DNA of 35,420 nt, from the UHGV virus genome UHGV-0075595; one strand, given 5' to 3'. Positions within the stretch are counted from its first letter, which is position 1. The number at the start of each line of letters is the position of its first letter. This document shows positions 1-35,420 of this stretch, in pieces. The stretch comes from a virus. The notes beneath the pieces are model-generated. The model was not told where the DNA came from. It worked only from the letters and a program-made list of their open reading frames with translations, and did no database searches. The position numbers were made by a program, and so were the translations under genes.

Positions 1-49
1 TTCTTCCAAATGATTTTCACCGTACCGTTTTATATACCGTCACCGGAAA

Positions 50-547
50 TCAGTGCCACGATTTTTGCTTCTTCAGTGAATCGTATTGCTGTTCGCAGGA
101 TTCTCCTGCAATCCGATACTTTTCAGCCTCAGCTGCTGTTGCGTTGTAAACTCGGTTGCTTTCTTCAAGCATGTCGGCGAGCACACCGATGACCTTGCTG
201 GCTGGCGTGCCAGTGGGGAAAGATCCGGTATAGTGTTCGGCGAGTCGCTTGGTTTTGTCAAGCTCGGCGCGCAGGCTGTCAGCAGCGGCATTAGCATGCT
301 CAGCATCAACACGCGCCACATCGATACGGGACTGTGCTTCACGTTCAATTTGTGTTTTCTCCTGATCACGTTGTGACCTGGCCTTATCATCAGCCTGTTT
401 CTGATCTTCCTGTGCCTGCGCATACCCGGCGTCGTACTGACGACTGCCGTGTGCATTCCAGGCTACAACTCCTGATATGACCAGAACAGCAAGCATCGCC
501 ATGATAACCAACTGTTTCCAGTATGCTTTTGCGAATGCCCAGATCAT
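50..547 (-). CDS. Rz-like i-spanin (N-terminal TM anchor, charged coiled-coil periplasmic domain)
   Basis: 165 aa; N-terminal hydrophobic segment then Q/E/R/A-rich helix; start overlaps endolysin stop; last gene of lysis cassette. Confidence 0.6.
   Translation of the reverse strand: MIWAFAKAYWKQLVIMAMLAVLVISGVVAWNAHGSRQYDAGYAQAQEDQKQADDKARSQRDQEKTQIEREAQSRIDVARVDAEHANAAADSLRAELDKTKRLAEHYTGSFPTGTPASKVIGVLADMLEESNRVYNATAAEAEKYRIAGESCEQQYDSLKKQKSWH
73..321 (-). CDS. Rz1-like o-spanin lipoprotein embedded in +1 frame of Rz
   Basis: Embedded ORF with lipobox-like signal MLSMLMPLLTAC followed by Pro-rich mature region; exact start uncertain (M at 321, 306 or 297). Confidence 0.4.
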   Translation of the reverse strand: MWRVLMLSMLMPLLTACAPSLTKPSDSPNTIPDLSPLARQPARSSVCSPTCLKKATEFTTQQQLRLKSIGLQENPANSNTIH

Positions 548-1173
548 ACCGCCAGCACCTTACTGGCAGTGATGTACCGCGCGCGCCGGTCGTCGATGCC
601 GTTCCGGCCACCATTGATAATCAGAGTTACACGTGCAATATCGCCGGTATACTTCATGCATCCTTTGCTGGCAAAGAACCACGCCGCGCTACGAGCCGCG
701 TATTCGTCCTGCGCCAGCAGTTCAGGACTCTCCAGCAGGTCAACCTTAAGACCGTTTCCACAGTCACGATAGTTATTCAAACCGGTAATCTGGATAAGTC
801 CGCGACCACGGTAATTCCAGCCATCACCAGAGGCATTGTTACCCATGCGTTTGCTGTACACCAGATTTGCGATCGCGCGCTGGCGCTCAAGTGGCAATGG
901 TGGCTCACCAGCACGGCGGCCCAGTGCGTTAGCCTGTCCCTGGGTGAGACGCCCAGCCCGAACGAAGTTAGCCAGTCCGGTGACGCTGTAGTTGAAATTT
1001 TCCTGCAACCGGTTGAAGCCACCAGACTCATGCCCGACCTGAGCAATAAACATTGCCTGATCTTCGGGTTTGCTGATACCAAACTCTTTCATCGCAGAAG
1101 TTATATGCGAGAACCAGCGAGCGGCCAGCGCCTCGCTAATACCAGCAGCTCGCTGGAATTGTTTAATCTCCAT
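544..1173 (-). CDS. Endolysin, glycoside hydrolase family 19 (chitinase-like lysozyme)
   Basis: Motifs QVGHESGGF and NYRGRGLIQITG typical of GH19 endolysins; start chosen at internal ATG (MEIKQFQ...) preceded by GAGGT RBS. Confidence 0.75.
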   Translation of the reverse strand: MEIKQFQRAAGISEALAARWFSHITSAMKEFGISKPEDQAMFIAQVGHESGGFNRLQENFNYSVTGLANFVRAGRLTQGQANALGRRAGEPPLPLERQRAIANLVYSKRMGNNASGDGWNYRGRGLIQITGLNNYRDCGNGLKVDLLESPELLAQDEYAARSAAWFFASKGCMKYTGDIARVTLIINGGRNGIDDRRARYITASKVLAV

Positions 1174-1471
1174 GTTTAGACCTCGATATTTTGAAAATAT
1201 GAACAACGTTACCGCGTGTTTTAATAACCGCGGCAAGCATGACAGCGTTGATAATGACCTCAGATAAATCCACAGCCATTGGCGTGCGTAACCAGATTGC
1301 ATAGACGACACGAACAGGAATACTTGCCGCAGCAACAATAAGGAAATAAGCAAGCCACCCTCCCCATCTTCGATGTTGAGAGCCGTTACGCCGGAATGTG
1401 ACAACGCGAATTGCTATGCCAGTACAAATAACTGCATTGGTGATAAGCAAAAAAAACTCATGCGTTACCAT
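1163..1471 (-). CDS. Lysis-cassette membrane protein (holin/antiholin-like, about 3 predicted TM segments)
   Basis: 102 aa, three hydrophobic stretches; overlaps neighbours by a few codons; sits between holin-like gene and endolysin. Confidence 0.45.
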   Translation of the reverse strand: MVTHEFFLLITNAVICTGIAIRVVTFRRNGSQHRRWGGWLAYFLIVAAASIPVRVVYAIWLRTPMAVDLSEVIINAVMLAAVIKTRGNVVHIFKISRSKHGD

Positions 1472-1862
1472 CGTCTTTTCTCCCCGGAATTAACTCGCGT
1501 GGATTATCGGAACGGTGATAGAGCCAGATGCCAATACGCACGGCGACAATTGCTGACACGAATGCGCCTGCAGAGAAAACAATCCCTTTTTCAAAAGAGT
1601 CCTGCGTGATGGTAGGGATCAGGCTGGCTATGCCGATAAGAATTGATGCTGCTGGTTTGTAAAAGAGAAGGCCGCAAAGAAAGCTGAGCATCGACAGGAG
1701 CACCCGGCGACGGATGGGGTACTCTACTGCAGAGGTAACAAAAATTACCGCCCCAGCCAAAGCCCCTAAAGCAACCTCCGGAGGGACACCTGCAATAACC
1801 GCAGCAAGAGAACTAACACTAAGCCACTGATTTGAAGTTTCATTGGTTAGTTGGAATGACAT
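1458..1862 (-). CDS. Holin-like membrane protein (3 TM, charged C-terminal tail)
   Basis: 134 aa; three hydrophobic helices and C-terminal HRSDNPRELIPGRKDDGNA; first gene after tailspike. Confidence 0.5.
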   Translation of the reverse strand: MSFQLTNETSNQWLSVSSLAAVIAGVPPEVALGALAGAVIFVTSAVEYPIRRRVLLSMLSFLCGLLFYKPAASILIGIASLIPTITQDSFEKGIVFSAGAFVSAIVAVRIGIWLYHRSDNPRELIPGRKDDGNA

Positions 1863-1934
1863 AACGAAACCCGTTTATTTGCAAACACCCTGCTTCAGGA
1901 AAAGTATACCGCGCAACAACACACCATTTACGGT

Positions 1935-4397
1935 TCAATTCCCTGTTAATTGCAAAACTTGCTCTTCCAGCTTTTTAACCCTGCGTCTCATCATCGCAGA
2001 TTCCAGAATCAGAGCCTCTTCATAACGGATACCGTAACATTCACCAGCCTCGACGGCTTCGCGTACCAGAACCTTTGTCTGTATAAGTGGGTAAACTCCT
2101 GCAGAATGCTCTTCTTCCGTCACATCCCTGTATTCTGCCGGGGTCTCATTCCACTTGTCATAACAGATAAATGCCAGTCGTGACACATCTATGCCTTCAT
2201 TCTGAAATACACTGATAACATGCTGCGCAACTGCACCAAAGTGCCATCTTGCTCCGTCTTTACCTTTCACTTCGATCCTGTCAAGGTACTGGTATGAAAC
2301 CCATTCCACTCTTTCCCATGCGTCCAGTATTTTCTCATCAATAACCTCTGGAGCAGTCTTGAAACGCGCATCGGACAGCACCGTAAACGCTGACTGGGTA
2401 AATCCCCCCGACCATGCACGACCAGCCAACCCAAGAGAATAAGTATTCGTTGTCGATGGTGTCATGGCTGAATCAGAAAACTGTATATATTCTGAATTTC
2501 CAGTAGATATTCGAATATTTCCATTTATTAGCGACATAGTGCCTTTAGTATTATCACTATTGAATAATTTCAATTGCGAACTTATACCGCCTCCCACAGC
2601 CAGAGATACATCGCCTTCAGCAAGCATTCTGAATTTATCTGCAGAAACAAGCGTCTGGTTAGCAAGGTTAAAATATTTAACCCACCATTCAAAACGCCCT
2701 GACATAGTCCCAACGTACTGACCAAGCGCAGGGACGTGAACAACATTGCTATTTGTAGTGCCGTCTATACTGGAAATACCAGTCACCGCTGATGCAGAAC
2801 TCAGAATATTATTTCTGTCACCCGGATGTTTAATTTCAACAAAGTTCCTGATACACCCTTCCTCGAAGGTAACCACGCCGGAAGAACTATACATGGGGAA
2901 TATTGACGCATAATTACTGCGTGCAGCATCTAAGAAACGAATGGTTGTAGATGTCTGCAGATCTCCTGATTCATTTTTCCCATCACACCCAGTCATTAGA
3001 ATATTACTGGCAATATTATTATTTCCCTGAACGGTGACTCCGTGCGCCTGCTTTGCGTCCGATTCAGAGTAATCAACCAGCACATTCGAAATCAGGTTAC
3101 CAGTCCCCTTGCCAACAACTACTGCGGCGTATTTTGGGTTGTTAGCCATTACACTGCTAATGATATTATTCGTTGGGGCAGTTTCCGTCTCAGTTCCATT
3201 GTAAACAACGTGCTGACACTCTTCACCAATAACATTGCTGACAATGTTATATTTTGCTGCTGTTTTAAGTTCCACTGCACCAAACTGAGGATAATTTCTG
3301 GCTATCACACCATCAATTAGCGTATTTTGCGATGAATCAAAAAGCACACAACCTGCTTTTTTATTATTTGCGAACCCTAAATACTCTCCTCTTATATCTC
3401 TAACAATGTAACCTGACGGAATACCATTATTCGGATAAGCGATCAAGCTAAATCCTGTTCCTCGCGTATTTGTAAATCTGATATTTTTAACCGATACATC
3501 ATGGCCACCTGAAAATGACACCTGGTGTCCCTGCACACTATCATCTGATTTATTTCCCATAATTGTTAGCGTACTAAGCATGCCACCATCGGGCATGTTA
3601 AAAACCAGATGATTACCATCTCTGTCATACTGTTTTATCGTTCCCCCACCTGTTCCGTACAAGCCACAACGTGAAAGAGAAACTAAAGATGTATTGAATA
3701 CCCCTTCCGGAACAAAAACACTGCTAAACGAATGTAATGATTTTGTAAAAGCATCCTTGTTATCATTTAAGATTCCATTTTGAGCTCCAAAATCCTTAAT
3801 GCTGACACCATCACGCATCTTATCCTGGAACGTTCTGTATACCGCTCCAGAACCATACTGAATAAACCAACCAAAACCACCAATAACTCCGGCGATTGCA
3901 GCATCGACATAATTACGCATTGAGCGATTATTTACAGCGTCCTGCTCAAGTGATGGATCGGCAAGGTTAGATATTCTGTTTTGCTTTGCATCGTAATATT
4001 TTGCAAGCAAAGATGGTTTCATCAATGCACGTCTGAACCACCCAAAACATCGCTGGATCAGCATCGTCAGGTAGTCAAATGCATCCTCATGAACTTCGGG
4101 GAAAAATTTTCCCTGATTGCGAAGATCAGTCTCCTGCACCACATCAAGCACACGCTCTATCGTGATTCGCCAGCCAGCAGCAAGCGGCGACGGAAGAACC
4201 ACTGCACCGCCACTATAAGTTCCCGCCCCTGTTACCGTATAACCAGCATCCAGCACTAGTTTTGTAACGTTACCGTTAAGGTCAGACACCTGAACAACCA
4301 GGTCGGATTTTTTGAAAATACGGAAGGTATACGGAAATGATGTCGTAACGCCGTTACCTGTGTATTCGTTGTGGTCAACTTCGGTTGAGACCGTCAT
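1935..4397 (-). CDS. Tailspike / tail fiber with N-terminal particle-binding domain, central right-handed beta-helix (depolymerase-like) and C-terminal intramolecular chaperone (peptidase S74-like) domain
   Basis: 820 aa; N-terminal YTGNGVTTSFPYTF motif; central repetitive N/G/S/V-rich beta-helix-like region; C-terminal LSDARFKTAPEV...WHFGAVAQHV...ICYDKW motif; GGAGA RBS. Confidence 0.85.
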   Translation of the reverse strand: MTVSTEVDHNEYTGNGVTTSFPYTFRIFKKSDLVVQVSDLNGNVTKLVLDAGYTVTGAGTYSGGAVVLPSPLAAGWRITIERVLDVVQETDLRNQGKFFPEVHEDAFDYLTMLIQRCFGWFRRALMKPSLLAKYYDAKQNRISNLADPSLEQDAVNNRSMRNYVDAAIAGVIGGFGWFIQYGSGAVYRTFQDKMRDGVSIKDFGAQNGILNDNKDAFTKSLHSFSSVFVPEGVFNTSLVSLSRCGLYGTGGGTIKQYDRDGNHLVFNMPDGGMLSTLTIMGNKSDDSVQGHQVSFSGGHDVSVKNIRFTNTRGTGFSLIAYPNNGIPSGYIVRDIRGEYLGFANNKKAGCVLFDSSQNTLIDGVIARNYPQFGAVELKTAAKYNIVSNVIGEECQHVVYNGTETETAPTNNIISSVMANNPKYAAVVVGKGTGNLISNVLVDYSESDAKQAHGVTVQGNNNIASNILMTGCDGKNESGDLQTSTTIRFLDAARSNYASIFPMYSSSGVVTFEEGCIRNFVEIKHPGDRNNILSSASAVTGISSIDGTTNSNVVHVPALGQYVGTMSGRFEWWVKYFNLANQTLVSADKFRMLAEGDVSLAVGGGISSQLKLFNSDNTKGTMSLINGNIRISTGNSEYIQFSDSAMTPSTTNTYSLGLAGRAWSGGFTQSAFTVLSDARFKTAPEVIDEKILDAWERVEWVSYQYLDRIEVKGKDGARWHFGAVAQHVISVFQNEGIDVSRLAFICYDKWNETPAEYRDVTEEEHSAGVYPLIQTKVLVREAVEAGECYGIRYEEALILESAMMRRRVKKLEEQVLQLTGN

Positions 4398-4501
4398 GTT
4401 AAATCTCCAGATAGTCGCAGCACCCGTTGCGCCGCATATCTGGTTATTCTATTACCCAAAAAACCATATATGGATAGAAAGACTGTGAATATGAATAGAT
4501 A

Positions 4502-4516
4502 TTACCTTTCAGGTAA
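4502..4516. promoter_or_regulatory. Operator-like palindrome TTACCTTTCAGGTAA (member of ATTACC-N5-GGTAAT family)
   Basis: Perfect inverted half-sites; identical 17-mer TATTACCTTTCAGGTAA also at 23570..23586; lies between divergent tailspike and SOS-gene starts. Confidence 0.55.
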
Positions 4517-4555
4517 TTTGCAAAACGTGCTGGATAGCAAACAAATTATTTGCTA

Positions 4556-4571
4556 CTGTATAAATATACAG
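4556..4571 (+). promoter_or_regulatory. LexA (SOS) box CTGTATAAATATACAG overlapping a -10-like TATAAAT
   Basis: Exact CTGT-N8-ACAG with AT-rich centre, extended TACTGTATAAATATACAGTT; 23 bp upstream of ATG at 4594. Confidence 0.6.
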
Positions 4572-4593
4572 TTATTGCATGGAGAAGATTAAG

Positions 4594-4851
4594 ATGCAGC
4601 AGTATCACTATCCACTGGAAGAGGGATTTACCGAAAGGATTCACACGCCGGGAGGCGTCAGGTCACTGGTGGAGGGATCGCACTTGATGAAATTACTCCG
4701 GGATCTCGATAAGGATGGATTTAATGTCGATGGCCCACTTGCCGAACTGACTGCACTGATTAACTACGTCACCAGCTCACAGATGTCTATGCAGGATCTG
4801 CAAACACATCTCGACTATTGTGCCGAACAATTACGAAAACAAACCAGATAA
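4594..4851 (+). CDS. Small protein (85 aa) paralogous to the C-terminal domain of the downstream AntA-domain antirepressor; putative SOS-induced immunity modulator
   Basis: GGAGAAG RBS 6 nt upstream of ATG; shares a colinear motif series with the C-terminus of ORF 5169..5825 (IH-[ST]P-[GS]GV ... LM-LL ... DG-V-G ... ELT ... [DI]LQTH--Y); LexA box in its promoter. Confidence 0.55.
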   Translation: MQQYHYPLEEGFTERIHTPGGVRSLVEGSHLMKLLRDLDKDGFNVDGPLAELTALINYVTSSQMSMQDLQTHLDYCAEQLRKQTR

Positions 4852-4854
4852 GGT

Positions 4855-4897
4855 TTGAAATTACCAAATGGAGTGCTTATATTTACCTTTGCGGTAA
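4855..4897 (+). promoter_or_regulatory. Sigma70-like promoter (TTGAAA-17-TATATT) with operator TTACCTTTGCGGTAA overlapping -10/+1
   Basis: -35 at 4855..4860, -10 at 4878..4883, palindrome 4883..4897 with extended arms ATTTACC/GGTAAAT. Confidence 0.5.
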
Positions 4898-4924
4898 ATT
4901 TACATCGCACTCCTCTTGTGCCAT

Positions 4925-5010
4925 AGTAATCGGGCACTGGCAAAATCCAGTGCCGGGATTGGTCTCCCGGATTACTAAGTGGCGCATACCACGCCAGACG
5001 TGGTTTTTTT
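4925..5010 (+). ncRNA. Candidate structured leader / small RNA upstream of the antirepressor gene (nested hairpins ending in an intrinsic terminator)
   Basis: Hairpin GCACTGG-N6-CCAGTGC (4934..4953), CCGGGA-N6-TCCCGG (4953..4970), outer pairing AGTAATCGGG/CCCGGATTACT, then terminator; track ORF here starts with TTG and has no RBS. Confidence 0.3.
4988..5010 (+). terminator. Rho-independent terminator (ACCACG-ccaga-CGTGGT followed by T7)
   Basis: 6-bp GC-rich stem, 5-nt loop, T-run; sits between promoter at 4855 and antirepressor ATG at 5169. Confidence 0.55.
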
Positions 5011-5168
5011 ATGCGTATAGCACAGTCATGCCAGAATTATGGTGGGCTGAATGGGGGTCCGAAAGGACGCCGGTACCACTTAGGCCGGTAAGACCAACTC
5101 CGTTCAGTTCACCACCATCTGATTGGTCTCAGCGGTGGTGATGTAATTCGCTAAGTGGAGACGCCATC

Positions 5169-5825
5169 ATGAACGCTCAACTCATCCCCGTATTCAACGG
5201 CACTATATCTAACGAAACAGCCCTACTTTGTAATGCCCGCGATCTGCACGCTTTTTTAGGTGTTAAAAAGGTGTTTGCAGCATGGATTACAAATCGCATA
5301 TCAGAATACGAATTCATTGAAAATCAAGACTATATTTTGCTTTCCAATTTGGGAAAGCAAACATCTGGTAGAGGCGGCCACAACCGCAAAGAGTACCACC
5401 TCACCCTTGATACAGCCAAAGAGCTGGCGATGGTCGAGCGTAACGAAAAAGGTCGCCAGGTGCGACGCTACTTCATTGAATGCGAGAAACGTTTAAGACA
5501 ACAAGAAACAAAAGTGGAGAAGGTCTTGTCAGGCTTCATGCCCGCCATTATGGAGGCGATCAAGCTGGAAGACAAAAAAGAATACAGTGCCCCACTGAAG
5601 CCCGGCTACCGCAGCCTGATTCACTCGCCGTCTGGTGTTCTCGGCCTGACGGAGAACTCACTGCTGATGAATCTGCTGAACCAGTTACAGGACGACGGGC
5701 ACGACGTATCGGGCGCGGCGGCGGAGCTGACCACCATGTTCTGCTACATCGTTGGTGTGAGCAAATGCCTGCGTGATATCCAGACGCACGCGGAGTACAT
5801 CAACGACAAGGCAGGGTTCTTCTGA
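5169..5825 (+). CDS. Antirepressor, AntA-domain N-terminus plus C-terminal domain shared with ORF 4594..4851
   Basis: 218 aa; N-terminal LIPVFNG...[10 protein letters not shown]...[22 protein letters not shown]...[33 protein letters not shown] matches AntA-type antirepressor domain as recalled; GGAG RBS. Confidence 0.65.
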
Positions 5826-5869
5826 CGGGCGGCGGCACAGGGATGTGCCTTTAAATAATTCTGTACAGA

Positions 5870-5912
5870 TTGCAGACTGGGGGTGAATAGCGTACTATTA
5901 CCTCAAGGGTAA
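5870..5912 (+). promoter_or_regulatory. Sigma70-like promoter (TTGCAG-17-TACTAT) with operator TTACCTCAAGGGTAA overlapping -10/+1
   Basis: -35 5870..5875, -10 5893..5898, palindrome 5898..5912; same promoter-operator architecture as 4855..4897 and 29857..29899. Confidence 0.5.
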
Positions 5913-5971
5913 GAAAGCATTTTTAATCTTCCCTTCAAAACGCGTCCTGTAGCCAAACATGGGAGGACGAA

Positions 5972-6604
5972 ATGAGAACAAATACAACAAGAAAAGCGAT
6001 GCCATACATTATCCCAGAAGCAGATTTCGATAGAAAACTGAACATGTCTGAGAAGAACACTAGTCACACCGAAAGCTACTTAGCGAAAGGTGTGGTTGAT
6101 TTCGTTCTTCCGGGATTCACAACACCTTATGGTTATCGCCTTGTAAAATCTTGTAATGGCGATCATTACAGAATGATTACTACCAGCGATACTCCAGAAA
6201 CGGTGTATGCGGTTAAGTTAATCTTTCGGGAAGATATCGTCGAAGCCAAAAGAACATGTACGCAGATCATGGTATGGCGTACGCCTAATGTTATTCATGA
6301 CCGTGCTGTTCATGGTTTGCCTCAGATTTTTTTTCAGTTCTTCCTAGAGCAATATGCGATCGTTGTATCTGATGAGCAACAAACAATCGATGGGAGAAGA
6401 TTCTGGGAAAGAATGATTTCTTGGGCTATAAACACCCCAGGATATAATGTATACGTTTCAGATGGCTCTGAAGAAGATAGACCTCTTAGCTTCATGACAT
6501 CATGGGATGATTTCTATAGCCAGTGGGCTGATTTCTGTTGGGGCAGTGATAAAGATGTGCATACCCACAGACTACTGGTTATAAGCAAAGATAAACTGCA
6601 TTAA
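5972..6604 (+). CDS. Hypothetical protein (210 aa), cargo gene of unknown function in the immunity-like island
   Basis: Strong GGGAGG RBS 5 nt upstream; own operator-controlled promoter and own terminator; no family recognised. Confidence 0.6.
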   Translation: MRTNTTRKAMPYIIPEADFDRKLNMSEKNTSHTESYLAKGVVDFVLPGFTTPYGYRLVKSCNGDHYRMITTSDTPETVYAVKLIFREDIVEAKRTCTQIMVWRTPNVIHDRAVHGLPQIFFQFFLEQYAIVVSDEQQTIDGRRFWERMISWAINTPGYNVYVSDGSEEDRPLSFMTSWDDFYSQWADFCWGSDKDVHTHRLLVISKDKLH

Positions 6605-6609
6605 TAGAA

Positions 6610-6630
6610 GCCCGCAGCGCGGGCTTTTTT
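6610..6630 (+). terminator. Rho-independent terminator (GCCCGC-agc-GCGGGC followed by T6)
   Basis: Perfect GC stem immediately after stop of 5972..6604. Confidence 0.7.
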
Positions 6631-6702
6631 GTGGACGAAACAAAAGTCAGTGCTACACTCATTGACGCCACATTGAGGTGGCTTATAGATGGAAATTTCA
6701 CA

Positions 6703-6864
6703 ATGAAAAAAGCATTTGCTGCACTGTTCGTTTTGTTGTCTCTGGTAGCTTCAACTCAGGCCTTTGCCGGTCGTTGTCAGCACGACAGCGACACTGCTGC
6801 TGACGGCTCCCGCTGCGGTGGGCGTTCTGCGGATTCCCGCCCGGGTGGCGGTGGCATTCGTTAA
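6703..6864 (+). CDS. Candidate small secreted peptide (53 aa; signal peptide MKKAFAALFVLLSLVASTQAFA then Gly/Arg/Asp-rich 31-aa region with two Cys)
   Basis: In-frame ATG inside track ORF 6631..6864; possible promoter TTGACG-16-TATAGA at 6662..6689; weak RBS, so uncertain. Confidence 0.25.
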   Translation: MKKAFAALFVLLSLVASTQAFAGRCQHDSDTAADGSRCGGRSADSRPGGGGIR

Positions 6865-6886
6865 AAACAAGGCCGCGAAAGCGGCC
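6862..6886 (-). terminator. Rho-independent terminator of the late operon on the minus strand (GGCCGC-tttc-GCGGCC then TTGTTTTT)
   Basis: Hairpin 6871..6886 with T-rich tract on minus strand, 10 nt downstream of lipoprotein stop. Confidence 0.55.
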
Positions 6887-6895
6887 TGTGACATG

Positions 6896-7276
6896 TCACG
6901 CAACGCAATTATTACCGCGCCATGTAACATTTTTAATAATCTTATCAGCACCAAACTCAACGTAAACAGAGCAACTGAAATGGAGTGTATAACCGCCATC
7001 AGTTGTTGCGTATGTGTTTGAATATATAGTATTACCAATTAGATTAGACGTAGTATTATACGTTGTGGTTTGTGGTACGTTATAACTACCAGAGCTTGAG
7101 TAAACATACACTCTGTTTCCATCTGGAGATGTAAGCTCTCCCTGAGGATACCCCCACTGCTGAACCATTGCGTCTATACTCTGCCCGCGCCACGTAAGCA
7201 TATTTCTTTCAAACTGTGCAGCTGACTGGCATCCAACGAGAAGCATAAATCCAAAAATCAAAAATACTTTTCTCAT
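6896..7276 (-). CDS. Lipoprotein (predicted), last gene of late operon; possible superinfection-exclusion/surface protein
   Basis: Start at internal ATG giving MRKVFLIFGFMLLVGC lipobox signal; AGGGGT RBS; mature part T/S/N/Y-rich. Confidence 0.55.
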   Translation of the reverse strand: MRKVFLIFGFMLLVGCQSAAQFERNMLTWRGQSIDAMVQQWGYPQGELTSPDGNRVYVYSSSGSYNVPQTTTYNTTSNLIGNTIYSNTYATTDGGYTLHFSCSVYVEFGADKIIKNVTWRGNNCVA

Positions 7277-7323
7277 AATTACCCCTATCATGGAAAAACA
7301 GCACCAATCCACAAATTAACTAG

Positions 7324-7512
7324 TTATTTTATTATTCTTCCGAACAATACAATTCCGAATACTACAAAGCCGAACCATGCCGCTGCACGCAACAGAGATT
7401 CCAATTGAAACCCATTTTTATCAAAATGTATGAATAGCATAAAAACGCTGCACATATTAGTACAATAAAAGTTATTTGAACCATCATATCTCCTTTTATT
7501 GCGGAGTGACAT
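7324..7512 (-). CDS. Small hypothetical membrane protein
   Basis: 62 aa with C-terminal hydrophobic helix; weak RBS, overlaps end of upstream gene. Confidence 0.25.
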   Translation of the reverse strand: MSLRNKRRYDGSNNFYCTNMCSVFMLFIHFDKNGFQLESLLRAAAWFGFVVFGIVLFGRIIK

Positions 7513-9970
7513 CCTGTGGTCGCCACCAGTATGTCTGGTTAAACTCTTTCTTCGAACGTTGCTCCATTTTACGCAAATAGCCTGGTGAAAAATACTCCTG
7601 CATCTGGTTAAAGATCATGTGATCGAGAGCCGCCTTCAAGTACCAGAGATTCGCACCAGGCATCAAACCTTTCCCCAGCTTCACCAGATCACCACCAGTC
7701 TGCTCACTCTTCCCTTCCACAGCATTTAACGGTATGCCCTGAGCAATCTTCACTACGTCATCAACCAGACCAGCTACCGGGCCAAGCATCGACGCCAGCG
7801 CGCCGCTTCCGTACCTAGTGTGATCTGACAATAAAAAGTCACCGTAAAGGCCAAGACCACCACCTTTCAGTAGAGCACCAAGCCAAAATTTAGCAGCATC
7901 TTCTCCTGTCATCTCGCGAGGATTACGACCAGACGCAAGGTCGTTAAGTTGCTGCGACAAAGCGCCAAGAATGGTCGTACTGGCAATAAACGTCGCAATA
8001 TATGCCGCACGCCCACCAGCAGACGGCATACCCATAGCGCGTGACCAGTGACGCATAACCACCGAGATAGGGAACGATTTAAACAGGAAAACACTTCTCG
8101 TTAATTCACCTTTCCATGTTCCACGCTGAATACCAGAACCGGTTATCAGTTGCTCACGTGCTCCCGGTGTAATAACAGCCATATCAACTTCTTCAGTTAC
8201 GGCACCGAGCAGTTTACGCATTGCCTCAAATTTCACGCGTTCAGGCTCACCAAGATGTTTAACTGCTGAATCAGGGATACGCATAATGCTTTCCGGTGTC
8301 AGCATCGTATTATTGCCGTTCCCCCAGTCCTCCTGTTGCGCCAGCTTCCATACGCTCCAGTCTGTGTCAGTAATCCCTTTGCTTTTCAGGATACGAAAAT
8401 CAGAATCATCGAGGCTACGAAGGTCTGGTGTCCGTGACACTACTTCTCCCAAGCTTCCCATCATGGTTACGCCATAGGCGCGCTTGTGCGCATCTGACCA
8501 TGCTGTAAGCCCACTGGCACGCATTACCGCCGTTGCAGCCCAACGAGACACAGACGGCCCCATATTATCCATCGCCCAGCGGTTAACGCTGCCAAGTAGA
8601 GATTCCATCGCCAGACCAGCGCGGCGCGCCCGCGCAAGTTCTGTACGGTTCGTTGGGTCCATAGCTTCAAGCTGGTTGCGGAATAACTGGTTCATTGGAA
8701 GGTTGGTAACCTTCGCAGACAGATACATGGTTCCAAGATCAGAGAACGATGACAGCAACGCGGATCCGAGTCTGCTGGCAACCAGCCAGTTGCGGATATT
8801 GTCAGACCATCGCGCGATGTGCGGATTCGCTACAGGCTGTGTCTTTCCGGAAATAAAGTTGTACAGATTCTCTGTGTTGTTCGCCAGCCGCTCGACTTTA
8901 CCGGTTTTACTCGGGTTAGCTGTTGCCGTTTCTGCCTTCACCTGATCAAGAAGAGAGCGGAAAACATGATCGGGGTTTGGGCCATATGTTTCCACCAGTG
9001 CAATATCTTTACTGATACCTTCCAGGTGACCGACCATGATTTCCCATAGAGAGCGATCGCCATAAAGTTGCTGATATTGAAGATAGGAATCTGCATCTTT
9101 GAAATGTATCTGTCGTGATGCATTACCACGGTTAGCACGTGCGCCGGAAATTCGCATTCCGGTATCAGTAAGCTTATTCAACCCACCAGTAGCGATCGTG
9201 TTATAAGCCTCTCCAAGAAATGCAGACAACTCGGCATCGTTCATCAGTTGTCCATCGGCTCGGGTATAATATTTGCGATCCAGCTTACCTATAACATCGC
9301 TAACCCATTTATCTTTTGATACCGCCCCAACCTTTTCCATAGAATGATGTTGAGGGATCCCCCAGTTTTCGAGATAGCCAATGTCCCCACCAGCATCATT
9401 AAACCGGCGGCGCAGCAGCTCTGTAACTTCTCTCCACGCCTTAGCACCTTTTCTTGCTTTAGCATTGCCAGTATTTTGCCCCCGCATTTCATATACCAGG
9501 TCACGTACGCCAGCTTCATCTTCAAACAGACCAAAAAAGCGAGGATCAACTGCTTCGAATGCCTCCTGCAATTGACTCAATGCATAATCACGGGTGGCTT
9601 TTGTTCTGGATTCAACAGAGAGGAAATTCGATTTACCGTCTGCATTAAAAGCAATAGTACGGTTAAGAGCGCCAAGTTTCCCATCAGCCCCTTGATAGCT
9701 ATTGATAAATTTATCCAATCTCTGACGTGCGGCTATAGTGAGGGCCACACGACGTTTCTTTAATGCCGCTTCTCGCTGTAATTCTTCAGATGCCAATTGT
9801 GCTGCACGATATAGCCGCTCTGATTCGGAAAGTTGTCTCCACGACATCGGGTCATCACGAGCAATAGAGCGCATATTTCGATAAATGCGGTCTTCAATGT
9901 TCTGTATTTCTCGCGCCGTTAACGTGCGCTGCGCCGCCTGCTGGACCGCTTGTATACATTCCTGTCTCAT
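7496..9970 (-). CDS. Large internal virion / ejection protein (824 aa)
   Basis: Position in late operon after tail genes, analogous to T7 gp15/gp16 core proteins; no catalytic motif recognised. Confidence 0.55.
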   Translation of the reverse strand: MRQECIQAVQQAAQRTLTAREIQNIEDRIYRNMRSIARDDPMSWRQLSESERLYRAAQLASEELQREAALKKRRVALTIAARQRLDKFINSYQGADGKLGALNRTIAFNADGKSNFLSVESRTKATRDYALSQLQEAFEAVDPRFFGLFEDEAGVRDLVYEMRGQNTGNAKARKGAKAWREVTELLRRRFNDAGGDIGYLENWGIPQHHSMEKVGAVSKDKWVSDVIGKLDRKYYTRADGQLMNDAELSAFLGEAYNTIATGGLNKLTDTGMRISGARANRGNASRQIHFKDADSYLQYQQLYGDRSLWEIMVGHLEGISKDIALVETYGPNPDHVFRSLLDQVKAETATANPSKTGKVERLANNTENLYNFISGKTQPVANPHIARWSDNIRNWLVASRLGSALLSSFSDLGTMYLSAKVTNLPMNQLFRNQLEAMDPTNRTELARARRAGLAMESLLGSVNRWAMDNMGPSVSRWAATAVMRASGLTAWSDAHKRAYGVTMMGSLGEVVSRTPDLRSLDDSDFRILKSKGITDTDWSVWKLAQQEDWGNGNNTMLTPESIMRIPDSAVKHLGEPERVKFEAMRKLLGAVTEEVDMAVITPGAREQLITGSGIQRGTWKGELTRSVFLFKSFPISVVMRHWSRAMGMPSAGGRAAYIATFIASTTILGALSQQLNDLASGRNPREMTGEDAAKFWLGALLKGGGLGLYGDFLLSDHTRYGSGALASMLGPVAGLVDDVVKIAQGIPLNAVEGKSEQTGGDLVKLGKGLMPGANLWYLKAALDHMIFNQMQEYFSPGYLRKMEQRSKKEFNQTYWWRPQDVTPQ

Positions 9971-9975
9971 TTAAT

Positions 9976-11778
9976 TTAACCTCTCAAGAAACACGCCACA
10001 GCGACATCAAACAGGCTGGAATCCTGTATTGCCTGCTCACTTTCCCTGTTCGCTTCATCCAGTACTTCACGCGCGCTGCGCGATTGTGGATTACCATCAT
10101 CATCCAGCACGGTGATTATCATGTCAGGTGATTCAAGCAGCGAGTCTTCAGCTATGCGCAGATCAATATCTCCTGCCTTATCTGACATCATTTTTTGTTC
10201 TGCCTGTTGCAATATTTTATCAGGCTCAAAAGGAGCTACTTCGTCTGGCGTCCTGACCTCTGCTGTTTTATAGAATGAAACAGCCTGAGCATTAAGTTCA
10301 CTTTCTGCCTGCTGTCTCCGAGCCAGTTCTGCTCGAGCTTCAAAAAGCTGACCGCCAGGCTCGTGCGGTGCCAACGCGTTACGGGAAAATTCCAGGCGTT
10401 CTTGTGCCTGCCGGATTCGTTGATCAATATCGCGAAGTCTGGCCTGTTTATCTGATCGAGCACGAGACAAAGCTTTACCGCTACCGGTTGGCTCTTCTGC
10501 AAGAATTTGTGCACGCTGTTCAGTGAGATTTTCAATAATTCGTTGGCTATTAGCGATTTCAGACTGGTAAACCTGTCTATCTCCACGCGGCAAAAGCTGC
10601 GCGGCCTGTTCTTCAAGCAACCGATTTTCTATAGCGCGCGCCGTTACTCCATCATCTACAGATGACAGAGCCTCATTAACTGCCTGAGACAGCAGACTCT
10701 TGCGCCCAGGAATTTCACTGAAAGATGCAGACTCAACAATGCTGGCAACGTCTACAGGTCTCCCCTGGCTAACATCAGACATAGCTTTTCGCAGAGCCTG
10801 AATGTGAGAATTGCGCGAAAGCACGTTGATCGGCACGCCGGGCGCAATATCAATTTCAGCATGATGAGCGGCATTCGCCGCCAGTGCAGCATCGATATCA
10901 ACTGGTGAAAAATTTGGTGCGTTTGTAGACTCGCCGCGAGAGTTAATAAATCTGCCGACACCACCAAACGCCACCCCAAGAACAGCATCAATAGCAATTG
11001 CCTGTCGATCCAACACATCATACTGGTTAGCCATTTCGCTATAGCCACCATCACGAAGCGTTTTTGCAGTAAGCCCACGCTGTGCCATACCGAACGCAAT
11101 ATTTGTACCTGCGGCATAGGCAATATCTGGCGTTGCACGTACTGCTGTTGCTGCGGCGCGTCGTACTGAACTTTCACCCGTCCGCGCGAGCTGAGCCGCC
11201 ACACCTTCCGCCAGCGCACCACCAGCACGTAACCCGAGGCTCATAGGGATCAATGTCCCGGCCCCAGCAGTAATGCCCTGCACTAATCCCGCTTCCTGCG
11301 CTGTCCTGAAATCAACACCCTGTGCTGTCAGCCGTTCAAACTCAGAAAAACCCTGTAGCGAAGTTACCGCCGCTGCACCTCCGACAGGACCACCGAGCGT
11401 TGTACCGACAACAGCCTGCCCGCCCATATCGAACAACCCATAAAGAACCTGCCCGGCGGTTCCGGTTGTCGCGGCATCAGGCGTCAGCCGCTTAACCTGC
11501 TGCTCTGCTAGTTTTCTCTGCTCGGCAATGTATGAAACTGAAGTGTCATTGAGCGAGGTGTTTTCGTTAACAAACTGAGCAATCGGGGATACGATTTTAT
11601 CCATCCCTGCCCATAGCAACTGATCTGGCTTTGCCACCAGCCCGGAGTACAAACCAGACAATGCCGCTCCTACAGCATTGTCGAAAAAACCAACATCGCT
11701 GTTAAAGCCAGCTGGATTTGATACTGCTTCGTCAAGCTGCTGATTCTGGTTTACTGGATTAAGGCCAAAGTAACTCAT
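9976..11778 (-). CDS. Internal virion / ejection protein (600 aa) with Gly/Ala-rich membrane-interacting region and C-terminal coiled coil
   Basis: Low-complexity G/A-rich hydrophobic stretches in N-terminal half; charged helical C-terminus; start overlaps upstream stop. Confidence 0.55.
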   Translation of the reverse strand: MSYFGLNPVNQNQQLDEAVSNPAGFNSDVGFFDNAVGAALSGLYSGLVAKPDQLLWAGMDKIVSPIAQFVNENTSLNDTSVSYIAEQRKLAEQQVKRLTPDAATTGTAGQVLYGLFDMGGQAVVGTTLGGPVGGAAAVTSLQGFSEFERLTAQGVDFRTAQEAGLVQGITAGAGTLIPMSLGLRAGGALAEGVAAQLARTGESSVRRAAATAVRATPDIAYAAGTNIAFGMAQRGLTAKTLRDGGYSEMANQYDVLDRQAIAIDAVLGVAFGGVGRFINSRGESTNAPNFSPVDIDAALAANAAHHAEIDIAPGVPINVLSRNSHIQALRKAMSDVSQGRPVDVASIVESASFSEIPGRKSLLSQAVNEALSSVDDGVTARAIENRLLEEQAAQLLPRGDRQVYQSEIANSQRIIENLTEQRAQILAEEPTGSGKALSRARSDKQARLRDIDQRIRQAQERLEFSRNALAPHEPGGQLFEARAELARRQQAESELNAQAVSFYKTAEVRTPDEVAPFEPDKILQQAEQKMMSDKAGDIDLRIAEDSLLESPDMIITVLDDDGNPQSRSAREVLDEANRESEQAIQDSSLFDVAVACFLRG

Positions 11779-14288
11779 TGCGGAATATCTCCGGAGAATC
11801 TCTGACGCTTCTGTGTCAGATCAAGAACAACAGGAGAACCATCATCCTTCAGCAGATATCCAGTCCCAAGTTTTACCAGGTACTGACTATCGCCGTAACT
11901 TTGCAAACCATACTGACCAGGCGGTGTTTTTATCCCTGTGCCGACAACTTGTTCATTCCAAGCCTGATTAACCTGCTTATCGAATTGCTCTGCAGACATT
12001 CCCCACGGCAAAAGGACATTCCCCATTCCGTTATAGTCATGCACGCCACCTGTAGCTACGTTAACAGCCTGTTTCCAGATATCATTGTCAATTTCGCCTG
12101 ATACCACGCCTTTTTTCGCCATCACACCAGCGTAATAGTCCTTTGCGATCTCGTATGCCATTGATGCCCCCTGAGCATCACCAGCAAATGCATCCTTCAC
12201 CATGTCAGAAAACTCAAGGCGAAGATCAGCATCTTTAGGCATCGGAATACCTTTCGCATCATCAGTACCTTTACGAGCCGCCGCGCCAGCAAGAATTGTC
12301 TGCGCAGCGGTTTCAGGTGACACGGAAACATCCGGATTAAACCAGTTTTTTTCTGCCAAAATACCACCAGGTTTATCCATCAGTATCCCGGCAACGGCAG
12401 CAGATGGATCGTTGGCACTGATCTGCTGTAGTGCTGACATATACACCTGCCCACCACCAGTGCTTTGCCTGATGGTATCGAGATATGCTGCCTGTTGGGA
12501 AACGGGCGCATCACGAAAGAAAACACCGATCTGATTGGCCTCGTCTTTGGAAAAGAACGTCAGTGGAGTGCCATATGACTTGGCAAGGTCACTGACCTGA
12601 GCGGCACGCAAGGCAACGCTCTGTCCAAAGTTATCCTTATTGCTCATGTCGATAGGCTTTGCCTGTCCGGCGGCAAGAGAGAACTGCACAGGATCCGACT
12701 GCCGCTGCTTTATCACCTGATTTGCAGCCGAAACAACGTTGTCATAAAGAGCTGCGCGTGCCGCATACCCCTCCCCTGTCTCACCAGTATCCGGGCGTAA
12801 TTGCTCAACATATGCTGTAATGCTGCTTGTCGGCATGTTGCGGAAAGAGCCTATATACTGTCCGGCGATCTGCGTATTTCTGAACTCGGTATATCGCAGG
12901 TTTCCTTCTCTGACGCCATAAGCTGCAATAAAATCAGCCTCACCAGGTGGATTAGGAAATTCAACGCCACGCATATACGCAGCCGTCGCATCGCGAACCT
13001 GGCTGTCAATCATCGTTTTATATTCAGCCTGCTGCTGCCGACGCAGTTGATCCGCCTGTCGCATATAACTTGCCTGCGCCTCAGGAGATGCCGCATCGAA
13101 TGCTGCATTACCGGTATAGCGTTTGGTGTTGGTTGGAATTGTTGATAAACCAAGTGCTGCACTGACACCAGCAGTTAACTGCTGATCACTGTATGGCTGG
13201 CTACCGTTCTCATGATGGATAATGGCTGCACAAAGCGCCTTCAGGGTATCAGGATTTGATGCATCGAGAGGCTCATCAGCAGAAACGCCAAGTTGTTCGC
13301 ACACTGCTTTGATATACGACATAGTGTCATTTTTATCAGTAGGCGGTGCCCAGCGATTAATTATCTCGCTGACTGTATCAATACCCTGCCGCTGATACGA
13401 CATCAGGTTCCGCCCTAATGCACGAATCCCGTGTTCAGGTGTTTCGAATTTAGCAAATCGACCATCATCACCGGTCTGGCCTACCCACGGATTAGTTTTG
13501 CTGTATTCGAGATTTCCTGGGTTATTGTTGCGTATGCCACGGGCACGCTCGGAAGAGTCACTATCTGCTACAGCACGGCGAGCTCCAGCAGCAGTATCAC
13601 TTAACTCGCCATTACTTTGGATGAATGCGGTCGCATTGTTTGCCGACCACTGGGACAATGCAGCATCAGCAACCTTCTCTTTAAACTCGATTTTCTTGGC
13701 CTGGATTTGCTCGTCACTCCAGCCATGTGCAATGCCGTAATCCTCAATTTGCTGGAAAGTTTGCTTATTAGCCAATACGTATGCGGCGTTGTCGCCATAC
13801 AATGCTGCGGCATTTTTACCATTGTTCAGCAGCGCAGCCTGAAACTGGCCTTCTTCGTAGGCATTTATTTGCCCTATCTCGTGCCGCCCTGCCTGCGTAG
13901 TGAACTGAATGCGCTGCTGCTGCGCCTGCTGCATGAAAGCATTACGAGCCTGTTCATCCGGCAGCGACATAGCCAGTTGTTCGACCTGAGCATCAAACTG
14001 CTGCGTATACTCCTGACCTTTTCCAATAGCATTTTTCCCTTTCAGGTTAAGCAATCCTGTTTCAGGATTATTCAGCAGATCGCTGCTTATCTGGCTTAAG
14101 CTAAGAGAAGCATCCTGAGCCATAGCAACATTCGCACGCTGTTTTGCCTGCGCAATAATACCTGCATATTGCTCTGCAACATCGCCAAGTACATCACCGA
14201 CATTTAGTGTCTGAAACGATGAGAATCCCTGCGTCGAAATCCCTCTGCTCTGAACCTGACGGCCCGATGTTGTTGGTACAACTGGCAT
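11775..14288 (-). CDS. Internal virion protein (837 aa) with conserved central domain (RNNNPGNL...FETPEHGIRA), possibly cell-wall-targeting
   Basis: Size and position; conserved-looking motif block around residues 250-340; enzymatic assignment unverified. Confidence 0.5.
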   Translation of the reverse strand: MPVVPTTSGRQVQSRGISTQGFSSFQTLNVGDVLGDVAEQYAGIIAQAKQRANVAMAQDASLSLSQISSDLLNNPETGLLNLKGKNAIGKGQEYTQQFDAQVEQLAMSLPDEQARNAFMQQAQQQRIQFTTQAGRHEIGQINAYEEGQFQAALLNNGKNAAALYGDNAAYVLANKQTFQQIEDYGIAHGWSDEQIQAKKIEFKEKVADAALSQWSANNATAFIQSNGELSDTAAGARRAVADSDSSERARGIRNNNPGNLEYSKTNPWVGQTGDDGRFAKFETPEHGIRALGRNLMSYQRQGIDTVSEIINRWAPPTDKNDTMSYIKAVCEQLGVSADEPLDASNPDTLKALCAAIIHHENGSQPYSDQQLTAGVSAALGLSTIPTNTKRYTGNAAFDAASPEAQASYMRQADQLRRQQQAEYKTMIDSQVRDATAAYMRGVEFPNPPGEADFIAAYGVREGNLRYTEFRNTQIAGQYIGSFRNMPTSSITAYVEQLRPDTGETGEGYAARAALYDNVVSAANQVIKQRQSDPVQFSLAAGQAKPIDMSNKDNFGQSVALRAAQVSDLAKSYGTPLTFFSKDEANQIGVFFRDAPVSQQAAYLDTIRQSTGGGQVYMSALQQISANDPSAAVAGILMDKPGGILAEKNWFNPDVSVSPETAAQTILAGAAARKGTDDAKGIPMPKDADLRLEFSDMVKDAFAGDAQGASMAYEIAKDYYAGVMAKKGVVSGEIDNDIWKQAVNVATGGVHDYNGMGNVLLPWGMSAEQFDKQVNQAWNEQVVGTGIKTPPGQYGLQSYGDSQYLVKLGTGYLLKDDGSPVVLDLTQKRQRFSGDIPQ

Positions 14289-14300
14289 CTTATTATCCCC

Positions 14301-14840
14301 TTATCGACCGGTTGGAGTGCCAACAGCAGCAGAAATCGGCGCAGCCTTCTGAGAGAACGGGCTCCACGTTCCTCCGCCCATCTGGTATGCACCGTATGCT
14401 TTTAGTGGTGCCGTTAACAAAGTGCTGGTCATCGATGATTTAGCAGCCGACTGAGCAGCAGCCCCCTGTGCCCGAGCATTCATTCCCTGAACCTGATACC
14501 CATATGCCTCACGCTGAGCGTTATTCACTGTCGTTAACGCATCAAGAGTGCCGAACTGAGCATTATCCGCAAAAACGTCAAGAGCTGTTCCGCTACTTAA
14601 TTCCGCACCGGTAGCCCCCATAGTGGCCGCCGCAGTGCCTGAGCGTTGACGCATTTCACGACGACGCTGATCCGCTTCAATATTCCCACGATTGATTGAA
14701 TCCTGTGCCTGAGCTTCAGCAATTTCAGCATTCCGATCAGCTATGGCTGACTGGTATTTTGCCTGCTTGCTCTGGCTGTACATTGACGCGGCTGTGGATG
14801 CCACTGTGACGGCAACCAAAGCGATGGCTGGGTTACACAT
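14301..14840 (-). CDS. Internal virion protein (T7 gp14-like position; N-terminal TM helix, Ala/Gln-rich)
   Basis: 179 aa, N-terminal hydrophobic segment, low complexity; gene-order analogy. Confidence 0.45.
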   Translation of the reverse strand: MCNPAIALVAVTVASTAASMYSQSKQAKYQSAIADRNAEIAEAQAQDSINRGNIEADQRRREMRQRSGTAAATMGATGAELSSGTALDVFADNAQFGTLDALTTVNNAQREAYGYQVQGMNARAQGAAAQSAAKSSMTSTLLTAPLKAYGAYQMGGGTWSPFSQKAAPISAAVGTPTGR

Positions 14841-15304
14841 TATTTTCTCTCCATGTGAAATCTGTGGAAATTAAGACCAAGAGCACCATAAGGCGCGGCT
14901 TCTTCAAGCCTGAATCCAAGCCAGTGCAGCCATGCTTTGGCAACGTGGTTTCGCTCGTCGACGTAGTTTTCCAGGCGCGGATAAACTGCCAGCATCTGCT
15001 GCAATACAGGGCGGCAGTGGCGAAGAAATGTCTTCTGATATTTTTCGATACGGCTGGTTCCGACCAGCCAGGGCGTACCATTGCCACCGATCATTGACGC
15101 CGGAGATACGCCAAACATGGTTACCAGTTCTCCGTTCGCAAATCCTGACCAGGCCATAGTCGCAGTACGCAGACCAACACGCAGCGCATCTTCGGTAGTC
15201 ATCAGCGATACCGCATACAGTTCGTCAATATCAGCCTGACGAACATCCGGCAAAATCATCTGAAGATGCTCTTCGGTTGCGGGAATAATTTGAACATCGA
15301 TCAT
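14840..15304 (-). CDS. Hypothetical virion protein (T7 gp13-like position)
   Basis: 154 aa; translationally coupled to neighbours. Confidence 0.4.
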   Translation of the reverse strand: MIDVQIIPATEEHLQMILPDVRQADIDELYAVSLMTTEDALRVGLRTATMAWSGFANGELVTMFGVSPASMIGGNGTPWLVGTSRIEKYQKTFLRHCRPVLQQMLAVYPRLENYVDERNHVAKAWLHWLGFRLEEAAPYGALGLNFHRFHMERK

Positions 15305-17775
15305 CAGAACCCCCCAACAGTAAGGCGAGGAATAACGGCAAGAACAGACAGCGGCAACGGGTCAAGCTGACGGATTTTTACACGTCCGTTTTTGCCCCAG
15401 TTACTGTCCAGTTTCACTTCTACTTTTCCGGTAGCATCATCAACAGGATCATCGTAGAACTCGAATTCACGCTGTGGATATTCGTACCATTTACCGCCAG
15501 GCGTAGTCGCCCAGATGCCGCGGCTGGCATTCACAACCAGAGTAACGGAGGGGATCACCTGTTTTTTGTCCAGCAGCGTTTCCTGTCCGTTAATGTTGAT
15601 ATCCAGTGTTTCGAATTCAGCAGTTATTGGCAGGCCGATGTGCACTACAGCCCCCGGAGATTCCAGTGTGACGGCACCTCCGGAAACAACTTTCTGTGGC
15701 TCAACATTCGCATCAGAAAGAATGTTTACGGTCTGGCCTTCAAGATGAGACAGGCCTCCAAATGTCCGGCGCGCCATCTGCCAGTTCGTGGTGGCCACAT
15801 TCCTGAGGGATGGCGGGACGTTCCTGTTAGCACGAACCACTACAGCGGTATTGCTGGTTACAGAAATAATGTCGCAACGTAATTCTTTTGACACCTCATC
15901 ACCAGTATCAGGATCAGTTCCGGTATAAGGGAACTGTAGTTGCGCGCCGACATCACTACTGGTGAAGTACGCACCACCAGAAACACTGATTGTATATTCC
16001 GCGCGGTAATCCCATTCACCAGAACCACCAGTGATGGTCATCGTTCTGTCAGACGTATTTCTTCCATCATAGCTAAGGCCAGAATCAACAAAGAAAGCAT
16101 CTTCATCGCTGGTAAATAAACGGCTGGACAGTCGCTCGATGTATCTCACTGTTTGCCCGTTAACGGTTCGGTTAACGACGAAATACACCGCATCTTCATT
16201 TCCTTCGCTGATACTGCATGTGCTTTCATATTTTCCGGTACTGGATTGTGGTGCCCATGCAAAAACCTGCTGATCACGCAAATAGGTCATCACCAGTAAT
16301 TTACCGTCATCACGAATGCAGAAGGCGCTGGAGTAAGGGACAATAGAGAAGCACCAGTCAACAATACTGTGCTTCTGAAAAAGATGATTGGCAAGGATGG
16401 TCAGGTCGTTCCCCTGATAGCCGTCAACATCGAATGAGTAGGCCAGATCACGGACAACACTGCCTTTCTCCTGGACGAACAGAGCAATATTCGCCACGGC
16501 AATTGGTGGGACATTGCTCGAGCCATTTGATCCCTGAGAGCTGAATGCAAATGATGATGGGGTAAGCACTTTGTTCTGGTCGCCAGTGATGACGTACTCA
16601 CCTCCGGAAGTCAGCGCCACCAGCGAACCAACATCAATCAGGTGACGGATCTCATTAACCTGACGCCCGGCATAGGTGTAGATAATTCTGTCGTCATCCT
16701 GCGTAGGATTGCTTTTGCCAAAATCCTTATAATCCCCGGTACGGCTGGCCCAGATAGTCTGAGGAAACGCAGTCGATGCGGCGAAGTAAAGACGTTGTTG
16801 ATAATAAACAACAGTGCCAGGATAACCATTAACACTGTTCCAGGCATATTTAGCCCATTTATAGCTGGCATTATCCTCGCCAACTACCTGCGAAGGGATA
16901 TAGGAAATCACCTCGGCAGTTGCAGTAGTTCCATTTGCAGCAGTGATACGGGCAATGCCAAAACCACTGTGCAGATATTCCCACTCAATGCCAGTATCAT
17001 CATCACCGGATCCGCCCCAGCCATCCCATGATGTGCCTTCTGTATGCGAAGGGCGCAAAGTACCTGTTTTGCCTGCTTTAACGGCGCGATAGTAGTTACT
17101 GTCTGCTCGGCGAATATCGCCAATCGACGTACTCTTACTGGTTTCCCATACCGGCACAGAATCCACTGCAGGCTGTTCCAGATAGAACAATTTGCCTACC
17201 TGCTCCGCGCCAAAAATAGAGGCGCTTGCCGTTAGCGTAATTGTCCCGGTGCTGGCGCTGGCATAAACCGTCACTGACTCGTCAATATTGATATCTTCAA
17301 ATGGTCCGTTCTTCGTTACCACATCAACCAGTTGCCAGTTGTCATGCGCATAGCGACGCAACTCTTTCGGCGGGTATGCCGGATGAACAAGCGTAAGCAC
17401 GTCGGCGCTTTGCGTGAATTTAATTCGGAACAGATCGGCTTCAGTATATGGCGTGGCAATTTCATAAATAACATTGCTGCTGTTCAGCACCAACGCACCA
17501 TCTTTGATAACGCGCATGTACTGGTGTCCGAACTCCAGAGCATAGGTCTGAACCGTCGAGAACTGGAACGGGATCAGGCGGCATTTCCGATTTGGGTATT
17601 TGGCGGCACCGACAAAACGCGTACCAGGTCGATTCTCAACTCCGCCATACTGCCGCACGATAAAGTTATCGCACTTGCGCAATGCCACCTGGTACTTCGC
17701 CATGTCGATACGACCGTACAACGACGGTCCAATCTCACCACCGGCAAAGCTGGGCTGGATCCAACTGATAGCCAT
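15304..17775 (-). CDS. Tail tubular protein B-like (T7 gp12-like nozzle protein)
   Basis: 823 aa, close to T7 gp12 size (794 aa); N-terminus ISWIQPSFAGGEIGPS resembles gp12 N-terminus as recalled; follows gp11-like gene. Confidence 0.55.
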   Translation of the reverse strand: MAISWIQPSFAGGEIGPSLYGRIDMAKYQVALRKCDNFIVRQYGGVENRPGTRFVGAAKYPNRKCRLIPFQFSTVQTYALEFGHQYMRVIKDGALVLNSSNVIYEIATPYTEADLFRIKFTQSADVLTLVHPAYPPKELRRYAHDNWQLVDVVTKNGPFEDINIDESVTVYASASTGTITLTASASIFGAEQVGKLFYLEQPAVDSVPVWETSKSTSIGDIRRADSNYYRAVKAGKTGTLRPSHTEGTSWDGWGGSGDDDTGIEWEYLHSGFGIARITAANGTTATAEVISYIPSQVVGEDNASYKWAKYAWNSVNGYPGTVVYYQQRLYFAASTAFPQTIWASRTGDYKDFGKSNPTQDDDRIIYTYAGRQVNEIRHLIDVGSLVALTSGGEYVITGDQNKVLTPSSFAFSSQGSNGSSNVPPIAVANIALFVQEKGSVVRDLAYSFDVDGYQGNDLTILANHLFQKHSIVDWCFSIVPYSSAFCIRDDGKLLVMTYLRDQQVFAWAPQSSTGKYESTCSISEGNEDAVYFVVNRTVNGQTVRYIERLSSRLFTSDEDAFFVDSGLSYDGRNTSDRTMTITGGSGEWDYRAEYTISVSGGAYFTSSDVGAQLQFPYTGTDPDTGDEVSKELRCDIISVTSNTAVVVRANRNVPPSLRNVATTNWQMARRTFGGLSHLEGQTVNILSDANVEPQKVVSGGAVTLESPGAVVHIGLPITAEFETLDININGQETLLDKKQVIPSVTLVVNASRGIWATTPGGKWYEYPQREFEFYDDPVDDATGKVEVKLDSNWGKNGRVKIRQLDPLPLSVLAVIPRLTVGGF

Positions 17776-18380
17776 CAGGACAACCTCGCAATGGTAAACT
17801 CGTCAACCGGTGGCAGTGGTTCCTGTGATTCATTCTGGCTATGCGAGCCAGCACTAAGAATCACGCGATTGTACATATTGAGGGCAAACGTACCGAGGTC
17901 TGCATTCCCAGTCAGCGCCATGTTAATAGCTGCCGCAAGACGCCAGGCCAACGCCTCCATAAAAATGGCATCAAACATGTTCACATCTGTAACGCGAGAG
18001 ACATACTTGAGCCATGCCTGAGGCTGGTCTGTGTAGATCAACTTTCCTGTTCCGTTGGTGTCTACACCTACTTCGTACTGAACGCGCATTGCTGCTGTTG
18101 GATTGCGTACACCAGGAAGCATAATTTCAGTAATGCGCAGACAATCGGACGGGTACTGATACGCATATTCCCAGTCAGGCGGTGGATTGCTCGTATCTGC
18201 CAGCGCCACGCGTTTGGTAGCAAAGTTCCAGTCAAAATCAGAAAGCACAGCATCACGGCAGGCCTCAAAGTGCAGCGAACATTCCCCCGCTTCCTTGCTG
18301 GCTTCCGTCAGGCTGTTAATGCTGCGGCTATTGCCAATATTGGACAGCGCACGATTGCAGATCTCTACTACAGAGGCCAT
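17775..18380 (-). CDS. Tail tubular protein A-like (T7 gp11-like adaptor)
   Basis: 201 aa vs 196 aa for T7 gp11; N-terminal pattern N-AL-NIG...S-L-E...W-F resembles gp11 as recalled. Confidence 0.55.
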   Translation of the reverse strand: MASVVEICNRALSNIGNSRSINSLTEASKEAGECSLHFEACRDAVLSDFDWNFATKRVALADTSNPPPDWEYAYQYPSDCLRITEIMLPGVRNPTAAMRVQYEVGVDTNGTGKLIYTDQPQAWLKYVSRVTDVNMFDAIFMEALAWRLAAAINMALTGNADLGTFALNMYNRVILSAGSHSQNESQEPLPPVDEFTIARLS

Positions 18381-18703
18381 TACTCACCCCCATTGCCGTA
18401 CAGGGTTTCAGCCGCTGATTTTTCTACATCCCCGGAAACAGGAGCGATCGCCATATCAGTGATCTGCAGATCGGCGCTGCGATTAACACCATCGTCAGTT
18501 TCTCTGGCAGACAGGCCTCGAATAACAGCCTTTGCAGTTATCATCACTTCTGTTCCGACGCCCTGAGGTTGCGCCTTCAGCTTATTCAATGTGTCGTTAT
18601 TAAGAGTGATGCACAGCCCCCACGGGTATTCATCGCGAGTTCTGGTTTCTCCGCTCTCATCCTGGTAGCTGTCAGTGCCGGTTTTGAGGTTTACGAGTTC
18701 CAT
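18380..18703 (-). CDS. Hypothetical structural-module protein
   Basis: Start moved to ATG at 18703 with perfect AGGAG RBS 5 nt upstream (track start is GTG at 18709). Confidence 0.45.
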   Translation of the reverse strand: MELVNLKTGTDSYQDESGETRTRDEYPWGLCITLNNDTLNKLKAQPQGVGTEVMITAKAVIRGLSARETDDGVNRSADLQITDMAIAPVSGDVEKSAAETLYGNGGE

Positions 18704-18719
18704 ATACACTCCTGCAATA

Positions 18720-18737
18720 AAGGGGCCGAAGCCCCTT
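18720..18737 (-). other. Stable RNA stem-loop on minus strand (AAGGGGC-UUCG-GCCCCUU) followed by UUAUU; partial terminator or mRNA-stability element
   Basis: 7-bp GC-rich stem with UUCG tetraloop in intergenic gap 18710..18753. Confidence 0.45.
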
Positions 18738-18753
18738 GTCTGATCCGCGAGGC

Positions 18754-19098
18754 TTACACGCCCAGTTCTTTACGCTTATCTGCGATCTTCTCGCGGAGCG
18801 TTTCGGCTTTGGCGTTATGGTGTGGCTTCTCGTTAAAGAGCAATTCGTACTCTTCACGGAGCTTATCCAGTTCACCATCATCTGACACATCGTTGATGAT
18901 TTTGGTGCTGGTTGCTGCCATTGACTCTTTTCCTGCAACTTTTGCTTTTGCCTGTCTGGCTGCATCGTTAACAGGTTCCAGTGCGCTACCAGGCTCACCT
19001 TCGTATTCGATTTCTGCCCCCTCCGGCCACAGAGTGTTATGGATATGAGAGAGGCGCAGAACGCGGTATCTTGGTTTCTCACCTGACATCAATATCAC
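18754..19098 (-). CDS. Hypothetical head-module protein
   Basis: 114 aa, charged; between capsid-proximal genes and tail genes. Confidence 0.4.
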   Translation of the reverse strand: MILMSGEKPRYRVLRLSHIHNTLWPEGAEIEYEGEPGSALEPVNDAARQAKAKVAGKESMAATSTKIINDVSDDGELDKLREEYELLFNEKPHHNAKAETLREKIADKRKELGV

Positions 19099-19099
19099 C

Positions 19100-19537
19100 T
19101 TAACCAGTTACTTTTGAGCGGATCGGATACGGCGTATTGGCATCAACATCAAGATTGATACCCGCAGTGAATTTGCCAGCCGTTAGTGGGCCAGTTGCGA
19201 CGGAGTAGTTAACACGCAGATATCGCTGAACACCGGCTGGCACCTTTGCAGAAACAACTCGCTTACCTGCTGTCAGGGTGGCCTTTGCCAGTGCGCCACT
19301 ATCATAAATAGTGGACCATGAGCTGTTATCCTCACTCGTCTGCAACTGGATGTTTACAGTTGCATCACCGCTTGCTGCGGCGGCTGTGTTAACCAGCGCC
19401 CAAAACTCAAGCGGGTAACCCACGCCGATATCACGACGTTTTCCGTCAATTGGACCGAGATCGATTACGTCAGTAGAAGCCGCGGTATCAGTTACCGCCT
19501 GTGCTTCGGAGAACATCAACAGTTTGTCGGTGATCAT
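19100..19537 (-). CDS. Putative capsid decoration / head-associated protein
   Basis: 145 aa, beta-rich T/S/A/G composition; immediately downstream of major capsid gene. Confidence 0.4.
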   Translation of the reverse strand: MITDKLLMFSEAQAVTDTAASTDVIDLGPIDGKRRDIGVGYPLEFWALVNTAAAASGDATVNIQLQTSEDNSSWSTIYDSGALAKATLTAGKRVVSAKVPAGVQRYLRVNYSVATGPLTAGKFTAGINLDVDANTPYPIRSKVTG

Positions 19538-19552
19538 CTTCTTTCTCCATTA

Positions 19553-19572
19553 GTGGGTCTGTTACGACCCAC
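19553..19572 (-). other. RNA stem-loop immediately downstream of major capsid gene (GUGGGUC-N6-GACCCAC)
   Basis: 7-bp perfect stem in 51-nt gap between capsid stop (19589) and next start (19537); no U-tract. Confidence 0.4.
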
Positions 19573-19588
19573 AGGTTAATAACAGGCG

Positions 19589-20581
19589 TTACACCACGCG
19601 GGCTTCTGTTTCCAGAAGCGCATCAGTTTCACGGATTGGTACACCACGGAATGAAGTCCACCACTCGCCTTCTGTCTCTTTTACGCTGATCGCCAGAGAT
19701 GTTTTCTCCAGAGACTGCAAATCAAGAGCCTGGCCTACAGTGCGGTTCATGTAGAACACCGGGCGCCCCATGCCACGGTTCGGAATGCGATGCAGTGCTT
19801 TAACCATCAACTTCGCAATATTTGCGGCAGAGGAAGGTTCTGAAAGATTGCTGACATCGATGTTTGCAATGCGAACAACATAACGCCAGTCACGCAGAGC
19901 AAGTCCGTTGTCCCATTTGTAATGGGTACGGTAGCCTTCGTACTTGCCGCCATTCGCATCTTCCAGTGTCACCTGGCCTTTATCTTCCATCTGGATGCCA
20001 GCCTTCTTCCCTTTCGGGAAGATGCCATGCACGGTGTTTTCGCCCCACACTACTAACCAGATTGAGGTGTTATCTGTACCCGTGCCACCAGCATCAATGA
20101 TGTTCTGAGCATTACCCGCAGACAGGCTGGAATAGCGGGAGGACAGTCCCATAAACTGCTGAGGGTTAACGCTGGAATCACCATAAAACAGCGTCTGCGC
20201 CATCTGCTGATTCATCGCTTCAATAAATGCGCGGTCTTCAGACAGGCGGAATTCGGCGGTATTGCCGTTCAGATCAGCCAGTGACTTATCGACTTCAGCA
20301 TAGGTTTCCAGCATGCCCACGGAATCGGTTACCTGCACTGTGGTTGATTTGCTTGGCTGTACGCCATAGTTCAGCAAACGCCAGGTAGCTGAAGGTAAAC
20401 CAGAACGAATGGTGGTTCGGTGTCCGGTAGGAAGGTTCCCTTCGACAAAAGGCATATCCTGAAGGATCGGGTTAGTTTGACCGAGAAGCTCGATAATCTT
20501 ATCGACTTTCCCGTTTGGATCGACGCGCTTACCCCAGTCAGCCAGCGTCAGCGCAGTTAAGCCTTTAACAGCCATTGTCAT
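19589..20581 (-). CDS. Major capsid protein
   Basis: 330 aa; follows scaffold-like gene and portal; family not verified. Confidence 0.65.
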   Translation of the reverse strand: MTMAVKGLTALTLADWGKRVDPNGKVDKIIELLGQTNPILQDMPFVEGNLPTGHRTTIRSGLPSATWRLLNYGVQPSKSTTVQVTDSVGMLETYAEVDKSLADLNGNTAEFRLSEDRAFIEAMNQQMAQTLFYGDSSVNPQQFMGLSSRYSSLSAGNAQNIIDAGGTGTDNTSIWLVVWGENTVHGIFPKGKKAGIQMEDKGQVTLEDANGGKYEGYRTHYKWDNGLALRDWRYVVRIANIDVSNLSEPSSAANIAKLMVKALHRIPNRGMGRPVFYMNRTVGQALDLQSLEKTSLAISVKETEGEWWTSFRGVPIRETDALLETEARVV

Positions 20582-20589
20582 TTCCTCTC

Positions 20590-21291
20590 TTATTTGCCAT
20601 AGAGCACTTCGGCCGCACTACGCTGGCCTTCATTACCACCGGTGACCATGCCATCTTCAGACATCGCCTTTCCGATTTTCACGAACGTTTTGACCAGATC
20701 AGGGTGATTACCCAGTCCGGTGGTGTTCAGATATTCTTTGAGCTCGGGTGTCCCGAACTGGTCAAGCGCACGCTGTGCGGCGCTAAGGTTAGAAATCAAC
20801 TTGTCGCCACCAATTTCTTTGTCAGCTTTTACATCAGCAGCCCACTGCTCGGTTGTTTTCTGCCAGGCTTCTGCCTGGCGCTGCTGCACACCTGCCAGAA
20901 TCTTCGGATAAGCATCAACCAGCTTTTGCGCTTGCTCGTTGGTCAGGTTTAGTTCTCGCGCCACCGGCTCGAATTCCTTCAACGCTTCTGTATCCAGCTC
21001 TACGCCTTCGGCAGCCTGAAACTCGTACTTTTCAGGCGCACCCTCTGGTTTATCGCCGTCCTTTTTTTCATCCTGCTTATCGTTTTCAGGCTTTTTGTCA
21101 TCAGCAGGTTTATCGCCATCAGCAACAGGTTGTGGCTTATCACCTTCCTGTTGTGATGGATCACCAACTGGAGCAGGGTTATCACCTGCAGGCGCTGACG
21201 GTTCTGACGCAGCCGGAGCTGCTCCACCATCGACTGGTTGCTCATTGCAAAGACGGCGATACAGCAAACGCTCAAATAAATTCATGATCAC
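20590..21291 (-). CDS. Scaffolding protein (acidic, low-complexity P/D/K/E-rich N-terminal half)
   Basis: 233 aa; composition and position between portal and capsid. Confidence 0.55.
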   Translation of the reverse strand: MIMNLFERLLYRRLCNEQPVDGGAAPAASEPSAPAGDNPAPVGDPSQQEGDKPQPVADGDKPADDKKPENDKQDEKKDGDKPEGAPEKYEFQAAEGVELDTEALKEFEPVARELNLTNEQAQKLVDAYPKILAGVQQRQAEAWQKTTEQWAADVKADKEIGGDKLISNLSAAQRALDQFGTPELKEYLNTTGLGNHPDLVKTFVKIGKAMSEDGMVTGGNEGQRSAAEVLYGK

Positions 21292-21584
21292 TCCTGTTCA
21301 CTGGCCTCTTTGGCCATCTTCAAATACTGTTCAGGGCAATGCGCCATAACGCGCTGAAACAGTTCCAGCGCCAGATTGCGTTGCCCCTCATTAAATGCCA
21401 TTGCCATAGCGTCCATCGGTGAGATAGCGGAAAACACACGGCCTTTCTCCAGCACCGACCAGACAACGCGACGCCCCTGTTCACTGCTCATGACAAAGCG
21501 AATGTCATCAATTTCACGCTGTGCCATGTCACGTTGCTTACGGGCGTTTTCTTCTTTCAGTTGATCGTCTTCGTAATCTGTCAT
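21288..21584 (-). CDS. Hypothetical head-assembly protein
   Basis: 98 aa, charged; overlaps portal stop and scaffold start. Confidence 0.4.
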   Translation of the reverse strand: MTDYEDDQLKEENARKQRDMAQREIDDIRFVMSSEQGRRVVWSVLEKGRVFSAISPMDAMAMAFNEGQRNLALELFQRVMAHCPEQYLKMAKEASEQE

Positions 21585-23260
21585 TGTGATTGCCCACCCT
21601 GACCACTAACTGCATTCGCCATAGCTGAAAACACACTCGGATCCGAAGTTTTAGCTTCGCTTAGCGTCTTGGCCCCCTGTGCCGCCGCCATCCCCATCGC
21701 CATCATTTGTTGCTGCTGTTGTTGCTGTGCCCGTTGCTGGCGAGCCTGCTCAACCTGTTCCTGCGGAACAATGACGGTTGGAGACACTCCGGACATATCA
21801 GCGAATGCATCGATCGCCTGATCAACGTTGAGTTTGTCGAGAGCTTCTGGTTTCGCTTGCGCAAGTTGACCAATGAAGTTGACCGTAGACGCCAGACTGG
21901 ACAGGCCGATAGACTTCTGCGCCTGAGCCATGACGGAAATGTATTCGACCTTCAGGGGCATACCTTCCATCGCGTCAGGCGGTGGCGGCAGCATGTTTTT
22001 ACGCACCATCATCGAGAAAGCGCGGTCAATGAGAGGATTAAGACATTCGTCGTTCAGACGCTCCAGAACCGGCCCCAACATCAGAAGTTTTTCTTCTTTC
22101 ATTTCGATCACTGCTTCAACAGGCATCGAGCGGGTATTGATGTTCTGCAACATCATGAACAGATCGACAAAGTAGGCGCTGTTAATGATTTGACGAGTGT
22201 CCTGAATGTCTGCCACCAAATCTGCTGTACTGGGGTTAACCAGATAAGCAGGCCTGAAACCATCCTGACCAGTAATCTGATCGATATACGTGATGTCGCC
22301 AGGAAGAAGGGAGGCACGCTGATTCTTGAGGGAAGTCGGAGCAACCATCGGCGGATTGGTGGCTTTATCAATCAACTGCGACTTGCGCTTCTGGAGAAGC
22401 TGCAATGCCTTAACAGGTCCAAGCGCCAGCATACCCGGGCATGATGATCCATAAACATCTTCGCCATTAACTTCCCAGCGCGGAGCCATAATTGGAAACT
22501 CATCAAATCCGGACTCACGCAACAACTTGTCGTTATCGCCACCAACCTCGTAATAAACCGATTTGAATGGCTTGTTCTTGCTATCCAGCTTCGATGTATC
22601 GCGGTCAATGTTCGGGTAAACCGAATGCATCACGTCAATCCACTTCTCGTAGGTGCCGCTTTCCCACATGCTTTTTACGGATTCGCTGACGTTATTTAGC
22701 CCGAACTCCTGAACAAGCTGACGAACAGTCATAGAGAACTTGCGAAAACAGGTGTCCACACTGCCACGAGGTGAGTTAGCCAGGTAGTAACTGCCTATCG
22801 GGAATGGCATTGTGCGAATGATGTCCTCGTCATCCTCCAGCACCGCCATTGCACCAGTGCTGTATGTGCCGAGGCTTCCGTATAACTGCGGAAGAGACTG
22901 GTAGAGATTCGACTTATTGAACATATCGTTCATGCGGTTCTGCACCGCCTCGAGCCACAACTTAACAGGACCATAATCCATCATTTCAGGATCTGGCGTA
23001 GCCAGGCGAAACCACGGACGCGCAGGGCTTGTGATGCCTGACATCATGCCGCTGGCGAGAGTGCGCGCCGCCATAGTCCCGGTCGAATCAATAATGCGTG
23101 TATTGCGTCGATCGTTACGGTTGACCTCAGAAGTCAGAAAGCGGGAACCACGCGGGTTGATGTAATCACTCAACTCGCGCCAGTGCGGCTCGAACGACTG
23201 ACGCTCGCTTTCAAGTTGTGCGAACTGTTTGTTCAATCGCTCTTTAGTTGTTTCCGCCAT
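21581..23260 (-). CDS. Portal (head-to-tail connector) protein, T7 gp8-like
   Basis: 559 aa; C-terminal QQRAQQQQQQQMMAMGMAAAQGA tail resembles T7 gp8 C-terminus; GGAG RBS. Confidence 0.75.
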   Translation of the reverse strand: MAETTKERLNKQFAQLESERQSFEPHWRELSDYINPRGSRFLTSEVNRNDRRNTRIIDSTGTMAARTLASGMMSGITSPARPWFRLATPDPEMMDYGPVKLWLEAVQNRMNDMFNKSNLYQSLPQLYGSLGTYSTGAMAVLEDDEDIIRTMPFPIGSYYLANSPRGSVDTCFRKFSMTVRQLVQEFGLNNVSESVKSMWESGTYEKWIDVMHSVYPNIDRDTSKLDSKNKPFKSVYYEVGGDNDKLLRESGFDEFPIMAPRWEVNGEDVYGSSCPGMLALGPVKALQLLQKRKSQLIDKATNPPMVAPTSLKNQRASLLPGDITYIDQITGQDGFRPAYLVNPSTADLVADIQDTRQIINSAYFVDLFMMLQNINTRSMPVEAVIEMKEEKLLMLGPVLERLNDECLNPLIDRAFSMMVRKNMLPPPPDAMEGMPLKVEYISVMAQAQKSIGLSSLASTVNFIGQLAQAKPEALDKLNVDQAIDAFADMSGVSPTVIVPQEQVEQARQQRAQQQQQQQMMAMGMAAAQGAKTLSEAKTSDPSVFSAMANAVSGQGGQSQ

Positions 23261-23274
23261 TTCAATGACTCCGG

Positions 23275-23481
23275 TTACTGACCAAGCAGCGTTTTACCGC
23301 TGGTATTAGCGGTTGATGTGTCGCCCTGAGAACCGGTAAGCAGCGTAGAACTACGACCAGCAGCAGCGCGACGGCGACGAGTTTCTTCGTCGCGGGCATC
23401 AACAACGGCGGCATCCTGCTCCTGTGGTGCTGCCTGAACTTCTGGTGTTGCAGGCACTGATGGTGAGCTACCCATGCACAT
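23275..23481 (-). CDS. Small acidic/Ser-rich hypothetical protein, first gene of late operon
   Basis: 68 aa; translation-initiation region GGAGTCATTGATATG nearly identical to that of portal (GGAGTCATTGAAATG). Confidence 0.45.
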   Translation of the reverse strand: MCMGSSPSVPATPEVQAAPQEQDAAVVDARDEETRRRRAAAGRSSTLLTGSQGDTSTANTSGKTLLGQ

Positions 23482-23571
23482 ATCAATGACTCCGTACGCA
23501 ATTAAATTATTACCAATTTAACCACATATGATTTATTTATCGTAGAAGGTTGACATTTAACGCGTGAATTA

Positions 23572-23586
23572 TTACCTTTCAGGTAA
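23572..23586. promoter_or_regulatory. Operator-like palindrome TTACCTTTCAGGTAA in the late-operon / tRNA control region
   Basis: Identical to site at 4502..4516; preceded by TTGACA (23550..23555) and AATTAT; half-site TTACCAATTTAACCA at 23510..23524. Confidence 0.55.
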
Positions 23587-23908
23587 CCAAAGAGCTCATT
23601 CTGGTTACTAACCTGACTGGCTTGTCGTTAAATTAAACAGGTGGAGTGAGCTTTTATTTTGAGCAGTACGGCGTATGGCACATGCGCCGATAGCGGTCTG
23701 GATACGTTTAAGGGGCACCCTCCCTTGCTCGGGCAAACGAACCAGGTAGCCGGAATGTGCAAGTCGAGCGGTTTTATTCCGCGCACGGGGATTCACCATC
23801 CCGGCGATTCGGTGTGACGCCTCGGAAGAGACGAGGGTACAACGATGAGAGCATTTATGGAGCCGCGACAAAGTGTGGCGCCTTAACAGGCTAAGTGCTC
23901 TCAGCGTT

Positions 23909-23985
23909 GTGGCATTAGCTCAGTTGGACAGAGCAACCGCCTTCTAAGCGGTTGGTCGCAGGTTCGAATCCTGCATGCCACGCCA
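23909..23985 (+). tRNA. tRNA-Arg (anticodon UCU, reads AGA/AGG)
   Basis: Manually folded cloverleaf: acceptor GTGGCAT/ATGCCAC, D-stem GCTC/GAGC, anticodon stem ACCGC/GCGGT with loop CTTCTAA, T-arm GCAGG-TTCGAAT-CCTGC, discriminator G, encoded CCA. Confidence 0.85.
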
Positions 23986-23994
23986 GAATCACGC

Positions 23995-24474
23995 CTAAGG
24001 ACCGTGATGCCAGAAGTTCCAGGTGCTTGGCGGTGATGGTTTCCCTTGAACAGCCCATTCAAGACCATCTTTTTGACCTTGGAGATAATCAAGCGGCAAC
24101 TCTTCATGATTACTTGCAGGTTCGGCACTATGAAGCATGGCAGCGCGGCAGGCGTTCCAGCCTCTCACCTCTGCAATAGCGGCAACAGCATCAACCGCGT
24201 ACATGCTAAGAGGATTAGGCATTGGTTTTTCTTCCGGTACTACTGGCACTGGAGGGGTGGCGTAGAGTGGAACTCCTCCCCCTCCACCAGAAAATTCATT
24301 GCGAGCGTTATACTCACGACCATCTGCGTCATCACGCATCCACGCCACCGGTTCTGCTTCCAGCGATGCCAGTGCAATTTCATAAGCACGGCGCTCAATA
24401 TTGTCTCGAACGTCCAGGCTGCCTATGCGCTCTTTGATTTCTTTAATCATTTCTTTGTCGGTGAAAGTGCTCAT
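23995..24474 (-). CDS. Hypothetical early protein
   Basis: Start at ATG 24474 with perfect AAGGAG RBS 6 nt upstream (track start is upstream TTG). Confidence 0.45.
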   Translation of the reverse strand: MSTFTDKEMIKEIKERIGSLDVRDNIERRAYEIALASLEAEPVAWMRDDADGREYNARNEFSGGGGGVPLYATPPVPVVPEEKPMPNPLSMYAVDAVAAIAEVRGWNACRAAMLHSAEPASNHEELPLDYLQGQKDGLEWAVQGKPSPPSTWNFWHHGP

Positions 24475-24475
24475 A

Positions 24476-25210
24476 TCAATCTCCTTTGGTACCAATGTTT
24501 ACAGCCTGGCAAGCCTCTTTGAGCACCCAGTCAACAGCGTCTTTCCATGCTCCGGTTTCGACTGGCGGATTCTCACGCTTTACCTGTTCATAGAAGCACA
24601 CTGCTTTAACCAGTCCTTCCGGTACTACTGGTGATGGCTGTTTAGCTTCTAAATCAGCAATTCTGTCAACCACGGCATCTACGGCATCTGAAAAGCCGAA
24701 CCAGTTACTCCACTCCGGCCTATCCCCGGTTGCTGCAAAGTACATATCAGCCAAAGCAGACTCAGCATGGTCACGCTCGTTAATGAGTTGCTCTTCGCTT
24801 TTCTCCAGTTCAGCAATACGCTTACTTCCATCCGAGATAACACCTTCGTAATACTCGCGCTGCTCGTTGAGTTTTGATTTTGTCTCCTCAAGCTCAACAC
24901 GCAGTTTCCCTACCGTTAGCGCAATATCCTCGTTCTCCTGGTCACGGCGTTTGATGTATTGCTGGTTTCTTTCCCGTTCATCCAGCAGCGCCTGCACTAC
25001 TTCAGGGTTGAAAGCTGCGATATAACGAGCGTTGTTCTCTGCGTTGTTCTGTCCATCAAAGCCGGTCCATTTGATAACGTCTTCACATCGTTTATCACCA
25101 GGTGTATGCACCGCATATGTACCAGTACCAGACGAAATAAATGCGACCCATTCACCCTGTGTTGCCAGTTGCGCCGCCTCACGCAGTGCCTGATAGTCAA
25201 TCTTGTTCAT
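24476..25210 (-). CDS. Hypothetical early protein with central coiled coil (resembles lambdoid Ea22/Ead-type proteins, unverified)
   Basis: 244 aa; AGGGTG RBS; E/R/K/Q-rich helical middle region. Confidence 0.4.
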   Translation of the reverse strand: MNKIDYQALREAAQLATQGEWVAFISSGTGTYAVHTPGDKRCEDVIKWTGFDGQNNAENNARYIAAFNPEVVQALLDERERNQQYIKRRDQENEDIALTVGKLRVELEETKSKLNEQREYYEGVISDGSKRIAELEKSEEQLINERDHAESALADMYFAATGDRPEWSNWFGFSDAVDAVVDRIADLEAKQPSPVVPEGLVKAVCFYEQVKRENPPVETGAWKDAVDWVLKEACQAVNIGTKGD

Positions 25211-25211
25211 G

Positions 25212-25511
25212 TCACATCACCCTGAATCCGTTGCATTTACGTAAGAAATCGCAGATATAGCCCTTCATTTTTTCATGCCAATCTCGATCATTCCCATTGC
25301 ACCAACCATCAGGTGGAGTCCAGTTTTCTATCAGAGCAGCCATTTTCTTTGCTTTCGCCGGAGTAGCTGTTGCGGTATCGCAGTAATGACGAGTGTCAAC
25401 CAACGCATCCATACCATCGATATCAAGTACGCAAAACCATGTGTGATTCGGAATTCCTACAGGTGGTATTTGTTGCCCACGTCGACGTTTATCAATAAGA
25501 TATACACTCAC
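25212..25511 (-). CDS. Hypothetical early protein (Cys/His/Trp-containing)
   Basis: GTG start at 25511 with AGGAGG RBS, overlapping upstream stop (GTGA coupling). Confidence 0.4.
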   Translation of the reverse strand: MSVYLIDKRRRGQQIPPVGIPNHTWFCVLDIDGMDALVDTRHYCDTATATPAKAKKMAALIENWTPPDGWCNGNDRDWHEKMKGYICDFLRKCNGFRVM

Positions 25512-26308
25512 TGCTTGCCTCCTTTGCGAATCTGTTCCGCCCATTCTTCAAGGGATTTCTCCGCATATTCACCGGACAGGCCATCAATCGGATGCGGTTC
25601 ATTAGCCAACTCTTCTTTCGCTGACAAAATCATGCGTGTAACGTCGAAAACTTCACGCAAAGATTTATTGATAAATCCGTGATTGAACGCAGCAGCAAGA
25701 CGGCTGGCGGTATAGTTAATCCCCTCGTTGCGTGCTTCCGCACGTACTTCAGCAAGGAAGGCATCGGTGGCTGGGGTTTCGACATTAGGTCGAAGCTCAT
25801 AATCACAAACTCTTTCAATCCATGGTGATACTCTGTCGCATTTCCTCTTCTTGCGTTCACCGACCTTGGTTGCCTGCTGAATAATTACCCCCCAGCAAAT
25901 GCTTTCGACCTCTTCGCTCCATCCATCGCAAGCATCGCCTCTATAGTCGTCAATTGCAGCCTCAGCAGCAGCGATAGCCTCCTCAGCAGTTTTGTGACAC
26001 TCGAAACTAAATTCAGAGCCATATGAGAAATACATAGCCCCGGCCTTCAGTCTTGCATTCTCCGCCGCCAACGCCGAAAACTTCTCGTGTGCCAACTTAA
26101 CAGCCGAATCAGCCTGCTTAATTGACTCAGTCGCTCTCTGGTGGTCTTCGGCCAGCGCATTAGCACGCACCAGTTGCACTTCCAGTTGCGTTGCCAAATC
26201 GCTGATCAGCTTTGCCACACTGCGCATATCAACGGCACCACATTCTGCTTTCAATTCCGAAGCCATCTCATGCCCGGCGGCAACTAACCCTTTGATGTTA
26301 CTTTCCAT
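25508..26308 (-). CDS. Hypothetical early protein with N-terminal coiled coil
   Basis: 266 aa; GAGGGT RBS. Confidence 0.4.
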   Translation of the reverse strand: MESNIKGLVAAGHEMASELKAECGAVDMRSVAKLISDLATQLEVQLVRANALAEDHQRATESIKQADSAVKLAHEKFSALAAENARLKAGAMYFSYGSEFSFECHKTAEEAIAAAEAAIDDYRGDACDGWSEEVESICWGVIIQQATKVGERKKRKCDRVSPWIERVCDYELRPNVETPATDAFLAEVRAEARNEGINYTASRLAAAFNHGFINKSLREVFDVTRMILSAKEELANEPHPIDGLSGEYAEKSLEEWAEQIRKGGKQ

Positions 26309-26369
26309 CTTTACCCTCGCTTATCCACATAACTTATTGATTACATTGATAACTAAAAATATCGTCGAT

Positions 26370-26714
26370 TCAGAACTCTTCGATGTTCCAGCCACCACCT
26401 GCTTTCTTTGGCTTAACCGTTACCCCGATGATTCGGAACGGATACTGATCTGCGGCGACTTTGGTTTTCACCCTGGCGTCGTCGGTCCAGAAACCTTTCA
26501 CTTCGTGCAGTTCCATCTCTCCGGTGGCGAGCATCACAGCGAAATCTGGCGTATAGAACGTGTTGTCAGCTAACCGCAGCTTGATACCCTCAAATCGATA
26601 CCAGACGATTTCTCCTGCACGTTTACGCATCTCAAGGTGCTGACAATACGCAGATTCTGTTTTGTTCATCTGGCCTGTTTTGAGTCGACCAAGAGCCTGT
26701 ATCTGTTTTCTCAT
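26370..26714 (-). CDS. Putative small PD-(D/E)xK nuclease (VRR-NUC-like or RusA-like)
   Basis: 114 aa; motif TPDFAV...EMELHEVKG consistent with PD...E-x-K; AGGGG RBS; operator overlaps RBS. Confidence 0.35.
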   Translation of the reverse strand: MRKQIQALGRLKTGQMNKTESAYCQHLEMRKRAGEIVWYRFEGIKLRLADNTFYTPDFAVMLATGEMELHEVKGFWTDDARVKTKVAADQYPFRIIGVTVKPKKAGGGWNIEEF

Positions 26715-26717
26715 GAT

Positions 26718-26732
26718 TTACCCCTGAGGTAA
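26718..26732. promoter_or_regulatory. Operator-like palindrome TTACCCCTGAGGTAA overlapping RBS of gene 26370..26714
   Basis: Perfect half-sites; 62 bp from site at 26780. Confidence 0.5.
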
Positions 26733-26779
26733 TTAAAAACCACATAAGACACGAAATCAATAGATTTTAGAATATTTTA

Positions 26780-26794
26780 TTACCTCATAGGTAA
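26780..26794. promoter_or_regulatory. Operator-like palindrome TTACCTCATAGGTAA downstream of P-like gene
   Basis: Perfect half-sites with ATTACC/GGTAAT extension; adjacent weak hairpin plus T7 run on minus strand. Confidence 0.5.
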
Positions 26795-26831
26795 TTATTG
26801 AGACGTAAAAAAATGCGCTATCGCGCTGGTA

Positions 26832-27632
26832 TTACTTGATAAATCCTGCCGCCTTTCCCCGCCTGTATTCCTCCATCAGCCACTGCGCCGGTGTTATTCC
26901 CCCCAGGGTGGCGGCGTTAGGCATGCACCCGAAACTTCGCCCTGGCGGGTGGTAAACGTCTCTCCCTGTGTCCGGAGGTGTACTCATGGGCTCTGGCTTT
27001 GCCTGTATGCTGATCACCGGATCGGGTATCTGCTGTCCGGAAGCCACCTTTTTCGCCCAATCATCGAGCAGCCTGCGCGCGTGTTTCTCAACCTCAATCT
27101 CGCTAAGCTGGCGCTGATACATTGCACGGCGGGTATCACATACGACCCAGTACATAACCGGATGCCGCCACGGGAATCTTTCGGGACCACCAGGATATAA
27201 ACTTTTTTCCTTGCTGTACCGGTGAAACTCCGCCATCACATCGTCAATGGTGACGCCAAGAACCATCTTGCTGTCTTTGCACCACTTGATAAATTGCCCT
27301 GGAGACGGCCAGAACGGAGATTCACTGGCGCGGGCGTGGCGCATACCAGCAGAAACCTGTTCACGGGTTCGGATCCCCCCTTCGGCAAACGCAGCAATCC
27401 ACTGCTGTTTTGCAGCAACTTCCTGCTCTGGCGTCTTCAGGTTGGTTACCACTGCCGCCGGAAACAGTTGTTTCAGCTGTTTAAAAAGGGCATCAACAAG
27501 CCTCTCTGCTGACATGTTCACCACATTGTCATTGTTGACGTACTGATGCTCATAACCTGACATGCGAGAAAGGGCTTCTCCGTCACGGTTTTGTATCGCG
27601 GTAAAAACGTTGTTCACAAGAAATCCTCCCAT
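26832..27632 (-). CDS. Replication protein P-like (helicase loader, lambda P family)
   Basis: Motifs QWIAAFAEGGIRTREQVSAGMRHARASESPFWPSPGQFIKWC and YPGGPERFPWRHPVMYWVV match lambda P as recalled. Confidence 0.7.
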   Translation of the reverse strand: MGGFLVNNVFTAIQNRDGEALSRMSGYEHQYVNNDNVVNMSAERLVDALFKQLKQLFPAAVVTNLKTPEQEVAAKQQWIAAFAEGGIRTREQVSAGMRHARASESPFWPSPGQFIKWCKDSKMVLGVTIDDVMAEFHRYSKEKSLYPGGPERFPWRHPVMYWVVCDTRRAMYQRQLSEIEVEKHARRLLDDWAKKVASGQQIPDPVISIQAKPEPMSTPPDTGRDVYHPPGRSFGCMPNAATLGGITPAQWLMEEYRRGKAAGFIK

Positions 27633-28429
27633 GCTTCAGGGCTGTTCCAGTGCGGAACGTTGTTATCAGGTAATGTTGATTGCTTCTGTCTGCTAATCTG
27701 CAGCCGCCTTGCCAGCTTCTGCTCCCACTGTGCCTGATGGTATGCCTTACCCTCAGCCATCCAGTAAATTCTGAACTCTGCAAGTTCCTGTGCCGTTGGC
27801 AGACTGTCCAGGTAGATCCCCTGCAATGAGCTTTTCCGAAGAAAGTCATCTGATGGCTGCCATTGTTCATGCATGACAAATTTGCCTAATTGCCCTGGCC
27901 CACCAGGAGGAACAAAGTTATTCATCACGGCGTTGTTTGCTCCGGGGTCATGAGGCACAGAATCCCCGCTTTTTGTCCTGCTCTCCCTCTCTTGGTTAAA
28001 TGACTGGTTATATGACTGGTTCTGGATCCCGTTTTTGGGATCATTCAACATCCCGTTTTTGGGATCATTCAACATCCCGTTTTTGGGTATATTCCCGTTT
28101 TCGGGTATATTCCCGTTTTCGGGTTCATTGCCCCACTCCCGGTTGCCTTTAATGTTCCCGTTTTTGGTTATATTAAGAGAGAAAACCCGCACTCTTTTTG
28201 TCGCTCCCTTTCTCTCTCCGGTATCTGAAATAAGCCCCATTTTCATGAGCGATATAAGCCCGGCCTGCACGGTTTTTTTATTCAGGCAAGTGTCTTTAAC
28301 GAGGCGTTCTATGCTGGGGTAGCAGAGGTTATATTCATCGGCTCTGTCAGCCATCGAGAGCAGTATGAGCTTTAATGATGAGCTACCTGGATCTGTCTCC
28401 CAGGCCCAATCTGTTGCATGTCTGCTCAT
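27614..28429 (-). CDS. Replication initiator, lambda O-like (N-terminal winged-helix domain, internal iteron-encoded repeats, C-terminal P-interaction region)
   Basis: 271 aa; tandem DNA repeats inside the gene give the peptide repeat NGNIPENGNIPKNGMLNDPKNGMLNDPKNG; directly upstream of P-like gene. Confidence 0.6.
   Translation of the reverse strand: MSRHATDWAWETDPGSSSLKLILLSMADRADEYNLCYPSIERLVKDTCLNKKTVQAGLISLMKMGLISDTGERKGATKRVRVFSLNITKNGNIKGNREWGNEPENGNIPENGNIPKNGMLNDPKNGMLNDPKNGIQNQSYNQSFNQERESRTKSGDSVPHDPGANNAVMNNFVPPGGPGQLGKFVMHEQWQPSDDFLRKSSLQGIYLDSLPTAQELAEFRIYWMAEGKAYHQAQWEQKLARRLQISRQKQSTLPDNNVPHWNSPEAWEDFL
28026..28130. repeat. Replication-origin iterons: five tandem 18-24 bp repeats (core CCCGTTTT(T)GGG(A)T(C)ATTC) inside the O-like gene
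   Basis: Two identical 24-mers ATCCCGTTTTTGGGATCATTCAAC followed by three degenerate copies; further partial copy near 28156..28176 and AT-rich tract. Confidence 0.6.
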
Positions 28430-28444
28430 GATTAATCTCCGCTA

Positions 28445-28645
28445 TCAGCTTGAGTGTTGTGGGGAGGAATTAATCATGATCTGCTTAATCTCTGCCCTGA
28501 TGCGACGGTTTGACTCCATGGTGCACTCAACACAGTGTCCGTTGTAAACCCAGCGTTCACTGTCATGTCCGTGCTTACATGGTTTTCCGGTGTAGTAGCG
28601 TTTAAGTCCGCGCTTTGCGGCATCAATACGTGTAATGATTTCCAT
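28445..28645 (-). CDS. Small putative zinc-binding protein (C-x2-H ... C-x2-C)
   Basis: Start at internal ATG 28645 (MEIITRIDAAKRGLKRYYTGKPCKHGH...CVEC). Confidence 0.4.
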   Translation of the reverse strand: MEIITRIDAAKRGLKRYYTGKPCKHGHDSERWVYNGHCVECTMESNRRIRAEIKQIMINSSPQHSS

Positions 28646-28725
28646 GGTAAGCCCTGTTATTAGTATTGGGATTACGGTTATTTTGTGCTGACACAAAAAA
28701 AAGATCAACCAGATTTGGTTTTTTA

Positions 28726-28740
28726 TTACCTTTGAGGTAC
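28726..28740. promoter_or_regulatory. Operator-like palindrome TTACCTTTGAGGTAC (one mismatch) between Cro-like gene terminator and downstream genes
   Basis: Half-site mismatch in right arm. Confidence 0.4.
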
Positions 28741-28745
28741 GAATA

Positions 28746-28773
28746 GATATGAAAAGACCGCCGGATGGCGGTC
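28746..28773 (-). terminator. Rho-independent terminator after Cro-like gene (GACCGCC-atcc-GGCGGTC then TTTTCATAT on minus strand)
   Basis: 7-bp GC-rich stem at 28756..28773, T-rich tract on minus strand; 23 nt downstream of stop at 28796. Confidence 0.55.
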
Positions 28774-28795
28774 TACAGAGGGTTGTTGCCAGATA

Positions 28796-29026
28796 TCATG
28801 AGTAGAAGAAGTATGCCAGTTCCGCTTTTGAGCGCAGCCATTGTCTTGTTTTACAGGCTTTAAAAAGCCCATTCATCAATACCTTACCTGGCATTTTGCG
28901 CTTACCTGTTAAGTGAGTCTGGATATAGTGACTCGTCGTTCCGGCTTCCTGTGCGAAGGCTTCACGCTCATCCGGAGTAAGTGCAAGCCAGTGCTTTTTG
29001 AAATCGAAATGTCCGTTATCGCTCAT
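28796..29026 (-). CDS. Cro-like HTH regulator
   Basis: 76 aa; helix-turn-helix-like AFAQEAGTTSHYIQTHLTGKRKMP; divergent from repressor gene across operator cluster. Confidence 0.45.
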   Translation of the reverse strand: MSDNGHFDFKKHWLALTPDEREAFAQEAGTTSHYIQTHLTGKRKMPGKVLMNGLFKACKTRQWLRSKAELAYFFYS

Positions 29027-29062
29027 AGCTATTGCCTGATATTTATTTCAGATAATAAATAT

Positions 29063-29125
29063 TCACCCATAAGGTAACAAAAATCAAGGATAGTTACCTA
29101 TGGGGTGCATTTACCTGTTGGGTAA
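29063..29125. promoter_or_regulatory. Immunity operator cluster (three sites: TCACCCATAAGGTAA 29063..29077, TTACCTATGGGGTGC 29094..29108, TTACCTGTTGGGTAA 29111..29125)
   Basis: Three related palindromes in the 154-bp gap between divergent Cro-like and repressor genes; first two are inverted near-copies of each other. Confidence 0.6.
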
Positions 29126-29180
29126 TATTGCTTTAAATTGAATCATCTACTGATTCATATATGAGGCGATTTTCCAGAAA

Positions 29181-29765
29181 ATGAAAAGTATCCAGGACGT
29201 CCGCAGGCAAAATCTCAACGACTTGATCGACCGTGAATTCAATGGTGTTCAGACGCGGATGGCAGAAAAACTTGGAACTCAGGCAAATCTGGTAAACCGC
29301 TGGGCTCTTGGCAAGAAGGTTATCGGCGACCAGGTTGCGCGAAAAATTGAAGCTGCCGCCAATAAACCCCGTAACTGGCTTGATATCGATCGCTCGCTTT
29401 CTCAGGAAGGTTTTCAGCCTGTCGGCCCAAGCGACATTGGTCAGCTGGCAGCTCACAACCTGGAACGCTGGATGAGTGAAAGCCGCGACCTTTCAACTCA
29501 GGGAAAACTTCACCGCGCATCCGGCGTCGCCCAGGTGACAATCAGTCGCCTGTTAAACAATGAGGTCAGCGTTTCCATTTCCACCCTGGAGAATGTTGCA
29601 TCCGCATTCGGGCGTCACGGATATGAACTACTGATTCACCCGCACGACCCTGCGACTATCAACTATGACCGCTCGCGCTACGCATTGTTACCCGAAACCG
29701 AGAAAGCAAAGATCGAAAGTTACATTGAATTTGTCATCAACCAGAACGAAAAAAACAAACAATAA
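29181..29765 (+). CDS. Repressor with tandem XRE-type HTH domains, no recognisable LexA-like S24 autocleavage domain
   Basis: 194 aa; two HTH-like segments (MAEKLGTQANLVNRWALGKK... and LHRASGVAQVTISRLLNNEV...); followed by strong terminator. Confidence 0.6.
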   Translation: MKSIQDVRRQNLNDLIDREFNGVQTRMAEKLGTQANLVNRWALGKKVIGDQVARKIEAAANKPRNWLDIDRSLSQEGFQPVGPSDIGQLAAHNLERWMSESRDLSTQGKLHRASGVAQVTISRLLNNEVSVSISTLENVASAFGRHGYELLIHPHDPATINYDRSRYALLPETEKAKIESYIEFVINQNEKNKQ

Positions 29766-29785
29766 AATCATACTCTTCAGTAAGT

Positions 29786-29809
29786 AAGCCGCCTTCTGGC
29801 GGCTTTTTT
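29786..29809 (+). terminator. Rho-independent terminator (AAGCCGCC-ttct-GGCGGCTT followed by T-run)
   Basis: 8-bp stem directly after repressor stop. Confidence 0.7.
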
Positions 29810-29822
29810 ATTGCCTATACTA

Positions 29823-29899
29823 TTACCTAATGGGTAATTTTTTTAACTCATATCTATTGACATCAAACCAAATACGCATAATTATTACCTCAACGGTAA
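29823..29899 (+). promoter_or_regulatory. Left-operon-like promoter (TTGACA-17-AATTAT) flanked by two operators (TTACCTAATGGGTAA 29823..29837; TTACCTCAACGGTAA 29885..29899)
   Basis: -35 at 29857..29862; operators 62 bp apart centre to centre; downstream operator overlaps -10/+1. Confidence 0.55.
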
Positions 29900-29918
29900 C
29901 AGACCGAGGTAACAAGTT

Positions 29919-30071
29919 ATGCAGTGGAAAATCATCAACGGTTGGTACTGCGTTACTGCATGCGGATTCATGAGCTGGAAGTTCCGCACCTTACAGGAAG
30001 GCATTAAGTGGGCTTTCGTCAGCAAAGAAGCTCGCGATGTAGCCAACGATAACGAGATATGGGAGGGCTGA
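29919..30071 (+). CDS. Small hypothetical protein (50 aa, Trp/Cys-rich)
   Basis: Not in ORF track (below size cutoff); ATG with GAGGT RBS 8 nt upstream; hand-translated. Confidence 0.3.
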   Translation: MQWKIINGWYCVTACGFMSWKFRTLQEGIKWAFVSKEARDVANDNEIWEG

Positions 30072-30073
30072 TA

Positions 30074-30373
30074 ATGAACGTTAATCAGCAGAAAAATCTT
30101 CAAAAAATCATGCTGGCATTCGACAAGGACTACCGCCTGTCAGAACAGCTATATGACCGACAAGTTGAACTGATTGAGAGCATCCGACTTCATCAACTGT
30201 CCTCAACTTTCGACGTTGTAACAGGCAAAGGCGTTCGTCAGGAAGTGCTGGAGGCTGCTAAAGACAGCCCTGAGTTCGAAGAACTGATGGATGCCTACCG
30301 GCGCGAGGCAATGGCAATTATAGCGCGCTGGGATCTGGCGGATCAGCTTGATGGACAGAGGGACGCGGCATGA
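30074..30373 (+). CDS. Hypothetical early protein
   Basis: Start at ATG 30074 with GGGAGGG RBS; stop overlaps next start (ATGA). Confidence 0.45.
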   Translation: MNVNQQKNLQKIMLAFDKDYRLSEQLYDRQVELIESIRLHQLSSTFDVVTGKGVRQEVLEAAKDSPEFEELMDAYRREAMAIIARWDLADQLDGQRDAA

Positions 30374-31191
30374 AACCGGGAATTTATTTCGACATCAGCA
30401 ACGAAGACTACCACGCCGGTGACGGCGTGAGTAAGTCGCAACTGGACATGGTTGCCAAGAATCCGGCGCTTCTTAAATGGGTTCAGGCAGCACCAGAAGA
30501 CGAAGAGAAAAAGTCTGCACTGGATATGGGAACCGCATTGCACTGTCTGCTTCTGGAGCCTGGAGAATTCGACAAACGCTTCATTGTTTCACCGAAGTTC
30601 GATCGTCGGACGAAACAAGGTAAAGCTGACGAAGAAGCATTTCTTCGTGATGTAGCGGATATGGGGATTACGGTACTTGATGCCGAGCAGTGGCGGAAAC
30701 TGGAGCTGATGCGTGATAGCGCAATGGCTCACCCGGCGGCACGCTGGATGCTGGAAGCACCTGGTTACTGCGAAGCATCAATGTACTGGAACGATGAAGA
30801 GACGGGTGAGTTGTGCCGAATTCGTCCAGACAAATGGCTGAACGAGCACAACGTGATCGTCGACGTGAAAAAGGTTGCAGATATGGACCGTTTTGCACGT
30901 CACATCGAGGAATTCCGCTACCACGTGCAGGACGCAATGTACCGCGAAGGCGCAATGAGGGTTACTGGTCAGCCGCATGGTTTTTTCTTTCTTGCCGTGA
31001 GCGAAAGCATTGATTGTGGTCGGTATCCGGTACGCGTGTTCGGGCTGGATGCGCCGGATGTCGATGCCGGGCACGCTCTGTTCCGCCGGGATCTGAATAC
31101 CTATCACGAATGCCGCATCAGCGATGAATGGGGCGGCGTGGAAATTATTAAACGCCCTGAGTGGGCACGCAAACAGGATATGTACGTATGA
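30370..31191 (+). CDS. RecE-family PD-(D/E)xK exonuclease (nuclease-domain-only form)
   Basis: GIYFDISNEDYHA...LHCLLLEPGEFDKRFIVSPKFDRRTKQGKADEEAFLR resembles RecE C-terminal nuclease domain as recalled; paired with RecT. Confidence 0.65.
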   Translation: MKPGIYFDISNEDYHAGDGVSKSQLDMVAKNPALLKWVQAAPEDEEKKSALDMGTALHCLLLEPGEFDKRFIVSPKFDRRTKQGKADEEAFLRDVADMGITVLDAEQWRKLELMRDSAMAHPAARWMLEAPGYCEASMYWNDEETGELCRIRPDKWLNEHNVIVDVKKVADMDRFARHIEEFRYHVQDAMYREGAMRVTGQPHGFFFLAVSESIDCGRYPVRVFGLDAPDVDAGHALFRRDLNTYHECRISDEWGGVEIIKRPEWARKQDMYV

Positions 31192-32105
31192 GCAACGAAA
31201 TTGCAATCACCAATGATGTGTTGGCTATTCGGGGAATCGATGAAGTTACATGGAGCGCTCTGAAAAACAGTATTTACCCTGGGGCAAAAGATGAATCGGT
31301 AATGATGGCAGTCGATTACTGCCGGGCGCGTCAACTCGATCCTCTTCTTAAGCCGGTACACCTGGTACCAATGAGTGTTAAAGACTCGAAGAGTGGAAAG
31401 AATGAATGGCGCGACGTGGTCATGCCTGGCATTGGACTTTATCGCATTCAGGCCTACCGTTCCGGCGATTACGCAGGCGCTAATGAACCTGAGTTCGGTC
31501 CAGATGTAACACAAACGCTTTCAGGCGTGGAGGTTACCTTCCCTCAGTGGTGTAAGTACACCGTCAGCAAGCGAATGGCAAGCGGGGAAATCGTAGAGTT
31601 TAGCGCCAAAGAATACTGGATTGAGAACTATGCAACTGGGGGGCGTGACACATCGGCACCAAATGCCATGTGGAAAAAGCGCCCTTATGCGCAGTTGGCA
31701 AAATGCGCAGAGGCACAGGCATTACGTAAAGCATGGCCGGAGATTGGTCAACAAGCCACAGCTGAGGAAATGGAAGGTAAATATATCGACTCACCTGACA
31801 TTATTGAACGTGACGTAACTCCAAGAAGTCAGGCAAAGCACGGCACAGCATCCAGCATGAACAGTCTGATCAACGCTAAACCAGTGAAAAAGCATGATGA
31901 GCAAACGCGTAAAGCGGATAGCCGTGATCCAGAAGAAATGCTGATGGCCTTTACCAGCGCAGCGATGAATTACAGCACTGTCTCCGAACTGGATAAGGCT
32001 TACAAATACATTGCACAAAAACTTTCAGATGATGACGAACTGCTGGCAAAAGCCACCGACGTTTACAGCGTTCGTCGGGAAGAATTAAACGAAACATCTA
32101 TGTAA
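31188..32105 (+). CDS. recT: RecT single-strand annealing recombinase
   Basis: Motif MWKKRPYAQLAKCAEAQALRKAWPE characteristic of RecT; ATG overlaps upstream stop (ATGA). Confidence 0.8.
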   Translation: MSNEIAITNDVLAIRGIDEVTWSALKNSIYPGAKDESVMMAVDYCRARQLDPLLKPVHLVPMSVKDSKSGKNEWRDVVMPGIGLYRIQAYRSGDYAGANEPEFGPDVTQTLSGVEVTFPQWCKYTVSKRMASGEIVEFSAKEYWIENYATGGRDTSAPNAMWKKRPYAQLAKCAEAQALRKAWPEIGQQATAEEMEGKYIDSPDIIERDVTPRSQAKHGTASSMNSLINAKPVKKHDEQTRKADSRDPEEMLMAFTSAAMNYSTVSELDKAYKYIAQKLSDDDELLAKATDVYSVRREELNETSM

Positions 32106-32154
32106 CCACCACCGCGGCGCCACACGCGCCGCACTGCAACCAAGAGAGGTATTT

Positions 32155-32403
32155 ATGAAAGGTGCATTAGATAAGAAGAAACTCCTGGCGGTGGTGCCAC
32201 TGTCATGGAGCACTATCGACCGTATGGAGCGCGCAGGTGAATTTCCTAAACGCTGGTATATCACTGACAAACGCTGCGCATGGAACCGTGACGAAGTTGA
32301 GCGTTGGCTTGATGAACGTCAGGCAGCAAGCCCGGCAGAGTTCCAGGGTAAAAAGCCTCCTGTTCAGCAACGTGTATATCGTCCTGTGAGAAACGCTGCA
32401 TGA
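32155..32403 (+). CDS. AlpA-like DNA-binding protein (excisionase/regulator family)
   Basis: 82 aa; LLAVVPLSWSTIDRMERAGEFPKRWYITDKRCAWNRDEVERWL typical of AlpA-type proteins; AGAGGT RBS. Confidence 0.6.
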   Translation: MKGALDKKKLLAVVPLSWSTIDRMERAGEFPKRWYITDKRCAWNRDEVERWLDERQAASPAEFQGKKPPVQQRVYRPVRNAA

Positions 32404-32512
32404 GTGTGCTGCTAAGGCACTGGAGCAAATGGTCAGGATGGTACTTATTCCTGGCCTCTGTTTCAGCATGGCTTTATCTGCTGGCATTAATTTTCAGAGA
32501 GGGTTGGATTAA

Positions 32513-32812
32513 GTGAGAAAGTTAAGCCGACTTGAAAAATATCACATGAACAAGGTTTCAATGCGCCGTCCTTCAAAGGTTATCGCCGTTACTCCTGCGG
32601 CGATAGAGATCGAAAAACGCGCGATTGAAAGAGAGAAAAAAGGGCAGTTCCGCATTGCCGCTCACCTTTGGCTTCAGTGTATGGATGTTGCTTCTGGTGA
32701 TGTTGAACGTGCAAGGATCGCGGTTCGCAGGGACCAATGTATCACAAAAGGTAACGGCCTTCGCCGTGGCGACTATAGCGGCATAGGATGTTGTGGGGTG
32801 GTTTATGACTAA
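32513..32812 (+). CDS. PerC-family transcriptional regulator-like protein
   Basis: 99 aa; GQFRIAAHLWLQCMDVASGDVERARIAVRRDQC resembles PerC/Pch signature as recalled; GTG start with GAGAGGG RBS. Confidence 0.4.
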   Translation: MRKLSRLEKYHMNKVSMRRPSKVIAVTPAAIEIEKRAIEREKKGQFRIAAHLWLQCMDVASGDVERARIAVRRDQCITKGNGLRRGDYSGIGCCGVVYD

Positions 32813-33455
32813 GAAATACACACTAATCTATGCAGATCCACCCTGGGTATACCGGGACAAAGCCGCAGATGGTAATCGCGGTGCCGGTTTTAAATATCCG
32901 GTTATGAGTGTGCTGGATATCTGCCGCCTTCCTGTGTGGGATTTGGCCGATGAAAACTGTCTGTTGGCCATGTGGTGGGTGCCAACACAACCACTCGAAG
33001 CACTAAAAGTTGTTGAAGCCTGGGGATTCCGTCTGATGACGATGAAGAGCTTCACGTGGATAAAATGTGGTAGTCGACAACCAGATAAACTGGTTATGGG
33101 TATGGGACACATGACTCGCGCCAATAGTGAAGATTGCCTGTTTGCGGTAAAGGGAAAACTACCTACGCGCATTAATGCAGGGATCGTTCAGTCATTTACC
33201 GCACCGCGGCCTGAGCATTCAAGAAAGCCAGATATCGTTCGTGAAAAACTTGTGCAATTATTAGGCGATGTTTCTCGCATTGAACTGTTCGCCCGCCAGA
33301 CGTCTCATGGCTTCGATGTTTGGGGTAATCAGTGCGAAGACCCGGCAGTGCAACTACACCCTGGATACGCGTTGGATATCGGCGGATTAACAAATGCATT
33401 CAGCAATGCTCCGCTGTCACCAACAGACAACCAGGGGCGGGAGCGTGCAGCATGA
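32805..33455 (+). CDS. DNA N6-adenine methyltransferase, MT-A70 family
   Basis: N-terminal YADPPW motif; 216 aa from ATG 32805. Confidence 0.7.
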
Positions 33456-34111
33456 ACCTATATCAACGCATCAATGGCGCTGACTGGTGCAATATCTTCG
33501 TCGTCGGCGATCTGCATGGGTGCTACACGCTGCTGATGAACGAACTCGACAAAGTTTCATTCGACCCGGCGCGCGATTTGCTTATTTCCGTTGGTGACCT
33601 TGTTGACCGCGGCGCTGAAAACGTCGAATGCCTGGATTTGATTACTATGCCGTGGTTCCGAGCTGTTCGTGGCAACCATGAGCAGATGATGCTGGATGCA
33701 CTGGTCAACGGCGGAAGTTTCGGACATTGGATGTCAAACGGCGGTGGATGGTGGCACCAACTTGATTCTGAGCAGGATGTGCAACTCAAATACCTTCTGC
33801 CAAAGGTTACCAACCTCCCGATGATTATCGAACTGGTTACCGGCAATAAGAAGGTCGTCATCTGCCACGCAGACTACCCGCACAACGAATACGCATTCGA
33901 TAAGCCAGTACCGGAAGAAATGGTGATATGGAATCGTGAGCGGGTTAGCGACGCGCAGGACGGTATTGTCTCGGAGATAACCGGTGCCGATTTGTTCATC
34001 TTCGGTCATACGCCAGCACATCACCCACTGGTGTATGCAAACCAAATGTACATCGACACCGGCGCAGTGTTCTGCGGAAATCTGACGCTTACCAAAGTCC
34101 AGGAAGGATAG
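33452..34111 (+). CDS. Serine/threonine protein phosphatase (lambda PPase-like metallophosphatase)
   Basis: Motifs GDLHGC, GDLVDRG, GNHE; start at ATG 33452 overlapping upstream stop. Confidence 0.75.
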
Positions 34112-34113
34112 AA

Positions 34114-35370
34114 TTATTTATTACTGTCTTCCATCCACTTCTCAAACTTCGACGGGGAGAACGGAATCAGATCCGTATGCTCCCCGTTAATCCAGGAATC
34201 AATCATATCGGCCCACTGCTGCAACATGTAGGCGCGCTGTCTGGCGTATTCCGCTTTGTTATATACGGCGCGCACACCTTTCTGCTCGTGTGCCAGAGCC
34301 TTTTCAATCCAGTCTGAAGGATAACCAGCCTCATGCAACAATGTACTGGCTGTACGGCGCATATCATGTACAGTAAAATCCTGAATATGCTCACCATCTT
34401 CATTTATTATTTTCACCGTTCTGTCGATCAGAGAGTTCAGCGCGGCATTAGATAATGGCTTCCGGAAATTGTAACGACCAGGAACCAGATATTCACTTCC
34501 ACCAGCGCACATCTGCAACCCAACCAATATATCCTGTGCCTGTTTAGGCAGGTAAATAACGTGCGCCCGGCTTCCCTTCATGCGGTCTGAAGGAATTGTC
34601 CATGTCCATTTTTTAAAATCTATTTCATCCCACGTTGCATTGGTGAATTCGCCTTTACGAACCATAGTGATAAGCACCAGCTTTAAAGCCATTTTCATAG
34701 TGCCCATAGCACCAATGGCATCCAGCGTGCGGAAGAACAGGCCAATTTCTTCTGGTGTCAGTGTTCGCTCTCGTGGTTTAAATATGGCGATAGACGAAGG
34801 TTTAATGTCAGCCGCAGGATTAAACAAACCATGACCACGGTCATTGGCGTGACGGTATACGCTGCTGATGATCTCCCTGGCCTGCACTGCTGTTGCCCGG
34901 CCGCCGCGTTCGACAATCCGGTCACACAAATCACGAACCATCGATGTGGTAATTTCAGTCATCATTTTGTTGCCAAGAACCGGAAGTATGTCACGGTCGA
35001 TCACCACCTGCTTCATTGCGCGGGTACTGTCAGCCAGGATGACATGTTTCATATAACTGTCGGTATGTACCGCAAACGTCTCGGCACCACGAATCTTTTT
35101 GATACCGTCACGTTTAGCCGCAGCCGGTGACTGGCCTGCTTTAAGCAGCTTCTTTGCAGCAATCAGTTCTTCTCGCGCTTCTGCCAGGCTGATACCGTCA
35201 CGCCCATACTGCCCGATTACCAGTGTTTCGCGGCGACCGTTGATACGGTAGTCATAGCGAAACGAGACCGTGCCTGACGTAAGCACAGCTACATACAGCC
35301 CGTCACGATCGGAGACCTTGTACAGTTTGTCCTGCGGCTTGAGGTTTTTTAATTTTGTATCGGTAAGCAC
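34114..35370 (-). CDS. int: Tyrosine integrase, P4-type
   Basis: 418 aa; N-terminal MLTDTKLKNLKPQDKLYKVSDRDGLYV arm-binding pattern; C-terminal catalytic-domain motifs; GTG start after in-frame stop. Confidence 0.85.
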   Translation of the reverse strand: MLTDTKLKNLKPQDKLYKVSDRDGLYVAVLTSGTVSFRYDYRINGRRETLVIGQYGRDGISLAEAREELIAAKKLLKAGQSPAAAKRDGIKKIRGAETFAVHTDSYMKHVILADSTRAMKQVVIDRDILPVLGNKMMTEITTSMVRDLCDRIVERGGRATAVQAREIISSVYRHANDRGHGLFNPAADIKPSSIAIFKPRERTLTPEEIGLFFRTLDAIGAMGTMKMALKLVLITMVRKGEFTNATWDEIDFKKWTWTIPSDRMKGSRAHVIYLPKQAQDILVGLQMCAGGSEYLVPGRYNFRKPLSNAALNSLIDRTVKIINEDGEHIQDFTVHDMRRTASTLLHEAGYPSDWIEKALAHEQKGVRAVYNKAEYARQRAYMLQQWADMIDSWINGEHTDLIPFSPSKFEKWMEDSNK

Positions 35371-35420
35371 AATTCACCCGTATAGAAACCATTTTCATGA
35401 CGGTATGAGAGTATACCTTT

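Follow-up and report, generated by a model that had tools for sequence, protein, structure and literature searches.

A Uetakevirus prophage of Escherichia coli with T7-type tail and core proteins and a deletion spanning its terminase genes

The window analyzed here, the whole 35,420-nucleotide stretch of UHGV virus genome UHGV-0075595, covers almost the entire interior of an E. coli prophage belonging to Uetakevirus (epsilon15/PhiV10-like). Across ~80% of its length, nucleotide identity is 97-98% to the Uetakevirus phages phiv142-3, HEMP4, PhiV10, and PAS61, and a sibling prophage in a complete chromosome, L009, is 99.965% identical over positions 1-14397. From position 23481 down to 50, the minus strand carries a virion and lysis series colinear with epsilon15 gp3-gp17, gp20, gp23, holin, endolysin, and Rz, with every member matched (Table 1), which bears out the gene order and sizes of the original prediction. 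Orthologues in Salmonella phage epsilon15, the type species and a model system for cryo-EM, also include Rz1 and are 28-90% identical (only ~40% for the capsid proteins; gp20 at the N-terminus only). The epsilon15 map begins with terS-terL, and that phage additionally carries genes for O-antigen conversion; the body of its tailspike is also different. Five Uetakevirus phages (phiv142-3, PhiV10, vB_EcoP_PAS61, vB_EcoP_ZX5, and HEMP4) share with the window the gene order of both arms, the tRNA-Arg, the integrase, and the guaA attachment site, but their antirepressor islands diverge in places, as does the tailspike segment that binds the receptor. All five also have terS, terL, the gene of a 112-aa regulator, and full nin-like genes lying between the tRNA and the Ea22/DUF551 genes, a 4.1-kb stretch missing from the window. 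Prophages of this kind are common in E. coli and previously described, and the peculiarity of this copy is the 4.1-kb deletion alone.

Table 1 Features of the window, in order of position (E, E value).
Feature	Position	Strand	Evidence
Rz i-spanin, 165 aa	50..547	-	PF10721 E 2.5e-23; phrog_312 Rz-like spanin 1.2e-52; 50% identity to epsilon15 Rz
Rz1 o-spanin lipoprotein (MLSMLMPLLTAC...), other frame inside Rz	73..306	-	lipobox LLTAC (frame translation)
Endolysin, 209 aa (GH19 type)	544..1173	-	phrog_181 2.8e-91; 84% identity to epsilon15 endolysin
Holin, 102 aa	1163..1471	-	PF05449 Phage_holin_3_7 E 2.8e-27
Holin-like membrane protein, 134 aa (epsilon15 gp23)	1458..1862	-	PF16931 E 5e-12; 90% identity to epsilon15 gp23
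Tailspike, 820 aa	1935..4397	-	phrog_14895 and phrog_1171 tail spike
Opposite-strand island (90-aa ORF, isrK sRNA, C4 antisense RNA, AntA, 210-aa and 77-aa ORFs)	4579..6864	+	PHROG matches
isrK sRNA	4934..5010	+	Rfam 67.7 bits
C4 antisense RNA	5035..5119	+	Rfam 61.2 bits
AntA antirepressor	5169..5825	+	PF08346 E 4e-26
138-aa ORF ending ejection-protein operon	6896..7312	-	phrog_3716 E 7e-64
Internal/ejection protein, 824 aa, epsilon15 gp17 orthologue	7496..9970	-	
Internal protein, 600 aa, epsilon15 gp16 orthologue (candidate IVP-C)	9976..11778	-	32% identity; phrog_1145
Internal protein, 837 aa, epsilon15 gp15 orthologue, muralytic domain aa ~249-399	11775..14288	-	58% identity to epsilon15 gp15
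T7 gp14-family internal virion protein, 179 aa	14301..14840	-	PF24072 T7_gp14 E 4.6e-8, full length
T7 gp13-like internal virion protein, 154 aa	14840..15304	-	phrog_308 E 9e-63
Tail nozzle, 823 aa (tubular tail protein B; T7 gp12 equivalent)	15304..17775	-	PDB 8ck1_A Carin-1 'Tail Nozzle' E 6e-218
Head-to-tail adaptor, 201 aa (tubular tail protein A; T7 gp11 fold)	17775..18380	-	AlphaFold model, pLDDT 81.8
Capsid staple protein, 109 aa (epsilon15 gp10 family)	18380..18709	-	PF21628 Gp10-like E 1e-51
gp9-like small head-region protein, 114 aa	18754..19098	-	phrog_590; 41% identity to epsilon15 gp9
Bbp16-family capsid cement protein, 145 aa	19100..19537	-	PF21190 E 4e-47
Major capsid protein, 330 aa, epsilon15 GP7 family	19589..20581	-	PF20911 E 3e-149
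gp6-like protein, 233 aa; candidate scaffold or protease	20590..21291	-	phrog_458 'protease' E 2e-111
Bbp19-family small protein, 98 aa (epsilon15 gp5)	21288..21584	-	PF25181 E 3e-17
Portal, 559 aa, T7 gp8 family, Q-rich C-terminus (QQQQQQQ tail)	21581..23260	-	PF12236 E 2e-187
68-aa protein (epsilon15 gp3), first of head operon	23275..23481	-	phrog_831; 88% identity to epsilon15 gp3
Operator-like palindrome TTACC-N5-GGTAA, ~90 nt upstream of head operon	23572..23586		one of nine copies
tRNA-Arg(TCT), antisense to late genes	23909..23985	+	ARAGORN; Rfam 73.3 bits; same strand by PGAP in sibling AR_0086
159-aa fusion ORF	23995..24474	-	N-terminal 141 codons of 251-aa DUF551 gene plus 18 unrelated codons across junction (alignment)
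4,140-bp deletion junction	24050..24051		colinearity with sibling L005 jumps from L005 15301 to L005 11160
Early region	24476..34111		Pfam and PHROG; precomputed Pfam on near-identical contig
cro-like gene	28796..29026	-	
HTH repressor, 194 aa	29181..29765	+	
P4-type tyrosine integrase, 418 aa, intact	34114..35370	-	PF13356, PF22022, PF00589; adjoins guaA 3' end in sibling L005

The virion genes had been predicted to form a T7-like morphogenesis module. In profile and fold searches, kinship with T7 at the family or fold level holds for five proteins (portal, adaptor, nozzle, gp13-like, and gp14-like), and does not hold for capsid, scaffold, and terminase, whose families are of a different type from those of T7. 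Both genomes present, in order, the portal, head genes, adaptor, nozzle, gp13, gp14, large internal proteins, and fibre, with portal and gp14 in the same Pfam families, gp13 in the same PHROG, and the adaptor in the same fold; no pairwise sequence similarity was detected between the window and any T7 protein. The portal reaches the phrog_449 of T7 gp8 at 8e-24 and T7 gp8 reaches the phrog_332 of the window portal at 1.5e-31, while T7 gp13 falls in the same phrog_308 as its counterpart at 1e-42, and the 179-aa protein weakly matches the phrog_805 of T7. A sequence profile comparison of the adaptor with T7 gp11 was negative, and its link to T7 comes from the predicted structure, for which Foldseek returned the Carin-1 connector (E 3e-16), the LME-1 adaptor (5e-10), T7 gp11 (7box_M, 1.2e-6), and KP32 tail tubular protein A (1e-5). 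The nozzle is 88% identical to epsilon15 gp12, itself matched to T7 gp12 by HMM-HMM comparison at E < 1e-10 (PMC4819975). Such distant kinship between T7 and epsilon15-type virions has already been published (PMC4819975, PMC12407071, PMC8954989).

Counterparts of these proteins also occur in marine phage Carin-1 (PDB 8ck0/8ck1; portal E 2e-178, connector 4e-26, and the nozzle as in Table 1) and in Legionella phage LME-1 (9efk; adaptor 3.5e-5, nozzle, chain M, 1e-15), another temperate element whose tail is T7-like (PMC12407071), and the Bbp16 and Bbp19 families are common to the window and Bordetella phage BPP-1. These three phages have other hosts and other early regions, and the likeness pertains to these proteins, the only ones compared. 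Among the large internal proteins, the 837-aa product matches the Gp29 N-terminus (PDB 9vvp_L, E 4e-38), an endolysin (7q47, 3e-17), and PHROG endolysin and transglycosylase families, and the 600-aa product had no significant match in PDB. Published HMM-HMM analysis made epsilon15 gp17 a homologue of T7 gp16 (IVP-D); homology of the three large proteins to T7 gp15/gp16 was not reproduced in our analysis. The head departs from T7: the capsid protein belongs to phrog_212 and T7 gp10 to phrog_267, with no cross-hit, and it is thus not of the gp10 family, and the cement, gp9-like, and staple genes between capsid and adaptor are absent in T7. The gene predicted as scaffold is present, yet its 233-aa product, with a low-complexity, Pro/Asp/Lys-rich N-terminal half, is called a protease by PHROG and has no Pfam or NCBIfam family match.

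At the distal end of the series, only the first 165 aa of the tailspike align with epsilon15 gp20, and positions 1935-3815 have no match in phiv142-3. An S74 chaperone domain lies at the C-terminus (PF13884, aa 675-735), and a Beta_helix match (PF13229) is weak and sub-threshold (E 7e-4; 19.7 bits vs. a cut-off of 25.9). From its sequence, the tailspike appears to combine a conserved N-terminal virion-binding part, a swapped beta-helix receptor part, and a C-terminal chaperone. The plus-strand island upstream of it breaks up the minus-strand virion module. In the lysis cassette, the endolysin, typed as GH19 because the equally long gene (209 aa) of L009 matches PF00182, sits between holin and Rz, i.e., in the order of lambda and not that of T7, and Rz1 is embedded in Rz, as in the epsilon15 annotation.

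Carrying an integrase, the genome also differs from T7 (Autographiviridae) in being temperate and in lacking a phage RNA polymerase, DNA polymerase, and T7 promoters. No single-subunit RNA polymerase candidate was found in the window because all six ORFs of at least 500 aa are structural. The temperate, integrase-bearing character that had been predicted is confirmed by the HTH repressor, cro-like gene, lambda-P homologue, RecE/RecT, and P4-type integrase. Besides lambda-P and RecT, the early region encodes Ead/Ea22, DUF7739, DUF1064, a DnaT-like initiator, and RecE-like, Xis-like, PerC-like, MT-A70 methylase, and metallophosphatase proteins. The divergent repressor/cro-like pair, lambda-P, and Ead/Ea22 are shared with lambdoid phages (lambda, P22, 933W), as are, for this prophage type, DUF551 and NinX accessory genes, RecET-type recombination, and the holin-endolysin-Rz/Rz1 cassette. 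The expected lambdoid regulation is borne out for the repressor/cro-like pair but not for antitermination: neither N nor Q antiterminators were found, in line with the predicted absence of a Q-like gene, for which the scanned early-region proteins included no homologue. Further differences from lambdoid phages are a repressor without a recognizable S24 peptidase domain, a DnaT-like initiator instead of lambda O, and operators spread before late operons. The palindrome TTACC-N5-GGTAA occurs nine times as an exact match (0.03 expected by chance), with the other eight copies starting at 4502, 4883, 5898, 26718, 26780, 29111, 29823, and 29885; intact relatives have a tenth just upstream of terS. 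Epsilon15 has the same palindrome, annotated as predicted repressor-binding sites (NC_004775.2). These dispersed operators, one of them before the portal operon, may explain the lack of Q, and the repressor would then act directly on late operons.

As originally predicted, the window contains no terminase gene (best E = 0.26 in tblastn with phiv142-3 TerL and TerS). In all five relatives inspected (epsilon15, phiv142-3, EC.W1-9, AR_0086, and GCA_012983475.1), terS-terL (TerS, PF03592; TerL, phrog_2) directly precede the tRNA, the 68-aa gene, and the portal, i.e., elsewhere and in a different order from T7, where terminase genes follow the lysis genes. This is exactly the position of the deletion junction, at whose base every Uetakevirus record ceases to match. 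Mapped to the base and sized relative to L005, the deletion took out the C-terminus of DUF551 together with a NinX-like gene, the 112-aa putative regulator (phrog_536), terS, terL, and a Gp49-family gene, and alignments revealed no repeat or microhomology at its breakpoints.

The original prediction had instead placed the terminase downstream of Rz, just past the left edge, in an intact phage of T7 order throughout. In T7 itself, the late region closes with Rz between terS (gp18) and terL (gp19), and since the window stops 49 bp past Rz, its sequence alone is compatible with that arrangement. However, the prophage is integrated at the guaA 3' end, between guaA and yfgI, and in L009 the att core ATTGAGTGGGAATGATT follows 88 bp past the Rz stop, placing it 39-55 bp outside position 1, and is itself followed by yfgI/yfgH/yfgG/pdeF/ppx/ppk. 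Host genes likewise come after Rz in eight complete chromosomes. In siblings the att core lies 39 bp outside the left edge and 141 bp outside the right edge, and in circular phiv142-3 a mere 210 bp, att core included, separates the two window ends. The att core and host genes at the sibling loci rule out terminase genes beyond Rz, and we give the intact T7-order reading practically no credence.

An assembler could also have misjoined two points of an intact prophage. The exact 159-aa fusion protein was found only in four ENA metagenome (MEGAHIT-style) contigs and was absent from 5426 complete E. coli genomes, the phage collection, IMG/VR, JGI metagenomes, and GTDB representatives, which would suit an artefact. 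Yet the four contigs are separate and 50-200 kb each, and a 24-nt indel away from the junction distinguishes the window from contig k119_25431, so that the junction is present in no fewer than two distinct assemblies. The breakpoints offer no repeat able to mislead a de Bruijn assembler, and the two flanks run colinear, and in one orientation, within a single prophage, making an artefact improbable. We consider even less probable that the terminase-less copy is functional and kept by selection, whether helper-dependent or satellite-like, domesticated, or a producer of DNA-free particles. Its remaining genes, integrase included, are intact and near-identical to those of active phages, and the deletion precisely spared the operator and downstream head operon; but intact flanking genes are the expected remnant of a recent deletion. 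Moreover, the deletion ends within a gene, leaving an 18-codon out-of-frame tail, its boundaries do not look designed, it is very rare and also took a putative regulator, and no helper, pac, or cos adaptation is evident.

We therefore regard as highly probable a guaA-integrated Uetakevirus prophage with a T7-type tail and core and repressor-gated operons that lost its terminase by deletion and is defective. By analogy with epsilon15, T7, Carin-1, and LME-1 structures, a dodecameric gp8-family portal would bear an adaptor ring of the gp11 fold and a hexameric, gp12-type nozzle fitted with six tailspikes. The internal core would comprise the gp13-like and gp14-like proteins and three large ejection proteins, one with a cell-wall hydrolase domain, which upon ejection may form a channel spanning the envelope. 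The head genes are those of an epsilon15/BPP-1-type head (GP7 capsid, staple, and cement proteins), and the backbone is temperate, comprising repressor/cro switch, antirepressor island, lambda-P-type replication, RecET, and P4-type integrase. Host polymerase would transcribe these genes, with gating probably exerted by the prophage repressor on the palindrome before each operon and not by a Q antiterminator. In intact relatives, the terminase genes make up the first of the late operons, immediately ahead of the portal operon; here, an illegitimate 4,140-bp deletion took them along with the neighbouring small regulator. With terS-terL gone, the prophage could presumably no longer package DNA, and this copy is most likely a recently decayed, defective prophage.

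Two considerations weigh against this reading: the four ENA contigs with the junction may derive from related samples, and a second phage resident in the same host might provide the missing terminase.

The window is, by sequence, the genome of a temperate podovirus of the epsilon15/PhiV10 type, as follows from its high identity to the phiv142-3 group of phages and from the Uetakevirus assignment in the taxonomy line of the phiv142-3 record. Phage phiv142-3 matches positions 1-24000 at 97.8% identity over 82% of their length and the remainder at 97.9% over 78%. Megablast of both window halves against the phage collection returned phiv142-3, HEMP4, PhiV10, O157 typing phages 9 and 10, PAS61, and ZX5, with identities to these Escherichia phages of 96.6-98.5% over 63-85% of each half, while Enterobacter phage Tyrion (82%) and Salmonella phage epsilon15 (76%) were more distant. 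At the protein level, epsilon15 gp3 to gp17 and the tailspike (gp20) have a complete one-to-one set of orthologues in conserved order (BLASTP E-values from 1e-18 to 0), and this colinear mapping also covers gp23, the holin, the endolysin, and Rz. A 3-kb piece of the portal region was present at ≥80% coverage in 518 of 5,426 complete E. coli genomes (about a tenth), which marks a common prophage type. In the phage collection, 64 Synechococcus phage records also matched the window at low identity, presumably through the tRNA-Arg gene only.

The original prediction placed the missing terminase to the left of position 1, beyond Rz as in T7, but comparison with relatives puts it elsewhere. A tblastn search with phiv142-3 TerS and TerL detected no terminase-like sequence in any frame of the window. 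Colinearity between the window and phiv142-3 breaks at a single point, where window positions 24050 and 24803 correspond to phiv142-3 positions 24134 and 28112, and it is within this interval that phiv142-3 carries terL (24386-25861) and terS (25858-26451). In intact relatives, terS and terL follow the accessory genes, and next come a Gp49-family gene in reverse orientation and tRNA-Arg (each in those relatives that carry it), a 68-aa gene, and the portal gene. The order terS-terL upstream of portal is common to EC.W1-9, GCA_012983475.1, strain AR_0086, and epsilon15 (which annotates no tRNA), and the relatives' terminase genes were independently confirmed as PF03592 and phrog_2. All Uetakevirus records stop matching at window position 24050, and from 24051 onward the matches are to Ea22/DUF551 DNA of other phages. 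Aligned to L005, its closest intact relative, the window passes directly from L005 position 15301 to 11160, so that exactly 4,140 bp have been lost. The left break falls within a DUF551 gene, which encodes 251 aa in another relative, and the right one 65 bp away from the tRNA; the junction (...GAATGGGCTG joined to TTCAAGGGAAACC...) is without microhomology and yields a fusion ORF of 159 aa in which 18 codons are foreign. Lost with the terminase genes were NinX-like and Gp49-family genes and the gene for a 112-aa phrog_536 protein. The absence of terminase is a secondary loss, and this copy is most likely a defective member of Uetakevirus rather than a representative of a different family. When terminase is missing from such a window, a deletion revealed by comparison with relatives, and not T7 gene order, should be the first suspect.

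Sibling prophages further indicate what lies beyond the two ends. The ZX5 paper (PMC9782041) gives ATTGAGTGGGAATGATT as the attP core, puts it at a distance of 190 bp from the integrase gene, and places attB at the guaA 3' end; a search of the window did not find this core inside it. In a sibling 99.965% identical to window positions 1-14397, the core lies 88 bp past the Rz stop codon, i.e. 39-55 bp left of position 1. It is followed by the host genes yfgI, yfgH, yfgG, pdeF, ppx, and ppk, an arrangement repeated in eight complete chromosomes, so that inspection of these loci left of position 1 encounters the att core and then host genes, with no phage genes. On the right side, siblings carry the core at the guaA end, 141 bp beyond the window, and the phiv142-3 record itself starts and ends with the core. 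Since the core and host genes lie just beyond Rz in siblings, the window is the whole prophage interior and nothing phage-encoded remains to the left of position 1, which refutes the predicted terminase location by the criterion that the original prediction set for itself. A circularly permuted complete phage genome was ruled out, as the att core and ~210 bp are missing between the ends and the terminase segment is missing internally. This terminase-deleted copy has an intact P4-type integrase of 418 aa; the phiv142-3 record shows the integrase as two separate ORFs (L001 37837-39086).

An assembly artefact at the junction is unlikely. The exact fusion protein was found on four ENA contigs of 50-200 kb. 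Across a 20.5-kb stretch, one of these contigs, k119_25431, differs from the window by nothing but a 24-nt indel, located in the initiator gene, which means that at least two different assemblies share the junction. No copy of a 33-mer spanning the junction turned up in IMG/VR, JGI metagenomes, GTDB representatives, the phage collection, or any complete E. coli genome; the deletion is rare, lineage-specific, and probably recent. Without TerS and TerL, the prophage would be unable to cut and package its DNA, and the late programme may be altered too, given the loss of a terS-proximal operator and of the 112-aa protein. All genes outside the deletion are intact, and a recently inactivated prophage is the most economical reading of this copy. 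The deletion could instead be maintained rather than reflect simple decay, in an element that borrows the packaging enzyme of a helper or serves its host as a source of DNA-free capsids or tail particles. Such an element would be the first case of an epsilon15-type podovirus turned into a satellite-like or domesticated derivative, but we obtained no positive support for either role and regard both as highly improbable. The prophage belongs to a well-studied genus, an ordinary deletion is its sole special feature, and prophage annotation should score this copy as defective.

The series of structural and lysis genes described in the original prediction, running on the minus strand from 23481 to 50, was confirmed in order and sizes by the ORF table. 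The C-terminal end of the portal reads ...QARQQRAQQQQQQQMM.... The original description overlooked or simplified four points. An opposite-strand island interrupts the series. Between the capsid gene and the 201-aa gene lie genes for a Bbp16 cement protein, a gp9-like protein, and a gp10 staple protein, all three of which T7 lacks, and a GH19 endolysin gene sits between holin and Rz in the lambda arrangement. The 233-aa putative scaffold received only the PHROG label "protease" and no family from Pfam or NCBIfam, and NCBIfam gave no informative match for ten structural proteins.

Kinship with T7 was assessed protein by protein, and proved real at the family or fold level for part of the module. 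Pairwise BLASTP and phmmer comparisons of the window structural proteins with all T7 late proteins returned nothing significant. At the family level, the portal belongs to the gp8 family (PF12236, E = 2e-187, with reciprocal PHROG cross-hits with T7 gp8), the 154-aa protein falls into phrog_308 together with T7 gp13, and PF24072 (T7_gp14) aligns along the entire 179-aa protein (E = 4.6e-8). For the 201-aa adaptor, hhalign with a 24-sequence profile was negative against T7 gp11, and the link is made only by fold search, in which the AlphaFold model (pLDDT 81.8) is predicted to share the fold of T7 gp11 (E = 1.2e-6, TM 0.57), as well as those of the Carin-1 connector, the LME-1 adaptor, and KP32 tail tubular protein A; for epsilon15 gp11, T7 tail tubular protein A is already cited in the curated RefSeq record. 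The 823-aa nozzle has matches in two solved nozzles, those of Carin-1 (E = 6e-218) and LME-1 (E = 1e-15), and no direct PHROG cross-hit with T7 gp12. A nozzle link between epsilon15 gp12 and T7 gp12 has been published based on HMM-HMM comparison (PMC4819975), and the LME-1 tail has been described as closely resembling that of T7 (PMC12407071).

Among the large internal proteins, the 837-aa protein contains a muralytic domain at aa 249-399, and residues 615-680 of the 824-aa ejection protein align weakly by hhalign with T7 gp16 residues 1092-1161 (probability 3.9%, E = 0.011) through a conserved FKSF(P/T)I motif. This alignment, not significant alone, agrees with the assignment of epsilon15 gp17 to IVP-D by Hardies and colleagues, who could confirm no IVP-C (PMC4819975). 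The 600-aa internal protein had only non-significant PETase-like matches (E about 0.05), and the many weak alignments of its residues 18-134 to PETase/cutinase-type alpha/beta hydrolases (E about 0.05-0.2, not significant) could hint at an esterase-like domain.

Other components belong to different families in T7 and in this lineage, including the capsid (phrog_267 in T7 vs. PF20911/phrog_212), scaffold (phrog_1052 vs. phrog_458 for the 233-aa protein), TerL (phrog_38 vs. phrog_2 in relatives), and TerS (phrog_1351 vs. PF03592 in relatives). The T7 terminase genes follow the lysis genes, whereas those of the window's relatives lie upstream of the portal gene, and T7 relies on a phage RNA polymerase and its promoters, whereas the early region here encodes host-type regulators and all window ORFs of ≥500 aa are structural proteins, with no single-subunit polymerase counterpart. 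The proposed T7 morphogenesis module in a temperate genome thus stands for the tail, the gp13- and gp14-like core proteins, and the temperate backbone, but not for the capsid, the putative scaffold, or the relatives' terminase. These findings are in line with the analysis of Hardies and colleagues (PMC4819975), in which the terminase and capsid of epsilon15 were grouped with siphoviruses; a review also notes that epsilon15 has a T7-like core stack (PMC8954989). Distant T7 ancestry of tail and core on a temperate backbone is analysed in both sources, and such a module is therefore already known for epsilon15. A term search on T7, nozzle, and terminase gave no match in a 2025 epsilon15 paper (PMC12391199), and a literature search for PDB code 8CK1 returned no paper. 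The biological weight of the window is small; the prophage type is common, and this ancestry is already in print. By analogy with epsilon15, T7, Carin-1, and LME-1 particles, the head would be a GP7-type capsid with staple and cement proteins, on which the gp8-type portal would carry an adaptor ring, a hexameric nozzle, and six tailspikes; the internal core would be ejected to form a trans-envelope channel, with the 837-aa protein supplying the cell-wall hydrolase.

Regulation of this genome was predicted to be lambdoid, and this description is only partly apt. A divergent repressor/cro switch, O/P-type replication, and a site-specific tyrosine integrase are common to the window and lambdoid phages. 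Replication genes encode a DnaT-like initiator and a lambda-P homologue (PF06992), and the early region also includes a RecE-like nuclease, RecT, Xis-like and PerC-like proteins, an MT-A70 methylase, a metallophosphatase, and the P4-type integrase. However, no N or Q antiterminator family matched among the early-region proteins scanned, and dispersed operators were found instead. "Repressor" binding sites annotated in epsilon15 (TTACC-N5-GGTAA) prompted a search for this motif, which revealed nine exact copies in the window (vs. 0.03 expected), all of them 15-nt intergenic palindromes ahead of operons. A tenth copy lies just upstream of terS in intact relatives, and the palindrome occurs in 16 of the 17 loci compared, T7 being the only one without a copy. 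The prophage repressor would likely bind these palindromes to repress every operon directly, with repression relieved through the AntA antirepressor, as inferred from sequence. Dispersed operators would represent a simple, testable account of late-gene control without a Q protein. At the lambda Q position, directly upstream of terS, intact relatives encode the 112-aa phrog_536 "transcriptional regulator" (epsilon15 gp49).

Coordinates of selected features (window positions unless a relative's locus is named)
Feature	Position	Strand	Comment
Rz	50-547		Contains out-of-frame lipoprotein ORF with lipobox LLTAC (Rz1)
Palindrome	4502		Upstream of tailspike gene
Opposite-strand island	4579-6864	+	Interrupts structural series
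Palindromes	4883, 5898		Inside antirepressor island
isrK Hfq-binding sRNA	4934-5010	+	Rfam
C4 antisense RNA	5035-5119	+	Rfam
AntA antirepressor gene	5169-5825	+	isrK and C4 RNAs directly upstream
824-aa ejection protein	7496-9970	-
600-aa internal protein	9976-11778	-
Palindrome	23572		About 90 nt upstream of head operon
tRNA-Arg(TCT)	23909-23985	+	Opposite strand to late genes by ARAGORN, Rfam, and PGAP
Palindromes	26718, 26780		Between P and next gene
DnaT-like initiator	27614-28429	-	24-nt indel: 271 vs. 263 aa between window and k119_25431
Palindrome	29111		Between cro and repressor gene
HTH_3 repressor, 194 aa	29181-29765	+	Divergent from cro-like phrog_35 gene
Palindromes	29823, 29885		After repressor gene, ahead of leftward operon
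P4-type integrase	34114-35370	-
112-aa phrog_536 gene	L005 12195-12533; L017 39277-39615 (intact relatives)		Absent from window (inside deleted segment)

The isrK/C4/AntA arrangement resembles antirepressor control units of the P1/P7 immI-like or Gifsy-like kind; it is placed between the genes for the tailspike and the ejection proteins, on the other strand. Near the other end of the structural module, the tRNA and the 68-aa gene are separated by an ORF-free spacer of about 425 nt (23482-23908), whose conservation among relatives is 98-99%. Apart from the adjoining tRNA and the operator palindrome, Rfam gave no match and a sigma-70 consensus scan no promoter in this spacer; in epsilon15, the corresponding region has annotated RNase III and IHF sites. 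GenBank record MN187550 places tRNA-Arg on the other strand and at only 69 nt (L001, the phiv142-3 locus, 23999-24067), probably in error.

The receptor-binding two-thirds of the tailspike (1935-3815, minus strand) has no counterpart in phiv142-3 or epsilon15, and its C-terminus is a Peptidase_S74 chaperone domain. The tailspike is a modular swap on a conserved N-terminal anchor, and an identical 820-aa tailspike was found in 994 blocks of the assembly collection.

What the first reader, a model, noticed from the sequence alone, without database searches (positions are those of the whole stretch)
4502..29899. About 12 palindromic operator-like sites (ATTACC-N5-GGTAAT) at nearly every transcription-unit boundary
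Sites read directly from the sequence: 4502..4516, 4883..4897, 5898..5912, 23572..23586, 26718..26732, 26780..26794, 28726..28740 (1 mismatch), 29063..29077 (1 mismatch), 29094..29108 (degenerate), 29111..29125, 29823..29837, 29885..29899. They cluster between the divergent Cro-like and repressor genes and recur in front of the late operon/tRNA, the antirepressor, the unknown cargo gene, internal early-operon breakpoints and the left-operon promoter. In three cases the palindrome begins at the last base of a -10 hexamer preceded by a 17-bp spacer and a TTGACA-like -35. This implies one repressor directly gates most promoters of the phage, including the late operon, which is unlike the lambda-type antitermination cascade and closer to P1/N15-type multi-operator immunity.
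Basis: partly seen in the sequence, partly recalled or inferred. Interest (0 to 1): 0.75.

Follow-up and report, generated by a model that had tools for sequence, protein, structure and literature searches.

The report
Dispersed repressor operators of a φV10-like prophage
The twelve palindromes are real and are almost certainly the binding sites of the prophage's master repressor, placed on nearly every promoter, but the same sites are already annotated in the related phage ε15 and the repressor/antirepressor pair has already been studied, so this is a solid but largely known feature.

Summary
Observation confirmed. All 12 listed TTACC-N5-GGTAA palindromes exist at the stated coordinates. There are 9 exact and 3 one-mismatch core matches against 0.5 expected, though one of the three (4270) is a coding-region chance hit and not a listed site. 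All 12 listed sites lie in the ~10% of the window that is non-coding. A 13th site is cut by the window's right end.

The window is an ε15/φV10-like (Uetakevirus) prophage. The same motif sits at syntenic positions in six relatives whose repressors are only 42–100% identical. The ε15 RefSeq record already annotates seven such sites as "repressor" binding sites.

The repressor (29181..29765) is a homologue of the crystallised tetrameric SPC32H Rep. The small gene at 4594..4851 is its antirepressor Ant, preceded by a perfect LexA box.

Four operators start at the last T of a -10 hexamer, behind a 17-bp spacer and a TTGACA-like -35. Two promoters carry a second operator exactly 62 bp upstream, just after a terminator.

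The interpretation (one repressor gating most units, P1-like) is largely supported. The exception is site 23572, which overlaps a conserved promoter pointing at tRNA-Arg, not the late operon, and late genes probably need further factors.

Novelty is low: a new member of a known kind.

The parts
29181..29765 (+). Rep, the master repressor. It has an N-terminal HTH DNA-binding domain, a middle HTH-like dimerisation domain and a C-terminal tetramerisation/Ant-binding domain. It has no S24 peptidase domain.
   Evidence: Full-length match to SPC32H Rep, PDB 5D50_A, E 4e-42. Pfam finds HTH_3 at 106-147 and a weak YdaS-like HTH at 21-61. The NLVNRW helix is invariant across the genus. It is 100% identical to ZX5 ORF21.
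28796..29026 (-). Cro-like small HTH protein, divergent from rep.
   Evidence: phrog_35 'transcriptional repressor', E 6e-13. It is 58-84% identical across the genus, with an invariant AGTTSHYIQTHLT motif.
29063..29077 (.). OR operator (1 mismatch), lying in the spacer/-10 of PR. The PR -35 (TTGATT, 29087..29082, minus strand) is invariant in the genus.
29094..29108 (.). OR middle operator, degenerate (TTACCTATGGGGTGC). It lies 31 bp from 29063 and 17 bp from 29111.
   Evidence: PWM score 14.2; position conserved in all relatives.
29111..29125 (.). OR operator overlapping the conserved -35 (TTTACC, 29110..29115) of the putative rep promoter (-10 TTAAAT, 29133..29138). This predicts negative autoregulation.
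   Evidence: both hexamers invariant in alignment A8.
29786..29805 (+). Intrinsic terminator of rep, immediately upstream of the distal OL operator.
   Evidence: conserved in alignment A1.
29823..29837 (.). OL distal operator, 62 bp (centre to centre) upstream of the proximal one.
29857..29885 (+). PL promoter, TTGACA-17-AATTAT. The last T of the -10 is the first T of operator 29885.
   Evidence: CTATTGAC is invariant in six genomes.
29885..29899 (.). OL proximal operator, covering the -10/+1 of PL.
28726..28740 (.). Operator (1 mismatch) directly after the cro-like terminator (28755..28774) and upstream of the gp42-like/dnaT/P unit. It occupies a 'distal-type' position relative to a possible TTGATC-17-CAAAAT promoter.
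   Evidence: syntenic in phiV10 and Tyrion, weak in eps15 and SPC32H.
26780..26794 (.). Distal operator of the internal early promoter. It follows the terminator downstream of the P gene.
26732..26760 (-). Internal early promoter, TTGATT-17-TTTAAT (minus strand). The -10 ends on the first base of operator 26718..26732.
   Evidence: Read. The hexamers and spacing have no gaps in six genomes (alignment A2).
26718..26732 (.). Proximal operator, 62 bp from 26780. Its spacer carries the Shine-Dalgarno sequence of the DUF1064 gene, whose start codon is 4 bp away (26714).
23572..23586 (.). Operator between the virion operon (gp3-like start at 23481, minus strand) and tRNA-Arg. It overlaps the -10 region of a conserved plus-strand promoter (TTGACA 23550..23555, 16-17 bp spacer, TTACCT/TACCTT).
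   Evidence: tRNA orientation.
23909..23985 (+). tRNA-Arg(tct), transcribed opposite to the virion genes. It is the likely product of the operator-controlled promoter at 23550.
4502..4516 (.). Operator in the divergent tailspike/ant intergenic region.
   Evidence: annotated as repressor-binding at the homologous eps15 position 19895..19911.
4554..4573 (.). LexA box TACTGTATAAATATACAGTT on the ant promoter.
   Evidence: The only match in the window, 0 expected. CTGT..ACAG is invariant in six genomes.
4594..4851 (+). Small antirepressor Ant (SPC32H type).
   Evidence: PDB 5D50_E, E 2e-47, about 90% identity.
4855..4883 (+). Promoter TTGAAA-17-TATATT for the isrK-C4-antA unit.
   Evidence: Best promoter hit of the region, 10/12; conserved in phiV10, phiv142-3 and Tyrion.
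4883..4897 (.). Operator overlapping the -10/+1 of the isrK-C4-antA promoter.
4934..5010 (+). isrK-family sRNA, ending in an intrinsic terminator (4988..5004).
   Evidence: Rfam RF01394, 67.7 bits against a gathering score of 50; terminator.
5035..5119 (+). C4 antisense RNA (P1/P7 immI type). Its loop CCACTTAG (5076..5083) is complementary to CTAAGTGG (5151..5158) at the antA ribosome-binding site.
   Evidence: Rfam RF01695, 61.2 bits against a gathering score of 45; complementarity.
5169..5825 (+). Large antirepressor: an AntA N-terminal domain fused to a C-terminal domain homologous to the small Ant.
   Evidence: Pfam AntA, E 4e-26. The C-terminus is 42% identical to Ant over 74 aa, E 7e-20.
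5870..5912 (+). Promoter TTGCAG-17-TACTAT plus operator 5898..5912, in front of the cargo gene 5972..6604 (phrog_1349, function unknown).
   Evidence: The same module precedes a different gene in phiv142-3.
35413..35420 (.). Left part of a 13th operator-like site (GTATACCTTTAAGGTAATA in relatives), about 45 bp upstream of int and cut by the window end.

Best explanation
What the sites are. The palindromes are the operators of Rep (29181..29765), the master repressor of an eps15/phiV10-type (Uetakevirus) prophage.

How Rep binds. Rep is a non-cleavable repressor that works as a tetramer. Its N-terminal helix-turn-helix pairs each read one TTACC-N5-GGTAA palindrome, whose half-sites are one helical turn apart.

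Where the operators sit. In the lysogen, Rep occupies an operator on nearly every transcription unit.
- Operator covering the -10/+1: the left-operon promoter PL, the internal early promoter before the DUF1064 gene, the isrK-C4-antA promoter, the cargo-gene promoter and the tRNA-Arg promoter.
- Operator covering the spacer of PR.
- Operator covering the -35 of Rep's own promoter.
- A second operator exactly 62 bp upstream (about six helical turns) at PL and at the internal early promoter. It sits just after the preceding terminator and lets the two DNA-binding pairs of a tetramer (or of two tetramers) hold both sides of the promoter cooperatively.

Consequence for the early region. The early region is cut into segments by intrinsic terminators, and each segment restarts from its own Rep-gated promoter. 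Repression therefore does not depend on blocking a single antitermination cascade.

Induction. It runs through LexA. DNA damage frees the ant promoter (LexA box 4554..4573). Ant takes the Rep tetramer apart. That derepresses, among others, the promoter of the second antirepressor, AntA-Ant, which is itself damped by the C4 antisense RNA. The result is a feed-forward commitment to lytic growth.

Shown versus inferred.
- Shown here: the sites, their non-random placement, their conservation, and the homologies.
- Taken from the literature: Rep's tetramer, its binding to palindromes, and disassembly by Ant.
- Inferred: occupancy of each individual site, the 62-bp clamp, and the feed-forward loop.
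For: - Enrichment: 12 core matches against 0.53 expected.
- Placement: all 12 sites fall in about 10% non-coding DNA and are cleanly separated from background by PWM.
- Classic immunity layout: three sites between the divergent rep and cro-like genes, two beside PL.
- Conservation: the same motif sits at syntenic positions in phiV10, phiv142-3, Tyrion, BUCT711, eps15 and SPC32H, with 8-11 exact cores per genome, although Rep identity falls to 42%.
- Matching protein conservation: the Rep N-terminal domain keeps an invariant NLVNRW helix, consistent with an unchanged operator.
- Prior annotation: eps15 RefSeq marks seven of these sites as protein_bind 'repressor'.
- Homology: Rep matches SPC32H Rep (5D50_A, E 4e-42) and Ant matches 5D50_E (E 2e-47). 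There is a single perfect LexA box.
- Literature on SPC32H Rep: it binds palindromic DNA as a tetramer and Ant breaks the tetramer (PMC9638917). Its C-terminal domain is a TetDloop fold associated with DNA looping, and its DNA-binding ends are about 100 A apart (PMC9986798).
- Function of this exact protein: the identical Rep of ZX5, when overexpressed, abolishes free phage and cuts holin and endolysin mRNA by more than 99.9% (PMC9782041).
- Promoter modules: the terminator / distal operator / -35 / 17 bp / -10-proximal operator arrangement aligns without gaps in six genomes, with 62 bp spacing (63 in one case).
Against: - No binding data for this phage could be obtained here, and the primary papers (Kropinski 2007; Kim & Ryu 2013; Kim et al. 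2016) were not readable. Which sites have been footprinted is therefore unknown to me.
- The conserved Cro-like protein could share some or all of the sites.
- Site 28726 does not overlap a recognisable -10.
- Site 23572 overlaps a promoter directed away from the late genes.
- Site 29094 is weak.
- 62 bp (about 210 A) is longer than the roughly 100 A span of a tetramer, so the clamp needs sharp bending or higher oligomers.
- A second conserved palindrome (AACCAYATATGGTT) at many of the same promoters implies further regulators.
- The late-gene regulator gene and terS/terL are missing from this window, so control of the late operon cannot be read here.
Confidence: 0.85

Rival explanations
1. 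The palindromes are primarily Cro-like protein sites (28796..29026), or are shared equally between Rep and Cro as in lambda. Their dispersal would then serve to shut early promoters down during lytic growth rather than to maintain lysogeny.
For: - The Cro-like protein is more conserved across the genus (58-84%) than Rep (42-78%) and has an invariant HTH-like segment, which also fits an unchanged operator.
- In lambdoid switches both proteins use the same operators (established knowledge).
- The sites overlap early promoters PL, PR and the internal promoter.
Against: - The eps15 annotation assigns the sites to the repressor.
- SPC32H Rep is reported to bind palindromic sites (PMC9638917).
- Rep overexpression alone silences lysis genes.
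- Operators on the antirepressor and cargo promoters make most sense for the lysogenic repressor.
- Sharing is not excluded and would be complementary rather than exclusive.
Confidence: 0.1
2. Only the OR and OL clusters are functional operators. The dispersed single sites would be promoter-associated sequence conserved for another reason: the TTACC half resembles part of a -10 context, or the sites serve integrase/IHF or packaging functions.
For: - Several single sites coincide with -10 hexamers, so part of their conservation could be promoter conservation.
- The int-proximal site overlaps an eps15 feature annotated as integrase binding, and an inverted repeat.
Against: - Both half-sites are conserved, including the GGTAA half downstream of the -10, while the 5-bp spacers vary freely. 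That is the signature of a dimer-binding site, not of a promoter.
- Distal operators lie outside promoters.
- No comparable matches occur in coding DNA.
Confidence: 0.04

Closest known systems
Repressor-binding sites annotated in Salmonella phage epsilon15 (NC_004775 / AY150271; Kropinski et al. 2007)
   Same: - Same genus and same gene order.
- Same ATTACC-N5-GGTAAT motif.
- Same dispersed positions: before terS, before gp3, the ant/tailspike intergenic region, beside PL, and the internal early promoter.
   Different: - Rep is only 42% identical.
- The eps15 record lists 7 sites and omits the three OR sites, the proximal internal-promoter site, the lysis-cassette site and the int site, all of which the motif scan finds.
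- This window adds sites on the isrK-C4-antA and cargo promoters, which eps15 lacks.
- This window lacks the terS sites because that region is deleted.
SPC32H Rep-Ant switch (Kim & Ryu 2013; Kim et al. 2016; PDB 5D50, 5D4Z)
   Same: - Homologous Rep (full length) and Ant (about 90% identical).
- LexA box on the ant promoter.
- ant lies divergent from the tailspike gene.
- Identical operator core in the SPC32H genome.
   Different: - This prophage has an additional, larger antirepressor (an AntA-Ant fusion) behind isrK and C4 RNAs.
- I could not read the primary papers to learn which operators were tested.
Bacteriophage P1 immunity: C1 repressor with many dispersed operators, plus immI (c4 antisense RNA, ant)
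   Same: - One repressor with operators on many separate operons.
- An antirepressor operon whose promoter carries an operator and whose leader encodes a C4-family antisense RNA complementary to the ant ribosome-binding site.
- Knowledge of P1 itself is from memory.
   Different: - P1 operators are asymmetric 17-mers and C1 is unrelated to XRE-type HTH proteins. Here the sites are palindromes read by an HTH tetramer.
- P1 is a plasmid prophage.
- No P1 homologue of the candidate late regulator was found.
Lambda-type OR/OL switch
   Same: Divergent repressor and cro genes with three operators between them, and further operators at the leftward promoter next to the repressor gene.
   Different: - There is no S24 autocleavage domain, and induction is by antirepressor.
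- Operators also sit on internal early, accessory and late-region promoters.
- Early-operon segments restart from their own repressible promoters after terminators.
Mycobacteriophage L5 gp71 'stoperators'
   Same: Many repressor sites are spread over the genome, several at gene boundaries.
   Different: L5 sites are asymmetric, orientation-dependent and act inside transcription units by blocking elongation (from memory). Here the sites are symmetric and mostly overlap promoter hexamers.

Membership tests
Uetakevirus (eps15/SPC32H-type) Rep-Ant immunity system | Rep homologue with an N-terminal HTH DNA-binding domain, a middle dimerisation domain and a C-terminal tetramerisation/Ant-binding domain, and no peptidase S24 domain. 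| tested here: met
   5D50_A match over residues 1-190, E 4e-42. Pfam finds HTH domains only. Genus alignment.
Uetakevirus (eps15/SPC32H-type) Rep-Ant immunity system | Small Ant homologue encoded divergently from the tailspike gene. | tested here: met
   5D50_E match, E 2e-47. Same position as SPC32H ant and eps15 gp19.
Uetakevirus (eps15/SPC32H-type) Rep-Ant immunity system | LexA box on the ant promoter. | tested here: met
   TACTGTATAAATATACAGTT at 4554..4573, unique in the window with 0 expected. Conserved in six genomes.
Uetakevirus (eps15/SPC32H-type) Rep-Ant immunity system | ATTACC-N5-GGTAAT operators at OR, at OL and at dispersed promoter sites. | tested here: met
Uetakevirus (eps15/SPC32H-type) Rep-Ant immunity system | Physical binding of Rep to these sites and its release by Ant. 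| not testable with these tools
   Only indirect support: secondary descriptions of Kim et al. 2016 and ZX5 overexpression data for the identical Rep.
P1-type immunity (C1 multi-operator control plus immI) | Operators of one repressor dispersed over many operons. | tested here: met
   Ten separate regulatory regions carry sites.
P1-type immunity (C1 multi-operator control plus immI) | Asymmetric 17-bp operator recognised by a C1-family repressor. | tested here: not met
   The sites are two-fold symmetric. The repressor is an XRE/HTH_3-type protein homologous to SPC32H Rep.
P1-type immunity (C1 multi-operator control plus immI) | immI module: a repressor-controlled promoter, a C4 antisense RNA and a downstream antirepressor whose ribosome-binding site is complementary to C4. 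| tested here: met
   Promoter and operator at 4855..4897. Rfam C4, 61.2 bits. AntA domain. 8-nt complementarity at the SD sequence.
Lambda-type switch | RecA-stimulated autocleavage domain in the repressor. | tested here: not met
   No Peptidase_S24 hit. The homologue is reported as non-cleavable (PMC7380047).
Lambda-type switch | N/Q-type antitermination cascade driving delayed-early and late genes. | tested here: inconclusive
   No N/Q-like family was seen among the proteins scanned, but not every ORF was scanned. The candidate late regulator (phrog_536, N15 gp46-like) is deleted from the window.
L5-type stoperators | Asymmetric sites with one orientation relative to transcription, acting within operons. 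| tested here: not met
   The sites are palindromic and mostly overlap -10/-35 hexamers.

The most novel reading that the evidence does not exclude
Two features do not seem to be described in what I could read.

1. The invariant 62-bp operator pairs that bracket PL and the internal early promoter may be the DNA counterpart of Rep's unusual 'trans' tetramer. One tetramer, or an octamer, would clamp a promoter from both sides in a very small loop. That would give the so far uncharacterised repression mechanism of this repressor class.

2. A second conserved palindrome, AACCAYATATGGTT, sits inside the spacer or -35 of PL, the internal early promoter, the isrK promoter and the post-cro promoter, and also upstream of the virion, tailspike and lysis genes. 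It may be the site of a second regulator, perhaps the phrog_536/N15 gp46-like protein or the Cro-like protein, that switches early promoters off and late promoters on.

Together these would make a two-key circuit rather than a single-repressor one.
Probability: 0.3. Interest if true: 0.5.

Novelty: new member of a known kind. Interest (0 to 1): 0.3.

Why it matters
- It gives a complete, testable operator map for the φV10/ZX5 group of E. coli O-antigen-converting phages. These phages are used as O157 reporter and typing phages. Their published records carry no operator annotation, and a recent study of the identical repressor says its mode of action is still unresolved.
- It shows that the ε15 site list is incomplete: OR, the proximal internal-promoter site, the lysis site and the int site are missing from it.
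- It ties the structurally unusual tetrameric Rep to a fixed 62-bp operator geometry that can be tested directly.
- It is not a new principle. Dispersed-operator immunity is known from P1, and this motif is already known from ε15.

Tried and rejected
- **Primary papers.** I tried to read Kropinski et al. 2007 (PMC2698709), Kim & Ryu 2013 (PMC3807360) and Kim et al. 2016 (PMC4983836). None is held, so I relied on the GenBank/RefSeq features and on secondary descriptions.
- **Operator/repressor covariation.** I looked for it across the genus. The operator core and the Rep recognition helix are both invariant, so no covariation test is possible.
- **Second palindrome as a Cro site in OR.** A similar sequence in the rep leader (ATTCATATATGAGG) is not conserved in relatives. 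Rejected.
- **Second palindrome as a DnaA or IHF site.** On inspection it does not fit either consensus. Rejected.
- **Candidate late regulator as a P1 Lpa relative.** tblastn finds N15 gp46, ZF40 and vibriophage proteins but nothing in P1. There is no Pfam family.
- **PWM scoring of relatives.** The PWM built from the window's sites under-scores sites with A after TTACC (ε15, BUCT711), so core-pattern counts were used for relatives instead.
- **Terminase-less junction.** I searched complete E. coli genomes for it. No record covers 80% or more of it, so whether it is a real deletion or an assembly artefact is unresolved.

Full report
**1. The observation**

The core TTACC-N5-GGTAA occurs 9 times exactly and 3 times with one mismatch, where dinucleotide shuffles give 0.53. 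The full 17-mer of the title is exact at only three sites.

29094 is a two-mismatch site. The extra one-mismatch hit at 4270 lies inside the tailspike gene and is probably chance.

A PWM made from the sites separates the twelve (14.2-26.2 bits) from all other positions (10.6 or less). With a curated gene map (89-91% coding), all twelve fall in non-coding DNA, while the following dozen hits are all coding.

A thirteenth site is cut by the right end of the window (35413..35420). Its full form is present upstream of int in five relatives.

**2. What the window is**

It is a prophage-ordered genome, from the lysis genes to int, of an ε15/φV10-like podophage (genus Uetakevirus). It is about 97% identical to phiv142-3 and φV10 over most of its length.

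Compared with those phages, the segment carrying the last early genes, the candidate late regulator, terS, terL and gp03 is missing. Window 24050..25519 replaces phiv142-3 24134..28703. That junction is not found in complete E. coli genomes.

**3. The sites are already annotated in the type phage**

The ε15 RefSeq record carries seven 'protein_bind / repressor / lysogeny' features. Their sequences are ATTACC-N5-GGTAAT. They lie at these places:
- before terS;
- before gp3;
- between gp19 (ant) and the tail-fibre gene;
- three beside the leftward promoter;
- one inside the early right operon.

The φV10 and phiv142-3 records have no such features.

Scanning seven genomes gives 8-11 exact cores each, at syntenic positions. 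The genomes are the window, φV10, phiv142-3, Tyrion, BUCT711, ε15 and SPC32H. The scan also finds sites that the ε15 record does not list: three in OR, the proximal internal-promoter site, one before the lysis cassette and one before int.

**4. The proteins**

- **Rep.** The 194-aa repressor matches the crystallised SPC32H Rep over its full length (5D50_A, E 4e-42). According to secondary accounts of Kim et al. 2016:
  - Rep has an N-terminal DNA-binding domain, a middle dimerisation domain and a C-terminal tetramerisation/Ant-binding domain.
  - It binds palindromic sites as a tetramer, with DNA-binding pairs formed across dimers.
  - It is disassembled by tetrameric Ant (PMC9638917; PMC9986798).
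- **Genus conservation.** Rep identity across the genus drops to 42%, but the N-terminal helix NLVNRW is invariant. This fits the unchanged operator.
- **Small Ant.** The ORF 4594..4851 is about 90% identical to SPC32H Ant (5D50_E). It is preceded by the only LexA box in the window, which is conserved in six genomes.
- **Experimental data on the identical Rep.** The Rep of phage ZX5 is 100% identical. Its overexpression abolished free phage and reduced holin and endolysin mRNA by more than 99.9%. The authors state that the mechanism remains to be unravelled and describe no operators (PMC9782041).

**5. Anatomy of the sites**

(a) OR.
- There are three sites between rep and the Cro-like gene, spaced 31 and 17 bp apart.
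- The PR -35 (TTGATT) is invariant, and site 29063 fills the PR spacer and -10.
- The putative rep promoter has its -35 (TTTACC) inside site 29111 and a conserved -10 (TTAAAT). This predicts negative autoregulation.

(b) PL. The order is: rep terminator, distal operator, 19 bp, CTATTGACA, 17 bp, AATTAT, with the last T starting the proximal operator. The arrangement has no gaps in six genomes, and the pair spacing is 62 bp (63 in BUCT711).

(c) Internal early promoter. The same module sits on the minus strand after the terminator of the P gene: distal operator 26780, TTGATT-17-TTTAAT, then proximal operator 26718. The spacer of the proximal operator holds the Shine-Dalgarno sequence of the DUF1064 gene. 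The spacing is again 62 bp in all six genomes.

(d) Site 28726 follows the Cro-like gene's terminator. It resembles a lone distal operator.

(e) Site 4883 overlaps the strongest predicted promoter of its region (TTGAAA-17-TATATT). What follows is a P1 immI-like module:
- an isrK sRNA with its terminator;
- a C4 antisense RNA (Rfam gathering-level hits), whose loop is complementary to the antA ribosome-binding site;
- a 218-aa protein with an AntA N-domain and an Ant-like C-domain.

(f) Site 5898 overlaps TTGCAG-17-TACTAT, in front of a 210-aa cargo gene of unknown function. In phiv142-3 the same module precedes a different gene.

(g) Site 4502 lies between the divergent tailspike and ant genes, about 40 bp upstream of the LexA box.

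(h) Site 23572 lies 91 bp upstream of the first virion gene. The conserved promoter it overlaps (TTGACA at a fixed 16 bp from the operator in all seven genomes) points the other way. It points toward tRNA-Arg(tct), which has that orientation in the window, φV10, phiv142-3, SPC32H and BUCT711.

**6. Mechanism**

The best-supported reading is that Rep occupies an operator on almost every promoter in the lysogen. Where a pair exists, it acts cooperatively through its two DNA-binding ends.

Induction is by antirepression under LexA control. The second, Rep- and C4-controlled antirepressor would provide feed-forward.

The 62-bp pairing (about six helical turns, same face of the helix) together with a looping-type tetramerisation domain is suggestive. 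It is still an inference: 62 bp is about twice the reported span of the tetramer.

**7.

These points are supported:
- The description 'operator-like sites at nearly every transcription-unit boundary' is correct.
- 'One repressor gates most promoters' is the most economical reading.
- The P1 analogy is apt, and is reinforced by the C4/Ant module.

These points are not shown:
- Direct control of the late operon in this window is not demonstrated.
- In relatives the late-operon sites are two adjacent operators just before terS. There, TACTAT overlaps the first operator, with a poor -35 directly after a terminator. That region is deleted from this window.

**8. A second conserved palindrome**

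AACCAYATATGGTT gives 5 hits with two mismatches or fewer, against 0.42 expected (related count). It occurs in these places:
- between the operator and the start of the virion operon;
- between the operator and the start of the tailspike gene;
- before the lysis cassette in relatives;
- within the spacers of PL and the internal early promoter;
- overlapping the -35 of the isrK promoter and the post-cro promoter.

This argues for at least one more regulator. The candidate late regulator (phrog_536, related to N15 gp46) shows no detectable relation to P1 Lpa.

**9. Novelty and score**

The motif, its assignment to the repressor and its dispersed placement are in the public ε15 record. The Rep/Ant/LexA switch has been characterised genetically and structurally in SPC32H.

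What is added here:
- the full site map for the φV10-type E. coli phages;
- the promoter phasing;
- the fixed 62-bp pairs;
- the link to an immI-like isrK/C4/AntA-Ant module;
- the second palindrome.

I rate it a new member of a known kind, with interest 0.3.

Noticed in passing
window 4462..4475, 23520..23533, 26738..26751, 28707..28720, 4842..4855, 1922..1935; also phiV10 (L001) 24736, eps15 (L003) 24761, Tyrion (L005) 26452: A second recurrent palindrome, AACCAYATATGGTT, sits next to or inside many of the Rep-controlled promoters and upstream of the virion, tailspike and lysis genes. In two late regions it is part of an invariant block, ATTACC-N5-AACCAYATATG. It gives 5 hits with two mismatches or fewer against 0.42 expected. 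It is not annotated in any record seen, and its binding protein is unknown.
   Followed up: partly
window 23985..25519 (junction near 24050): Relative to phiv142-3 and phiV10, the window lacks about 4 kb holding the last early genes, the phrog_536 regulator, terS, terL and gp03. A DUF551-like ORF (23995..24495) appears fused across the junction. No complete E. coli genome carries this junction. It is either a defective prophage or an assembly artefact.
   Followed up: partly
window 4934..5010 and 5035..5119: An isrK-family sRNA and a C4 antisense RNA lie in tandem in the leader of the large antirepressor gene. The C4 loop is complementary to the antA Shine-Dalgarno region (5151..5158), as in P1 immI.
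   Followed up: partly
window 5169..5825: The 218-aa 'antirepressor' is a fusion. It has an AntA N-terminal domain plus a C-terminal domain 42% identical to the small SPC32H-type Ant. The prophage therefore carries two Ant modules, one under LexA control and one under Rep/C4 control.
   Followed up: partly
window 35413..35420: An operator-like site (GTATACCTTTAAGGTAATA in relatives), about 45 bp upstream of int, is cut by the window end. It is conserved with the same one-base deviation in five relatives. In eps15 it overlaps a feature annotated as integrase binding.
   Followed up: partly
window 23482..23550: A roughly 60-bp non-coding block between the first virion gene and the operator is invariant across all seven genomes, including the distant BUCT711. 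Its function is unknown; it could be a late promoter, a leader, or an UP element of the tRNA promoter.
   Followed up: no
window 5972..6604: This cargo gene of unknown function (phrog_1349, no Pfam hit) has its own promoter overlapped by a Rep operator. It is therefore predicted to be silent in the lysogen, unlike typical morons. phiv142-3 has a different gene behind the same promoter-operator module.
   Followed up: no

What the first reader, a model, noticed from the sequence alone, without database searches (positions are those of the whole stretch)
4554..4851. Perfect LexA (SOS) box controlling a small gene in the immunity island
TACTGTATAAATATACAGTT (4554..4573) is a textbook CTGT-N8-ACAG LexA box and overlaps a -10-like TATAAAT, 23 bp upstream of a well-initiated 85-aa ORF (GGAGAAG RBS). 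The phage repressor has two HTH domains and no recognisable RecA-cleavable S24 domain. A LexA-repressed small protein is therefore the most plausible SOS input for induction, as in Tum/antirepressor-type systems.
Basis: partly seen in the sequence, partly recalled or inferred. Interest (0 to 1): 0.8.

Follow-up and report, generated by a model that had tools for sequence, protein, structure and literature searches.

The report
LexA-controlled phage antirepressor gene (Ant)
This is a genuine SOS (LexA) operator in front of a small phage gene whose product switches off the prophage repressor after DNA damage. The same switch has already been worked out, down to crystal structures, in the closely related Salmonella phage SPC32H, so it is correct but not new.

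Summary
TACTGTATAAATATACAGTT sits at 4554-4573 and is the only strong LexA box in the 35 kb window. It scores 27.9 bits; the next best site scores 8.3, and the best of 200 shuffles reached 21.0.

The 85-aa ORF (4594-4851) matches the 86-aa antirepressor Ant of Salmonella phage SPC32H (PDB 5D50 chain E, E=1.6e-47; 88-89% identical). The window's repressor (29181-29765) is a homologue of SPC32H Rep (5D50 chain A, E=4e-42). It has HTH domains only and no S24 peptidase domain.

The window is an epsilon15/phiV10-like E. coli phage (Uetakevirus). The box, a TGGAxA -35-like block, the Shine-Dalgarno sequence and the ATG are conserved across Escherichia, Salmonella and Enterobacter relatives. SPC32N, the near-identical sister record of SPC32H, differs from it by one base inside this box.

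- a Rep-operator palindrome lies 37 bp upstream of the box;
- a complete P1-immI-like isrK/C4 antisense-RNA unit lies just downstream;
- that unit controls a second, larger antirepressor whose C-terminal domain is a paralogue of Ant.

The parts
4554..4573 (.). LexA (SOS) box TACTGTATAAATATACAGTT, overlapping the ant promoter
   Evidence: Sequence read. It has 2 mismatches to the 20-mer consensus and is unique in the window; none of 100 shuffles gave a hit. PSSM score 27.9 bits, against 8.3 for the next site. Conserved in relatives. The SPC32N variant maps inside the homologous box.
4531..4559 (+). Most likely ant promoter (inferred): -35 TGGATA (4531-4536), 17-nt spacer, -10 TACTGT (4554-4559, the left arm of the LexA box). 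Alternative: -35 TAGCAA (4535-4540), 18-nt spacer, -10 TATAAA (4559-4564).
   Evidence: TGGAxA is invariant in all 11 aligned relatives while its flanks vary. The phage 186 p95 record annotates TACTGT, the left arm of its own LexA box, as the -10. The simple sigma-70 scan did not call either version. The transcription start is not mapped here.
4581..4587 (+). Shine-Dalgarno sequence GGAGAAG of ant
   Evidence: Sequence. GGAG is invariant in 11 relatives.
4594..4851 (+). ant: 85-aa antirepressor, orthologue of SPC32H Ant, phiV10p24 and epsilon15 gp19
   Evidence: PDB 5D50_E, E=1.6e-47. tblastn shows 96-99% identity in E. coli relatives, 85-89% in Salmonella, 78-84% in Enterobacter and 60-64% in Klebsiella. 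PHROG 450. Protein alignment.
4502..4516 (.). Rep-operator-type palindrome TTACCTTTCAGGTAA between the tailspike gene and ant, 37 bp upstream of the LexA box
   Evidence: TTACC-N5-GGTAA gives 12 hits at up to 1 mismatch in the window against 0.53 expected; none of 100 shuffles reached 12. The homologous site is annotated 'repressor' protein_bind in the epsilon15 RefSeq record. Conserved in all 11 relatives.
29181..29765 (+). rep: 194-aa prophage repressor, the presumed target of Ant
   Evidence: 5D50_A 'Repressor', E=4e-42, and 5D4Z (C-terminal domain), E=4e-20. HTH_3 at 106-147, weak HTH at 21-61, no S24 domain. 42% identical to SPC32H Rep. Found in the same set of phage records as ant.
29063..29125 (.). 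Operator palindromes between rep and the divergent cro-like ORF (29063-29077 with one mismatch; 29111-29125). Further copies lie downstream of rep at 29823-29837 and 29885-29899.
   Evidence: The same clustering on both sides of rep is seen in epsilon15 and SPC32H.
4883..4897 (.). Second Rep-operator palindrome TTACCTTTGCGGTAA. It abuts or overlaps the promoter-like sites that would drive isrK-C4-ant2.
   Evidence: Promoter-like sites are TTGAAA-17-TATATT (4855-4883) and TTTACA-17-CATAGT (4899-4927). The palindrome arms are conserved in phiv142-3, phiV10 and Tyrion while the central N5 varies.
4934..5010 (+). isrK-type RNA element ending in an intrinsic terminator. It carries decoy sites a1 TTGGTCT (4959-4965) and b1 CTAAGTGG (4975-4982).
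   Evidence: Rfam RF01394, 67.7 bits against a gathering score of 50. Terminator at 4988-5004 followed by a T run. Complementarity to C4.
5035..5119 (+). C4-type antisense RNA, with single-stranded b' CCACUUAG (5076-5083) and a' AGACCAA (5091-5097)
   Evidence: Rfam RF01695, 61.2 bits against a gathering score of 45. Fold and complementarity. The a and b sites co-vary in isrK, C4 and the ant2 leader in phiV10 and Tyrion.
5169..5825 (+). ant2: 218-aa antirepressor with an AntA N-terminal domain and a C-terminal domain paralogous to Ant. Its leader carries a2 TTGGTCT (5123-5129) and b2 CTAAGTGG (5151-5158), which overlaps its Shine-Dalgarno sequence.
   Evidence: PF08346 AntA, E=4e-26. PHROG 377 'anti-repressor Ant' and PHROG 450 over residues 135-216. 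42% identity to Ant over 74 aa, E=6e-16. Target sites.

Best explanation
The window carries the lytic switch of an epsilon15/phiV10-like (Uetakevirus) E. coli prophage, of the type characterised in Salmonella phage SPC32H.

**In a lysogen (inferred).** Host LexA binds the near-consensus box at 4554-4573. The box covers the -10 and start region of the ant promoter, so the 85-aa Ant protein is not made. The repressor Rep (29181-29765) has no autocleavage domain and holds the phage silent through TTACC-N5-GGTAA operators.

**After DNA damage (inferred).** RecA-stimulated self-cleavage of LexA frees the ant promoter and Ant accumulates. Ant binds Rep and takes the DNA-binding Rep tetramer apart into dimers, releasing it from the operators and starting lytic growth.

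**Shown here by computation:** the box and its strength, its conservation, the orthology of Ant and Rep to the crystallised pair, and the lack of an S24 domain in Rep.

**Taken from the SPC32H literature and inferred by orthology, not tested on this phage:** LexA binding, SOS induction of ant, and Ant-Rep binding.
For: - **Box.** Present and unique in the window. It scores 27.9 bits, above all 22 reference SOS boxes.
- **Conservation.** The box, the TGGAxA block, the Shine-Dalgarno sequence and the ATG are conserved while flanking intergenic bases vary, across E. coli, Salmonella and Enterobacter relatives.
- **Ant.** Matches 5D50_E 'Anti-repressor protein', E=1.6e-47.
- **Rep.** Matches 5D50_A 'Repressor', E=4e-42. 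No S24 domain.
- **GenBank annotation.** SPC32H and SPC32N annotate the orthologues as ant and rep.
- **Natural variant.** SPC32H and SPC32N differ by a C-to-A change in the ACAG arm of the homologous box, which lowers the PSSM score from 25.5 to 18.1 bits.
- **Co-occurrence.** Ant and Rep are found in essentially the same 35-37 phage records.
- **Literature held in the library.** LexA cleavage leads to Ant, which inhibits the repressor by protein-protein contact, citing Kim & Ryu 2013 (PMC7380047). The Ant tetramer binds two Rep dimers and breaks the Rep tetramer (PMC9638917).
- **Precedent for the promoter layout.** Phage 186 p95 has the same arrangement, a LexA box whose left arm is the annotated -10.
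Against: - Nothing was measured on this phage.
- Neither primary SPC32H paper could be read with the tools. The details of LexA control rest on my memory of their abstracts plus secondary citations.
- The window's Rep is only 42% identical to SPC32H Rep, whereas Ant is 88-89% identical. Conservation of the Ant-Rep interface is therefore assumed, not shown.
- The promoter hexamers are weak. The consensus scan did not call them, and the transcription start is unmapped.
- A second antirepressor (ant2) in the same island could make Ant non-essential for induction in this particular phage.
Confidence: 0.9

Rival explanations
1. The box and Ant work as described, but in this E. coli lineage Ant is redundant with, or mainly a trigger for, the downstream Rep- and C4-controlled Ant2. 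Deleting ant alone would then not abolish SOS induction, or Ant2 would carry most of the anti-repression.
For: ant2 has a C-terminal domain 42% identical to Ant. It lies 317 nt downstream on the same strand. There is no + strand terminator before the isrK terminator, and a Rep-operator palindrome sits at its promoter region.
Against: No LexA box lies near ant2: the next best PSSM site anywhere in the window scores 8.3 bits. ant2 translation is predicted to be blocked by C4 RNA. The SPC32H-clade Salmonella relatives lack ant2 altogether, so Ant is their only antirepressor at this locus.
Confidence: 0.1
2. Ant acts mainly in trans on repressors of other resident prophages (cross-talk, as with Gifsy antirepressors) rather than on its own Rep. 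This would explain why Ant is far more conserved than Rep between the E. coli and Salmonella clades.
For: Ant is 88-89% identical and Rep only 42% identical between the window and SPC32H. Cross-acting LexA-controlled antirepressors are documented (PMC3121763).
Against: Ant and Rep co-occur in the same phage records. The crystallised complex is Ant with its own Rep. The operator half-sites are the same in both clades.
Confidence: 0.05
3. The palindrome is a chance AT-rich inverted repeat, or it serves the divergent tailspike gene, and has nothing to do with LexA control of the small ORF.
For: The 16-nt core motif alone is not rare: 10 of 100 shuffles gave at least 2 hits. The tailspike start lies 157 bp away on the other strand.
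Against: The full 20-mer is unique and scores above bona fide SOS boxes. It is conserved at a fixed distance from the ant Shine-Dalgarno sequence and ATG in three host genera. A natural point mutation in the homologous box distinguishes SPC32H from its sister SPC32N.
Confidence: 0.02

Closest known systems
Rep/Ant/LexA lytic switch of Salmonella phage SPC32H (Kim & Ryu 2013, J Virol 87:11775; Kim et al. 2016, PNAS 113:E2480; PDB 5D50, 5D4Z)
   Same: - Same genus (Uetakevirus).
- Same gene position, divergent from the tailspike gene.
- Ant is 88-89% identical.
- The LexA box lies at the same distance from the Shine-Dalgarno sequence and ATG.
- Rep homologue without an S24 domain.
- Same TTACC-N5-GGTAA operator type, including one copy upstream of ant.
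   Different: - Rep is only 42% identical.
- The box spacer differs (ATAAATAT against ATGTTTAT).
- The E. coli phage has an extra isrK/C4/ant2 unit and further ORFs inserted downstream of ant. In SPC32H and epsilon15, ant is followed directly by the late operon.
Tum of coliphage 186 (LexA-repressed p95 promoter; antirepressor of 186 CI)
   Same: Same logic: a non-cleavable repressor inactivated by a small protein made from a LexA-controlled promoter outside the immunity region. The 186 box TACTGTATGTTTATACAGTA is identical to the epsilon15 box, and its left arm is annotated as the -10.
   Different: No sequence similarity (BLASTP E=0.28). Tum is 146 aa with a DinI-like C-terminal half (PMC3121763). 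The repressor family and phage type (P2-like myovirus) are also different.
Gifsy-1/2/3 antirepressors GfoA/GftA and N15 AntC (LexA-controlled, trans-acting)
   Same: Small LexA-controlled antirepressors encoded away from the immunity region, acting on non-cleavable repressors (PMC3121763).
   Different: These are operons that begin with a dinI homologue and act on different repressor families. I did not make a direct pairwise comparison. tblastn of Ant against the phage collection returned only Uetakevirus-type records and a few Klebsiella prophage-like records.
P1/P7/N15 immI (c4/cA antisense RNA controlling ant) and the Gifsy-1 isrK locus. These apply to the module downstream of the finding.
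   Same: Rfam C4 and isrK matches lie above their gathering scores. The three-part a/b complementarity (decoy sites upstream, C4, and target sites over the ant2 RBS) co-varies between phages. An operator-like site for the main repressor lies at the promoter. In Gifsy-1, short IsrK activates translation of the read-through mRNA (PMC4825925).
   Different: There is no icd-like leader ORF: the C4 target overlaps the ant2 Shine-Dalgarno sequence directly. Here the unit sits immediately behind a LexA-gated ant gene, and its antirepressor carries an Ant-type C-terminal domain.

Membership tests
SPC32H-type Ant antirepressor (Uetakevirus Rep/Ant/LexA switch) | Sequence homology to SPC32H Ant over its full length | tested here: met
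   5D50_E, E=1.6e-47, aligned over residues 2-84 of 85. 88-89% identity.
SPC32H-type Ant antirepressor (Uetakevirus Rep/Ant/LexA switch) | LexA box overlapping the ant promoter | tested here: met
   A 27.9-bit box at 4554-4573, in the same alignment columns as the SPC32H box. Promoter overlap is inferred from the hexamers, not from a mapped start.
SPC32H-type Ant antirepressor (Uetakevirus Rep/Ant/LexA switch) | Cognate Rep homologue that lacks a RecA-dependent autocleavage (S24) domain | tested here: met
   5D50_A, E=4e-42. Pfam finds only HTH families. Ant and Rep co-occur in the same records.
SPC32H-type Ant antirepressor (Uetakevirus Rep/Ant/LexA switch) | Conserved genomic position: between the late structural operon and the tailspike gene, divergent from the tailspike gene | tested here: met
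   Tailspike at 1935-4397 (-), ant at 4594-4851 (+). Same layout in SPC32H, epsilon15, phiV10 and others.
SPC32H-type Ant antirepressor (Uetakevirus Rep/Ant/LexA switch) | SOS-dependent expression of ant, and physical inactivation of Rep by Ant | not testable with these tools
   Needs EMSA or reporter assays and Ant-Rep binding assays. Known only for SPC32H (literature; PMC9638917; PMC7380047).
Tum/DinI-fusion antirepressors (phage 186, Fels-2, PSP3) | Sequence homology to Tum, and a DinI-like C-terminal half | tested here: not met
   BLASTP against 186 Tum gives E=0.28. No DinI or other relevant Pfam family was found for Ant.
Tum/DinI-fusion antirepressors (phage 186, Fels-2, PSP3) | LexA-repressed promoter driving an antirepressor gene outside the immunity region | tested here: met
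   The system works like Tum but is not a family member.
P1-type immI c4 antisense-RNA/ant unit (downstream module 4883-5825) | C4 RNA matching the Rfam covariance model | tested here: met
   RF01695, 61.2 bits against a gathering score of 45.
P1-type immI c4 antisense-RNA/ant unit (downstream module 4883-5825) | Two short C4 segments complementary to sites upstream (decoy) and to sites over the RBS of the regulated gene | tested here: met
   The a sites are TTGGTCT/AGACCAA and the b sites CTAAGTGG/CCACTTAG, at 4959, 4975, 5076, 5091, 5123 and 5151. They co-vary in phiV10 and Tyrion.
P1-type immI c4 antisense-RNA/ant unit (downstream module 4883-5825) | icd-like leader ORF translationally coupled to ant | tested here: not met
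   There is no ORF between C4 (ends 5119) and the ant2 ATG at 5169. The b2 site overlaps the ant2 Shine-Dalgarno sequence directly.

The most novel reading that the evidence does not exclude
In the E. coli branch of these phages the LexA-gated ant gene may be wired to a second antirepressor by two routes.

- **RNA route.** No + strand terminator lies between the ant stop codon (4851) and the isrK terminator (4988-5010). An SOS-induced ant transcript would therefore end with the isrK element and its a1/b1 sites. It could act like short IsrK, or as a sponge for C4 RNA, and unlock translation of Ant2.
- **Repressor route.** Inactivating Rep would also free the Rep-operator-bearing promoter of isrK-C4-ant2.

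Together these would form an SOS-triggered, RNA-mediated feed-forward amplifier of anti-repression. I have not seen such a coupling described.
Probability: 0.15. Interest if true: 0.5.

Novelty: already known. Interest (0 to 1): 0.2.

Why it matters
The finding correctly identifies how this prophage senses DNA damage. That matters in practice because the same locus is present in 529 of 5,426 complete E. coli genomes, and in every hit listed it is annotated 'hypothetical protein'. No Pfam or NCBIfam model covers Ant. Annotation pipelines therefore miss a characterised induction switch, and antibiotics that trigger the SOS response would be expected to induce these prophages through it. As biology it adds nothing beyond the SPC32H work. 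The only part that might be new is the possible coupling to the downstream C4/isrK-controlled second antirepressor.

Tried and rejected
- **Primary papers.** I tried to read Kim & Ryu 2013 (DOI and PMC3807360), Kim et al. 2016 (DOI and PMC4983836) and the epsilon15 genome paper (PMC2698709). None is held. I used secondary citations and direct sequence comparison instead.
- **Protein family libraries.** Pfam, NCBIfam and PADLOC give nothing meaningful for Ant. The only hit is a sub-threshold DUF724 match, which I take as chance.
- **Homology to Tum.** Tested and rejected (E=0.28), although one review calls Ant 'homologous to Tum'.
- **Alternative start at 4579 (90 aa).** Rejected: it has no RBS, and the equivalent ATG is out of frame in SPC32H.
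- **TATAAAT as the -10.** The conserved TGGAxA block 17 nt upstream of TACTGT, together with the phage 186 p95 precedent, favours TACTGT. The consensus promoter scan called neither.
- **The CTGT-N8-ACAG core as evidence by itself.** Rejected as insufficient.
- **The second core match at 19559.** It did not reach the twelve best PSSM sites, so it scores below 5.0 bits, and I dismissed it.

Full report
**What the window is.** The region around the finding is 98.5% identical to Escherichia phage phiv142-3 and about 90-93% identical to phiV10, TL-2011b and other E. coli members of the genus Uetakevirus (epsilon15-like podoviruses). The tailspike gene lies at 1935-4397 on the minus strand. The finding sits in the intergenic region just upstream of it, heading a small island of plus-strand genes that interrupts the minus-strand late operon.

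**The observation.** The sequence is as described:
- TACTGTATAAATATACAGTT at 4554-4573;
- TATAAAT at 4559-4565;
- GGAGAAG at 4581-4587;
- ATG at 4594, with the stop codon ending at 4851 (85 aa).

The bare CTGT-N8-ACAG core is not significant on its own: 2 hits against 0.54 expected, and 10 of 100 shuffles had at least 2. The 20-mer is significant. It is the only site in the window within 3 mismatches of the LexA consensus, and no shuffle produced one.

I built a symmetrised PSSM from 22 E. coli SOS boxes. These were recalled from the literature, so individual sites may contain small errors. The box scores 27.9 bits, above every training site. The next best site in the window scores 8.3 bits, and the best of 200 shuffles reached 21.0.

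**What the small ORF is.** It has no Pfam or NCBIfam family and falls in PHROG 450, 'unknown function'. It nevertheless matches PDB 5D50 chain E, 'Anti-repressor protein', with E=1.6e-47 over residues 2-84. That chain is the 86-aa Ant of Salmonella phage SPC32H, whose GenBank record annotates the orthologue as 'ant: anti-repressor protein'.

Identity to the window protein varies by host genus:

| Relatives | Identity to window Ant |
|---|---|
| E. coli | 96-99% |
| Salmonella (SPC32H, SPN1S, epsilon15 gp19) | 85-89% |
| Enterobacter | 78-84% |
| Klebsiella | 60-64% |

The 4594 start is the conserved one. The ATG at 4579 lacks an RBS, and its SPC32H equivalent is out of frame with the annotated start.

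**The repressor.** The 194-aa ORF at 29181-29765 matches 5D50 chain A, 'Repressor' (E=4e-42), and 5D4Z, the Rep C-terminal domain. Pfam finds an HTH_3 domain at 106-147 and a weak second HTH at 21-61, and no Peptidase_S24 domain. Rep and Ant occur in essentially the same 35-37 phage records.

**Conservation of the control region.** I aligned the tailspike-ant intergenic region from 11 phages.
- The LexA box is kept with both arms intact in all Escherichia, Salmonella and Enterobacter members except the SPC32N variant described below. Scores run from 22.5 to 27.9 bits.
- The three Klebsiella sequences aligned have ATGT in place of CTGT in the left arm; the two variants scored give 16-18 bits.
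- Also conserved are a TGGAxA block 17 nt upstream of TACTGT, the GGAG of the Shine-Dalgarno sequence, and the ATG.

In phage 186 the experimentally studied, LexA-controlled p95 promoter is annotated with TACTGT, the left arm of its own LexA box, as the -10. On that basis I favour -35 TGGATA (4531-4536) and -10 TACTGT (4554-4559). Either way the box covers the -10 and start region.

**A natural experiment in the sequences.** SPC32H and SPC32N differ at only two positions across 5.2 kb. One of them is a C-to-A change in the ACAG arm of the homologous box, TACTGTATGTTTATA[C/A]AGTG. It drops the PSSM score from 25.5 to 18.1 bits. This agrees with my recollection of the abstract of Kim & Ryu 2013: a single base change in the LexA site makes Ant constitutive and drives SPC32N into lytic growth.

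**Literature.** The primary papers could not be read with the tools. Papers held in the library summarise them.
- LexA self-cleavage leads to synthesis of Ant, which inhibits the repressor by protein-protein interaction (PMC7380047).
- Rep binds DNA as a tetramer, and the Ant tetramer binds two Rep dimers and breaks the tetramer (PMC9638917).

**Mechanism.** LexA represses Pant in the lysogen. DNA damage leads to LexA cleavage and Ant synthesis. Ant disassembles Rep tetramers, Rep leaves its operators, and lytic growth begins.
- Shown here: the box and its strength, its conservation, the orthology of both proteins, and the absence of an S24 domain.
- Inferred by orthology: LexA binding, SOS induction and Ant-Rep binding in this phage.

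One caveat applies. Rep is only 42% identical to SPC32H Rep, while Ant is 88-89% identical.

**Comparison with known systems.** The system works like 186 Tum, N15 AntC and the Gifsy antirepressors (PMC3121763). Ant is not a member of the Tum family: BLASTP gives E=0.28, and there is no DinI-like half. It is a member of the SPC32H Ant family on every criterion I could test. The finding is therefore correct but already known.

**Rep operators.** The palindrome TTACC-N5-GGTAA occurs 12 times in the window at up to 1 mismatch, against 0.53 expected. Copies flank rep on both sides, and the same motif and distribution are found in epsilon15 and SPC32H. The epsilon15 RefSeq record annotates these sites as 'repressor' binding sites. 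One copy (4502-4516) lies 37 bp upstream of the LexA box and is conserved in all 11 relatives.

**The downstream module.** Immediately after ant, Rfam finds an isrK element (4934-5010, 67.7 bits) and a C4 antisense RNA (5035-5119, 61.2 bits). They are followed by a 218-aa antirepressor, ant2 (5169-5825). It has an AntA N-terminal domain and a C-terminal domain 42% identical to Ant.
- The C4 loop and bulge (CCACUUAG, AGACCAA) are complementary to paired sites in isrK, and again in the ant2 leader over its Shine-Dalgarno sequence.
- In phiV10 and Tyrion all three sets of sites change together. This is the classic P1/P7 c4 arrangement, with phage-specific specificities.
- A further Rep-operator palindrome (4883-4897) sits at the promoter-like sites for this unit.
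- SPC32H and epsilon15 lack the module.

**A speculative link.** No plus-strand terminator lies between ant and the isrK terminator. SOS-induced ant transcripts may therefore carry the isrK sites. In Gifsy-1, short IsrK activates translation of the read-through mRNA in trans (PMC4825925). This would link LexA to Ant2. It is speculation, and I give it about 15%.

**Annotation gap.** The ant locus is present in 529 of 5,426 complete E. coli genomes, and in every hit listed it is annotated 'hypothetical protein'.

Noticed in passing
window 4883-5825: A complete P1-immI-like unit lies directly behind ant. It consists of an isrK element (4934-5010), C4 antisense RNA (5035-5119) and ant2 (5169-5825). 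The a/b complementarity is three-way: 4959/4975 in isrK, 5091/5076 in C4, and 5123/5151 over the ant2 Shine-Dalgarno sequence. All three sets co-vary in phiV10 and Tyrion, which implies phage-specific C4 specificities, as between P1 and P7.
   Followed up: yes
window 4502, 4883, 5898, 23572, 26718, 26780, 28726, 29063, 29111, 29823, 29885 (each 15 bp): TTACC-N5-GGTAA palindromes occur 12 times at up to 1 mismatch, against 0.53 expected. They flank rep and precede several transcription units, including ant/tailspike, isrK-C4-ant2 and the ORF at 5972. The same motif and distribution occur in epsilon15 and SPC32H. The epsilon15 RefSeq record calls them repressor binding sites. Whether the copy at 4502 acts on Pant or on the tailspike promoter is unknown.
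   Followed up: partly
window 5169-5825 (residues 135-216) versus 4594-4851: The SPC32H-type Ant fold recurs as the C-terminal domain of a larger AntA-type antirepressor. phiV10 has the same region of similarity at its equivalent gene, which carries a BRO-N N-terminal domain instead. TL-2011b and HEMP4 have three Ant-domain matches each. Standalone Ant may therefore be the effector domain of many proteins annotated 'Ant'.
   Followed up: partly
window 29181-29765 versus 4594-4851: Between the E. coli and Salmonella clades, Rep has diverged to 42% identity while Ant stays at 88-89% and the operator half-sites stay the same. The central 5 bases of the operators are A/T-rich in the Salmonella phages and more mixed in the window. 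This may reflect different immunity types sharing one antirepressor.
   Followed up: partly
L008-L010 (Klebsiella relatives), about 20 nt upstream of the ant ATG: The three Klebsiella relatives aligned have ATGT instead of CTGT in the left arm of the box. The two variants scored give 16-18 bits, about the same as the constitutive SPC32N mutant box (18.1 bits). LexA control of ant may be weaker or leaky in that clade.
   Followed up: no
window 4480-4860; 529 E. coli genomes: The ant locus occurs in about 10% of complete E. coli genomes, and in every hit listed it is annotated 'hypothetical protein'. No Pfam or NCBIfam model exists for this structurally characterised antirepressor.
   Followed up: partly
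window 5972-6604 (+): A 210-aa ORF of unknown function (PHROG 1349, with no Pfam, NCBIfam or PADLOC hit) lies in the same plus-strand island, preceded by a Rep-operator palindrome at 5898-5912. It is absent from phiv142-3 and phiV10 at this position, so it may be a Rep-controlled moron. Next to it are a small ORF that looks like a secreted protein (inside 6631-6864, +) and a lipoprotein-like ORF (inside 6896-7312, -).
   Followed up: partly
window 23909-23982 (+): A tRNA gene (Rfam tRNA, 73.3 bits) lies at a position equivalent to the tRNA-Arg annotated in SPC32H. A Rep-operator palindrome lies nearby at 23572.
   Followed up: no
L013 2545-2564 (phage 186 p95): The LexA box of phage 186 p95 (TACTGTATGTTTATACAGTA) is base-for-base identical to the epsilon15 ant box, although Tum and Ant are unrelated proteins. 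I take this as convergence on a near-consensus box, or possibly exchange of a promoter cassette.
   Followed up: no

Follow-up and report, generated by a model that had tools for sequence, protein, structure and literature searches.

The anti-immunity (immI-like) region of an epsilon15/phiV10-like (Uetakevirus) prophage of E. coli encodes two antirepressors, each with its own switch-on signal, which most likely act on the same repressor, Rep, via homologous Ant-fold domains. Two different signals therefore probably act on one repressor. The DNA is the virus genome UHGV-0075595; by the window we mean the whole stretch of 35,420 nucleotides. Here we document the homology and the common fold of the two proteins, the RNA elements between their genes with their covariation, and the co-occurrence with Rep. 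The features are listed in Table 1.

Table 1. Features of the two-antirepressor locus and of the rep gene in the window
Feature	Position	Strand	Evidence
Predicted operator-like palindrome ATTACCTTTCAGGTAAT ahead of small ant	4501..4517		One of the 12 matches in the window; half-sites kept in 6/6 aligned phages including SPC32H
Predicted LexA (SOS) box CTGTATAAATATACAG	4556..4571		Perfect CTGT-N8-ACAG match, 22 nt upstream of the small-gene ATG
ant, small (85 aa) SPC32H-type antirepressor	4594..4851	+	phmmer match to 5D50_E 'Anti-repressor protein' (residues 2-84), E=1.6e-47; PHROG 450, 1e-47
Perfect operator-like palindrome TTTACCTTTGCGGTAAA immediately next to the -35 of the predicted IsrK/C4 promoter	4882..4898		0 mismatches
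Promoter-like element TTTACA, 17 nt, CATAGT, with TG; putative promoter of the IsrK-like/C4/ant transcript	4899..4927	+	Consensus scan
IsrK-like RNA with target copies a1 (4959-4965) and b1 (4975-4982)	4934..5010	+	Rfam RF01394, 67.7 bits (gathering 50)
Predicted intrinsic terminator ending the IsrK-like RNA	4988-5010	+	Terminator scan
C4-type antisense RNA with b' (5076-5083) and a' (5091-5097)	5035..5119	+	Rfam RF01695, 61.2 bits (gathering 45), full model length
C4 target sites a2 (5123-5129) TTGGTCT and b2 (5151-5158) CTAAGTGG	5123..5158	+	Exact complementarity to a' and b'
Chimeric antirepressor: AntA N-domain, helical linker, Ant-fold C-terminal domain	5169..5825	+	PF08346; 5D50_E; AF2 model; PHROG 377
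rep, SPC32H-type repressor, presumed common target	29181..29765	+	phmmer vs 5D50_A 'Repressor', E=4e-42

The two open reading frames, of 85 and 218 codons for amino acids, are present where the preliminary description of this DNA had placed them. It had further claimed that the small protein (residues 15-80) aligns colinearly with the C-terminus of the larger one (residues 145-210), a claim to be checked by pairwise and profile alignment. Both kinds of alignment are significant. With BLASTP, residues 2-75 of the 85-aa protein match residues 137-210 of the 218-aa protein without gaps (31/74 identical, 42%, E=6e-16), so that the alignment is slightly longer than first thought. The Smith-Waterman score is 162, against 27.4 +/- 4.5 with a maximum of 61 for 2000 shuffles (z about 30). 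PHROG 450 and the PDB chain 5D50_E are matched not only by the small protein but also by the 218-aa protein, with E-values of 5.7e-36 and, for its C-terminal domain, 8.2e-14. With tblastn the domain is found exactly twice in the window (4594-4848 and 5577-5798); a weak third match (33388-33483, E=0.013) is interrupted by stop codons and was discarded as noise. The clade of stand-alone Ant proteins and the clade of fused domains are only about 40% identical and there is no sign of concerted evolution. Therefore the partners or the surfaces of the two paralog clades could have diverged.

With about 89% identity to Ant of phage SPC32H, the 85-aa protein is, judged by its sequence, an ortholog of this protein, i.e. 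the characterised antirepressor itself and not a decoy. SPC32H Ant is described as a LexA-controlled antirepressor which was crystallised in complex with the repressor Rep, PDB 5D50 (PMC9638917, PMC9986798), and the LexA control of SPC32H-type Ant is ascribed to Kim and Ryu 2013 as cited in PMC7380047. According to these accounts the tetrameric Ant (PMC9638917) binds to the C-terminal domain of Rep and dissociates the Rep tetramer from the DNA (PMC9638917, PMC9986798), and the tetramerisation domain of Rep is at the same time described as the Ant-binding domain (PMC9986798). A word-indexed search with the small protein retrieved over 130 homolog clusters from Enterobacteriaceae, all of them stand-alone proteins of 85-86 aa; fused forms surfaced only with a profile search. 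Apart from the LexA box ahead of the small gene, the whole window has a single further CTGT-N8-ACAG site; the box is kept in 6/6 aligned phages, SPC32H included. Between 4852 and 5168, ahead of the 218-aa gene, no CTGT-N8-ACAG site is present. The preliminary description had regarded the small protein as a stand-alone paralog of an antirepressor domain. The homology is real, but the small protein is the ortholog of a known antirepressor rather than an unknown paralog, and for this reason the inference has to be reversed: it is the AntA protein which carries an Ant module at its C-terminus.

By sequence and by predicted structure, the 218-aa protein is chimeric, an N-domain of the generic AntA type being joined to a C-terminal domain with the Ant fold. 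The AntA domain (PF08346) scores 91.8 bits against a cut-off of 27 and covers residues 22-92 (nt 5232-5444), the Ant-fold domain covers residues 137-210 (nt 5577-5798), and PHROG 377 'anti-repressor Ant' matches over the full length of the protein. In the AF2 model the pLDDT is 87-96 over residues about 140-218. When this C-terminal domain was compared with the PDB using Foldseek, the top two structures were 5d50_E and 5d50_G (TM 0.85/0.84, rmsd 1.0/1.7 Å, probability 1.00; the E-value is only 1.2e-2 as the domain is short). The N-domain is modelled with low confidence (pLDDT below 50 at residues 1-21 and 47-90), and we draw no conclusion on its fold. The C-terminal domain would bind Rep, and the 218-aa protein is best read as a further antirepressor of this Rep, with an antisense RNA as its gate.

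This gate is found in the 317-nt gap between the two genes, which holds an immI cassette of the P1/P7 type (Rfam CL00128) that had been overlooked in the preliminary description. The IsrK/C4 cassette spans positions 4921-5168 and distinguishes the second gene from the small ant gene. The -10 block TGTGCCATAGT of the promoter-like element is invariant among four aligned phages and served as anchor for all eight loci that we analysed; the Rfam isrK model begins at 4934, 7 nt past the -10. Another promoter-like site at 4855-4883 (10 of 12) is unconserved in TL-2011b and in the Klebsiella phage and was not relied on. Rfam C4 and isrK both score above their gathering thresholds in the window, phiv142-3, phiV10, TL-2011b, Tyrion, the Klebsiella phage and Gifsy-1. 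For the window the c4-a1b1 model RF03163 reaches 39.9 bits, which is under its gathering score of 46.7. All four target copies a1, b1, a2 and b2 are exactly complementary to C4, over 7 nt for a and 8 nt for b, and b2 reaches into the Shine-Dalgarno sequence of the 218-aa gene (GGAG 5157-5160, ATG 5169). A leader ORF of the icd or orf45 kind, translationally coupled to ant, was not found at the cassette. An ORF of 37 codons (5028-5141) overlaps C4, but its frame and start differ in phiV10 and we do not treat it as a gene.

The pairing segments covary. Across the eight loci there are three variants of a (TTGGTCT, TTGGCGT and TTTGCAC) and three of b (CTAAGTGG, CTAAAAGG and CTACAAAGG). The segments a', a1 and a2 change jointly in 8/8 loci, as do b' and b2; b1 changes with b' and b2 in 7/8 loci, and in the remaining one, Tyrion, no complementary b1 was found. 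The C4 specificity differs between related phages with identical Rep, the type of phiV10 and TL-2011b being TTGGCGT for a and CTAAAAGG for b. Because of this difference we regard the second antirepressor as an input other than SOS, and most plausibly it serves anti-immunity, superinfection or non-SOS induction.

Only HTH domains are detected in Rep by Pfam and there is no S24 peptidase domain. Rep is therefore a non-cleavable repressor which cannot inactivate itself by self-cleavage. Palindromes resembling an operator occur more often than expected: up to 2 mismatches allowed, TTTACC-N5-GGTAAA is matched 12 times in the window, where 0.88 matches are expected. Four of these surround rep, at 29062 and 29110 in the upstream intergenic region and at 29822 and 29884 downstream, and Rep would be the protein which binds to them. 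The palindrome at the cassette has invariant half-sites and a variable 5-nt spacer among the window, phiV10, TL-2011b and the Klebsiella phage, and it is also present in the two metagenomic loci L008 and L010. The preliminary description had assigned one gene to LexA and the other to the phage operator. That the same domain is encoded by two differently regulated genes is supported in both halves, by the homology and by the distinct regulatory elements, and a LexA box is indeed found at the small gene only. A simple opposition of LexA and operator does not hold, however, since TTACC-N5-GGTAA palindromes precede both genes.

The palindrome at the cassette also raises the possibility of a feed-forward circuit, which the preliminary description had suggested and which we hold to be tenable though not likely. 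The second protein would then amplify the SOS signal and be no independent input. Rep would repress the IsrK/C4/ant promoter via 4882-4898, Ant made in the SOS response would inactivate Rep and derepress the second antirepressor, and induction would become irreversible by this feed-forward. Consistent with such a circuit, the perfect palindrome abuts the -35 of the cassette and is kept in all relatives, and ant of P1 is likewise controlled by both C1 and the C4 RNA (PMC8201110). Moreover, transcripts from the ant promoter might read into the cassette, as a scan of the window found no terminator on the + strand between the small gene and the cassette. Yet the centre of the palindrome precedes the inferred start by about 44 nt, a position from which bound Rep could repress or activate, and C4 would still block translation once the promoter is derepressed. 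The same kind of palindrome precedes the small gene, so that the two genes cannot be told apart by the operator. Finally, ant and the fused gene are convergent in L008 and L010, and co-transcription or read-through can for this reason not be a general mechanism.

The Ant-like domain is rare and modular. A profile search gave only 63 clusters among 1.84 billion representatives, in which the domain is fused to five different N-domains (AntA, Bro-N, Phage_pRha, ORF6N and P22_AR_N). In a collection of 50,697 phage records, the AntA N-domain alone occurs in 778 records from phages of Gram-positive and Gram-negative hosts and the Ant-like domain in only 32, and 32/32 of the latter also contain a full-length SPC32H-type Rep. 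Nearly identical C-terminal domains are joined to AntA (window), Bro-N (ZX5, TL-2011b) and P22_AR_N (TL-2011b) in phages whose Reps are 98.5-100% identical. The ORF6N N-domain of one protein, P0177, is 59% identical to that of AnrP of Gifsy-1, and beyond it P0177 continues with the Ant-like domain. As an argument for specificity the co-occurrence is weakened by the finding that the Ant sequence does not simply track Rep, the small Ant being 89% identical between phages whose Reps share only 42% identity. Full-length copies of the 218-aa protein are found in hundreds of contigs, and the exact arrangement of the window in 79/5426 complete genomes; the locus of E. coli AR_0086 is 100% identical to it. 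The fused gene carries a frameshift in phiV10 and is missing from SPC32H, epsilon15 and PAS61, and is therefore dispensable.

This distribution bears on whether the shared domain could be an oligomerisation (tetramerisation) module only, with the N-domain carrying the activity and the target specificity for a target which may not be Rep. SPC32H Ant is described as tetrameric (PMC9638917), many annotated antirepressors of unrelated phages contain these N-domains, and the low identity of the two paralog clades would also fit. We nevertheless consider this explanation unlikely. A generic module is not expected to be confined to one type of repressor, as the Ant-like domain is in the phage records. 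Furthermore, five unrelated N-domains swap between a constant RNA cassette and a constant C-terminal domain, and Gifsy-1 has the same cassette and N-domain with a different C-terminal domain, and both observations are what one would expect if the specificity for the repressor resides in the C-terminal domain.

In the phage records a fused copy never occurs without the small one, and each of the 16 records with a fused copy contains two or more copies of the domain. The homologous folds and the tetramer described for the small Ant (PMC9638917) make mixed oligomers conceivable. One paralog could antagonise the other, either within mixed Ant tetramers or by binding to Rep and leaving it active, and dampen or time the SOS induction. 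The preliminary description had offered a decoy or modulator of this kind, which we now regard as very improbable. The ortholog of the small protein is a proven antirepressor (5D50), and a fused form behaves as an antirepressor would: ORF4 of phage ZX5, which consists of Bro-N and this C-terminal domain, drove ZX5 from lysogeny when overexpressed as a GST fusion, the lysogens falling about 1000-fold from 1e9 to 1e6 (PMC9782041). The C-terminal domain of this Bro-N fusion is 93% identical to that of the window protein and the Rep is identical.

We therefore favour two separately gated antirepressors of one Rep and suggest that they operate as follows. Upon DNA damage LexA would be removed and the 85-aa Ant made from behind the LexA box. 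By analogy with its SPC32H ortholog, Ant would then bind to the C-terminal domain of Rep and break up the DNA-binding tetramer. The 218-aa gene appears to combine the 5' regulatory cassette and the N-domain of the type known from P1/P7 Ant and Gifsy-1 AnrP with a paralog of Ant as C-terminal domain, and the latter would confer the specificity for Rep. The C4 antisense RNA would be cut out of this one transcript, pair with a2/b2 over the ribosome-binding site and block translation. As in Gifsy-1, the upstream IsrK-like RNA with the decoy copies a1/b1 could relieve this block. Ant would be the SOS input and the second antirepressor the input for anti-immunity and superinfection or for non-SOS induction; when each of the two proteins acts is something we infer.

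More speculatively, and we would not expect it to hold in full, the Ant fold could be a portable 'Rep-binding plug' on differently gated proteins: LexA would gate the stand-alone Ant, the C4/IsrK RNAs the fusions with AntA, Bro-N, pRha and ORF6N, and Arc/sar the P22-type protein. Ant is active as a tetramer, so that its paralogs may assemble with each other, and a single repressor could integrate SOS, superinfection (by way of the C4 specificity) and other signals through mixed oligomers. The diversification of C4 would then be an arms race among phages with identical Rep. Up to three proteins with this fold are found per genome (TL-2011b).

The components and the logic of the locus all have precedents; it refines known biology as a tidy variant of phage circuitry and is no new kind of system. 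One close precedent is Ant/Rep of the Salmonella Uetakevirus SPC32H (PDB 5D50/5D4Z), which is reportedly the work of Kim and Ryu in 2013 and Kim et al. in 2016. The two phages share the orthologous small gene in the slot between the tailspike and the late genes, its LexA box and upstream palindrome, and a homologous Rep, and the C-terminal domain of the 218-aa protein shares its fold with SPC32H Ant. SPC32H has the small gene only, without a C4 cassette and without a fused paralog, and the window Rep is only 42% identical to its Rep.

The cassette itself resembles the immI operon of P1/P7 with c4 antisense RNA, icd and ant1/2, said to have been described by Citron and Schuster in 1990. P1 and P7 differ in C4 specificity, as do the variants among the relatives of the window. 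The C4 RNAs belong to the same Rfam family, with a1/b1 upstream, a2/b2 downstream and b2 on the ribosome site, and an antirepressor of the AntA class follows; the additional layer of a repressor operator in P1 (PMC8201110) has a putative counterpart in the window. Differences are that the window has no conserved icd-like leader, that C4 would target the ribosome site of ant directly, and that the C-terminal domain of its antirepressor is a paralog of SPC32H Ant. In the isrK-orf45-anrP locus of Gifsy-1, where expression of AnrP induces the prophage (Hershko-Shalev et al. 2016, PMC4825925), the antirepressor likewise follows RNAs of the isrK and C4-like (STnc1160) kinds, and the ORF6N N-domain of AnrP is the one found at 59% identity in a relative of the window protein. 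Unlike in the window protein, the C-terminal domain of AnrP is unrelated to Ant, and orf45 is unconserved in the window. AnrP (STM2616) and the 218-aa protein show no similarity with BLASTP (E=0.18).

Homologous antirepressors under different controls are also known from the Gifsy and Fels prophages. GfoA, GftA and FsoA are small antirepressors which inactivate non-cleavable repressors, GfoA and GftA being controlled by LexA and FsoA by the phage repressor (Lemire et al. 2011, PMC3121763). In contrast to the window these homologs reside in separate prophages and are not N-domain fusions; they are not known to be related to Ant in sequence. An attempt to extend the paralogy to Gifsy-1 failed, as the presumed GfoA and AnrP have no similarity at the sensitivity of BLASTP (E=7.7); as GfoA we took the ORF after the dinI homolog in LT2 (STM2621.1n), an identification deduced from PMC3121763. 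The window locus lies beside the tailspike gene. The immI region of P22 (mnt-arc-sar-ant) is located next to the tailspike gene, too. The window lacks arc, mnt and sar, and in TL-2011b a P22_AR_N protein accompanied by an Arc-like repressor and sar RNA carries the Ant-like C-terminal domain.

In summary, we propose a likely function for a very common protein of E. coli prophages which is annotated only as 'AntA/AntB antirepressor', and we suggest which half of the AntA-type proteins recognises the repressor. Ant/Rep of SPC32H, c4-ant of P1/P7 and IsrK-AnrP of Gifsy-1 would join in one modular scheme in which a regulatory RNA cassette precedes an exchangeable N-domain and a C-terminal domain specific for the repressor. 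If this is true, such prophages, including the phiV10-like phages of E. coli O157 and other pathogenic E. coli, would possess a route of induction which is independent of SOS, and homoimmune phages could overcome each other's repression by virtue of their C4 specificity.

The two open reading frames of the preliminary description both exist, and its claim that they share a colinear domain is confirmed: residues 2-75 of the 85-aa protein align without gaps to residues 137-210 of the 218-aa protein (31/74 identical, BLASTP E = 6e-16), with a Smith–Waterman score of 162 against 27.4 ± 4.5 (maximum 61) for 2000 shuffles. In a tblastn search of the window only these two genes carry the domain; a third weak match was rejected because of internal stop codons. 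The region resembles the phiV10/epsilon15-like phages (genus Uetakevirus) phiv142-3, phiV10, TL-2011b and ZX5, and a prophage in the chromosome of E. coli AR_0086 is 100% identical to window positions 4450-5830. The ant locus has the tailspike gene on one side and the late genes on the other, the slot that immI occupies in P22.

The small protein has a sole strong match in the PDB (phmmer), chain E of 5D50 (E = 1.6e-47), the "Anti-repressor protein" crystallised together with Rep of Salmonella phage SPC32H, and is 89% identical to SPC32H Ant. The window also encodes the repressor, whose product matches 5D50_A (E = 4e-42); a Pfam search of this Rep found HTH domains only and no S24 peptidase domain. 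A perfect LexA-type box precedes the small gene, and box and upstream palindrome are kept in six phages, SPC32H among them. These similarities identify the "SOS-controlled small protein" as the antirepressor already characterised. SPC32H Ant binds Rep at the C-terminal domain by which Rep tetramerises (PMC9986798) and is produced once LexA is cleaved (Kim and Ryu 2013, via PMC7380047). Despite the high identity of the small Ants, the Reps of the two phages share only about 42% identity. Either the surface of Rep that Ant recognises is a conserved patch, or phages exchange ant and rep independently of each other.

The larger protein is a chimera of an AntA N-domain (PF08346, residues 22-92, 91.8 bits) and an Ant-like C-terminal domain. 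Its last 80 residues match 5D50_E (E = 8.2e-14). In the AlphaFold2 model the C-terminal part reaches a pLDDT of 87-96 and the N-domain is modelled poorly; the top two PDB matches (Foldseek) are 5d50_E (TM 0.85, rmsd 1.0 Å) and 5d50_G (TM 0.84, rmsd 1.7 Å). A profile search of 1.84 billion representative proteins returned just 63 clusters with the Ant-like domain, the majority being proteins of 80-95 aa that consist of the domain alone. In fusions it is joined to one of five N-domains: AntA, Bro-N, Phage_pRha, ORF6N and P22_AR_N, the last in TL-2011b gp42. The AntA domain occurs in 778 phage records from Streptococcus, Staphylococcus, Vibrio and other hosts, the Ant-like domain in 32, all of which (32/32) have a full-length SPC32H-type Rep. 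Among E. coli phages with Reps 98.5-100% identical, near-identical C-terminal domains are joined to AntA, Bro-N or P22_AR_N. Protein P0177 is 59% identical to Gifsy-1 AnrP over the ORF6N domain and then continues into the Ant-like domain, whereas the C-terminus of AnrP is unrelated to it. Such a distribution is expected if the C-terminal domain were a repressor-specific adaptor with interchangeable N-domains. A role in oligomerisation only would fit poorly with the confinement of the domain to Rep-bearing phages.

The copies fall into two old clades, one stand-alone and one fused, which share about 40% identity in every phage examined; the duplication or acquisition behind them is ancient rather than recent and local. 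Small and fused copies occur together in 16 of the 32 phage records and the small copy alone in the other 16, the fused copy never alone. In phiV10 (3840-4519) p23, the "anti-immunity protein" with a Bro-N domain, is frameshifted and truncated within the Ant-like domain, and the annotated p22 (29 aa) is the leftover C-terminal piece. By its sequence the fused antirepressor is thus a pseudogene in the type phage, and the fused gene is an accessory of the core Ant/Rep system.

Several related loci differ in content or annotation. TL-2011b (1667-6127) has three Ant-domain genes. Besides small ant these are a Bro-N fusion under C4 control and a fusion to P22_AR_N, which adjoins a sar RNA (RF00262, 44.8 bits) and an Arc-like repressor; the C-terminal domains of both fusions are identical. 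HEMP4 (5483-6270) has an additional AntA-Ant-domain gene next to the integrase, with an upstream sRNA-Xcc1 match (RF02221, 62.9 bits) in place of isrK/C4, perhaps a fourth type of regulatory setting. The fused gene of Klebsiella phage ST512-KPC3phi13.3 (3060-3755) is misannotated from an internal start at 3300; the true ORF starts at 3060, directly after b2, and includes the Bro-N domain. Another annotation error concerns Tyrion (1467-1745), where gp21 is given as a piece of small ant of only 54 aa. In two metagenomic contigs with ORF6N and pRha fusions (L008 and L010) the fused gene is convergent with small ant, co-directional in the window, and small ant has a variant SOS-box-like sequence, ATGT-N8-ACAG.

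The palindrome TTACC-N5-GGTAA occurs at 12 sites in the window (at most 2 mismatches; 0.88 expected), with conserved half-sites and variable spacer. We infer that these palindromes would be Rep operators. They cluster around rep and before several early or accessory genes and probably define the phage's Rep regulon. ORF 5972..6604 (210 aa, PHROG 1349 "unknown function", no Pfam domain) follows the fused gene with its own palindrome. It may be a further accessory gene under Rep control in the same variable slot, where TL-2011b has a P22-type arc-ant module and a YafO toxin. The preliminary description had set LexA control of one gene against a phage operator at the other. The LexA box stands, but an operator-like site precedes both genes and therefore does not separate them; what sets them apart is the LexA box before small ant and the C4/IsrK cassette before the fused gene.

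Features of the antirepressor locus and its repressor in the window
Feature	Position	Strand	Sequence or score	Remark
Tailspike gene	1935..4397	minus		one flank of the ant locus; late genes are the other
Palindrome	4501-4517			upstream of small gene
LexA-type box	4556-4571		CTGTATAAATATACAG	perfect match, before small gene
Small ant	4594..4851	plus		85 aa
Palindrome	4882-4898		perfect	abuts -35 of conserved promoter-like element
isrK (RF01394)	4934-5010		67.7 bits	gathering 50
a1	4959-4965		TTGGTCT	within IsrK-like RNA
b1	4975-4982		CTAAGTGG	within IsrK-like RNA
C4 antisense RNA (RF01695)	5035-5119		61.2 bits	gathering 45
3' arm of C4 closing stem	5109-5116			
a2	5123-5129		TTGGTCT	3' of C4
Complement of 3' arm	5134-5141		GGTGGTGA	
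b2	5151-5158		CTAAGTGG	overlaps Shine-Dalgarno (GGAG, 5157-5160) of 218-aa gene
Fused ant	5169..5825	plus		218 aa
Palindrome	5897-5913			before ORF 5972..6604
rep	29181..29765	plus		SPC32H-type repressor
Operator-like palindromes, 17 nt	4501, 4882, 5897, 23571, 26717, 26779, 29062, 29110, 29822, 29884			last four around rep

The IsrK model begins 7 nt after the end of the -10 of the promoter-like element. Four sites, a1, b1, a2 and b2, are exact complements of C4 segments; the Rfam a1/b1 model match is below threshold (39.9 bits, gathering score 46.7). The same cassette stands before the fused gene of phiv142-3, phiV10, TL-2011b, Tyrion, the Klebsiella phage and two metagenomic loci, regardless of the N-domain. 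Over the eight loci compared, the a-sites read TTGGTCT, TTGGCGT or TTTGCAC and the b-sites CTAAGTGG, CTAAAAGG or CTACAAAGG. The a1, a2 and a' copies co-vary in 8/8 loci, as do b2 and b'; b1 follows them in 7/8, no complementary b1 being found in Tyrion. Copies that change together are strong comparative evidence that the C4 pairing is functional, and the same comparison shows that C4 specificity has diversified among related loci. It differs between P1 and P7 as well. The 3' arm of the C4 closing stem can also pair with a stretch beyond a2, leaving a2 in the loop, and this pairing is kept in 8/8 loci. This suggests that the unprocessed transcript has alternative folds, comparable to those called A and B in the Gifsy-1 isrK mRNA. 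The cassette has the architecture of P1/P7 immI, where Ant is under C1 and C4 RNA control (PMC8201110), and also that of Gifsy-1, where anrP is preceded by isrK and C4. In Gifsy-1 the translation of anrP is activated by short IsrK, and the prophage is induced by AnrP (PMC4825925).

We consider it moderately probable that two antirepressors act on one repressor, small Ant as the SOS input and the fused protein as a C4-gated one. We infer that the fused protein binds Rep by its C-terminal domain. It would be silenced by C4 RNA and freed where C4 is missing, does not match, or is titrated by the IsrK-like RNA; this could happen when a phage of other C4 specificity superinfects a lysogen with the same Rep, or alternatively under the non-SOS conditions described for IsrK. 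A feed-forward lock-in, as the preliminary description proposed, is possible through Rep control of the cassette promoter and partly compatible with this reading. Translation would nevertheless stay blocked by C4, and related loci have the two genes in convergent orientation. The 5D50 structure speaks against the decoy role also proposed, and so does phage ZX5, where overexpression of ORF4 took lysogens from 1e9 to 1e6 PFU/mL in a paper that mentions neither small Ant nor LexA (PMC9782041). ORF4 is a Bro-N fusion with a C-terminal domain 93% identical to that of the window, and the Reps are identical. The ZX5 result, the one experiment available for a relative, thus agrees with the reading of two antirepressors on one repressor.

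The components are each known: LexA-controlled small antirepressors, C4/IsrK-controlled antirepressors, and the shuffling of Bro-N, AntA and KilA-N domains. Homologous antirepressors under different controls are also known, GftA versus FsoA (PMC3121763). In the literature searched, we did not find stated that the common E. coli "AntA/Bro-N antirepressors" of phiV10-like prophages have a paralog of SPC32H Ant as their C-terminal domain, nor that a phage can carry two or three differently gated copies of this domain. The finding will not surprise the specialist; it is useful and testable.

Follow-up and report, generated by a model that had tools for sequence, protein, structure and literature searches.

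A probable P1/P7 immI-type antisense-RNA immunity module ahead of the antirepressor gene in a phiV10/epsilon15-like prophage

Small-RNA control of phage antirepressors and the locus under study

The closest described system is the c4 system of the immI region in phages P1 and P7, in which promoter(s) with a repressor operator, the sites a1 and b1, the processed C4 RNA of ~77 nt, the sites a2 and b2 and the antirepressor gene follow each other on the same strand, with b2 located at a ribosome-binding site and two short recognition segments setting the immunity specificity. In P1, c4 is processed by RNase P, icd is coupled to ant, and Rho-dependent termination and polarity are involved. The IsrK-orf45-anrP locus of the Salmonella prophage Gifsy-1 comprises a 77-nt small RNA with two 5′ hairpins and a partly read-through intrinsic terminator, a downstream processed RNA of ~80 nt called STnc1160, and an antirepressor gene as the output. 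In the satellite phage P4 a small RNA released from the leader of its own operon, the CI RNA, pairs with duplicated sites on either side of it (seqA and seqC). In the immI region of P22 an antirepressor gene lies by the tailspike gene, and a secondary immunity system with a small RNA among its components silences this gene in the lysogen.

The stretch of DNA analysed here (hereafter the window; 35,420 nt, UHGV virus genome UHGV-0075595) is a genome of a phiV10/epsilon15-like phage (Uetakevirus), and all positions given below are those of the window unless stated otherwise. Across 4850..5175 it is 99.7% identical to phage phiv142-3, and this stretch is present at 100% identity in at least seven complete E. 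coli chromosomes among the matches listed. The ant gene (5169..5825, plus strand) codes for an antirepressor of 218 aa containing the AntA domain (Pfam PF08346, 91.8 bits) and matching PHROG 377, anti-repressor Ant (2.8e-66). The upstream flank of the structured region is occupied by an ORF of 90 aa (4579..4851), a paralogue of the C-terminus of Ant, and the tail-fibre gene (1935..4397) lies on the strand opposite to ant. In phage ZX5, overexpression of the antirepressor encoded at the corresponding position lowers lysogeny; by that paper's own comparison the ZX5 antirepressor is a divergent protein (PMC9782041).

The locus shares the same-strand layout and the two pairs of sites of the P1/P7 c4 system, with a presumed repressor operator and a predicted mature C4 RNA of ~77 nt, as well as the tandem isrK-like and C4 matches, the helix clamping the terminator and the terminator itself seen in a P1-like phage (locus L009). 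It differs from P1 immI in lacking icd, which is present in the P1-like locus L009: here the ATG of ant (5169) comes directly after b2, there is no ORF between C4 and ant, and b2 lies on the Shine-Dalgarno sequence of ant itself and not on that of an upstream coupled ORF. Besides, Ant is a single AntA-family protein instead of the Ant1/Ant2 pair of P1, the prophage is a 39-kb integrating one of the podovirus type and not a plasmid, and the a and b sequences (UUGGUCU and CUAAGUGG here) are not those of P1 and P7. The Gifsy-1 features named above are also shared, the ~80-nt processed RNA as a prediction, but the orf45 frame needed by the published model for that locus is cut to three codons, a presumed repressor operator stands ahead of the promoter, and the neighbours are the tail-fibre gene and an SOS-controlled paralogue, whereas the Gifsy-1 locus is located downstream of Q. 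The arrangement of a small RNA pairing with duplicated sites on either side of it is common to P4 and the window, although the output in P4 is premature termination of replication genes and not a translational block of an antirepressor, and the two are likened by description only.

An earlier note on this DNA, made from the letters alone, had pointed to P22-type antisense control. The location of the antirepressor gene by a tail-fibre gene and its probable silencing in the lysogen by a secondary immunity with a small RNA are indeed shared with P22, but sar is an opposite-strand transcript complementary to its target over the full length, and the promoter there is controlled by Arc and Mnt. No opposite-strand Rfam match was obtained in 4400..5400 at E-values up to 10, and no arc- or mnt-type genes were found upstream, where the sole ORF is the 90-aa paralogue of the Ant C-terminus. 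Having no match, a sar-type antisense RNA was rejected, and the P22 comparison gives way to a same-strand system of the P1/P7 c4 type. The element belongs to both the C4 and the isrK families and departs from the described systems only in icd, in the orf45 coupling and in its score with the c4-a1b1 model. It is highly probable that the region is an antisense-RNA immunity module of the P1/P7 immI type located ahead of ant in a Uetakevirus prophage.

RNA genes, promoters and operator upstream of ant

Only two Rfam families, isrK and C4, were matched above the curated thresholds, in tandem and both on the plus strand, and apart from these two and c4-a1b1 no Rfam family gave a meaningful match in 4400..5400. 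The isrK match (RF01394, 67.7 bits with a gathering score of 50, full-length 1–77 of 77) covers 4934..5010, which gives substance to the small terminated RNA that the earlier note had placed upstream of the antirepressor gene. This IsrK-type sRNA, with a predicted length of 77 nt, consists of hairpin 1 (4934-4953), hairpin 2 (4954-4969), which carries a1 in its loop, and an intrinsic terminator (4988-5004 with a U run to 5010), all three being seen in the minimum free energy (MFE) fold and the Rfam isrK alignment and the last one also in a terminator scan. Both features expected of the isrK family are present, namely its own promoter setting the 5′ end at hairpin 1 and the Rho-independent terminator. 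The fold of 4890..5180 has an energy of −117.1 kcal/mol compared to −90.2 ± 5.1 for shuffled sequences (z = −5.3) and includes both hairpins, an outer pairing around them, the terminator and a further hairpin downstream. Thus, the promoter, operator, hairpins and terminator reported previously were all found within 0–2 nt of where they had been placed, including the nested hairpins with their outer pairing and the terminator at 4988..5010.

Conservation was assessed in 17 loci (alignment A1) that cover four other Uetakeviruses, the unclassified but closely similar EC.W1-9, a Klebsiella phage, APSE-2, VT2-Sakai and other Stx phages, phiP27, a Gifsy-like Salmonella phage and a P1-like Punavirus. 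The folding and comparison with relatives proposed earlier as a check turned out in favour of the structures, which are conserved with double-sided changes in these loci. In hairpin 1, 94% of the positions are paired and six of the seven pairs covary; as the counted structure was derived from the window sequence, the percentages of pairing given here and below are inflated, while the double-sided changes are unaffected. The outer helix (4925-31 with 4970-76, seen in the MFE fold) is 74.8% paired, with five of seven pairs changed on both sides, against 24–46% when the partner strand is slid, and since it starts upstream of 4934, only transcripts initiated at upstream promoters can contain it. 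The c4-a1b1 model (RF03163) scores 39.9 bits at 4921..4973, below its gathering score of 46.7: the c4-a1b1 element is present but has diverged from the model, its two hairpins lying inside the isrK match. The terminator is clamped by a helix of 5–8 bp (4982-87 with 5011-16 in the window), which is found in the MFE folds of all 17 loci; its duplex energies show a modest contrast between cognate and non-cognate strands (−7.9 and −5.0), and the clamp is only moderately supported. For the terminator stem and the clamp, column counts on A1 gave 55% and 64% pairing, respectively, these low values being due to helix register shifts between subfamilies, and they were replaced by per-sequence folding, supplemented for the clamp by the cognate and non-cognate duplexes.

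The C4 antisense RNA gene occupies 5035..5119 (RF01695, 61.2 bits with a gathering score of 45, full-length 1–87 of 87) and folds into a long closing stem around two inner hairpins in the MFE structure. Pairing over the 17 loci reaches 100% in the 17-bp outer stem, where four pairs have changed on both sides, and 92% in inner hairpin 2. By analogy with the known members, the mature C4 is predicted to be a 77-nt RNA with probable ends at 5041 and 5117: G5041 opens the closing stem, and A5114-C5115-C5116-A5117 following the stem resemble the 3′ end of a tRNA. The same length, 77 bases, is stated for the P1 c4 RNA in a title cited in PMC8546580. The isrK match is followed by the C4 match at a distance of 18–26 nt in all 17 loci and the two also occur in tandem in Gifsy-1, the isrK match being just under the gathering score in the P1-like and SW-37 loci. 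The promoter scan detected no separate promoter for C4 in 5011..5034, and in Gifsy-1 the read-through transcript is the precursor of the ~80-nt STnc1160, which is lost upon deletion of the isrK promoter (PMC4825925), so C4 must come from transcripts that read through the IsrK terminator.

The 8-bp hairpin at 5109..5141 that the earlier note had described just before the ribosome-binding site of the antirepressor gene is exact (UCACCACC at 5109-16 with GGUGGUGA at 5134-41) and conserved, being 97.1% paired over the 17 loci with two pairs changed on both sides. However, it is not a plain hairpin, as its 5′ arm, UCACCACC, is at the same time the 3′ strand of the stem of the C4 gene, which had been overlooked. 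Pairing with the downstream GGUGGUGA puts a2 in the loop and competes with the closing stem of C4, so this alternative hairpin belongs to the unprocessed read-through transcript only.

Two ORFs overlap the region, and it may be asked whether it is a protein-coding one. The frame 4818..5141, overlapping both RNA genes, has a TTG start and no Shine-Dalgarno sequence, just as noted earlier, and the frame 5028..5141, also devoid of a Shine-Dalgarno sequence, stops 27 nt before the ATG of ant. Apart from the open frames themselves, the coding reading could rely on the annotation of comparable frames as CDSs in ZX5 (“ash family protein”) and VT2-Sakai (orf34), but neither the two ORFs of the window nor these CDSs annotated over C4 match any Pfam or NCBIfam family. 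Nor did family scans support the idea that the ZX5 label stems from a Pfam family based on translations of C4. The relatives have not kept the frame; what is conserved is RNA structure with compensatory changes. The coding reading of both ORFs is extremely improbable and was rejected because of the lack of Pfam and NCBIfam matches.

Two promoters precede the RNA genes on the plus strand. The upstream σ70-like one, TTGAAA-17-TATATT (4855..4883; 10 of 12 positions matched in the promoter scan), has a predicted start at ~4890, and its position is kept in five relatives (phiV10, Tyrion, the Klebsiella phage, ZX5 and EC.W1-9) despite differences in the genes upstream of it, which are unrelated in one of the five. 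The second, TTTACA-17-CATAGT (4899..4927), was also found by the promoter scan and is the putative IsrK promoter with a predicted start at 4934, which we take to be the known 5′ end of IsrK, the position where the Rfam model begins. The spacing is fixed: each of the 17 loci has its best −10 hexamer ending exactly 6 nt ahead of the first position matched by isrK. The promoter linked to the operator in the earlier note does exist, but the conserved IsrK promoter is the second one, and the RNA of roughly 120 nt anticipated there is to be expected only as a product of the upstream promoter, the conserved promoter giving 77 nt.

The inverted repeat TTACC-N5-GGTAA at 4883..4897, which has no strand and is presumably bound by the prophage repressor, overlaps both the −10 box and the start site of the upstream promoter and directly adjoins the −35 box of the IsrK promoter. 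There are nine exact copies of the motif in the window (at 4502, 4883, 5898, 23572, 26718, 26780, 29111, 29823 and 29885) compared to 0.025 expected from shuffles, and in the relatives the half-sites are kept while the 5-nt spacer is variable. Three of the nine copies flank ORF 29181..29765, a repressor candidate with two HTH domains and without a peptidase domain, which is taken to be the ORF21 repressor described in ZX5, a protein assayed by overexpression and reported to have an identical sequence in phiV10 and phiv142-3 (PMC9782041). The product of ORF 29181..29765 is likely to bind the predicted operator at 4883..4897, and we infer that in the lysogen it closes the upstream promoter and leaves the IsrK promoter active, which is consistent with the high and constitutive levels of IsrK and STnc1160 in Gifsy-1 lysogens (PMC7067206). 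The centre of the operator is located at about −44 relative to 4934, and one may speculate that it could even be activating there.

Paired sites around C4 and their co-variation

The putative recognition segments of C4 on the plus strand are b′ (CCACUUAG, 5076..5083), located in the loop of the second inner hairpin, and a′ (AGACCAA, 5091..5097), located in the single-stranded stretch 3′ of this hairpin. Each of them has an exact complement on both sides of C4. In the IsrK-type RNA these are a1 (UUGGUCU, 4959..4965), a 7-mer complement of a′ in the loop of hairpin 2, and b1 (CUAAGUGG, 4975..4982), an 8-mer complement of b′ in the single-stranded region between hairpin 2 and the terminator. In the leader of the ant mRNA they are a2 (UUGGUCU, 5123..5129) and b2 (CUAAGUGG, 5151-5158), the latter overlapping the Shine-Dalgarno sequence GGAG (5157-5160), which is positioned 8 nt ahead of the ATG of ant. 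The order and polarity of the sites fit a single C4 molecule pairing with both sites of one target, and the chance of four such matches, with any pair of C4 k-mers allowed, is roughly estimated at less than 1e-7.

In the 17-locus alignment the a1-a′ helix is 98.3% paired and the a′-a2 helix 96.6%, each with five of seven pairs changed on both sides, whereas sliding the partner by 1–3 columns leaves 36–46% of the whole structure paired. The b sites carry indels, so duplex energies were compared in place of columns. The mean cognate and non-cognate values over the 17 loci are −12.1 and −5.1 kcal/mol for b′-b1 and −13.0 and −6.6 kcal/mol for b′-b2; for a′-a1 and a′-a2 they are −10.0 and −3.7 kcal/mol and −9.8 and −3.7 kcal/mol, respectively, which makes a cognate advantage of ~6–7 kcal/mol in all four interactions. 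The 17 loci carry 16 distinct a/b combinations, and the C4 segments of phiV10, for instance, are ACGCCAA and CCUUUUAG.

A pattern scan of viral contigs added 102 unique further instances. Two C4 segments exactly complementary (at least 6 nt) to sequences both upstream and downstream were found in 54 of them and one such segment in 36, against 7 and 142, respectively, of 501 non-cognate control pairings. The 54 instances with both sites exact represent 39 distinct a/b combinations, and the b′ of the window (CCACUUAG) also occurs in viral contigs together with a different a′. Judging by these comparisons of sequences, the a and b sites are thus under selection to match C4. The a/b address is modular and diversifying, as is expected of a hetero-immunity determinant.

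The earlier note had left a choice between a cis-acting attenuator and a small RNA. A purely cis-acting device, in which the terminator and the choice of UCACCACC between the strand GGUGGG upstream and GGUGGUGA downstream as its partner set the read-through and the exposure of the ribosome-binding site, would make use of elements that do exist, namely an intrinsic terminator and conserved helices that exclude each other. It would have no need, however, for co-varying short sites duplicated around a tRNA-like stable RNA, and the members of the C4 family act in trans in P1 and P7 (PMC8546580, PMC12197685). We consider this explanation very improbable; the small RNA and the terminator stand, and the region is not primarily a cis attenuator.

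Proposed action of C4 and the role of IsrK

The family membership, the structures, the fourfold complementarity with its co-variation, the promoters, the operator copies and the identity of ant are seen directly in the sequence, and on this basis the immI-type module may be supposed to work as follows. Transcription would begin at the conserved promoter at ~4934 and, when the repressor is absent, additionally at the operator-covered upstream promoter at ~4890. The majority of transcripts would end at the terminator at 5010, giving the 77-nt IsrK-type RNA, while those reading through would carry C4 and then the ant leader. C4 (~5041..5117) would presumably be excised by RNase P, as in P1, the processing being assumed by analogy. 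Its b′ and a′ segments would then bind b2 and a2 in the leader of ant, with b′-b2 covering the Shine-Dalgarno sequence of ant and a′-a2 backing this pairing, so that Ant would remain untranslated and the lysogen repressed; a translational block is thus the probable output. A superinfecting phage sharing this a/b specificity would be blocked likewise. The terminated transcripts carry both a1 and b1 and therefore represent free copies of the C4 target, and IsrK would most likely serve as a decoy for C4 setting the threshold for the escape of Ant, a role which is suggested rather than established. It should be mentioned that an efficient decoy combined with an efficient terminator would leave IsrK always more abundant than C4, and this counts against the model.

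The published explanation of the Gifsy-1 locus is different. According to it, the long transcript is inactive due to the pairing in cis of the middle part of IsrK with the 3′ part of orf45, the short IsrK displaces this helix in trans, and translation of the upstream ORF is coupled to that of the antirepressor, with no C4-type repressor acting at the ribosome-binding site. The model comes from direct genetics and structure probing in Gifsy-1 (PMC4825925), where IsrK supplied in trans raised anrP translation 139-fold (given as ~140-fold in the text) and the level of the long transcript ~8-fold, and where the mutants G28A and G31A lost the activation in trans. An RNA of the same Rfam family, isrK, is encoded in the window, and the a1-a′ pairing required by this model is conserved. 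On the other hand, the ORF starting from the conserved AUGG, the start of orf45 in Gifsy-1, comprises only three codons in the window (MVG*), and the frame opened by this AUGG, which is invariant and located at the 5′ edge of C4, has a length of anywhere from 3 to more than 48 codons across the 17 loci, so coupling through an upstream ORF cannot operate in the window; ORF 5028..5141, with no Shine-Dalgarno sequence and its stop 27 nt short of ant, does not provide it either. The co-variation of a2 and b2, beside the antirepressor Shine-Dalgarno sequence, with a′ and b′ is also left unexplained.

When the published mutations are mapped onto the Gifsy-1 sequence, G28 and G31 fall in a1 (nt 26-32), C159 and C162 fall in a′ (nt 158-164), and G114-C175 is a pair of the closing stem of C4. 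STnc1160 is in fact the C4 RNA of Gifsy-1, and all six sites of the window are present there, including a2 (nt 192-198) and b2 (nt 222-228, beside the anrP Shine-Dalgarno sequence). The double mutants G28A+C162U and G31A+C159U gave 224 and 327 units compared to 4, i.e. repression was not restored (PMC4825925), which counts against the published model and is predicted by the three-site one, as a2 remained untouched. As an explanation of the window, the published mechanism is improbable. The mutations on the a1-a′ helix and on the C4 stem suggest instead that IsrK is a decoy for C4, a role also supported by the 139-fold activation in trans and its loss in the a1 mutants G28A and G31A. The cis effect of a1 mutations, which raise the basal anrP translation (PMC4825925, Table 1), is opposite to what a pure decoy would show, so a1/b1 may also aid the folding or maturation of C4 or termination.

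We give roughly an even chance to the reading in which IsrK is the a1/b1 arm of a c4 system, i.e. a dedicated anti-antisense decoy within a three-RNA switch and not an independent sRNA of the Hfq type. If it is true, the published orf45 is the C4 gene, helix b-I corresponds to a1-a′ and helix d-II to the C4 stem, and the two-part (a, b) address is freely re-programmed between phages. A link between IsrK and c4 is apparently absent from both the 2016 IsrK paper (PMC4825925) and a 2025 review of phage sRNAs, and a term search of the text of the former found no mention of the Gifsy-1 a2/b2 sites or of phage P1.

Another possible role of a1/b1 is autoregulation resembling that of P4, with C4 acting on the nascent a1/b1 and promoting termination at 5010 as the P4 CI RNA does at seqA/seqC, and with IsrK being mainly a by-product; this would be compatible with translational repression through a2/b2. 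The analogy with P4 was raised by the IsrK authors themselves (PMC4825925), b1 ends right at the base of the terminator region, and its GUGG (4979-82) is complementary to CCAC (4989-92) in the terminator's 5′ arm, so that binding of C4 could favour the terminator; the ~8-fold rise of the long transcript with IsrK in trans in Gifsy-1 would agree with this. The anti-terminator pairing is short, however, and its conservation was not found in the other loci by eye, the translational effect in Gifsy-1 (~140-fold) is far above the transcriptional one (8-fold), and constitutive STnc1160 did not lessen the growth arrest mediated by IsrK there (PMC4825925). We therefore regard such autoregulation as rather unlikely.

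Occurrence and significance

The IsrK and C4 RNAs are unannotated in all the examined GenBank and RefSeq records, among them those of phiv142-3, phiV10 and E. coli (RefSeq), some records carrying spurious small CDSs in their place. The element is present in 467 of 5426 complete E. coli genomes, so the annotation could be corrected widely. No account of this module was found in the searchable Uetakevirus literature. The immI-type module would explain how the antirepressor gene next to the tail-fibre gene is silenced in this prophage, and predicts that relatives with a different a/b address would be hetero-immune. It also joins two literatures which have been treated separately, those on P1 c4 and on Salmonella IsrK, and offers a simple three-site model for a published system that has been explained differently.

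IsrK and C4 in related prophages

The published IsrK/orf45 mutations of the Salmonella prophage Gifsy-1, when mapped on its locus (L019 944..1190), coincide with the c4-type sites: a1 contains G28 and G31, a' contains C159 and C162, the G114-C175 pair belongs to the C4 stem, and A107 falls in the AUGG at C4's 5' edge, which is invariant. The Shine-Dalgarno sequence of the Gifsy-1 antirepressor gene anrP is adjoined by a2 and b2 sites, which apparently are not discussed in the published IsrK paper.

In the predicted fold of the UHGV-0075595 leader, the IsrK terminator hairpin is enclosed by a further helix, GCGCAU/AUGCGU, pairing 4982..4987 with 5011..5016, which can form only upon read-through of the terminator. 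This clamp helix is absent from the Rfam isrK model and is found in the minimum free energy structures of all the related loci (17/17), with differing sequences; it possibly serves as a processing site.

Small CDSs are annotated across the C4 RNA gene in ZX5 ("ash family protein", L010 1399..1512) and in VT2-Sakai ("hypothetical protein orf34", L006 1263..1436), neither of which matched any Pfam or NCBIfam model, and both are likely to be mis-annotations of the RNA gene. The pattern scan also found three C4-pattern matches with a spacing of 656 nt in the viral contig IMGVR_UViG_2671181028_000005 (9712..11104), suggesting either a module triplicated in tandem or an assembly artefact.

Operator copies and the candidate repressor

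The window contains nine exact copies of the operator TTACC-N5-GGTAA (at 4502, 4883, 5898, 23572, 26718, 26780, 29111, 29823 and 29885) versus 0.025 expected, as well as three more with one mismatch, and the copies apparently occupy intergenic or promoter regions throughout. Two pairs, namely 26718/26780 and 29823/29885, share a spacing of 62 bp and look like tandem operators. One copy lies 5' of the gene at 4579..4851, and another (5898..5912) precedes a 210-aa ORF located 3' of the antirepressor gene ant (5972..6604, plus strand; PHROG 1349, 3e-113), which may be an accessory gene under repressor control. A phage-borne tRNA-Arg gene with the anticodon TCT is located at 23909..23985 on the plus strand.

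The candidate prophage repressor (29181..29765, plus strand) possesses two HTH domains, with operator copies on its flanks, and a domain search of the protein detected no S24 peptidase domain; this make-up is consistent with induction through antirepressors instead of RecA-mediated cleavage.

A LexA-box gene upstream of IsrK

A near-consensus LexA box, TACTGTATAAATATACAGTT (4554..4573, plus strand), precedes a 90-aa ORF of PHROG 450 (4579..4851, plus strand) and is also kept in phiV10, Tyrion and ZX5, with the Klebsiella phage copy being degenerate and lacking the CTGT half. Another match to the LexA-box core CTGT-N8-ACAG occurs in the window at 19559. The 90-aa protein shares 42% identity with the C-terminal 83 aa of Ant, encoded directly 3', and probably acts as a small antirepressor induced by the SOS response; in that case the phage would possess two paralogous antirepressors, one controlled by LexA and the other by RNA.

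Follow-up and report, generated by a model that had tools for sequence, protein, structure and literature searches.

The window, by which we mean the whole 35,420-nt stretch of DNA analysed here, carries a tRNA-Arg gene that is separated from its apparent promoter by some 320 nt. Does this long leader merely precede a tRNA, or is it a gene product in its own right? Nucleotide identity places the region in an E. coli prophage of phiV10/epsilon15 type (Uetakevirus): positions 23260-24000 match phiV10, vB_EcoP_PAS61 and O157 typing phages 9 and 10 at 98-99.9% identity, and likewise prophages of about 500 complete E. coli genomes, and the local order of portal gene, small gp3-like gene, intergenic region and tRNA-Arg is the same in those phages. 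Our best explanation, to which we give a probability of roughly 0.6, is that 23551-24050 forms one repressor-controlled, purely non-coding unit, in which the element that we call X is a functional RNA and not a passive leader. The order on the plus strand is promoter and operator, hairpin P0, X, its closing hairpin P7, tRNA-Arg(UCU), and an sRNA-like hairpin with a terminator. The features are as follows.

21581-23260, minus strand: portal gene (open reading frame)
23275-23481, minus strand: gp3-like open reading frame
23500-23546, minus strand: candidate late promoter or activator site, a 45-nt block almost without variation, upstream of the gp3-like late gene
23551-23556 and 23574-23579, plus strand: promoter of the non-coding unit, -35 TTGACA, 17-nt spacer, -10 TACCTT (conserved architecture)
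23572-23586, no strand assigned: phage repressor operator TTACCTTTCAGGTAA, overlapping the -10 (palindrome count; epsilon15 homologue)
23590-23655, plus strand: P0, leader hairpin of P7 type with a 13-bp basal stem (minimum free energy fold; nhmmer)
23667-23911, plus strand: X, a pseudoknotted RNA including hairpin P7
23909-23985, plus strand: tRNA-Arg, anticodon UCU, CCA encoded (ARAGORN; Rfam tRNA model)
23988-24008, plus strand: hairpin AUCACG-N9-CGUGAU, first element of an sRNA-like 3' module
23995-24495, minus strand: DUF551-type fusion open reading frame
24009-24028, plus strand: single-stranded linker
24029-24050, plus strand: 5' half of terminator hairpin T1 (GGCGGUGAUGG...), cut by the deletion
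between 24050 and 24051: deletion breakpoint, about 3.8 kb lost relative to an intact prophage

The tRNA itself is known and ordinary. ARAGORN (anticodon tct, position 35) and the Rfam tRNA model (RF00005; 73.3 bits against a gathering score of 29) agree on it, its 3' end reads ...AUGCCAC-G-CCA, meaning that the CCA is encoded, and RefSeq E. coli prophages and several phage records already annotate it. The initial annotation had described the tRNA as complete and as divergent from the late operon, and both statements are correct, the gp3 and portal genes lying on the minus strand and the tRNA on the plus strand. It had also taken the tRNA for phage cargo and not for an attB remnant, and this too holds, since the same tRNA occupies the same place in the free phages phiV10, O157 typing phages 9 and 10 and phiv142-3, and in Klebsiella ST512-KPC3phi13.3 and Salmonella SPN1S, in each case between the gp3/portal genes and the terminase genes. 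AGA usage, suggested earlier as a check, is raised in the phage genes of the window, at 6.6-7.1 per 1000 codons against an E. coli background of about 2 per 1000. AUA reaches 6.7-8.0 per 1000, and both codons are used several-fold more in these genes. Codon supplementation is the ordinary reading of the role of such a tRNA, and here it would supplement AGA decoding. Cargo tRNAs are known from temperate coliphages, with ileZ-argN-argO in Stx phages and the tRNA genes of the P1 ban operon as examples; like these, the tRNAs found beside X are rare-codon tRNAs (Arg-UCU, Ile-CAU) within phage operons, and the present tRNA is a normal member of the kind, with no difference of its own.

A promoter pointing toward this tRNA had been proposed from TTGACA, AATTAT and an operator, with a reservation about the short spacer. 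TTGACA, the operator and the direction stand. AATTAT (23568-23573) fails as the -10, lying at only 11 nt, whereas TACCTT lies at a normal 17 nt and is conserved across relatives, which removes the concern over spacing. Measured by sigma-70 criteria (at least 4/6 matches in each hexamer, 16-18 nt apart), the -35 matches fully at a spacing of 17 nt and the -10 is weak at 3/6; it is because TACCTT matches only three of six positions that a generic sigma-70 scan found no promoter in the intergenic region. The same scan found none inside X, and a terminator scan gave nothing useful. In a comparison with 15 related Uetakevirus-type loci from several host genera, TTGAC(A/C)-N17-TACC(T/C)T with an overlapping operator recurs in 13 besides the window, while the spacer sequence varies; one of the two exceptions has TTGGCA as its -35, and in the other the operator falls at the edge of the examined stretch. 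This conservation argues that the promoter is real, and transcription would start near 23586. The operator belongs to a real family, as the window has 12 copies of the palindrome TTACC-N5-GGTAA, one mismatch allowed, where 0.53 are expected, and none of 100 shuffles reaches 12. Sites of this type cluster at the immunity and early regions of the window, and in the epsilon15 record the homologous site is annotated as a repressor binding site, from which it follows that the unit should be silent in the lysogen and be fired on infection or induction.

The leader behind this promoter had been described as some 320 nt without a convincing open reading frame, perhaps a regulatory or processed RNA. 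The first part is borne out, since no conserved frame was found in 23587-23908 and the distances from one conserved block to the next fall evenly into the three mod-3 classes in 57 relatives. The second undersold the leader, which is a non-coding RNA, probably processed, and which contains a member of a conserved, multi-helix, pseudoknotted family. Its parts within the window are these.

23667-23836, plus strand: X core, about 170 nt (covariation)
23669-23689, plus strand: hairpin P1, with a GCA loop
23698-23701 paired with 23742-23745, plus strand: helix P2
23745-23763, plus strand: invariant 19-mer GGUAGCCGGAAUGUGCAAG
23788-23791 paired with 23799-23802, plus strand: helix P5
23794-23797 (loop CACC) paired with 23811-23814 (GGUG), plus strand: pseudoknot
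23820-23824 paired with 23832-23836, plus strand: helix P6, with a GAAGAGA loop
23839-23910, plus strand: P7, the closing hairpin, about 19 bp long, its apex branched and variable (z-score; covariation)

Homologues of X were collected with an nhmmer profile and the support for its helices was assessed by our own pair counts, P1, P2, P5, the loop-to-downstream pseudoknot, P6 and P7 being tested on an alignment of 17 sequences. In that alignment 94.8% of cells are paired, compared with 84.9% in shuffles and 27-47% when the partners are slid; 18 of the 41 pairs show double changes, and none of 500 shuffles reaches any of the observed measures. Hairpin P7 folds with a z-score of -5.77 against shuffles and has double changes in 6 of 15 pairs. 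Its apex is variable, with T-arm-like inserts in some relatives, and the 3' strand of the hairpin extends over the first two tRNA bases. Counted over 57 non-redundant cores, the helices comprise 1261 Watson-Crick, 132 G-U and only 8 A-C cells, an imbalance which shows that the RNA is read from the plus strand, the same as that of the tRNA. The pseudoknot pair in these cores is C-G in 52 and A-U in 5 and is never broken; AACC/GGUU takes its place in the mEp460 group and once more in a Kosakonia prophage, and one-sided changes do not occur. The elements by which the family is recognised, namely P1 with UAUGGCACAUR, AGCGGUC, the 19-mer, the YCACCA loop of P5 with GGUG, and GAAGAGA in P6, are all present in 23667-23836. 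Over 23640-23910 the window is identical to locus L002, whose copy is the reference row of our alignment A4, and the profile built from A4 retrieves relatives at E values of 1e-33 to 1e-60. Some alternative pairings and motifs were considered and set aside. The UCYGG/CCGGA pairing given by RNAalifold was replaced by CYGG/CCRG for P2, which CCAC/GUGG and CUGAC/GUCAG variants favour; a boxA-like reading of the P7 3' strand (UGCUCUUU) was rejected as the segment is paired and its variation compensated, the boxA core occurring in a minority; and a pairing of GAUUCG of X with tRNA T-loops was rejected as those positions vary.

The same element is found far beyond Uetakevirus. Positions 23668-23910 are about 82% identical to unannotated DNA of lambdoid phages (cdtI, mEp460, Stx2c, Stx2a, 2H10, Ayreon) and of phage P7, and 70-73% identical to DNA of Klebsiella, Salmonella and Enterobacter phages; 92 phage records, from all of these groups among others, carry X. 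The RNA family is common to lambdoid and P1-like phages, and the possibility that the leader is simply host-derived flanking DNA, raised with the initial annotation, is excluded. The exact 19-mer GGTAGCCGGAATGTGCAAG occurs in at least 120 IMG/VR contigs, which among the matches listed form 39 clusters at 93% identity. An independent motif, taken from the 5' hairpin and scanned in one genome per species, identified 25 loci in about 20 species, almost all Enterobacteriaceae, and 22 of these loci have the exact 19-mer. The X core is present in 1824 of 5426 complete E. coli genomes (about a third), 547 of the places being on plasmids, and among the matches listed in these genomes there is no annotation under X. 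About half of the loci have a tRNA next to X on its own strand. Only the tRNA was matched when 23300-24200 was scanned with Rfam at E<=10; X matched no family in that scan, nor at gathering score in the scan of the whole window, and searches of the literature by exact sequence and by phage topic found no description of it. X is a real and widespread RNA family, undescribed as far as these searches can show, which has gone unannotated in about a third of the complete genomes of the most thoroughly annotated organism, E. coli.

The surroundings of X in other phages bear on what it may do. Past the cI stop codon of mEp460 come, in this order, a terminator, two OL operators of a type identical to that of the OR operators, and pL (TTGCAT-N17-TATCTT). 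The terminator, operators and promoter lie 40-100 nt upstream of X, which starts about 40 nt past the inferred pL start. About 60 lambdoid loci have the order cro, cI, X, early-left genes. In the lambdoid phages that carry X, several hundred nucleotides after cI are non-coding (about 780 nt in Stx2a_WGPS2), and a PHROGs scan of the first genes downstream of X found no N-like protein. X heads the early-left (pL) transcript in lambdoid phages without a recognisable N gene after pL. In phage P7 it is flanked by tRNA-Ile and ban, within the ban operon that C1 controls; in P7 and P1-like phages it is placed mid-operon, 60-100 nt before ban and immediately downstream of an Ile-CAU tRNA, and according to the nhmmer profile it lacks hairpin P7. 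Taken together, the Uetakevirus, lambdoid and phage P7 contexts indicate that X always resides in an operon directly controlled by the prophage repressor, and no single context model covers all cases. X is found right at the start of early transcripts in several unrelated groups of temperate phages, Stx-converting phages and P1-like plasmid prophages among them.

The modules on either side of X recur with it. A P7-like module, here P0, stands directly upstream of X in 12 related Uetakevirus loci (nhmmer), and hairpins of this type also recur alone, lambdoid phages having more of them downstream and the P1-like ban operon several. Hairpin P7 is followed either by a true tRNA, here Arg-UCU, or by a tRNA-like RNA with an acceptor-type helix UGUGGUG/CACCACA and then A-CCA, one of which, 127 nt long in the alignment to the tRNA model, reaches 43.9 bits. 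A cut by RNase P before G23909 (between 23908 and 23909) would separate X from the tRNA. After the tRNA or tRNA-like slot the AUCACG/CGUGAU hairpin is kept in Uetakevirus and lambdoid loci, and in locus L042 it aligns with the middle hairpin of RprA (RF00034). Indeed, the module that follows X and P7 in relatives (hairpin, AAUUGCUGUGUGUAGUCUU, terminator) aligns over the full length of RprA, with a 19-nt stretch of the RprA consensus matched exactly, although the best score, that of L042, is 49.7 bits and so below the gathering score of 70; in contrast, the module in the window has a different linker, gives no RprA match and has lost its terminator. Intact T1 (GGCGGU...ACCGCC-UUUUUACA) is present in L002 and in all context types except the P1-like copies, which have neither T1 nor T2. 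In Uetakeviruses T1 is followed by another hairpin and then by the second terminator, T2, whose U-tract abuts the Shine-Dalgarno sequence of the next, variable cargo gene. In two loci (L068 and L104) the non-coding unit is retained complete, and the convergent terminase gene follows without an intervening open reading frame of at least 60 aa.

The window holds a damaged version of this arrangement. It is colinear with an intact prophage (E. coli AR_0086) up to 24050, where the alignment jumps by 3.76 kb, and the 3' half of T1, T2, a Gp49-family gene, TerL, TerS, two small genes and part of a DUF551 gene are lost. No terminase or Gp49 homologue was found anywhere in the window, and the junction occurs in none of the 5426 complete E. 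coli genomes. Promoter, P0, X, P7 and tRNA are all intact. As it stands in the window the unit has no terminator, and it may have lost its normal function.

An experimental anchor is provided by sRNA-17, a 193-nt RNA of E. coli K1 RS218 from an mEp460-like prophage that was defined by RACE and Northern blotting and for which its authors found no Rfam homologue (Front Microbiol 2020;11:574833, PMC7719688). We placed it on mEp460 by means of the published primers. sRNA-17 corresponds to mEp460 3237-3430: it starts at the 3' end of X/P7, the reported 5' RACE end being at CGUUGUGG (PMC7719688), and stops at T1. The published promoter fragment (mEp460 2988-3237) is X itself, and the published qPCR amplicon (mEp460 2988-3383) begins at the 5' end of X and spans it. 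The primer map, together with the RACE and Northern data, establishes which strand is transcribed, that an RNA end lies at the X junction and that T1 terminates, and makes plain that X itself had gone unrecognised as an RNA. X is therefore transcribed in a lambdoid homologue in another strain, the sRNA-17 work being the source of all expression data. X is not sRNA-17, and the primers tested all match mEp460 and none matches the window; the two belong to the same conserved non-coding unit, in which the slot of sRNA-17 is taken here by tRNA-Arg and the truncated 3' module. The equivalence of the slots is positional only, lambdoid phages having a 130-nt tRNA-like RNA where the window has a true tRNA, with just the T1 architecture shared. 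This recasts the virulence-associated sRNA-17, which would derive by processing from the 3' part of a longer early phage transcript and whose supposed promoter is a structured RNA.

How, then, might X work? We commit ourselves to the guess that it binds a conserved host component. Its likeliest mode of action, at somewhat less than even odds, is in cis: X would act on the transcript that carries it, or on the complex making that transcript, and govern whether T1 and T2 are passed or how the message downstream is used. In favour of this are its location next to the promoter, the terminators that precede the first open reading frame, the lack of a recognisable N gene in the lambdoid carriers and its 5'-UTR position before ban. 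If X does control terminator read-through, it would be a protein-free replacement for N/nut in many lambdoid and Stx phages, and would bear on induction. A serious if tentative possibility, ranked behind action in cis, is that X is a released product acting in trans, by analogy with GOLLD and ROOL; in its favour are single-stranded segments that scarcely vary between host genera, the processing-type hairpins and tRNAs on either side, retention of the unit in L068 and L104, and the analogy itself. The remaining weight falls on some other action or on both.

GOLLD (RF01998) and ROOL (RF03087) are structured RNAs of phages and prophages, of unknown function, that are encoded beside tRNA genes, GOLLD sometimes having tRNAs inside a variable linker (Nature 2025, PMC12286853). 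X resembles them in being phage-encoded, in being tRNA-adjacent in about half of its loci and in the T-arm-like inserts at the P7 apex, a likeness of genomic habit only. Unlike them it is 170-250 nt long, compared with roughly 580-800 nt, it is confined to phages of Enterobacteriaceae and lies in repressor-controlled early leaders, and searches with both models gave no match, either for X (gathering score; E<=10) or in eight related loci (E<=1). Were X a released RNA, it would offer a model system with full genetics for the association of phage tRNAs with large structured RNAs. A bolder version, which we regard as rather unlikely, is that X founds a new class of phage RNA, a machine or decoy made in the first minutes of infection from the repressor-controlled promoters of the lytic launch, which might, for example, bind RNA polymerase, the ribosome or an enzyme that processes or targets tRNAs, or assemble with itself as ROOL and GOLLD do. 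As X is found in prophages of E. coli, Salmonella and Klebsiella and on P1-like plasmids, a genetically tractable host would then have its first ornate phage RNA linked to tRNAs.

The strongest rival to a functional RNA of this breadth is that X is purely a cis-acting antitermination or attenuation leader, like HK022 put or an rrn leader, with no role as a free RNA; its nascent transcript would modify RNA polymerase or block Rho, and T1 and T2 would be passed. HK022 put is a cis-acting antiterminator RNA of about 70 nt with two stem-loops (Nat Commun 2022, PMC9378689). Similar to put, X lies just past an early promoter of lambdoid phages without N-type antitermination and has terminators beyond it, and it is promoter-proximal in Uetakevirus, lambdoid and type-D contexts alike. 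The intrinsic terminators between X and the first open reading frame are strong and conserved, with the T2 U-tract touching the Shine-Dalgarno sequence; the lambdoid carriers combine the long non-coding gap after cI with no recognisable N gene; and sRNA-17 ends at T1 in lysogens, so that T1 does terminate in vivo. However, X has no nhmmer match to the HK022 immunity region at E<=10, and the putL region read directly shows no similarity to it. Unlike put, X is followed by a tRNA or tRNA-like RNA, which comes before the terminators, and cleavage by RNase P there would cut the tether; the argument for antitermination by X is its position, promoter-proximal with terminators downstream. The P1-like copies, moreover, have no T1 or T2 to be passed, and L068 and L104 keep the unit with no cargo downstream. 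We consider an exclusively cis-acting leader unlikely on this balance.

Improbable to a greater degree is a riboswitch, an aptamer for a host metabolite or tRNA that gates the early phage genes. The position in a 5' leader, a length of about 170 nt, the pseudoknot and the highly conserved junction nucleotides would all suit such an element, as would a terminator downstream or, in phage P7, the ban ribosome-binding site. However, no Rfam riboswitch class is matched at E<=10 in 23300-24200, there is no known candidate ligand, and 150-400 nt of tRNA, tRNA-like RNA and hairpins intervene between X and T1, with no competing pairing apparent.

The sRNA-17 data were themselves read in another way, in which the conserved sequence acts as DNA. 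The authors took the X DNA for an ArcA-binding promoter and reported regulation of sRNA-17 by ArcA (PMC7719688); the 5' RACE end at CGUUGUGG and the use of X as promoter fragment agree with this, and the tRNA would then have a start of its own just upstream. This is very improbable, as compensated helices with 132 G-U against 8 A-C cells are the signature of an RNA made from one strand and not of protein-binding DNA, the qPCR amplicon beginning at the 5' end of X requires X to be transcribed, the window has no sigma-70-like promoter inside X, and the RACE end coincides with the predicted processing junction.

Finally, that the structure serves the minus strand, as a 5' UTR or RNase III site of the gp3/portal late message, is the least likely reading: the epsilon15 record does annotate RNase III and repressor/IHF sites in the homologous intergenic region on the late-gene strand, and the minus strand also folds well (z -2.5), but G-U pairs become A-C on that strand and pairing falls from 94.0% to 85.6%, lambdoid and P1-like copies of X have no late operon opposite, and epsilon15 itself keeps just the first 65 nt or so of X.

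As to dimensions, the stems of P0 and P7 are 13-19 bp long, and RNase III sites are described as a helix of about 20 bp. The 45-nt block at 23500-23546, outside the RNA unit yet within its intergenic region, is near-identical in the 16 Uetakevirus-type loci compared, while its flanks differ. Elsewhere in the window, at 4934-5119, Rfam identifies isrK and C4 antisense RNAs.

The operator of the prophage repressor, the palindrome TTACC-N5-GGTAA, occurs 12 times in the window, where 0.53 copies would be expected, and its copies show where the promoters under repressor control lie in this prophage. Three of them adjoin the antisense RNA pair isrK/C4, both members of which exceed their Rfam gathering scores, and this arrangement constitutes a P1/P22-type immI module for antirepressor control. 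The same pair is present in phage mEp460 (706-894). The window features discussed here are as follows.

4270-4897 (three copies), 5898, 23572, 26718-26794, 28726-29125 and 29823-29899, TTACC-N5-GGTAA operator matches
4934-5010 and 5035-5119, + strand, isrK and C4 antisense RNA
23500-23546, 45-nt block AATTAAATTATTACCAATTTAACCACATATGATTTATTTATCGTAG, 5' of the gp3-like late gene

The 45-nt block is near-invariant across all Uetakevirus loci, with variable flanks, and possibly serves as a promoter for late transcription or as a site for an activator.

Comparison with intact relatives identifies window 24050|24051 as the junction of a 3.76-kb deletion, which removed the 3' half of terminator T1 and all of terminator T2, located 3' of the pseudoknotted RNA X and its tRNA-Arg(UCU), together with a Gp49-family gene, both terminase genes (TerL and TerS), a further two small genes and a portion of a DUF551 gene. 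Terminase is absent from the window prophage, and the ORF at 23995-24495 arose by fusion. None of 5426 complete E. coli genomes contains this junction. The entire non-coding unit (X, a tRNA-like RNA, T1 and T2) is kept at loci L068 and L104, with no ORF of at least 60 aa between X and the convergent terminase gene.

A different shortening is seen in epsilon15 (3998-4200), in which X is reduced to its first ~65 nt, i.e. helix P1 and AGCGGUCCGG, beyond which the sequence diverges into a terminator, and the tRNA is missing. The type phage epsilon15 is therefore a deletion variant of the X/tRNA unit. Elsewhere the variable apex of helix P7 carries T-arm-like inserts (GGTTCGAATCC and GGTTCGATTCC in L010 and L104), and in L098 a 127-nt RNA (1077-1203), scoring 43.9 bits with the tRNA model, fills the slot after P7.

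In mEp460 the published sRNA-17 (PMC7719688) lies at 3237-3430, within the region 2988-3430; the fragment reported as its promoter corresponds to X RNA, and the amplicon used for its qPCR extends across X. Most likely sRNA-17 derives by processing from the 3' portion of the leader transcript of pL.

A look-alike of the small RNA RprA is found 3' of X, at the following positions and also in L014, L016, L036, L058, L110, L085 and L104.

L042, 7558-7677, RprA look-alike
L077, 5260-5370, RprA look-alike

Its hairpin is followed by 19 nt (AAUUGCUGUGUGUAGUCUU) identical to the RprA consensus and then by a terminator, and its score, 49.7 bits in L042, is below the Rfam threshold. Phages carrying it may produce a mimic of RprA at an early stage of infection.

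One viral contig (L027) has two same-strand X copies, at 6653-6852 and 7458-7615, 800 nt apart. In SPN1S the 13-mer UUCCCUUGAUGCU is common to the P2 and T1 loops, and a UCCYUKR motif is repeated in these loops of other X members.

Follow-up and report, generated by a model that had tools for sequence, protein, structure and literature searches.

Two early promoters in the window (the whole stretch of 35,420 nucleotides of UHGV virus genome UHGV-0075595) are each accompanied by two repressor operators 62 bp apart. Does this spacing reflect a repressor that holds both operators at once, or only the anatomy of the promoters? The window is an E. coli temperate podophage, epsilon15/phiV10-like, of the genus Uetakevirus. 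It contains nine perfect copies of TTACC-N5-GGTAA versus 0.01 expected, and none of 100 shuffles reaches nine. These copies start at positions 4502, 4883, 5898, 23572, 26718, 26780, 29111, 29823, and 29885. Copies with one mismatch start at 28726 and 29063, and one with two mismatches at 29094. The operators at 4502, 4883, 5898, 23572, and 28726 are solitary. The sequence-only reading had placed 26718/26780 and 29823/29885 exactly 62 bp apart, and this start-to-start distance was reproduced for both pairs.

Operators and repressor

The RefSeq record of epsilon15 (NC_004775.2) annotates TTACC-N5-GGTAA sites as "protein_bind: repressor; lysogeny". The operators of the window agree in motif and in position with these annotated sites and with the sites of 18 other lineages. 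In epsilon15 the core stands at syntenic places, including a 62-bp pair after rep (32554–32570 and 32616–32632). The partner in the left pair and the rep-cro sites are unannotated in the epsilon15 record, which carries no comment on spacing. Unlike the window, epsilon15 has a third site 76 bp past the proximal one. The epsilon15 operator consensus reported by Kropinski et al. in 2007 is said to be close to ATTACCWDWWNGGTAAT. Judged by motif and position, the sites at 26718, 26780, 29823, and 29885 are operators of Rep, the prophage repressor of the epsilon15/SPC32H family. The system itself is already known, and the new part is a modest regularity, the paired 62-bp spacing. Text searches on the consensus and on Uetakevirus or SPC32H operators, in a scope that excluded Kropinski 2007, Perry 2009, Kim & Ryu 2013, and Kim 2016, returned nothing on operator spacing.

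The repressor gene rep (29181–29765, + strand) encodes 194 amino acids, with an N-terminal Cro/YdaS-like HTH, a middle HTH_3-like domain, and a C-terminal tetramerisation region. Pfam finds HTH domains only; there is no S24 peptidase/autocleavage domain. With phmmer, the protein matches SPC32H Rep (PDB 5D50_A) over residues 1–190 with E = 4e-42, at only about 42% identity. SPC32H Rep itself combines the N-terminal HTH with a dimerisation domain in the middle and a tetramerisation domain at the C terminus. In the alignment of Rep homologues, the recognition stretch NLVNRW and the C-terminal F184 are invariant. The C-terminal aromatic positions, which are interface residues named in the literature, are retained (Y/F and the invariant F184). 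Distant relatives that share the N-terminal part only (L013–L017, from Paraburkholderia, Hydrogenovibrio, and Thiomicrospira) have no TTACC-N5-GGTAA sites.

The Salmonella phage SPC32H reportedly uses a Rep-Ant-LexA switch, the subject of work by Kim & Ryu in 2013 and Kim et al. in 2016 and of PDB entries 5D50 and 5D4Z. The window resembles SPC32H in its full-length Rep homologue, in the missing peptidase domain, in its closely similar Ant, and in the LexA box before ant. It is also of the Uetakevirus genome type, and its operator motif is that of epsilon15, a close relative of SPC32H. It differs in the low identity of Rep and in its host, E. coli instead of Salmonella. The small antirepressor Ant of the window (90 amino acids; 4579–4851, + strand) is a homologue of SPC32H Ant and matches PDB 5D50_E, 'Anti-repressor protein', with a phmmer E-value of 1.7e-47 and about 89% identity. 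A predicted perfect LexA box of the form CTGT-N8-ACAG, CTGTATAAATATACAG (4556–4571), ends 7 bp before the ATG of ant, and epsilon15 has a visible counterpart.

The DNA-binding form of SPC32H Rep is the tetramer, and dimers bind only weakly; each head pair combines heads of different dimers, and Ant takes the tetramer apart (PMC9638917). A p53-like 'TetDloop' fold is described for the C-terminal domain of this Rep, with about 100 Å separating the pairs of middle domains (PMC9986798). A 2023 paper notes that the repression mechanism 'has not been extensively characterized'. Tetrameric DNA binding is known for SPC32H Rep only, through secondary sources, and by homology we infer that Rep of the window binds its operators as a tetramer with two DNA-reading head pairs. 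The earlier interpretation of the sites as repressor operators and of the repressor as an oligomer is supported in outline.

Three operators lie between rep and a cro-like gene (29063–29125), with starts at 29063, 29094, and 29111, that is, at offsets 0/31/48. They overlap a leftward promoter, TTGTTA-17-TATTAT (29080–29052), and the pattern of offsets, 0/30–31/47–48, is seen in 18 of 19 lineages. The cro-like gene itself (28796–29026, − strand) is an ORF of 76 amino acids, divergent from rep and syntenic with epsilon15 gp39; its product has no Pfam match. After its terminator comes the solitary one-mismatch operator TTACCTTTGAGGTAC (28726–28740).

The two early promoter modules

The right-hand module drives rightward transcription. 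Its distal operator, TTACCTAATGGGTAA (29823–29837), is a perfect motif centred at about −62 and begins 18 bp past the terminator of rep, whose transcription runs towards the pair. The A/T-rich tract AATTTTTTTAAC follows it. Between the two operators is a sigma-70 promoter, TTGACA-17-AATTAT (29857–29885, + strand), with 10/12 matches in the promoter scan. The proximal operator, TTACCTCAACGGTAA (29885–29899), is also perfect and is centred at about +1, with a first T that doubles as the final base of the −10. The block CTATTGAC of this promoter is invariant in 10 diverse relatives. In 84 related modules the half-sites of the distal operator are invariant while its central N5 is hypervariable; this variability footprint was taken from a first IMG/VR scan, which gave identical Rep proteins only, and further scans with other Rep variants were added for diversity.

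The left-hand module is directed leftward. Both of its operators, distal TTACCTCATAGGTAA (26780–26794) and proximal TTACCCCTGAGGTAA (26718–26732), are perfect and conserved in relatives. The distal one is preceded, on the minus strand, by a short GC hairpin with a T7 run at about 26807–26828, which was recognised by eye and was not called by the terminator scan, and it is followed by the A/T-rich tract AATAAAATATTC. The promoter (26732–26760, − strand) was read from the sequence as the −35 TTGATT (26760–26755), a 17-bp spacer, and the −10 TTTAAT (26737–26732). This −10 is weak, and the promoter scan did not call it. The proximal operator overlaps the end of the −10, the likely transcription start, and the ribosome binding site of the DUF1064 gene (ATG at 26714). 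The CTATTGA block of this promoter is invariant in 10 relatives, and its offset equals that of the block in the right module.

The two modules are identical at 23 of 47 inter-operator positions (p about 0.009 versus shuffles). Outside the −35 block, 16 of 40 positions match. The two promoters had been described as independent, which is not fully correct: both follow one plan, in which the same CTATTGA −35 block stands at an equal offset, and they may be ancient duplicates. The coincidence of 62 with 62 therefore does not amount to two independent events.

Spacing among relatives and its possible basis

In 19 lineages, with Rep identities of 42–100%, the right pair is spaced by 61–63 bp in 17 and by 74–75 bp, one turn more, in two. 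The left pair is spaced by 61–62 bp in 16, and in the other three it is an adjacent 18-bp pair. The equal spacing claimed for the window is thus found outside it as well, both pairs being 61–63 bp apart in almost all relatives examined. As three lineages have the adjacent left pair, the 62-bp geometry is not obligatory. A pair of 73–75 bp is typical of a Yersinia/Serratia clade; it is 11–13 bp longer, or roughly one turn of the helix, and a half-site persists as a remnant at +61/+62. This is the sole larger change seen in a promoter-bracketing pair, and the shift of about 12 bp is probably a single evolutionary event.

Among 212 loci, most of them close relatives, 302 distinct neighbour pairs fall nearly all into the classes 17–18, 30–31, 47–48, 61–64, and 73–76 bp, with a handful of rare values (20, 41, 78, 80, 105–107, 131, and 145 bp). 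Promoter-bracketing pairs are 61–64 bp (5.8–6.1 turns) or 73–75 bp (7.0–7.1 turns, this class probably stemming from one event), and none is at 65–72 bp. Other site pairs are out of helical phase (17–18, 47–48, and 76–80 bp), and third operators likewise stand at out-of-phase distances of 76–80 bp. Outside the module the lengths vary: the stop codon of rep is 52–326 bp from the first operator, and leaders range from about 20 to about 90 nt.

It is on balance probable that the two operators of each pair are held by one Rep tetramer, which would clamp a sigma-70 early promoter. This is proposed because Rep is homologous to SPC32H Rep, which binds DNA as a tetramer, and is accompanied by Ant and the LexA box. 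It also fits the spacing, which is conserved while lengths outside the module vary and whose one larger change keeps the helical phase. The tetramer would grip both operators at once on one helix face (62 bp = 5.9 turns): the distal one, whose centre is about 62 bp ahead of the transcription start and just past the terminator of the operon before it, and the proximal one, which shares its first base with the end of the −10 and would cover the start site and, at the left promoter, the ribosome binding site as well. The intervening 47 bp, with the −35 and the spacer, would be bent and RNA polymerase excluded. In the lysogen this would give tight and cooperative repression. Upon SOS induction, LexA would leave the box in front of ant, Ant would dismantle the tetramer, and the two early promoters would become active together. 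Several points speak against bridging. A 62-bp loop demands strong bending, by roughly 110–220 degrees in our own arc estimate, which depends on the reach of the linkers. Three lineages have the adjacent 18-bp pair at the left promoter, several operators are solitary, and third operators are out of phase.

Oligomeric repressors that bind cooperatively or loop DNA at short range include lambda CI, with sites 5–6 integral turns apart, LacI, with O1–O3 at 92 bp, and GalR, with OE/OI. Rco of pLS20 loops about 75 bp and has the TetDloop fold in common with SPC32H Rep (PMC9986798). The window would resemble these systems in having two operators, on the same helical face, that bracket or flank a promoter and are bound by an oligomer whose DNA-binding units number two or more. 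It would differ in that a loop of 62 bp is among the shorter natural ones and encloses the whole core promoter. The fold of Rep and its proposed cross-dimer pairing of heads differ from those of LacI, GalR, and CI.

Promoter anatomy alone could also set this spacing, since the proximal site is tied to the −10 and the −35 does not move. The operators would then fill independently and 62 bp would be the distance between two promoter landmarks, the proximal site blocking the −10 and the start, the distal one blocking an A/T-rich UP-element region or acting as a roadblock to read-through from the upstream operon. The A/T-rich tracts after the distal operators agree with this, as does the position of these operators directly after a terminator or a terminator-like hairpin; a roadblock would be useful at the right pair, towards which rep is transcribed. 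Promoters with a single proximal-type operator exist, such as the one at 4855–4897, and some lineages have exchanged the left distal operator for an adjacent pair. Still, we regard independent filling as rather unlikely. The SPC32H homologue binds as a tetramer and its dimer only weakly, and on a single operator half of the heads would stay unused. Two operators, bracketing or adjacent, are present at nearly every early promoter in the 19 lineages, and the operon ahead of the left pair is under repression in the lysogen anyway, so that no roadblock is needed there. Should the sites prove independent, the region would be an immunity region of the ordinary phage kind.

Inheritance without function, with one promoter cassette duplicated and its short intergenic stretch rarely gaining or losing bases, would account for the shared CTATTGA offset and the 23 shared positions, and it is helped by the predominance of close relatives among the surveyed loci. 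It appears quite improbable, however, given how few positions match outside the −35 block. The spacing is kept down to 42% Rep identity despite widely diverged inter-operator sequence, while flanking distances shift by tens of bases. The T7 run beside the distal operator is prone to slippage, yet few of about 84 close relatives carry a 61- or 63-bp variant.

Should a single tetramer indeed span both operators, the conserved 62-bp module would be a natural test bed for very short promoter-enclosing loops. It would also add the missing DNA side to the SPC32H Rep-Ant model by showing how a tetramer with cross-paired heads is arranged on real operators. The module could also be used as a compact, SOS-inducible, tightly repressed promoter part. 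More tentatively, and with rather less than even confidence, it can be speculated that the Rep tetramer is a fixed ruler, whose two head pairs, each formed across dimers, are satisfied only by abutting operators (17–18 bp) or by operators six, rarely seven, turns apart. The entire core promoter would then lie in a microloop of about 62 bp, among the shortest natural repression loops. Such a ruler would explain why exactly two operators, at quantised spacings, are found at nearly every Rep-controlled early promoter of the family.

Solitary operators and half-sites

The operator at 4502–4516 is upstream of ant and divergent from the tailspike gene; its equivalent is the annotated epsilon15 repressor site 19895–19911. 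The promoter TTGAAA-17-TATATT with the operator 4883–4897 (4855–4897, + strand) is upstream of an AntA/AntB-type gene (5169–5825), and its −10 ends on the first T of the operator. The operator at 5898–5912 is upstream of an ORF at 5972–6604.

The site at 23572 had been called a late-promoter site, which is doubtful. Here TTGACA (23550–23555) and the operator (23572–23586) form an element on the + strand (23550–23586) that reads towards a + strand tRNA-Arg(UCU) gene (23909–23985). TTGACA is 16 bp ahead of the TTACC of the operator, and after a spacer of 17 bp a putative −10, TACCTT, falls within the operator. The promoter scan did not call this element, and the distance from TTGACA to the operator is equal in epsilon15 although the intervening sequence differs. 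The site is probably a Rep-controlled + strand promoter of an opposite-strand tRNA-Arg cassette. A mosaic or deletion junction exactly at this operator was considered and rejected, as BLAST similarity to phiv142-3 runs on to 24050. According to the operator map, phiV10-type lysogens of E. coli O157 and related strains would keep two early operons silent, together with two antirepressor genes and the tRNA cassette.

It had also been suggested that full operators cooperate with lone half-sites, 23572 with 23510 at 62 bp and 4502 with 4452 at 50 bp. The TTACC half-sites are real, extend to TATTACC, and keep the same distances in epsilon15, but as partners they do not rise above chance. Orphan TTACC/GGTAA half-sites within 100 bp of full operators number five, versus 4.4 expected, and seven of the 11 copies of TATTACC on the + strand are inside operators; on these counts the pairing was rejected. 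At both half-sites the partner pentamer is AACCA instead of GGTAA, and 50 bp (4.8 turns) is out of phase with 62 bp. Both are part of a different conserved minus-strand block, CATATGTGGTT-N5-GGTAATAAT / CCATATATGGTT-N5-GGTAATAGAAT, which is also present in epsilon15 and lies just upstream of late-strand genes. The half-site at 23510 is within CATATGTGGTTAAATTGGTAATAAT (23506–23530, − strand), upstream of a gp3-like gene; this block is nearly identical in epsilon15, while the sequence from it to the operator has diverged. The half-site at 4452 is within the related CCATATATGGTTTTTTGGGTAATAGAAT (4446–4473, − strand), upstream of the tailspike gene. Such cooperation is hence highly improbable.

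A second motif, AACCAYATA, adjoins operators at 4462, 23520, and 26738 (three versus 0.52 expected; 2 of 100 shuffles reach three). As a DnaA box, an extended −10, or a Cro site it gave no convincing fit. A variant of it is also seen in the spacer of the right promoter and beside 28726.

Operator pairs and the promoters they bracket

The sequence TTACC-N5-GGTAA, the operator motif of the predicted prophage repressor Rep, is found by motif search nine times without mismatch in the window (starts 4502, 4883, 5898, 23572, 26718, 26780, 29111, 29823, and 29885), against 0.01 expected, and no shuffle reaches nine. Copies with one mismatch start at 28726 and 29063, and one with two mismatches starts at 29094. 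Two pairs, the left (26718/26780) and the right (29823/29885), are each spaced by exactly 62 bp. The chance that two close pairs share a spacing within the range of ~15–100 bp is ~1 in 86 by simple arithmetic; the spacing in relatives is much stronger evidence. The observation of two 62-bp pairs in the sequence-only reading is borne out far beyond chance, and the pairs are part of a conserved module that brackets promoters in a known repressor-operator system.

At the right pair, the rep terminator (29786–29805) precedes the distal, or upstream, operator (29823–29837). An A/T tract follows, and then the promoter, composed of TTGACA (29857–29862), a 17-bp spacer, and AATTAT (29880–29885). The proximal operator (29885–29899) is followed by a Shine-Dalgarno sequence and ATG at 29919. 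The -10 and the proximal operator share one base, the T at 29885, and thus the proximal operator is centred at ~+1 and the distal one at ~-62. The left module runs along the minus strand. Here the distal operator (26794–26780) is preceded by a short GC hairpin plus T7 run, recognised by eye and not called by the scan, and followed by CTATTGATT. The -35 (26760–26755) lies within CTATTGATT, and a 17-bp spacer separates it from TTTAAT (26737–26732) and the proximal operator (26732–26718). The centre of this operator, CAGGGG, is the ribosome-binding site of the DUF1064 gene (start 26714). The two modules follow a common plan, with a CTATTGA block starting 16 nt past the distal operator in both, and are otherwise weakly alike (23/47 positions identical overall, 16/40 outside the block). 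The four paired sites are securely assigned as Rep operators, each pair bracketing an early promoter.

Three further operators, at offsets 0/31/48, occupy the intergenic region between rep and the divergent cro-like gene (29063–29125). Here the 31-bp step is exactly half the 62-bp spacing, and the 17-bp step puts neighbours on roughly opposite faces of DNA. Two further TATTACC heptamers, at 6910 and 7030 (a distance of 120 bp), do not belong to a full operator.

The operator motif is not new, since it is already annotated in the RefSeq record of epsilon15. There, features labelled "protein_bind: repressor; lysogeny" carry the same motif at syntenic sites. They include a pair with a 62-bp spacing downstream of rep, one site of the left pair, and counterparts of 4502 and 23572. 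The spacing rule is not stated in the accessible literature. The novelty can be considered low to moderate, as the system is known and what is added is one more family member and the regularity of the spacing.

Spacing among the relatives

By megablast, Escherichia phages phiv142-3, vB_EcoP_PAS61, ZX5, TL-2011b, and phiV10 match 22000–32000 of the window at 97–98% identity. These relatives are all Uetakevirus, the epsilon15-like temperate podophages. The gene order of phiv142-3 is the same as that of the window: lysis, tailspike, ant region, virion, portal, early, rep, recET, and integrase. Relatives were collected from annotated phage records, GTDB genomes, and IMG/VR, and by a protein search for Rep, which yielded 143 clusters, every one in Enterobacterales.

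Spacing was tabulated for 19 lineages with Rep identities of 42–100%. The right pair is spaced by 61–63 bp in 17 of them, one having an N4 variant of the distal operator that is still 62 bp start to start, and by 74–75 bp in the other two (Yersinia and Serratia). The left pair is spaced by 61–62 bp in 16 lineages and is adjacent, at 18 bp, in three. The operator triple between rep and cro shows offsets of 0/30–31/47–48 in 18 of the 19. The TTACC-N5-GGTAA core is common to all 19 lineages, and the N-terminal stretch NLVNRW of Rep is invariant. Alignments of ten diverse modules per side contain no indel larger than 1 bp between operators, while inter-operator identity falls well under that of the operators themselves. 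Immediately outside the modules, lengths vary widely: 52–326 bp separate the rep stop from the first operator, and leaders are ~20 to ~90 nt long.

The half-sites are invariant among ~85 close relatives, and the distal N5 is hypervariable. Variants of 61 or 63 bp, which arise in the T-run adjoining the distal operator, are rare in this set. In phages with identical Rep (loci L018–L097), the positions that vary most within the module are the five central ones of each distal operator (26785–26789 and 29828–29832), and they vary more than the flanking non-coding DNA.

The 302 distinct neighbour-pair sequences from 212 loci are almost all spaced by 17–18, 30–31, 47–48, 61–64, or 73–76 bp. Rarer spacings are 20, 41, 78, 80, 105–107, 131, and 145 bp; apart from the single 41-bp pair, none of the 302 falls at 32–46, 49–60, 65–72, or 81–104 bp. 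The pair that brackets the promoter is spaced by 73–75 bp in the Yersinia/Serratia clade. There the left half-site of the old proximal operator is kept at +61/+62 against the -10, with a new, complete palindrome 12–13 bp beyond it. This shift of about one helical turn is probably a single evolutionary event.

Rep, its candidate antirepressors, and occupancy of the pairs

Rep (29181–29765, 194 aa) contains a Cro/YdaS-like HTH at the N-terminus followed by a second, HTH_3-like domain, and no S24 peptidase domain is found in this ORF. Residues 1–190 match the repressor of Salmonella phage SPC32H (PDB 5D50_A, E = 4e-42), and the small antirepressor Ant (4579–4851) matches the SPC32H antirepressor (5D50_E, E = 1.7e-47, ~89% identity). 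A perfect LexA box is present at 4556–4571, and ant has operator 4502 upstream. According to PMC9638917, SPC32H Rep switches between dimer and tetramer, and DNA is bound by the tetramer and only weakly by the dimer. The palindrome is read by head pairs drawn from different dimers, a single tetramer is enough for repression, and tetrameric Ant splits it. PMC9986798 describes a p53-like "TetDloop" fold of the C-terminal domain and ~100 Å between pairs of middle domains, and states that the repression mechanism "has not been extensively characterized".

The homologue acts as a tetramer that has two head pairs, and on the simplest reading each operator pair is therefore served by a single Rep tetramer, which would hold both operators on the same DNA face and bend the intervening promoter DNA. 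The spacing of 62 bp corresponds to 5.9 turns at 10.5 bp per turn. By our arc estimate, a bend of ~110–220 degrees would bring sites 211 Å apart along the contour within 100–180 Å. Such a bend is demanding, yet not beyond what is known for short loops of the LacI type. That a repressor oligomer binds cooperatively, as suggested from the spacing in the sequence-only reading, is a reasonable proposal, backed by homology to a known tetramer and by the conserved spacing. The main rival is that the two operators are occupied independently, the distal site masking the UP-element region or acting as a roadblock, with the spacing fixed by promoter landmarks; this appears somewhat less likely than bridging. 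The 62-bp geometry is not obligatory, because the family also uses abutting operators 17–18 bp apart. Three lineages have them at the left promoter and phiv142-3 has them in front of terS, and they are found in the rep-cro region as well. This layout likewise provides two operators per promoter and fits a tetramer needing two sites.

The identity to SPC32H is ~89% for Ant versus only ~42% for Rep. This difference would be explained by strong conservation of the Rep surface that contacts Ant, or by movement of the ant module from one immunity type to another. An AntA/AntB-family gene (5169–5825), unrelated to Ant, lies downstream of its own predicted Rep-controlled promoter (4855–4897), TTGAAA-17-TATATT, whose -10 is abutted by operator 4883. 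Two antirepressor candidates are thus present in the prophage, of which only the small ant has a LexA box.

Sites 23572 and 4502 and the late region

The pairing had also been extended to lone TTACC half-sites at 23510, 62 bp from 23572, and at 4452, 50 bp from 4502. Both are truly present, and this extension is not supported: orphan half-sites near operators number 5 versus 4.4 expected, no more than elsewhere. On the minus (late-gene) strand, the half-site at 23510 is part of a conserved block, CATATGTGGTTAAATTGGTAATAAT (23530–23506), shortly upstream of the gp3-like gene, and that at 4452 is part of CCATATATGGTTTTTTGGGTAATAGAAT (4473–4446), shortly upstream of the tailspike gene. In epsilon15 both blocks are almost the same as in the window and the sequences between block and operator have diverged, with the distances of 62 and 50 bp kept. 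The blocks look like activator-dependent late promoter elements, not operator halves.

The label of late-promoter site for 23572 is doubtful. On the plus strand, TTGACA is located 16 bp before this operator, and a 17-bp spacer separates it from TACCTT, a putative -10 within the operator; the distance from TTGACA to the operator is the same in epsilon15 and the spacer sequence is different. The element faces tRNA-Arg(UCU) (23909–23985, plus strand, opposite to the late genes; ARAGORN, 73 bits with Rfam), so that operator 23572 probably controls an opposite-strand tRNA-Arg cassette, not a late promoter. This reading is tentative, as the promoter scan made no call at 23572. In phiv142-3 this tRNA lies at 23993–24069, and the GenBank record gives it as 69 nt long and on the opposite strand.

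The genes for the small and large terminase subunits, located in phiv142-3 between the tRNA and the Ea22/DUF551 genes, are absent from the window, where ~750 bp (24050–24803) stand in place of ~4 kb (phiv142-3 24134–28112). No terminase-like ORF is found in the window, and no complete E. coli genome contains the junction over at least 80% of 23900–25000. This gap suggests a prophage defective in packaging, or a misassembly.

A second motif, AACCAYATA, is located 5 nt from a Rep half-site at 4462–4470, 23520–23528, and 26738–26746. These three occurrences compare with 0.52 expected, and three are reached in 2 of 100 shuffles. Similar sequences are seen in the spacer of the right promoter (near 29863) and beside operator 28726 (28712, minus strand). 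In 10 lineages the spacer of the left promoter conserves TATGTGGTT, the reverse complement of AACCAYATA.
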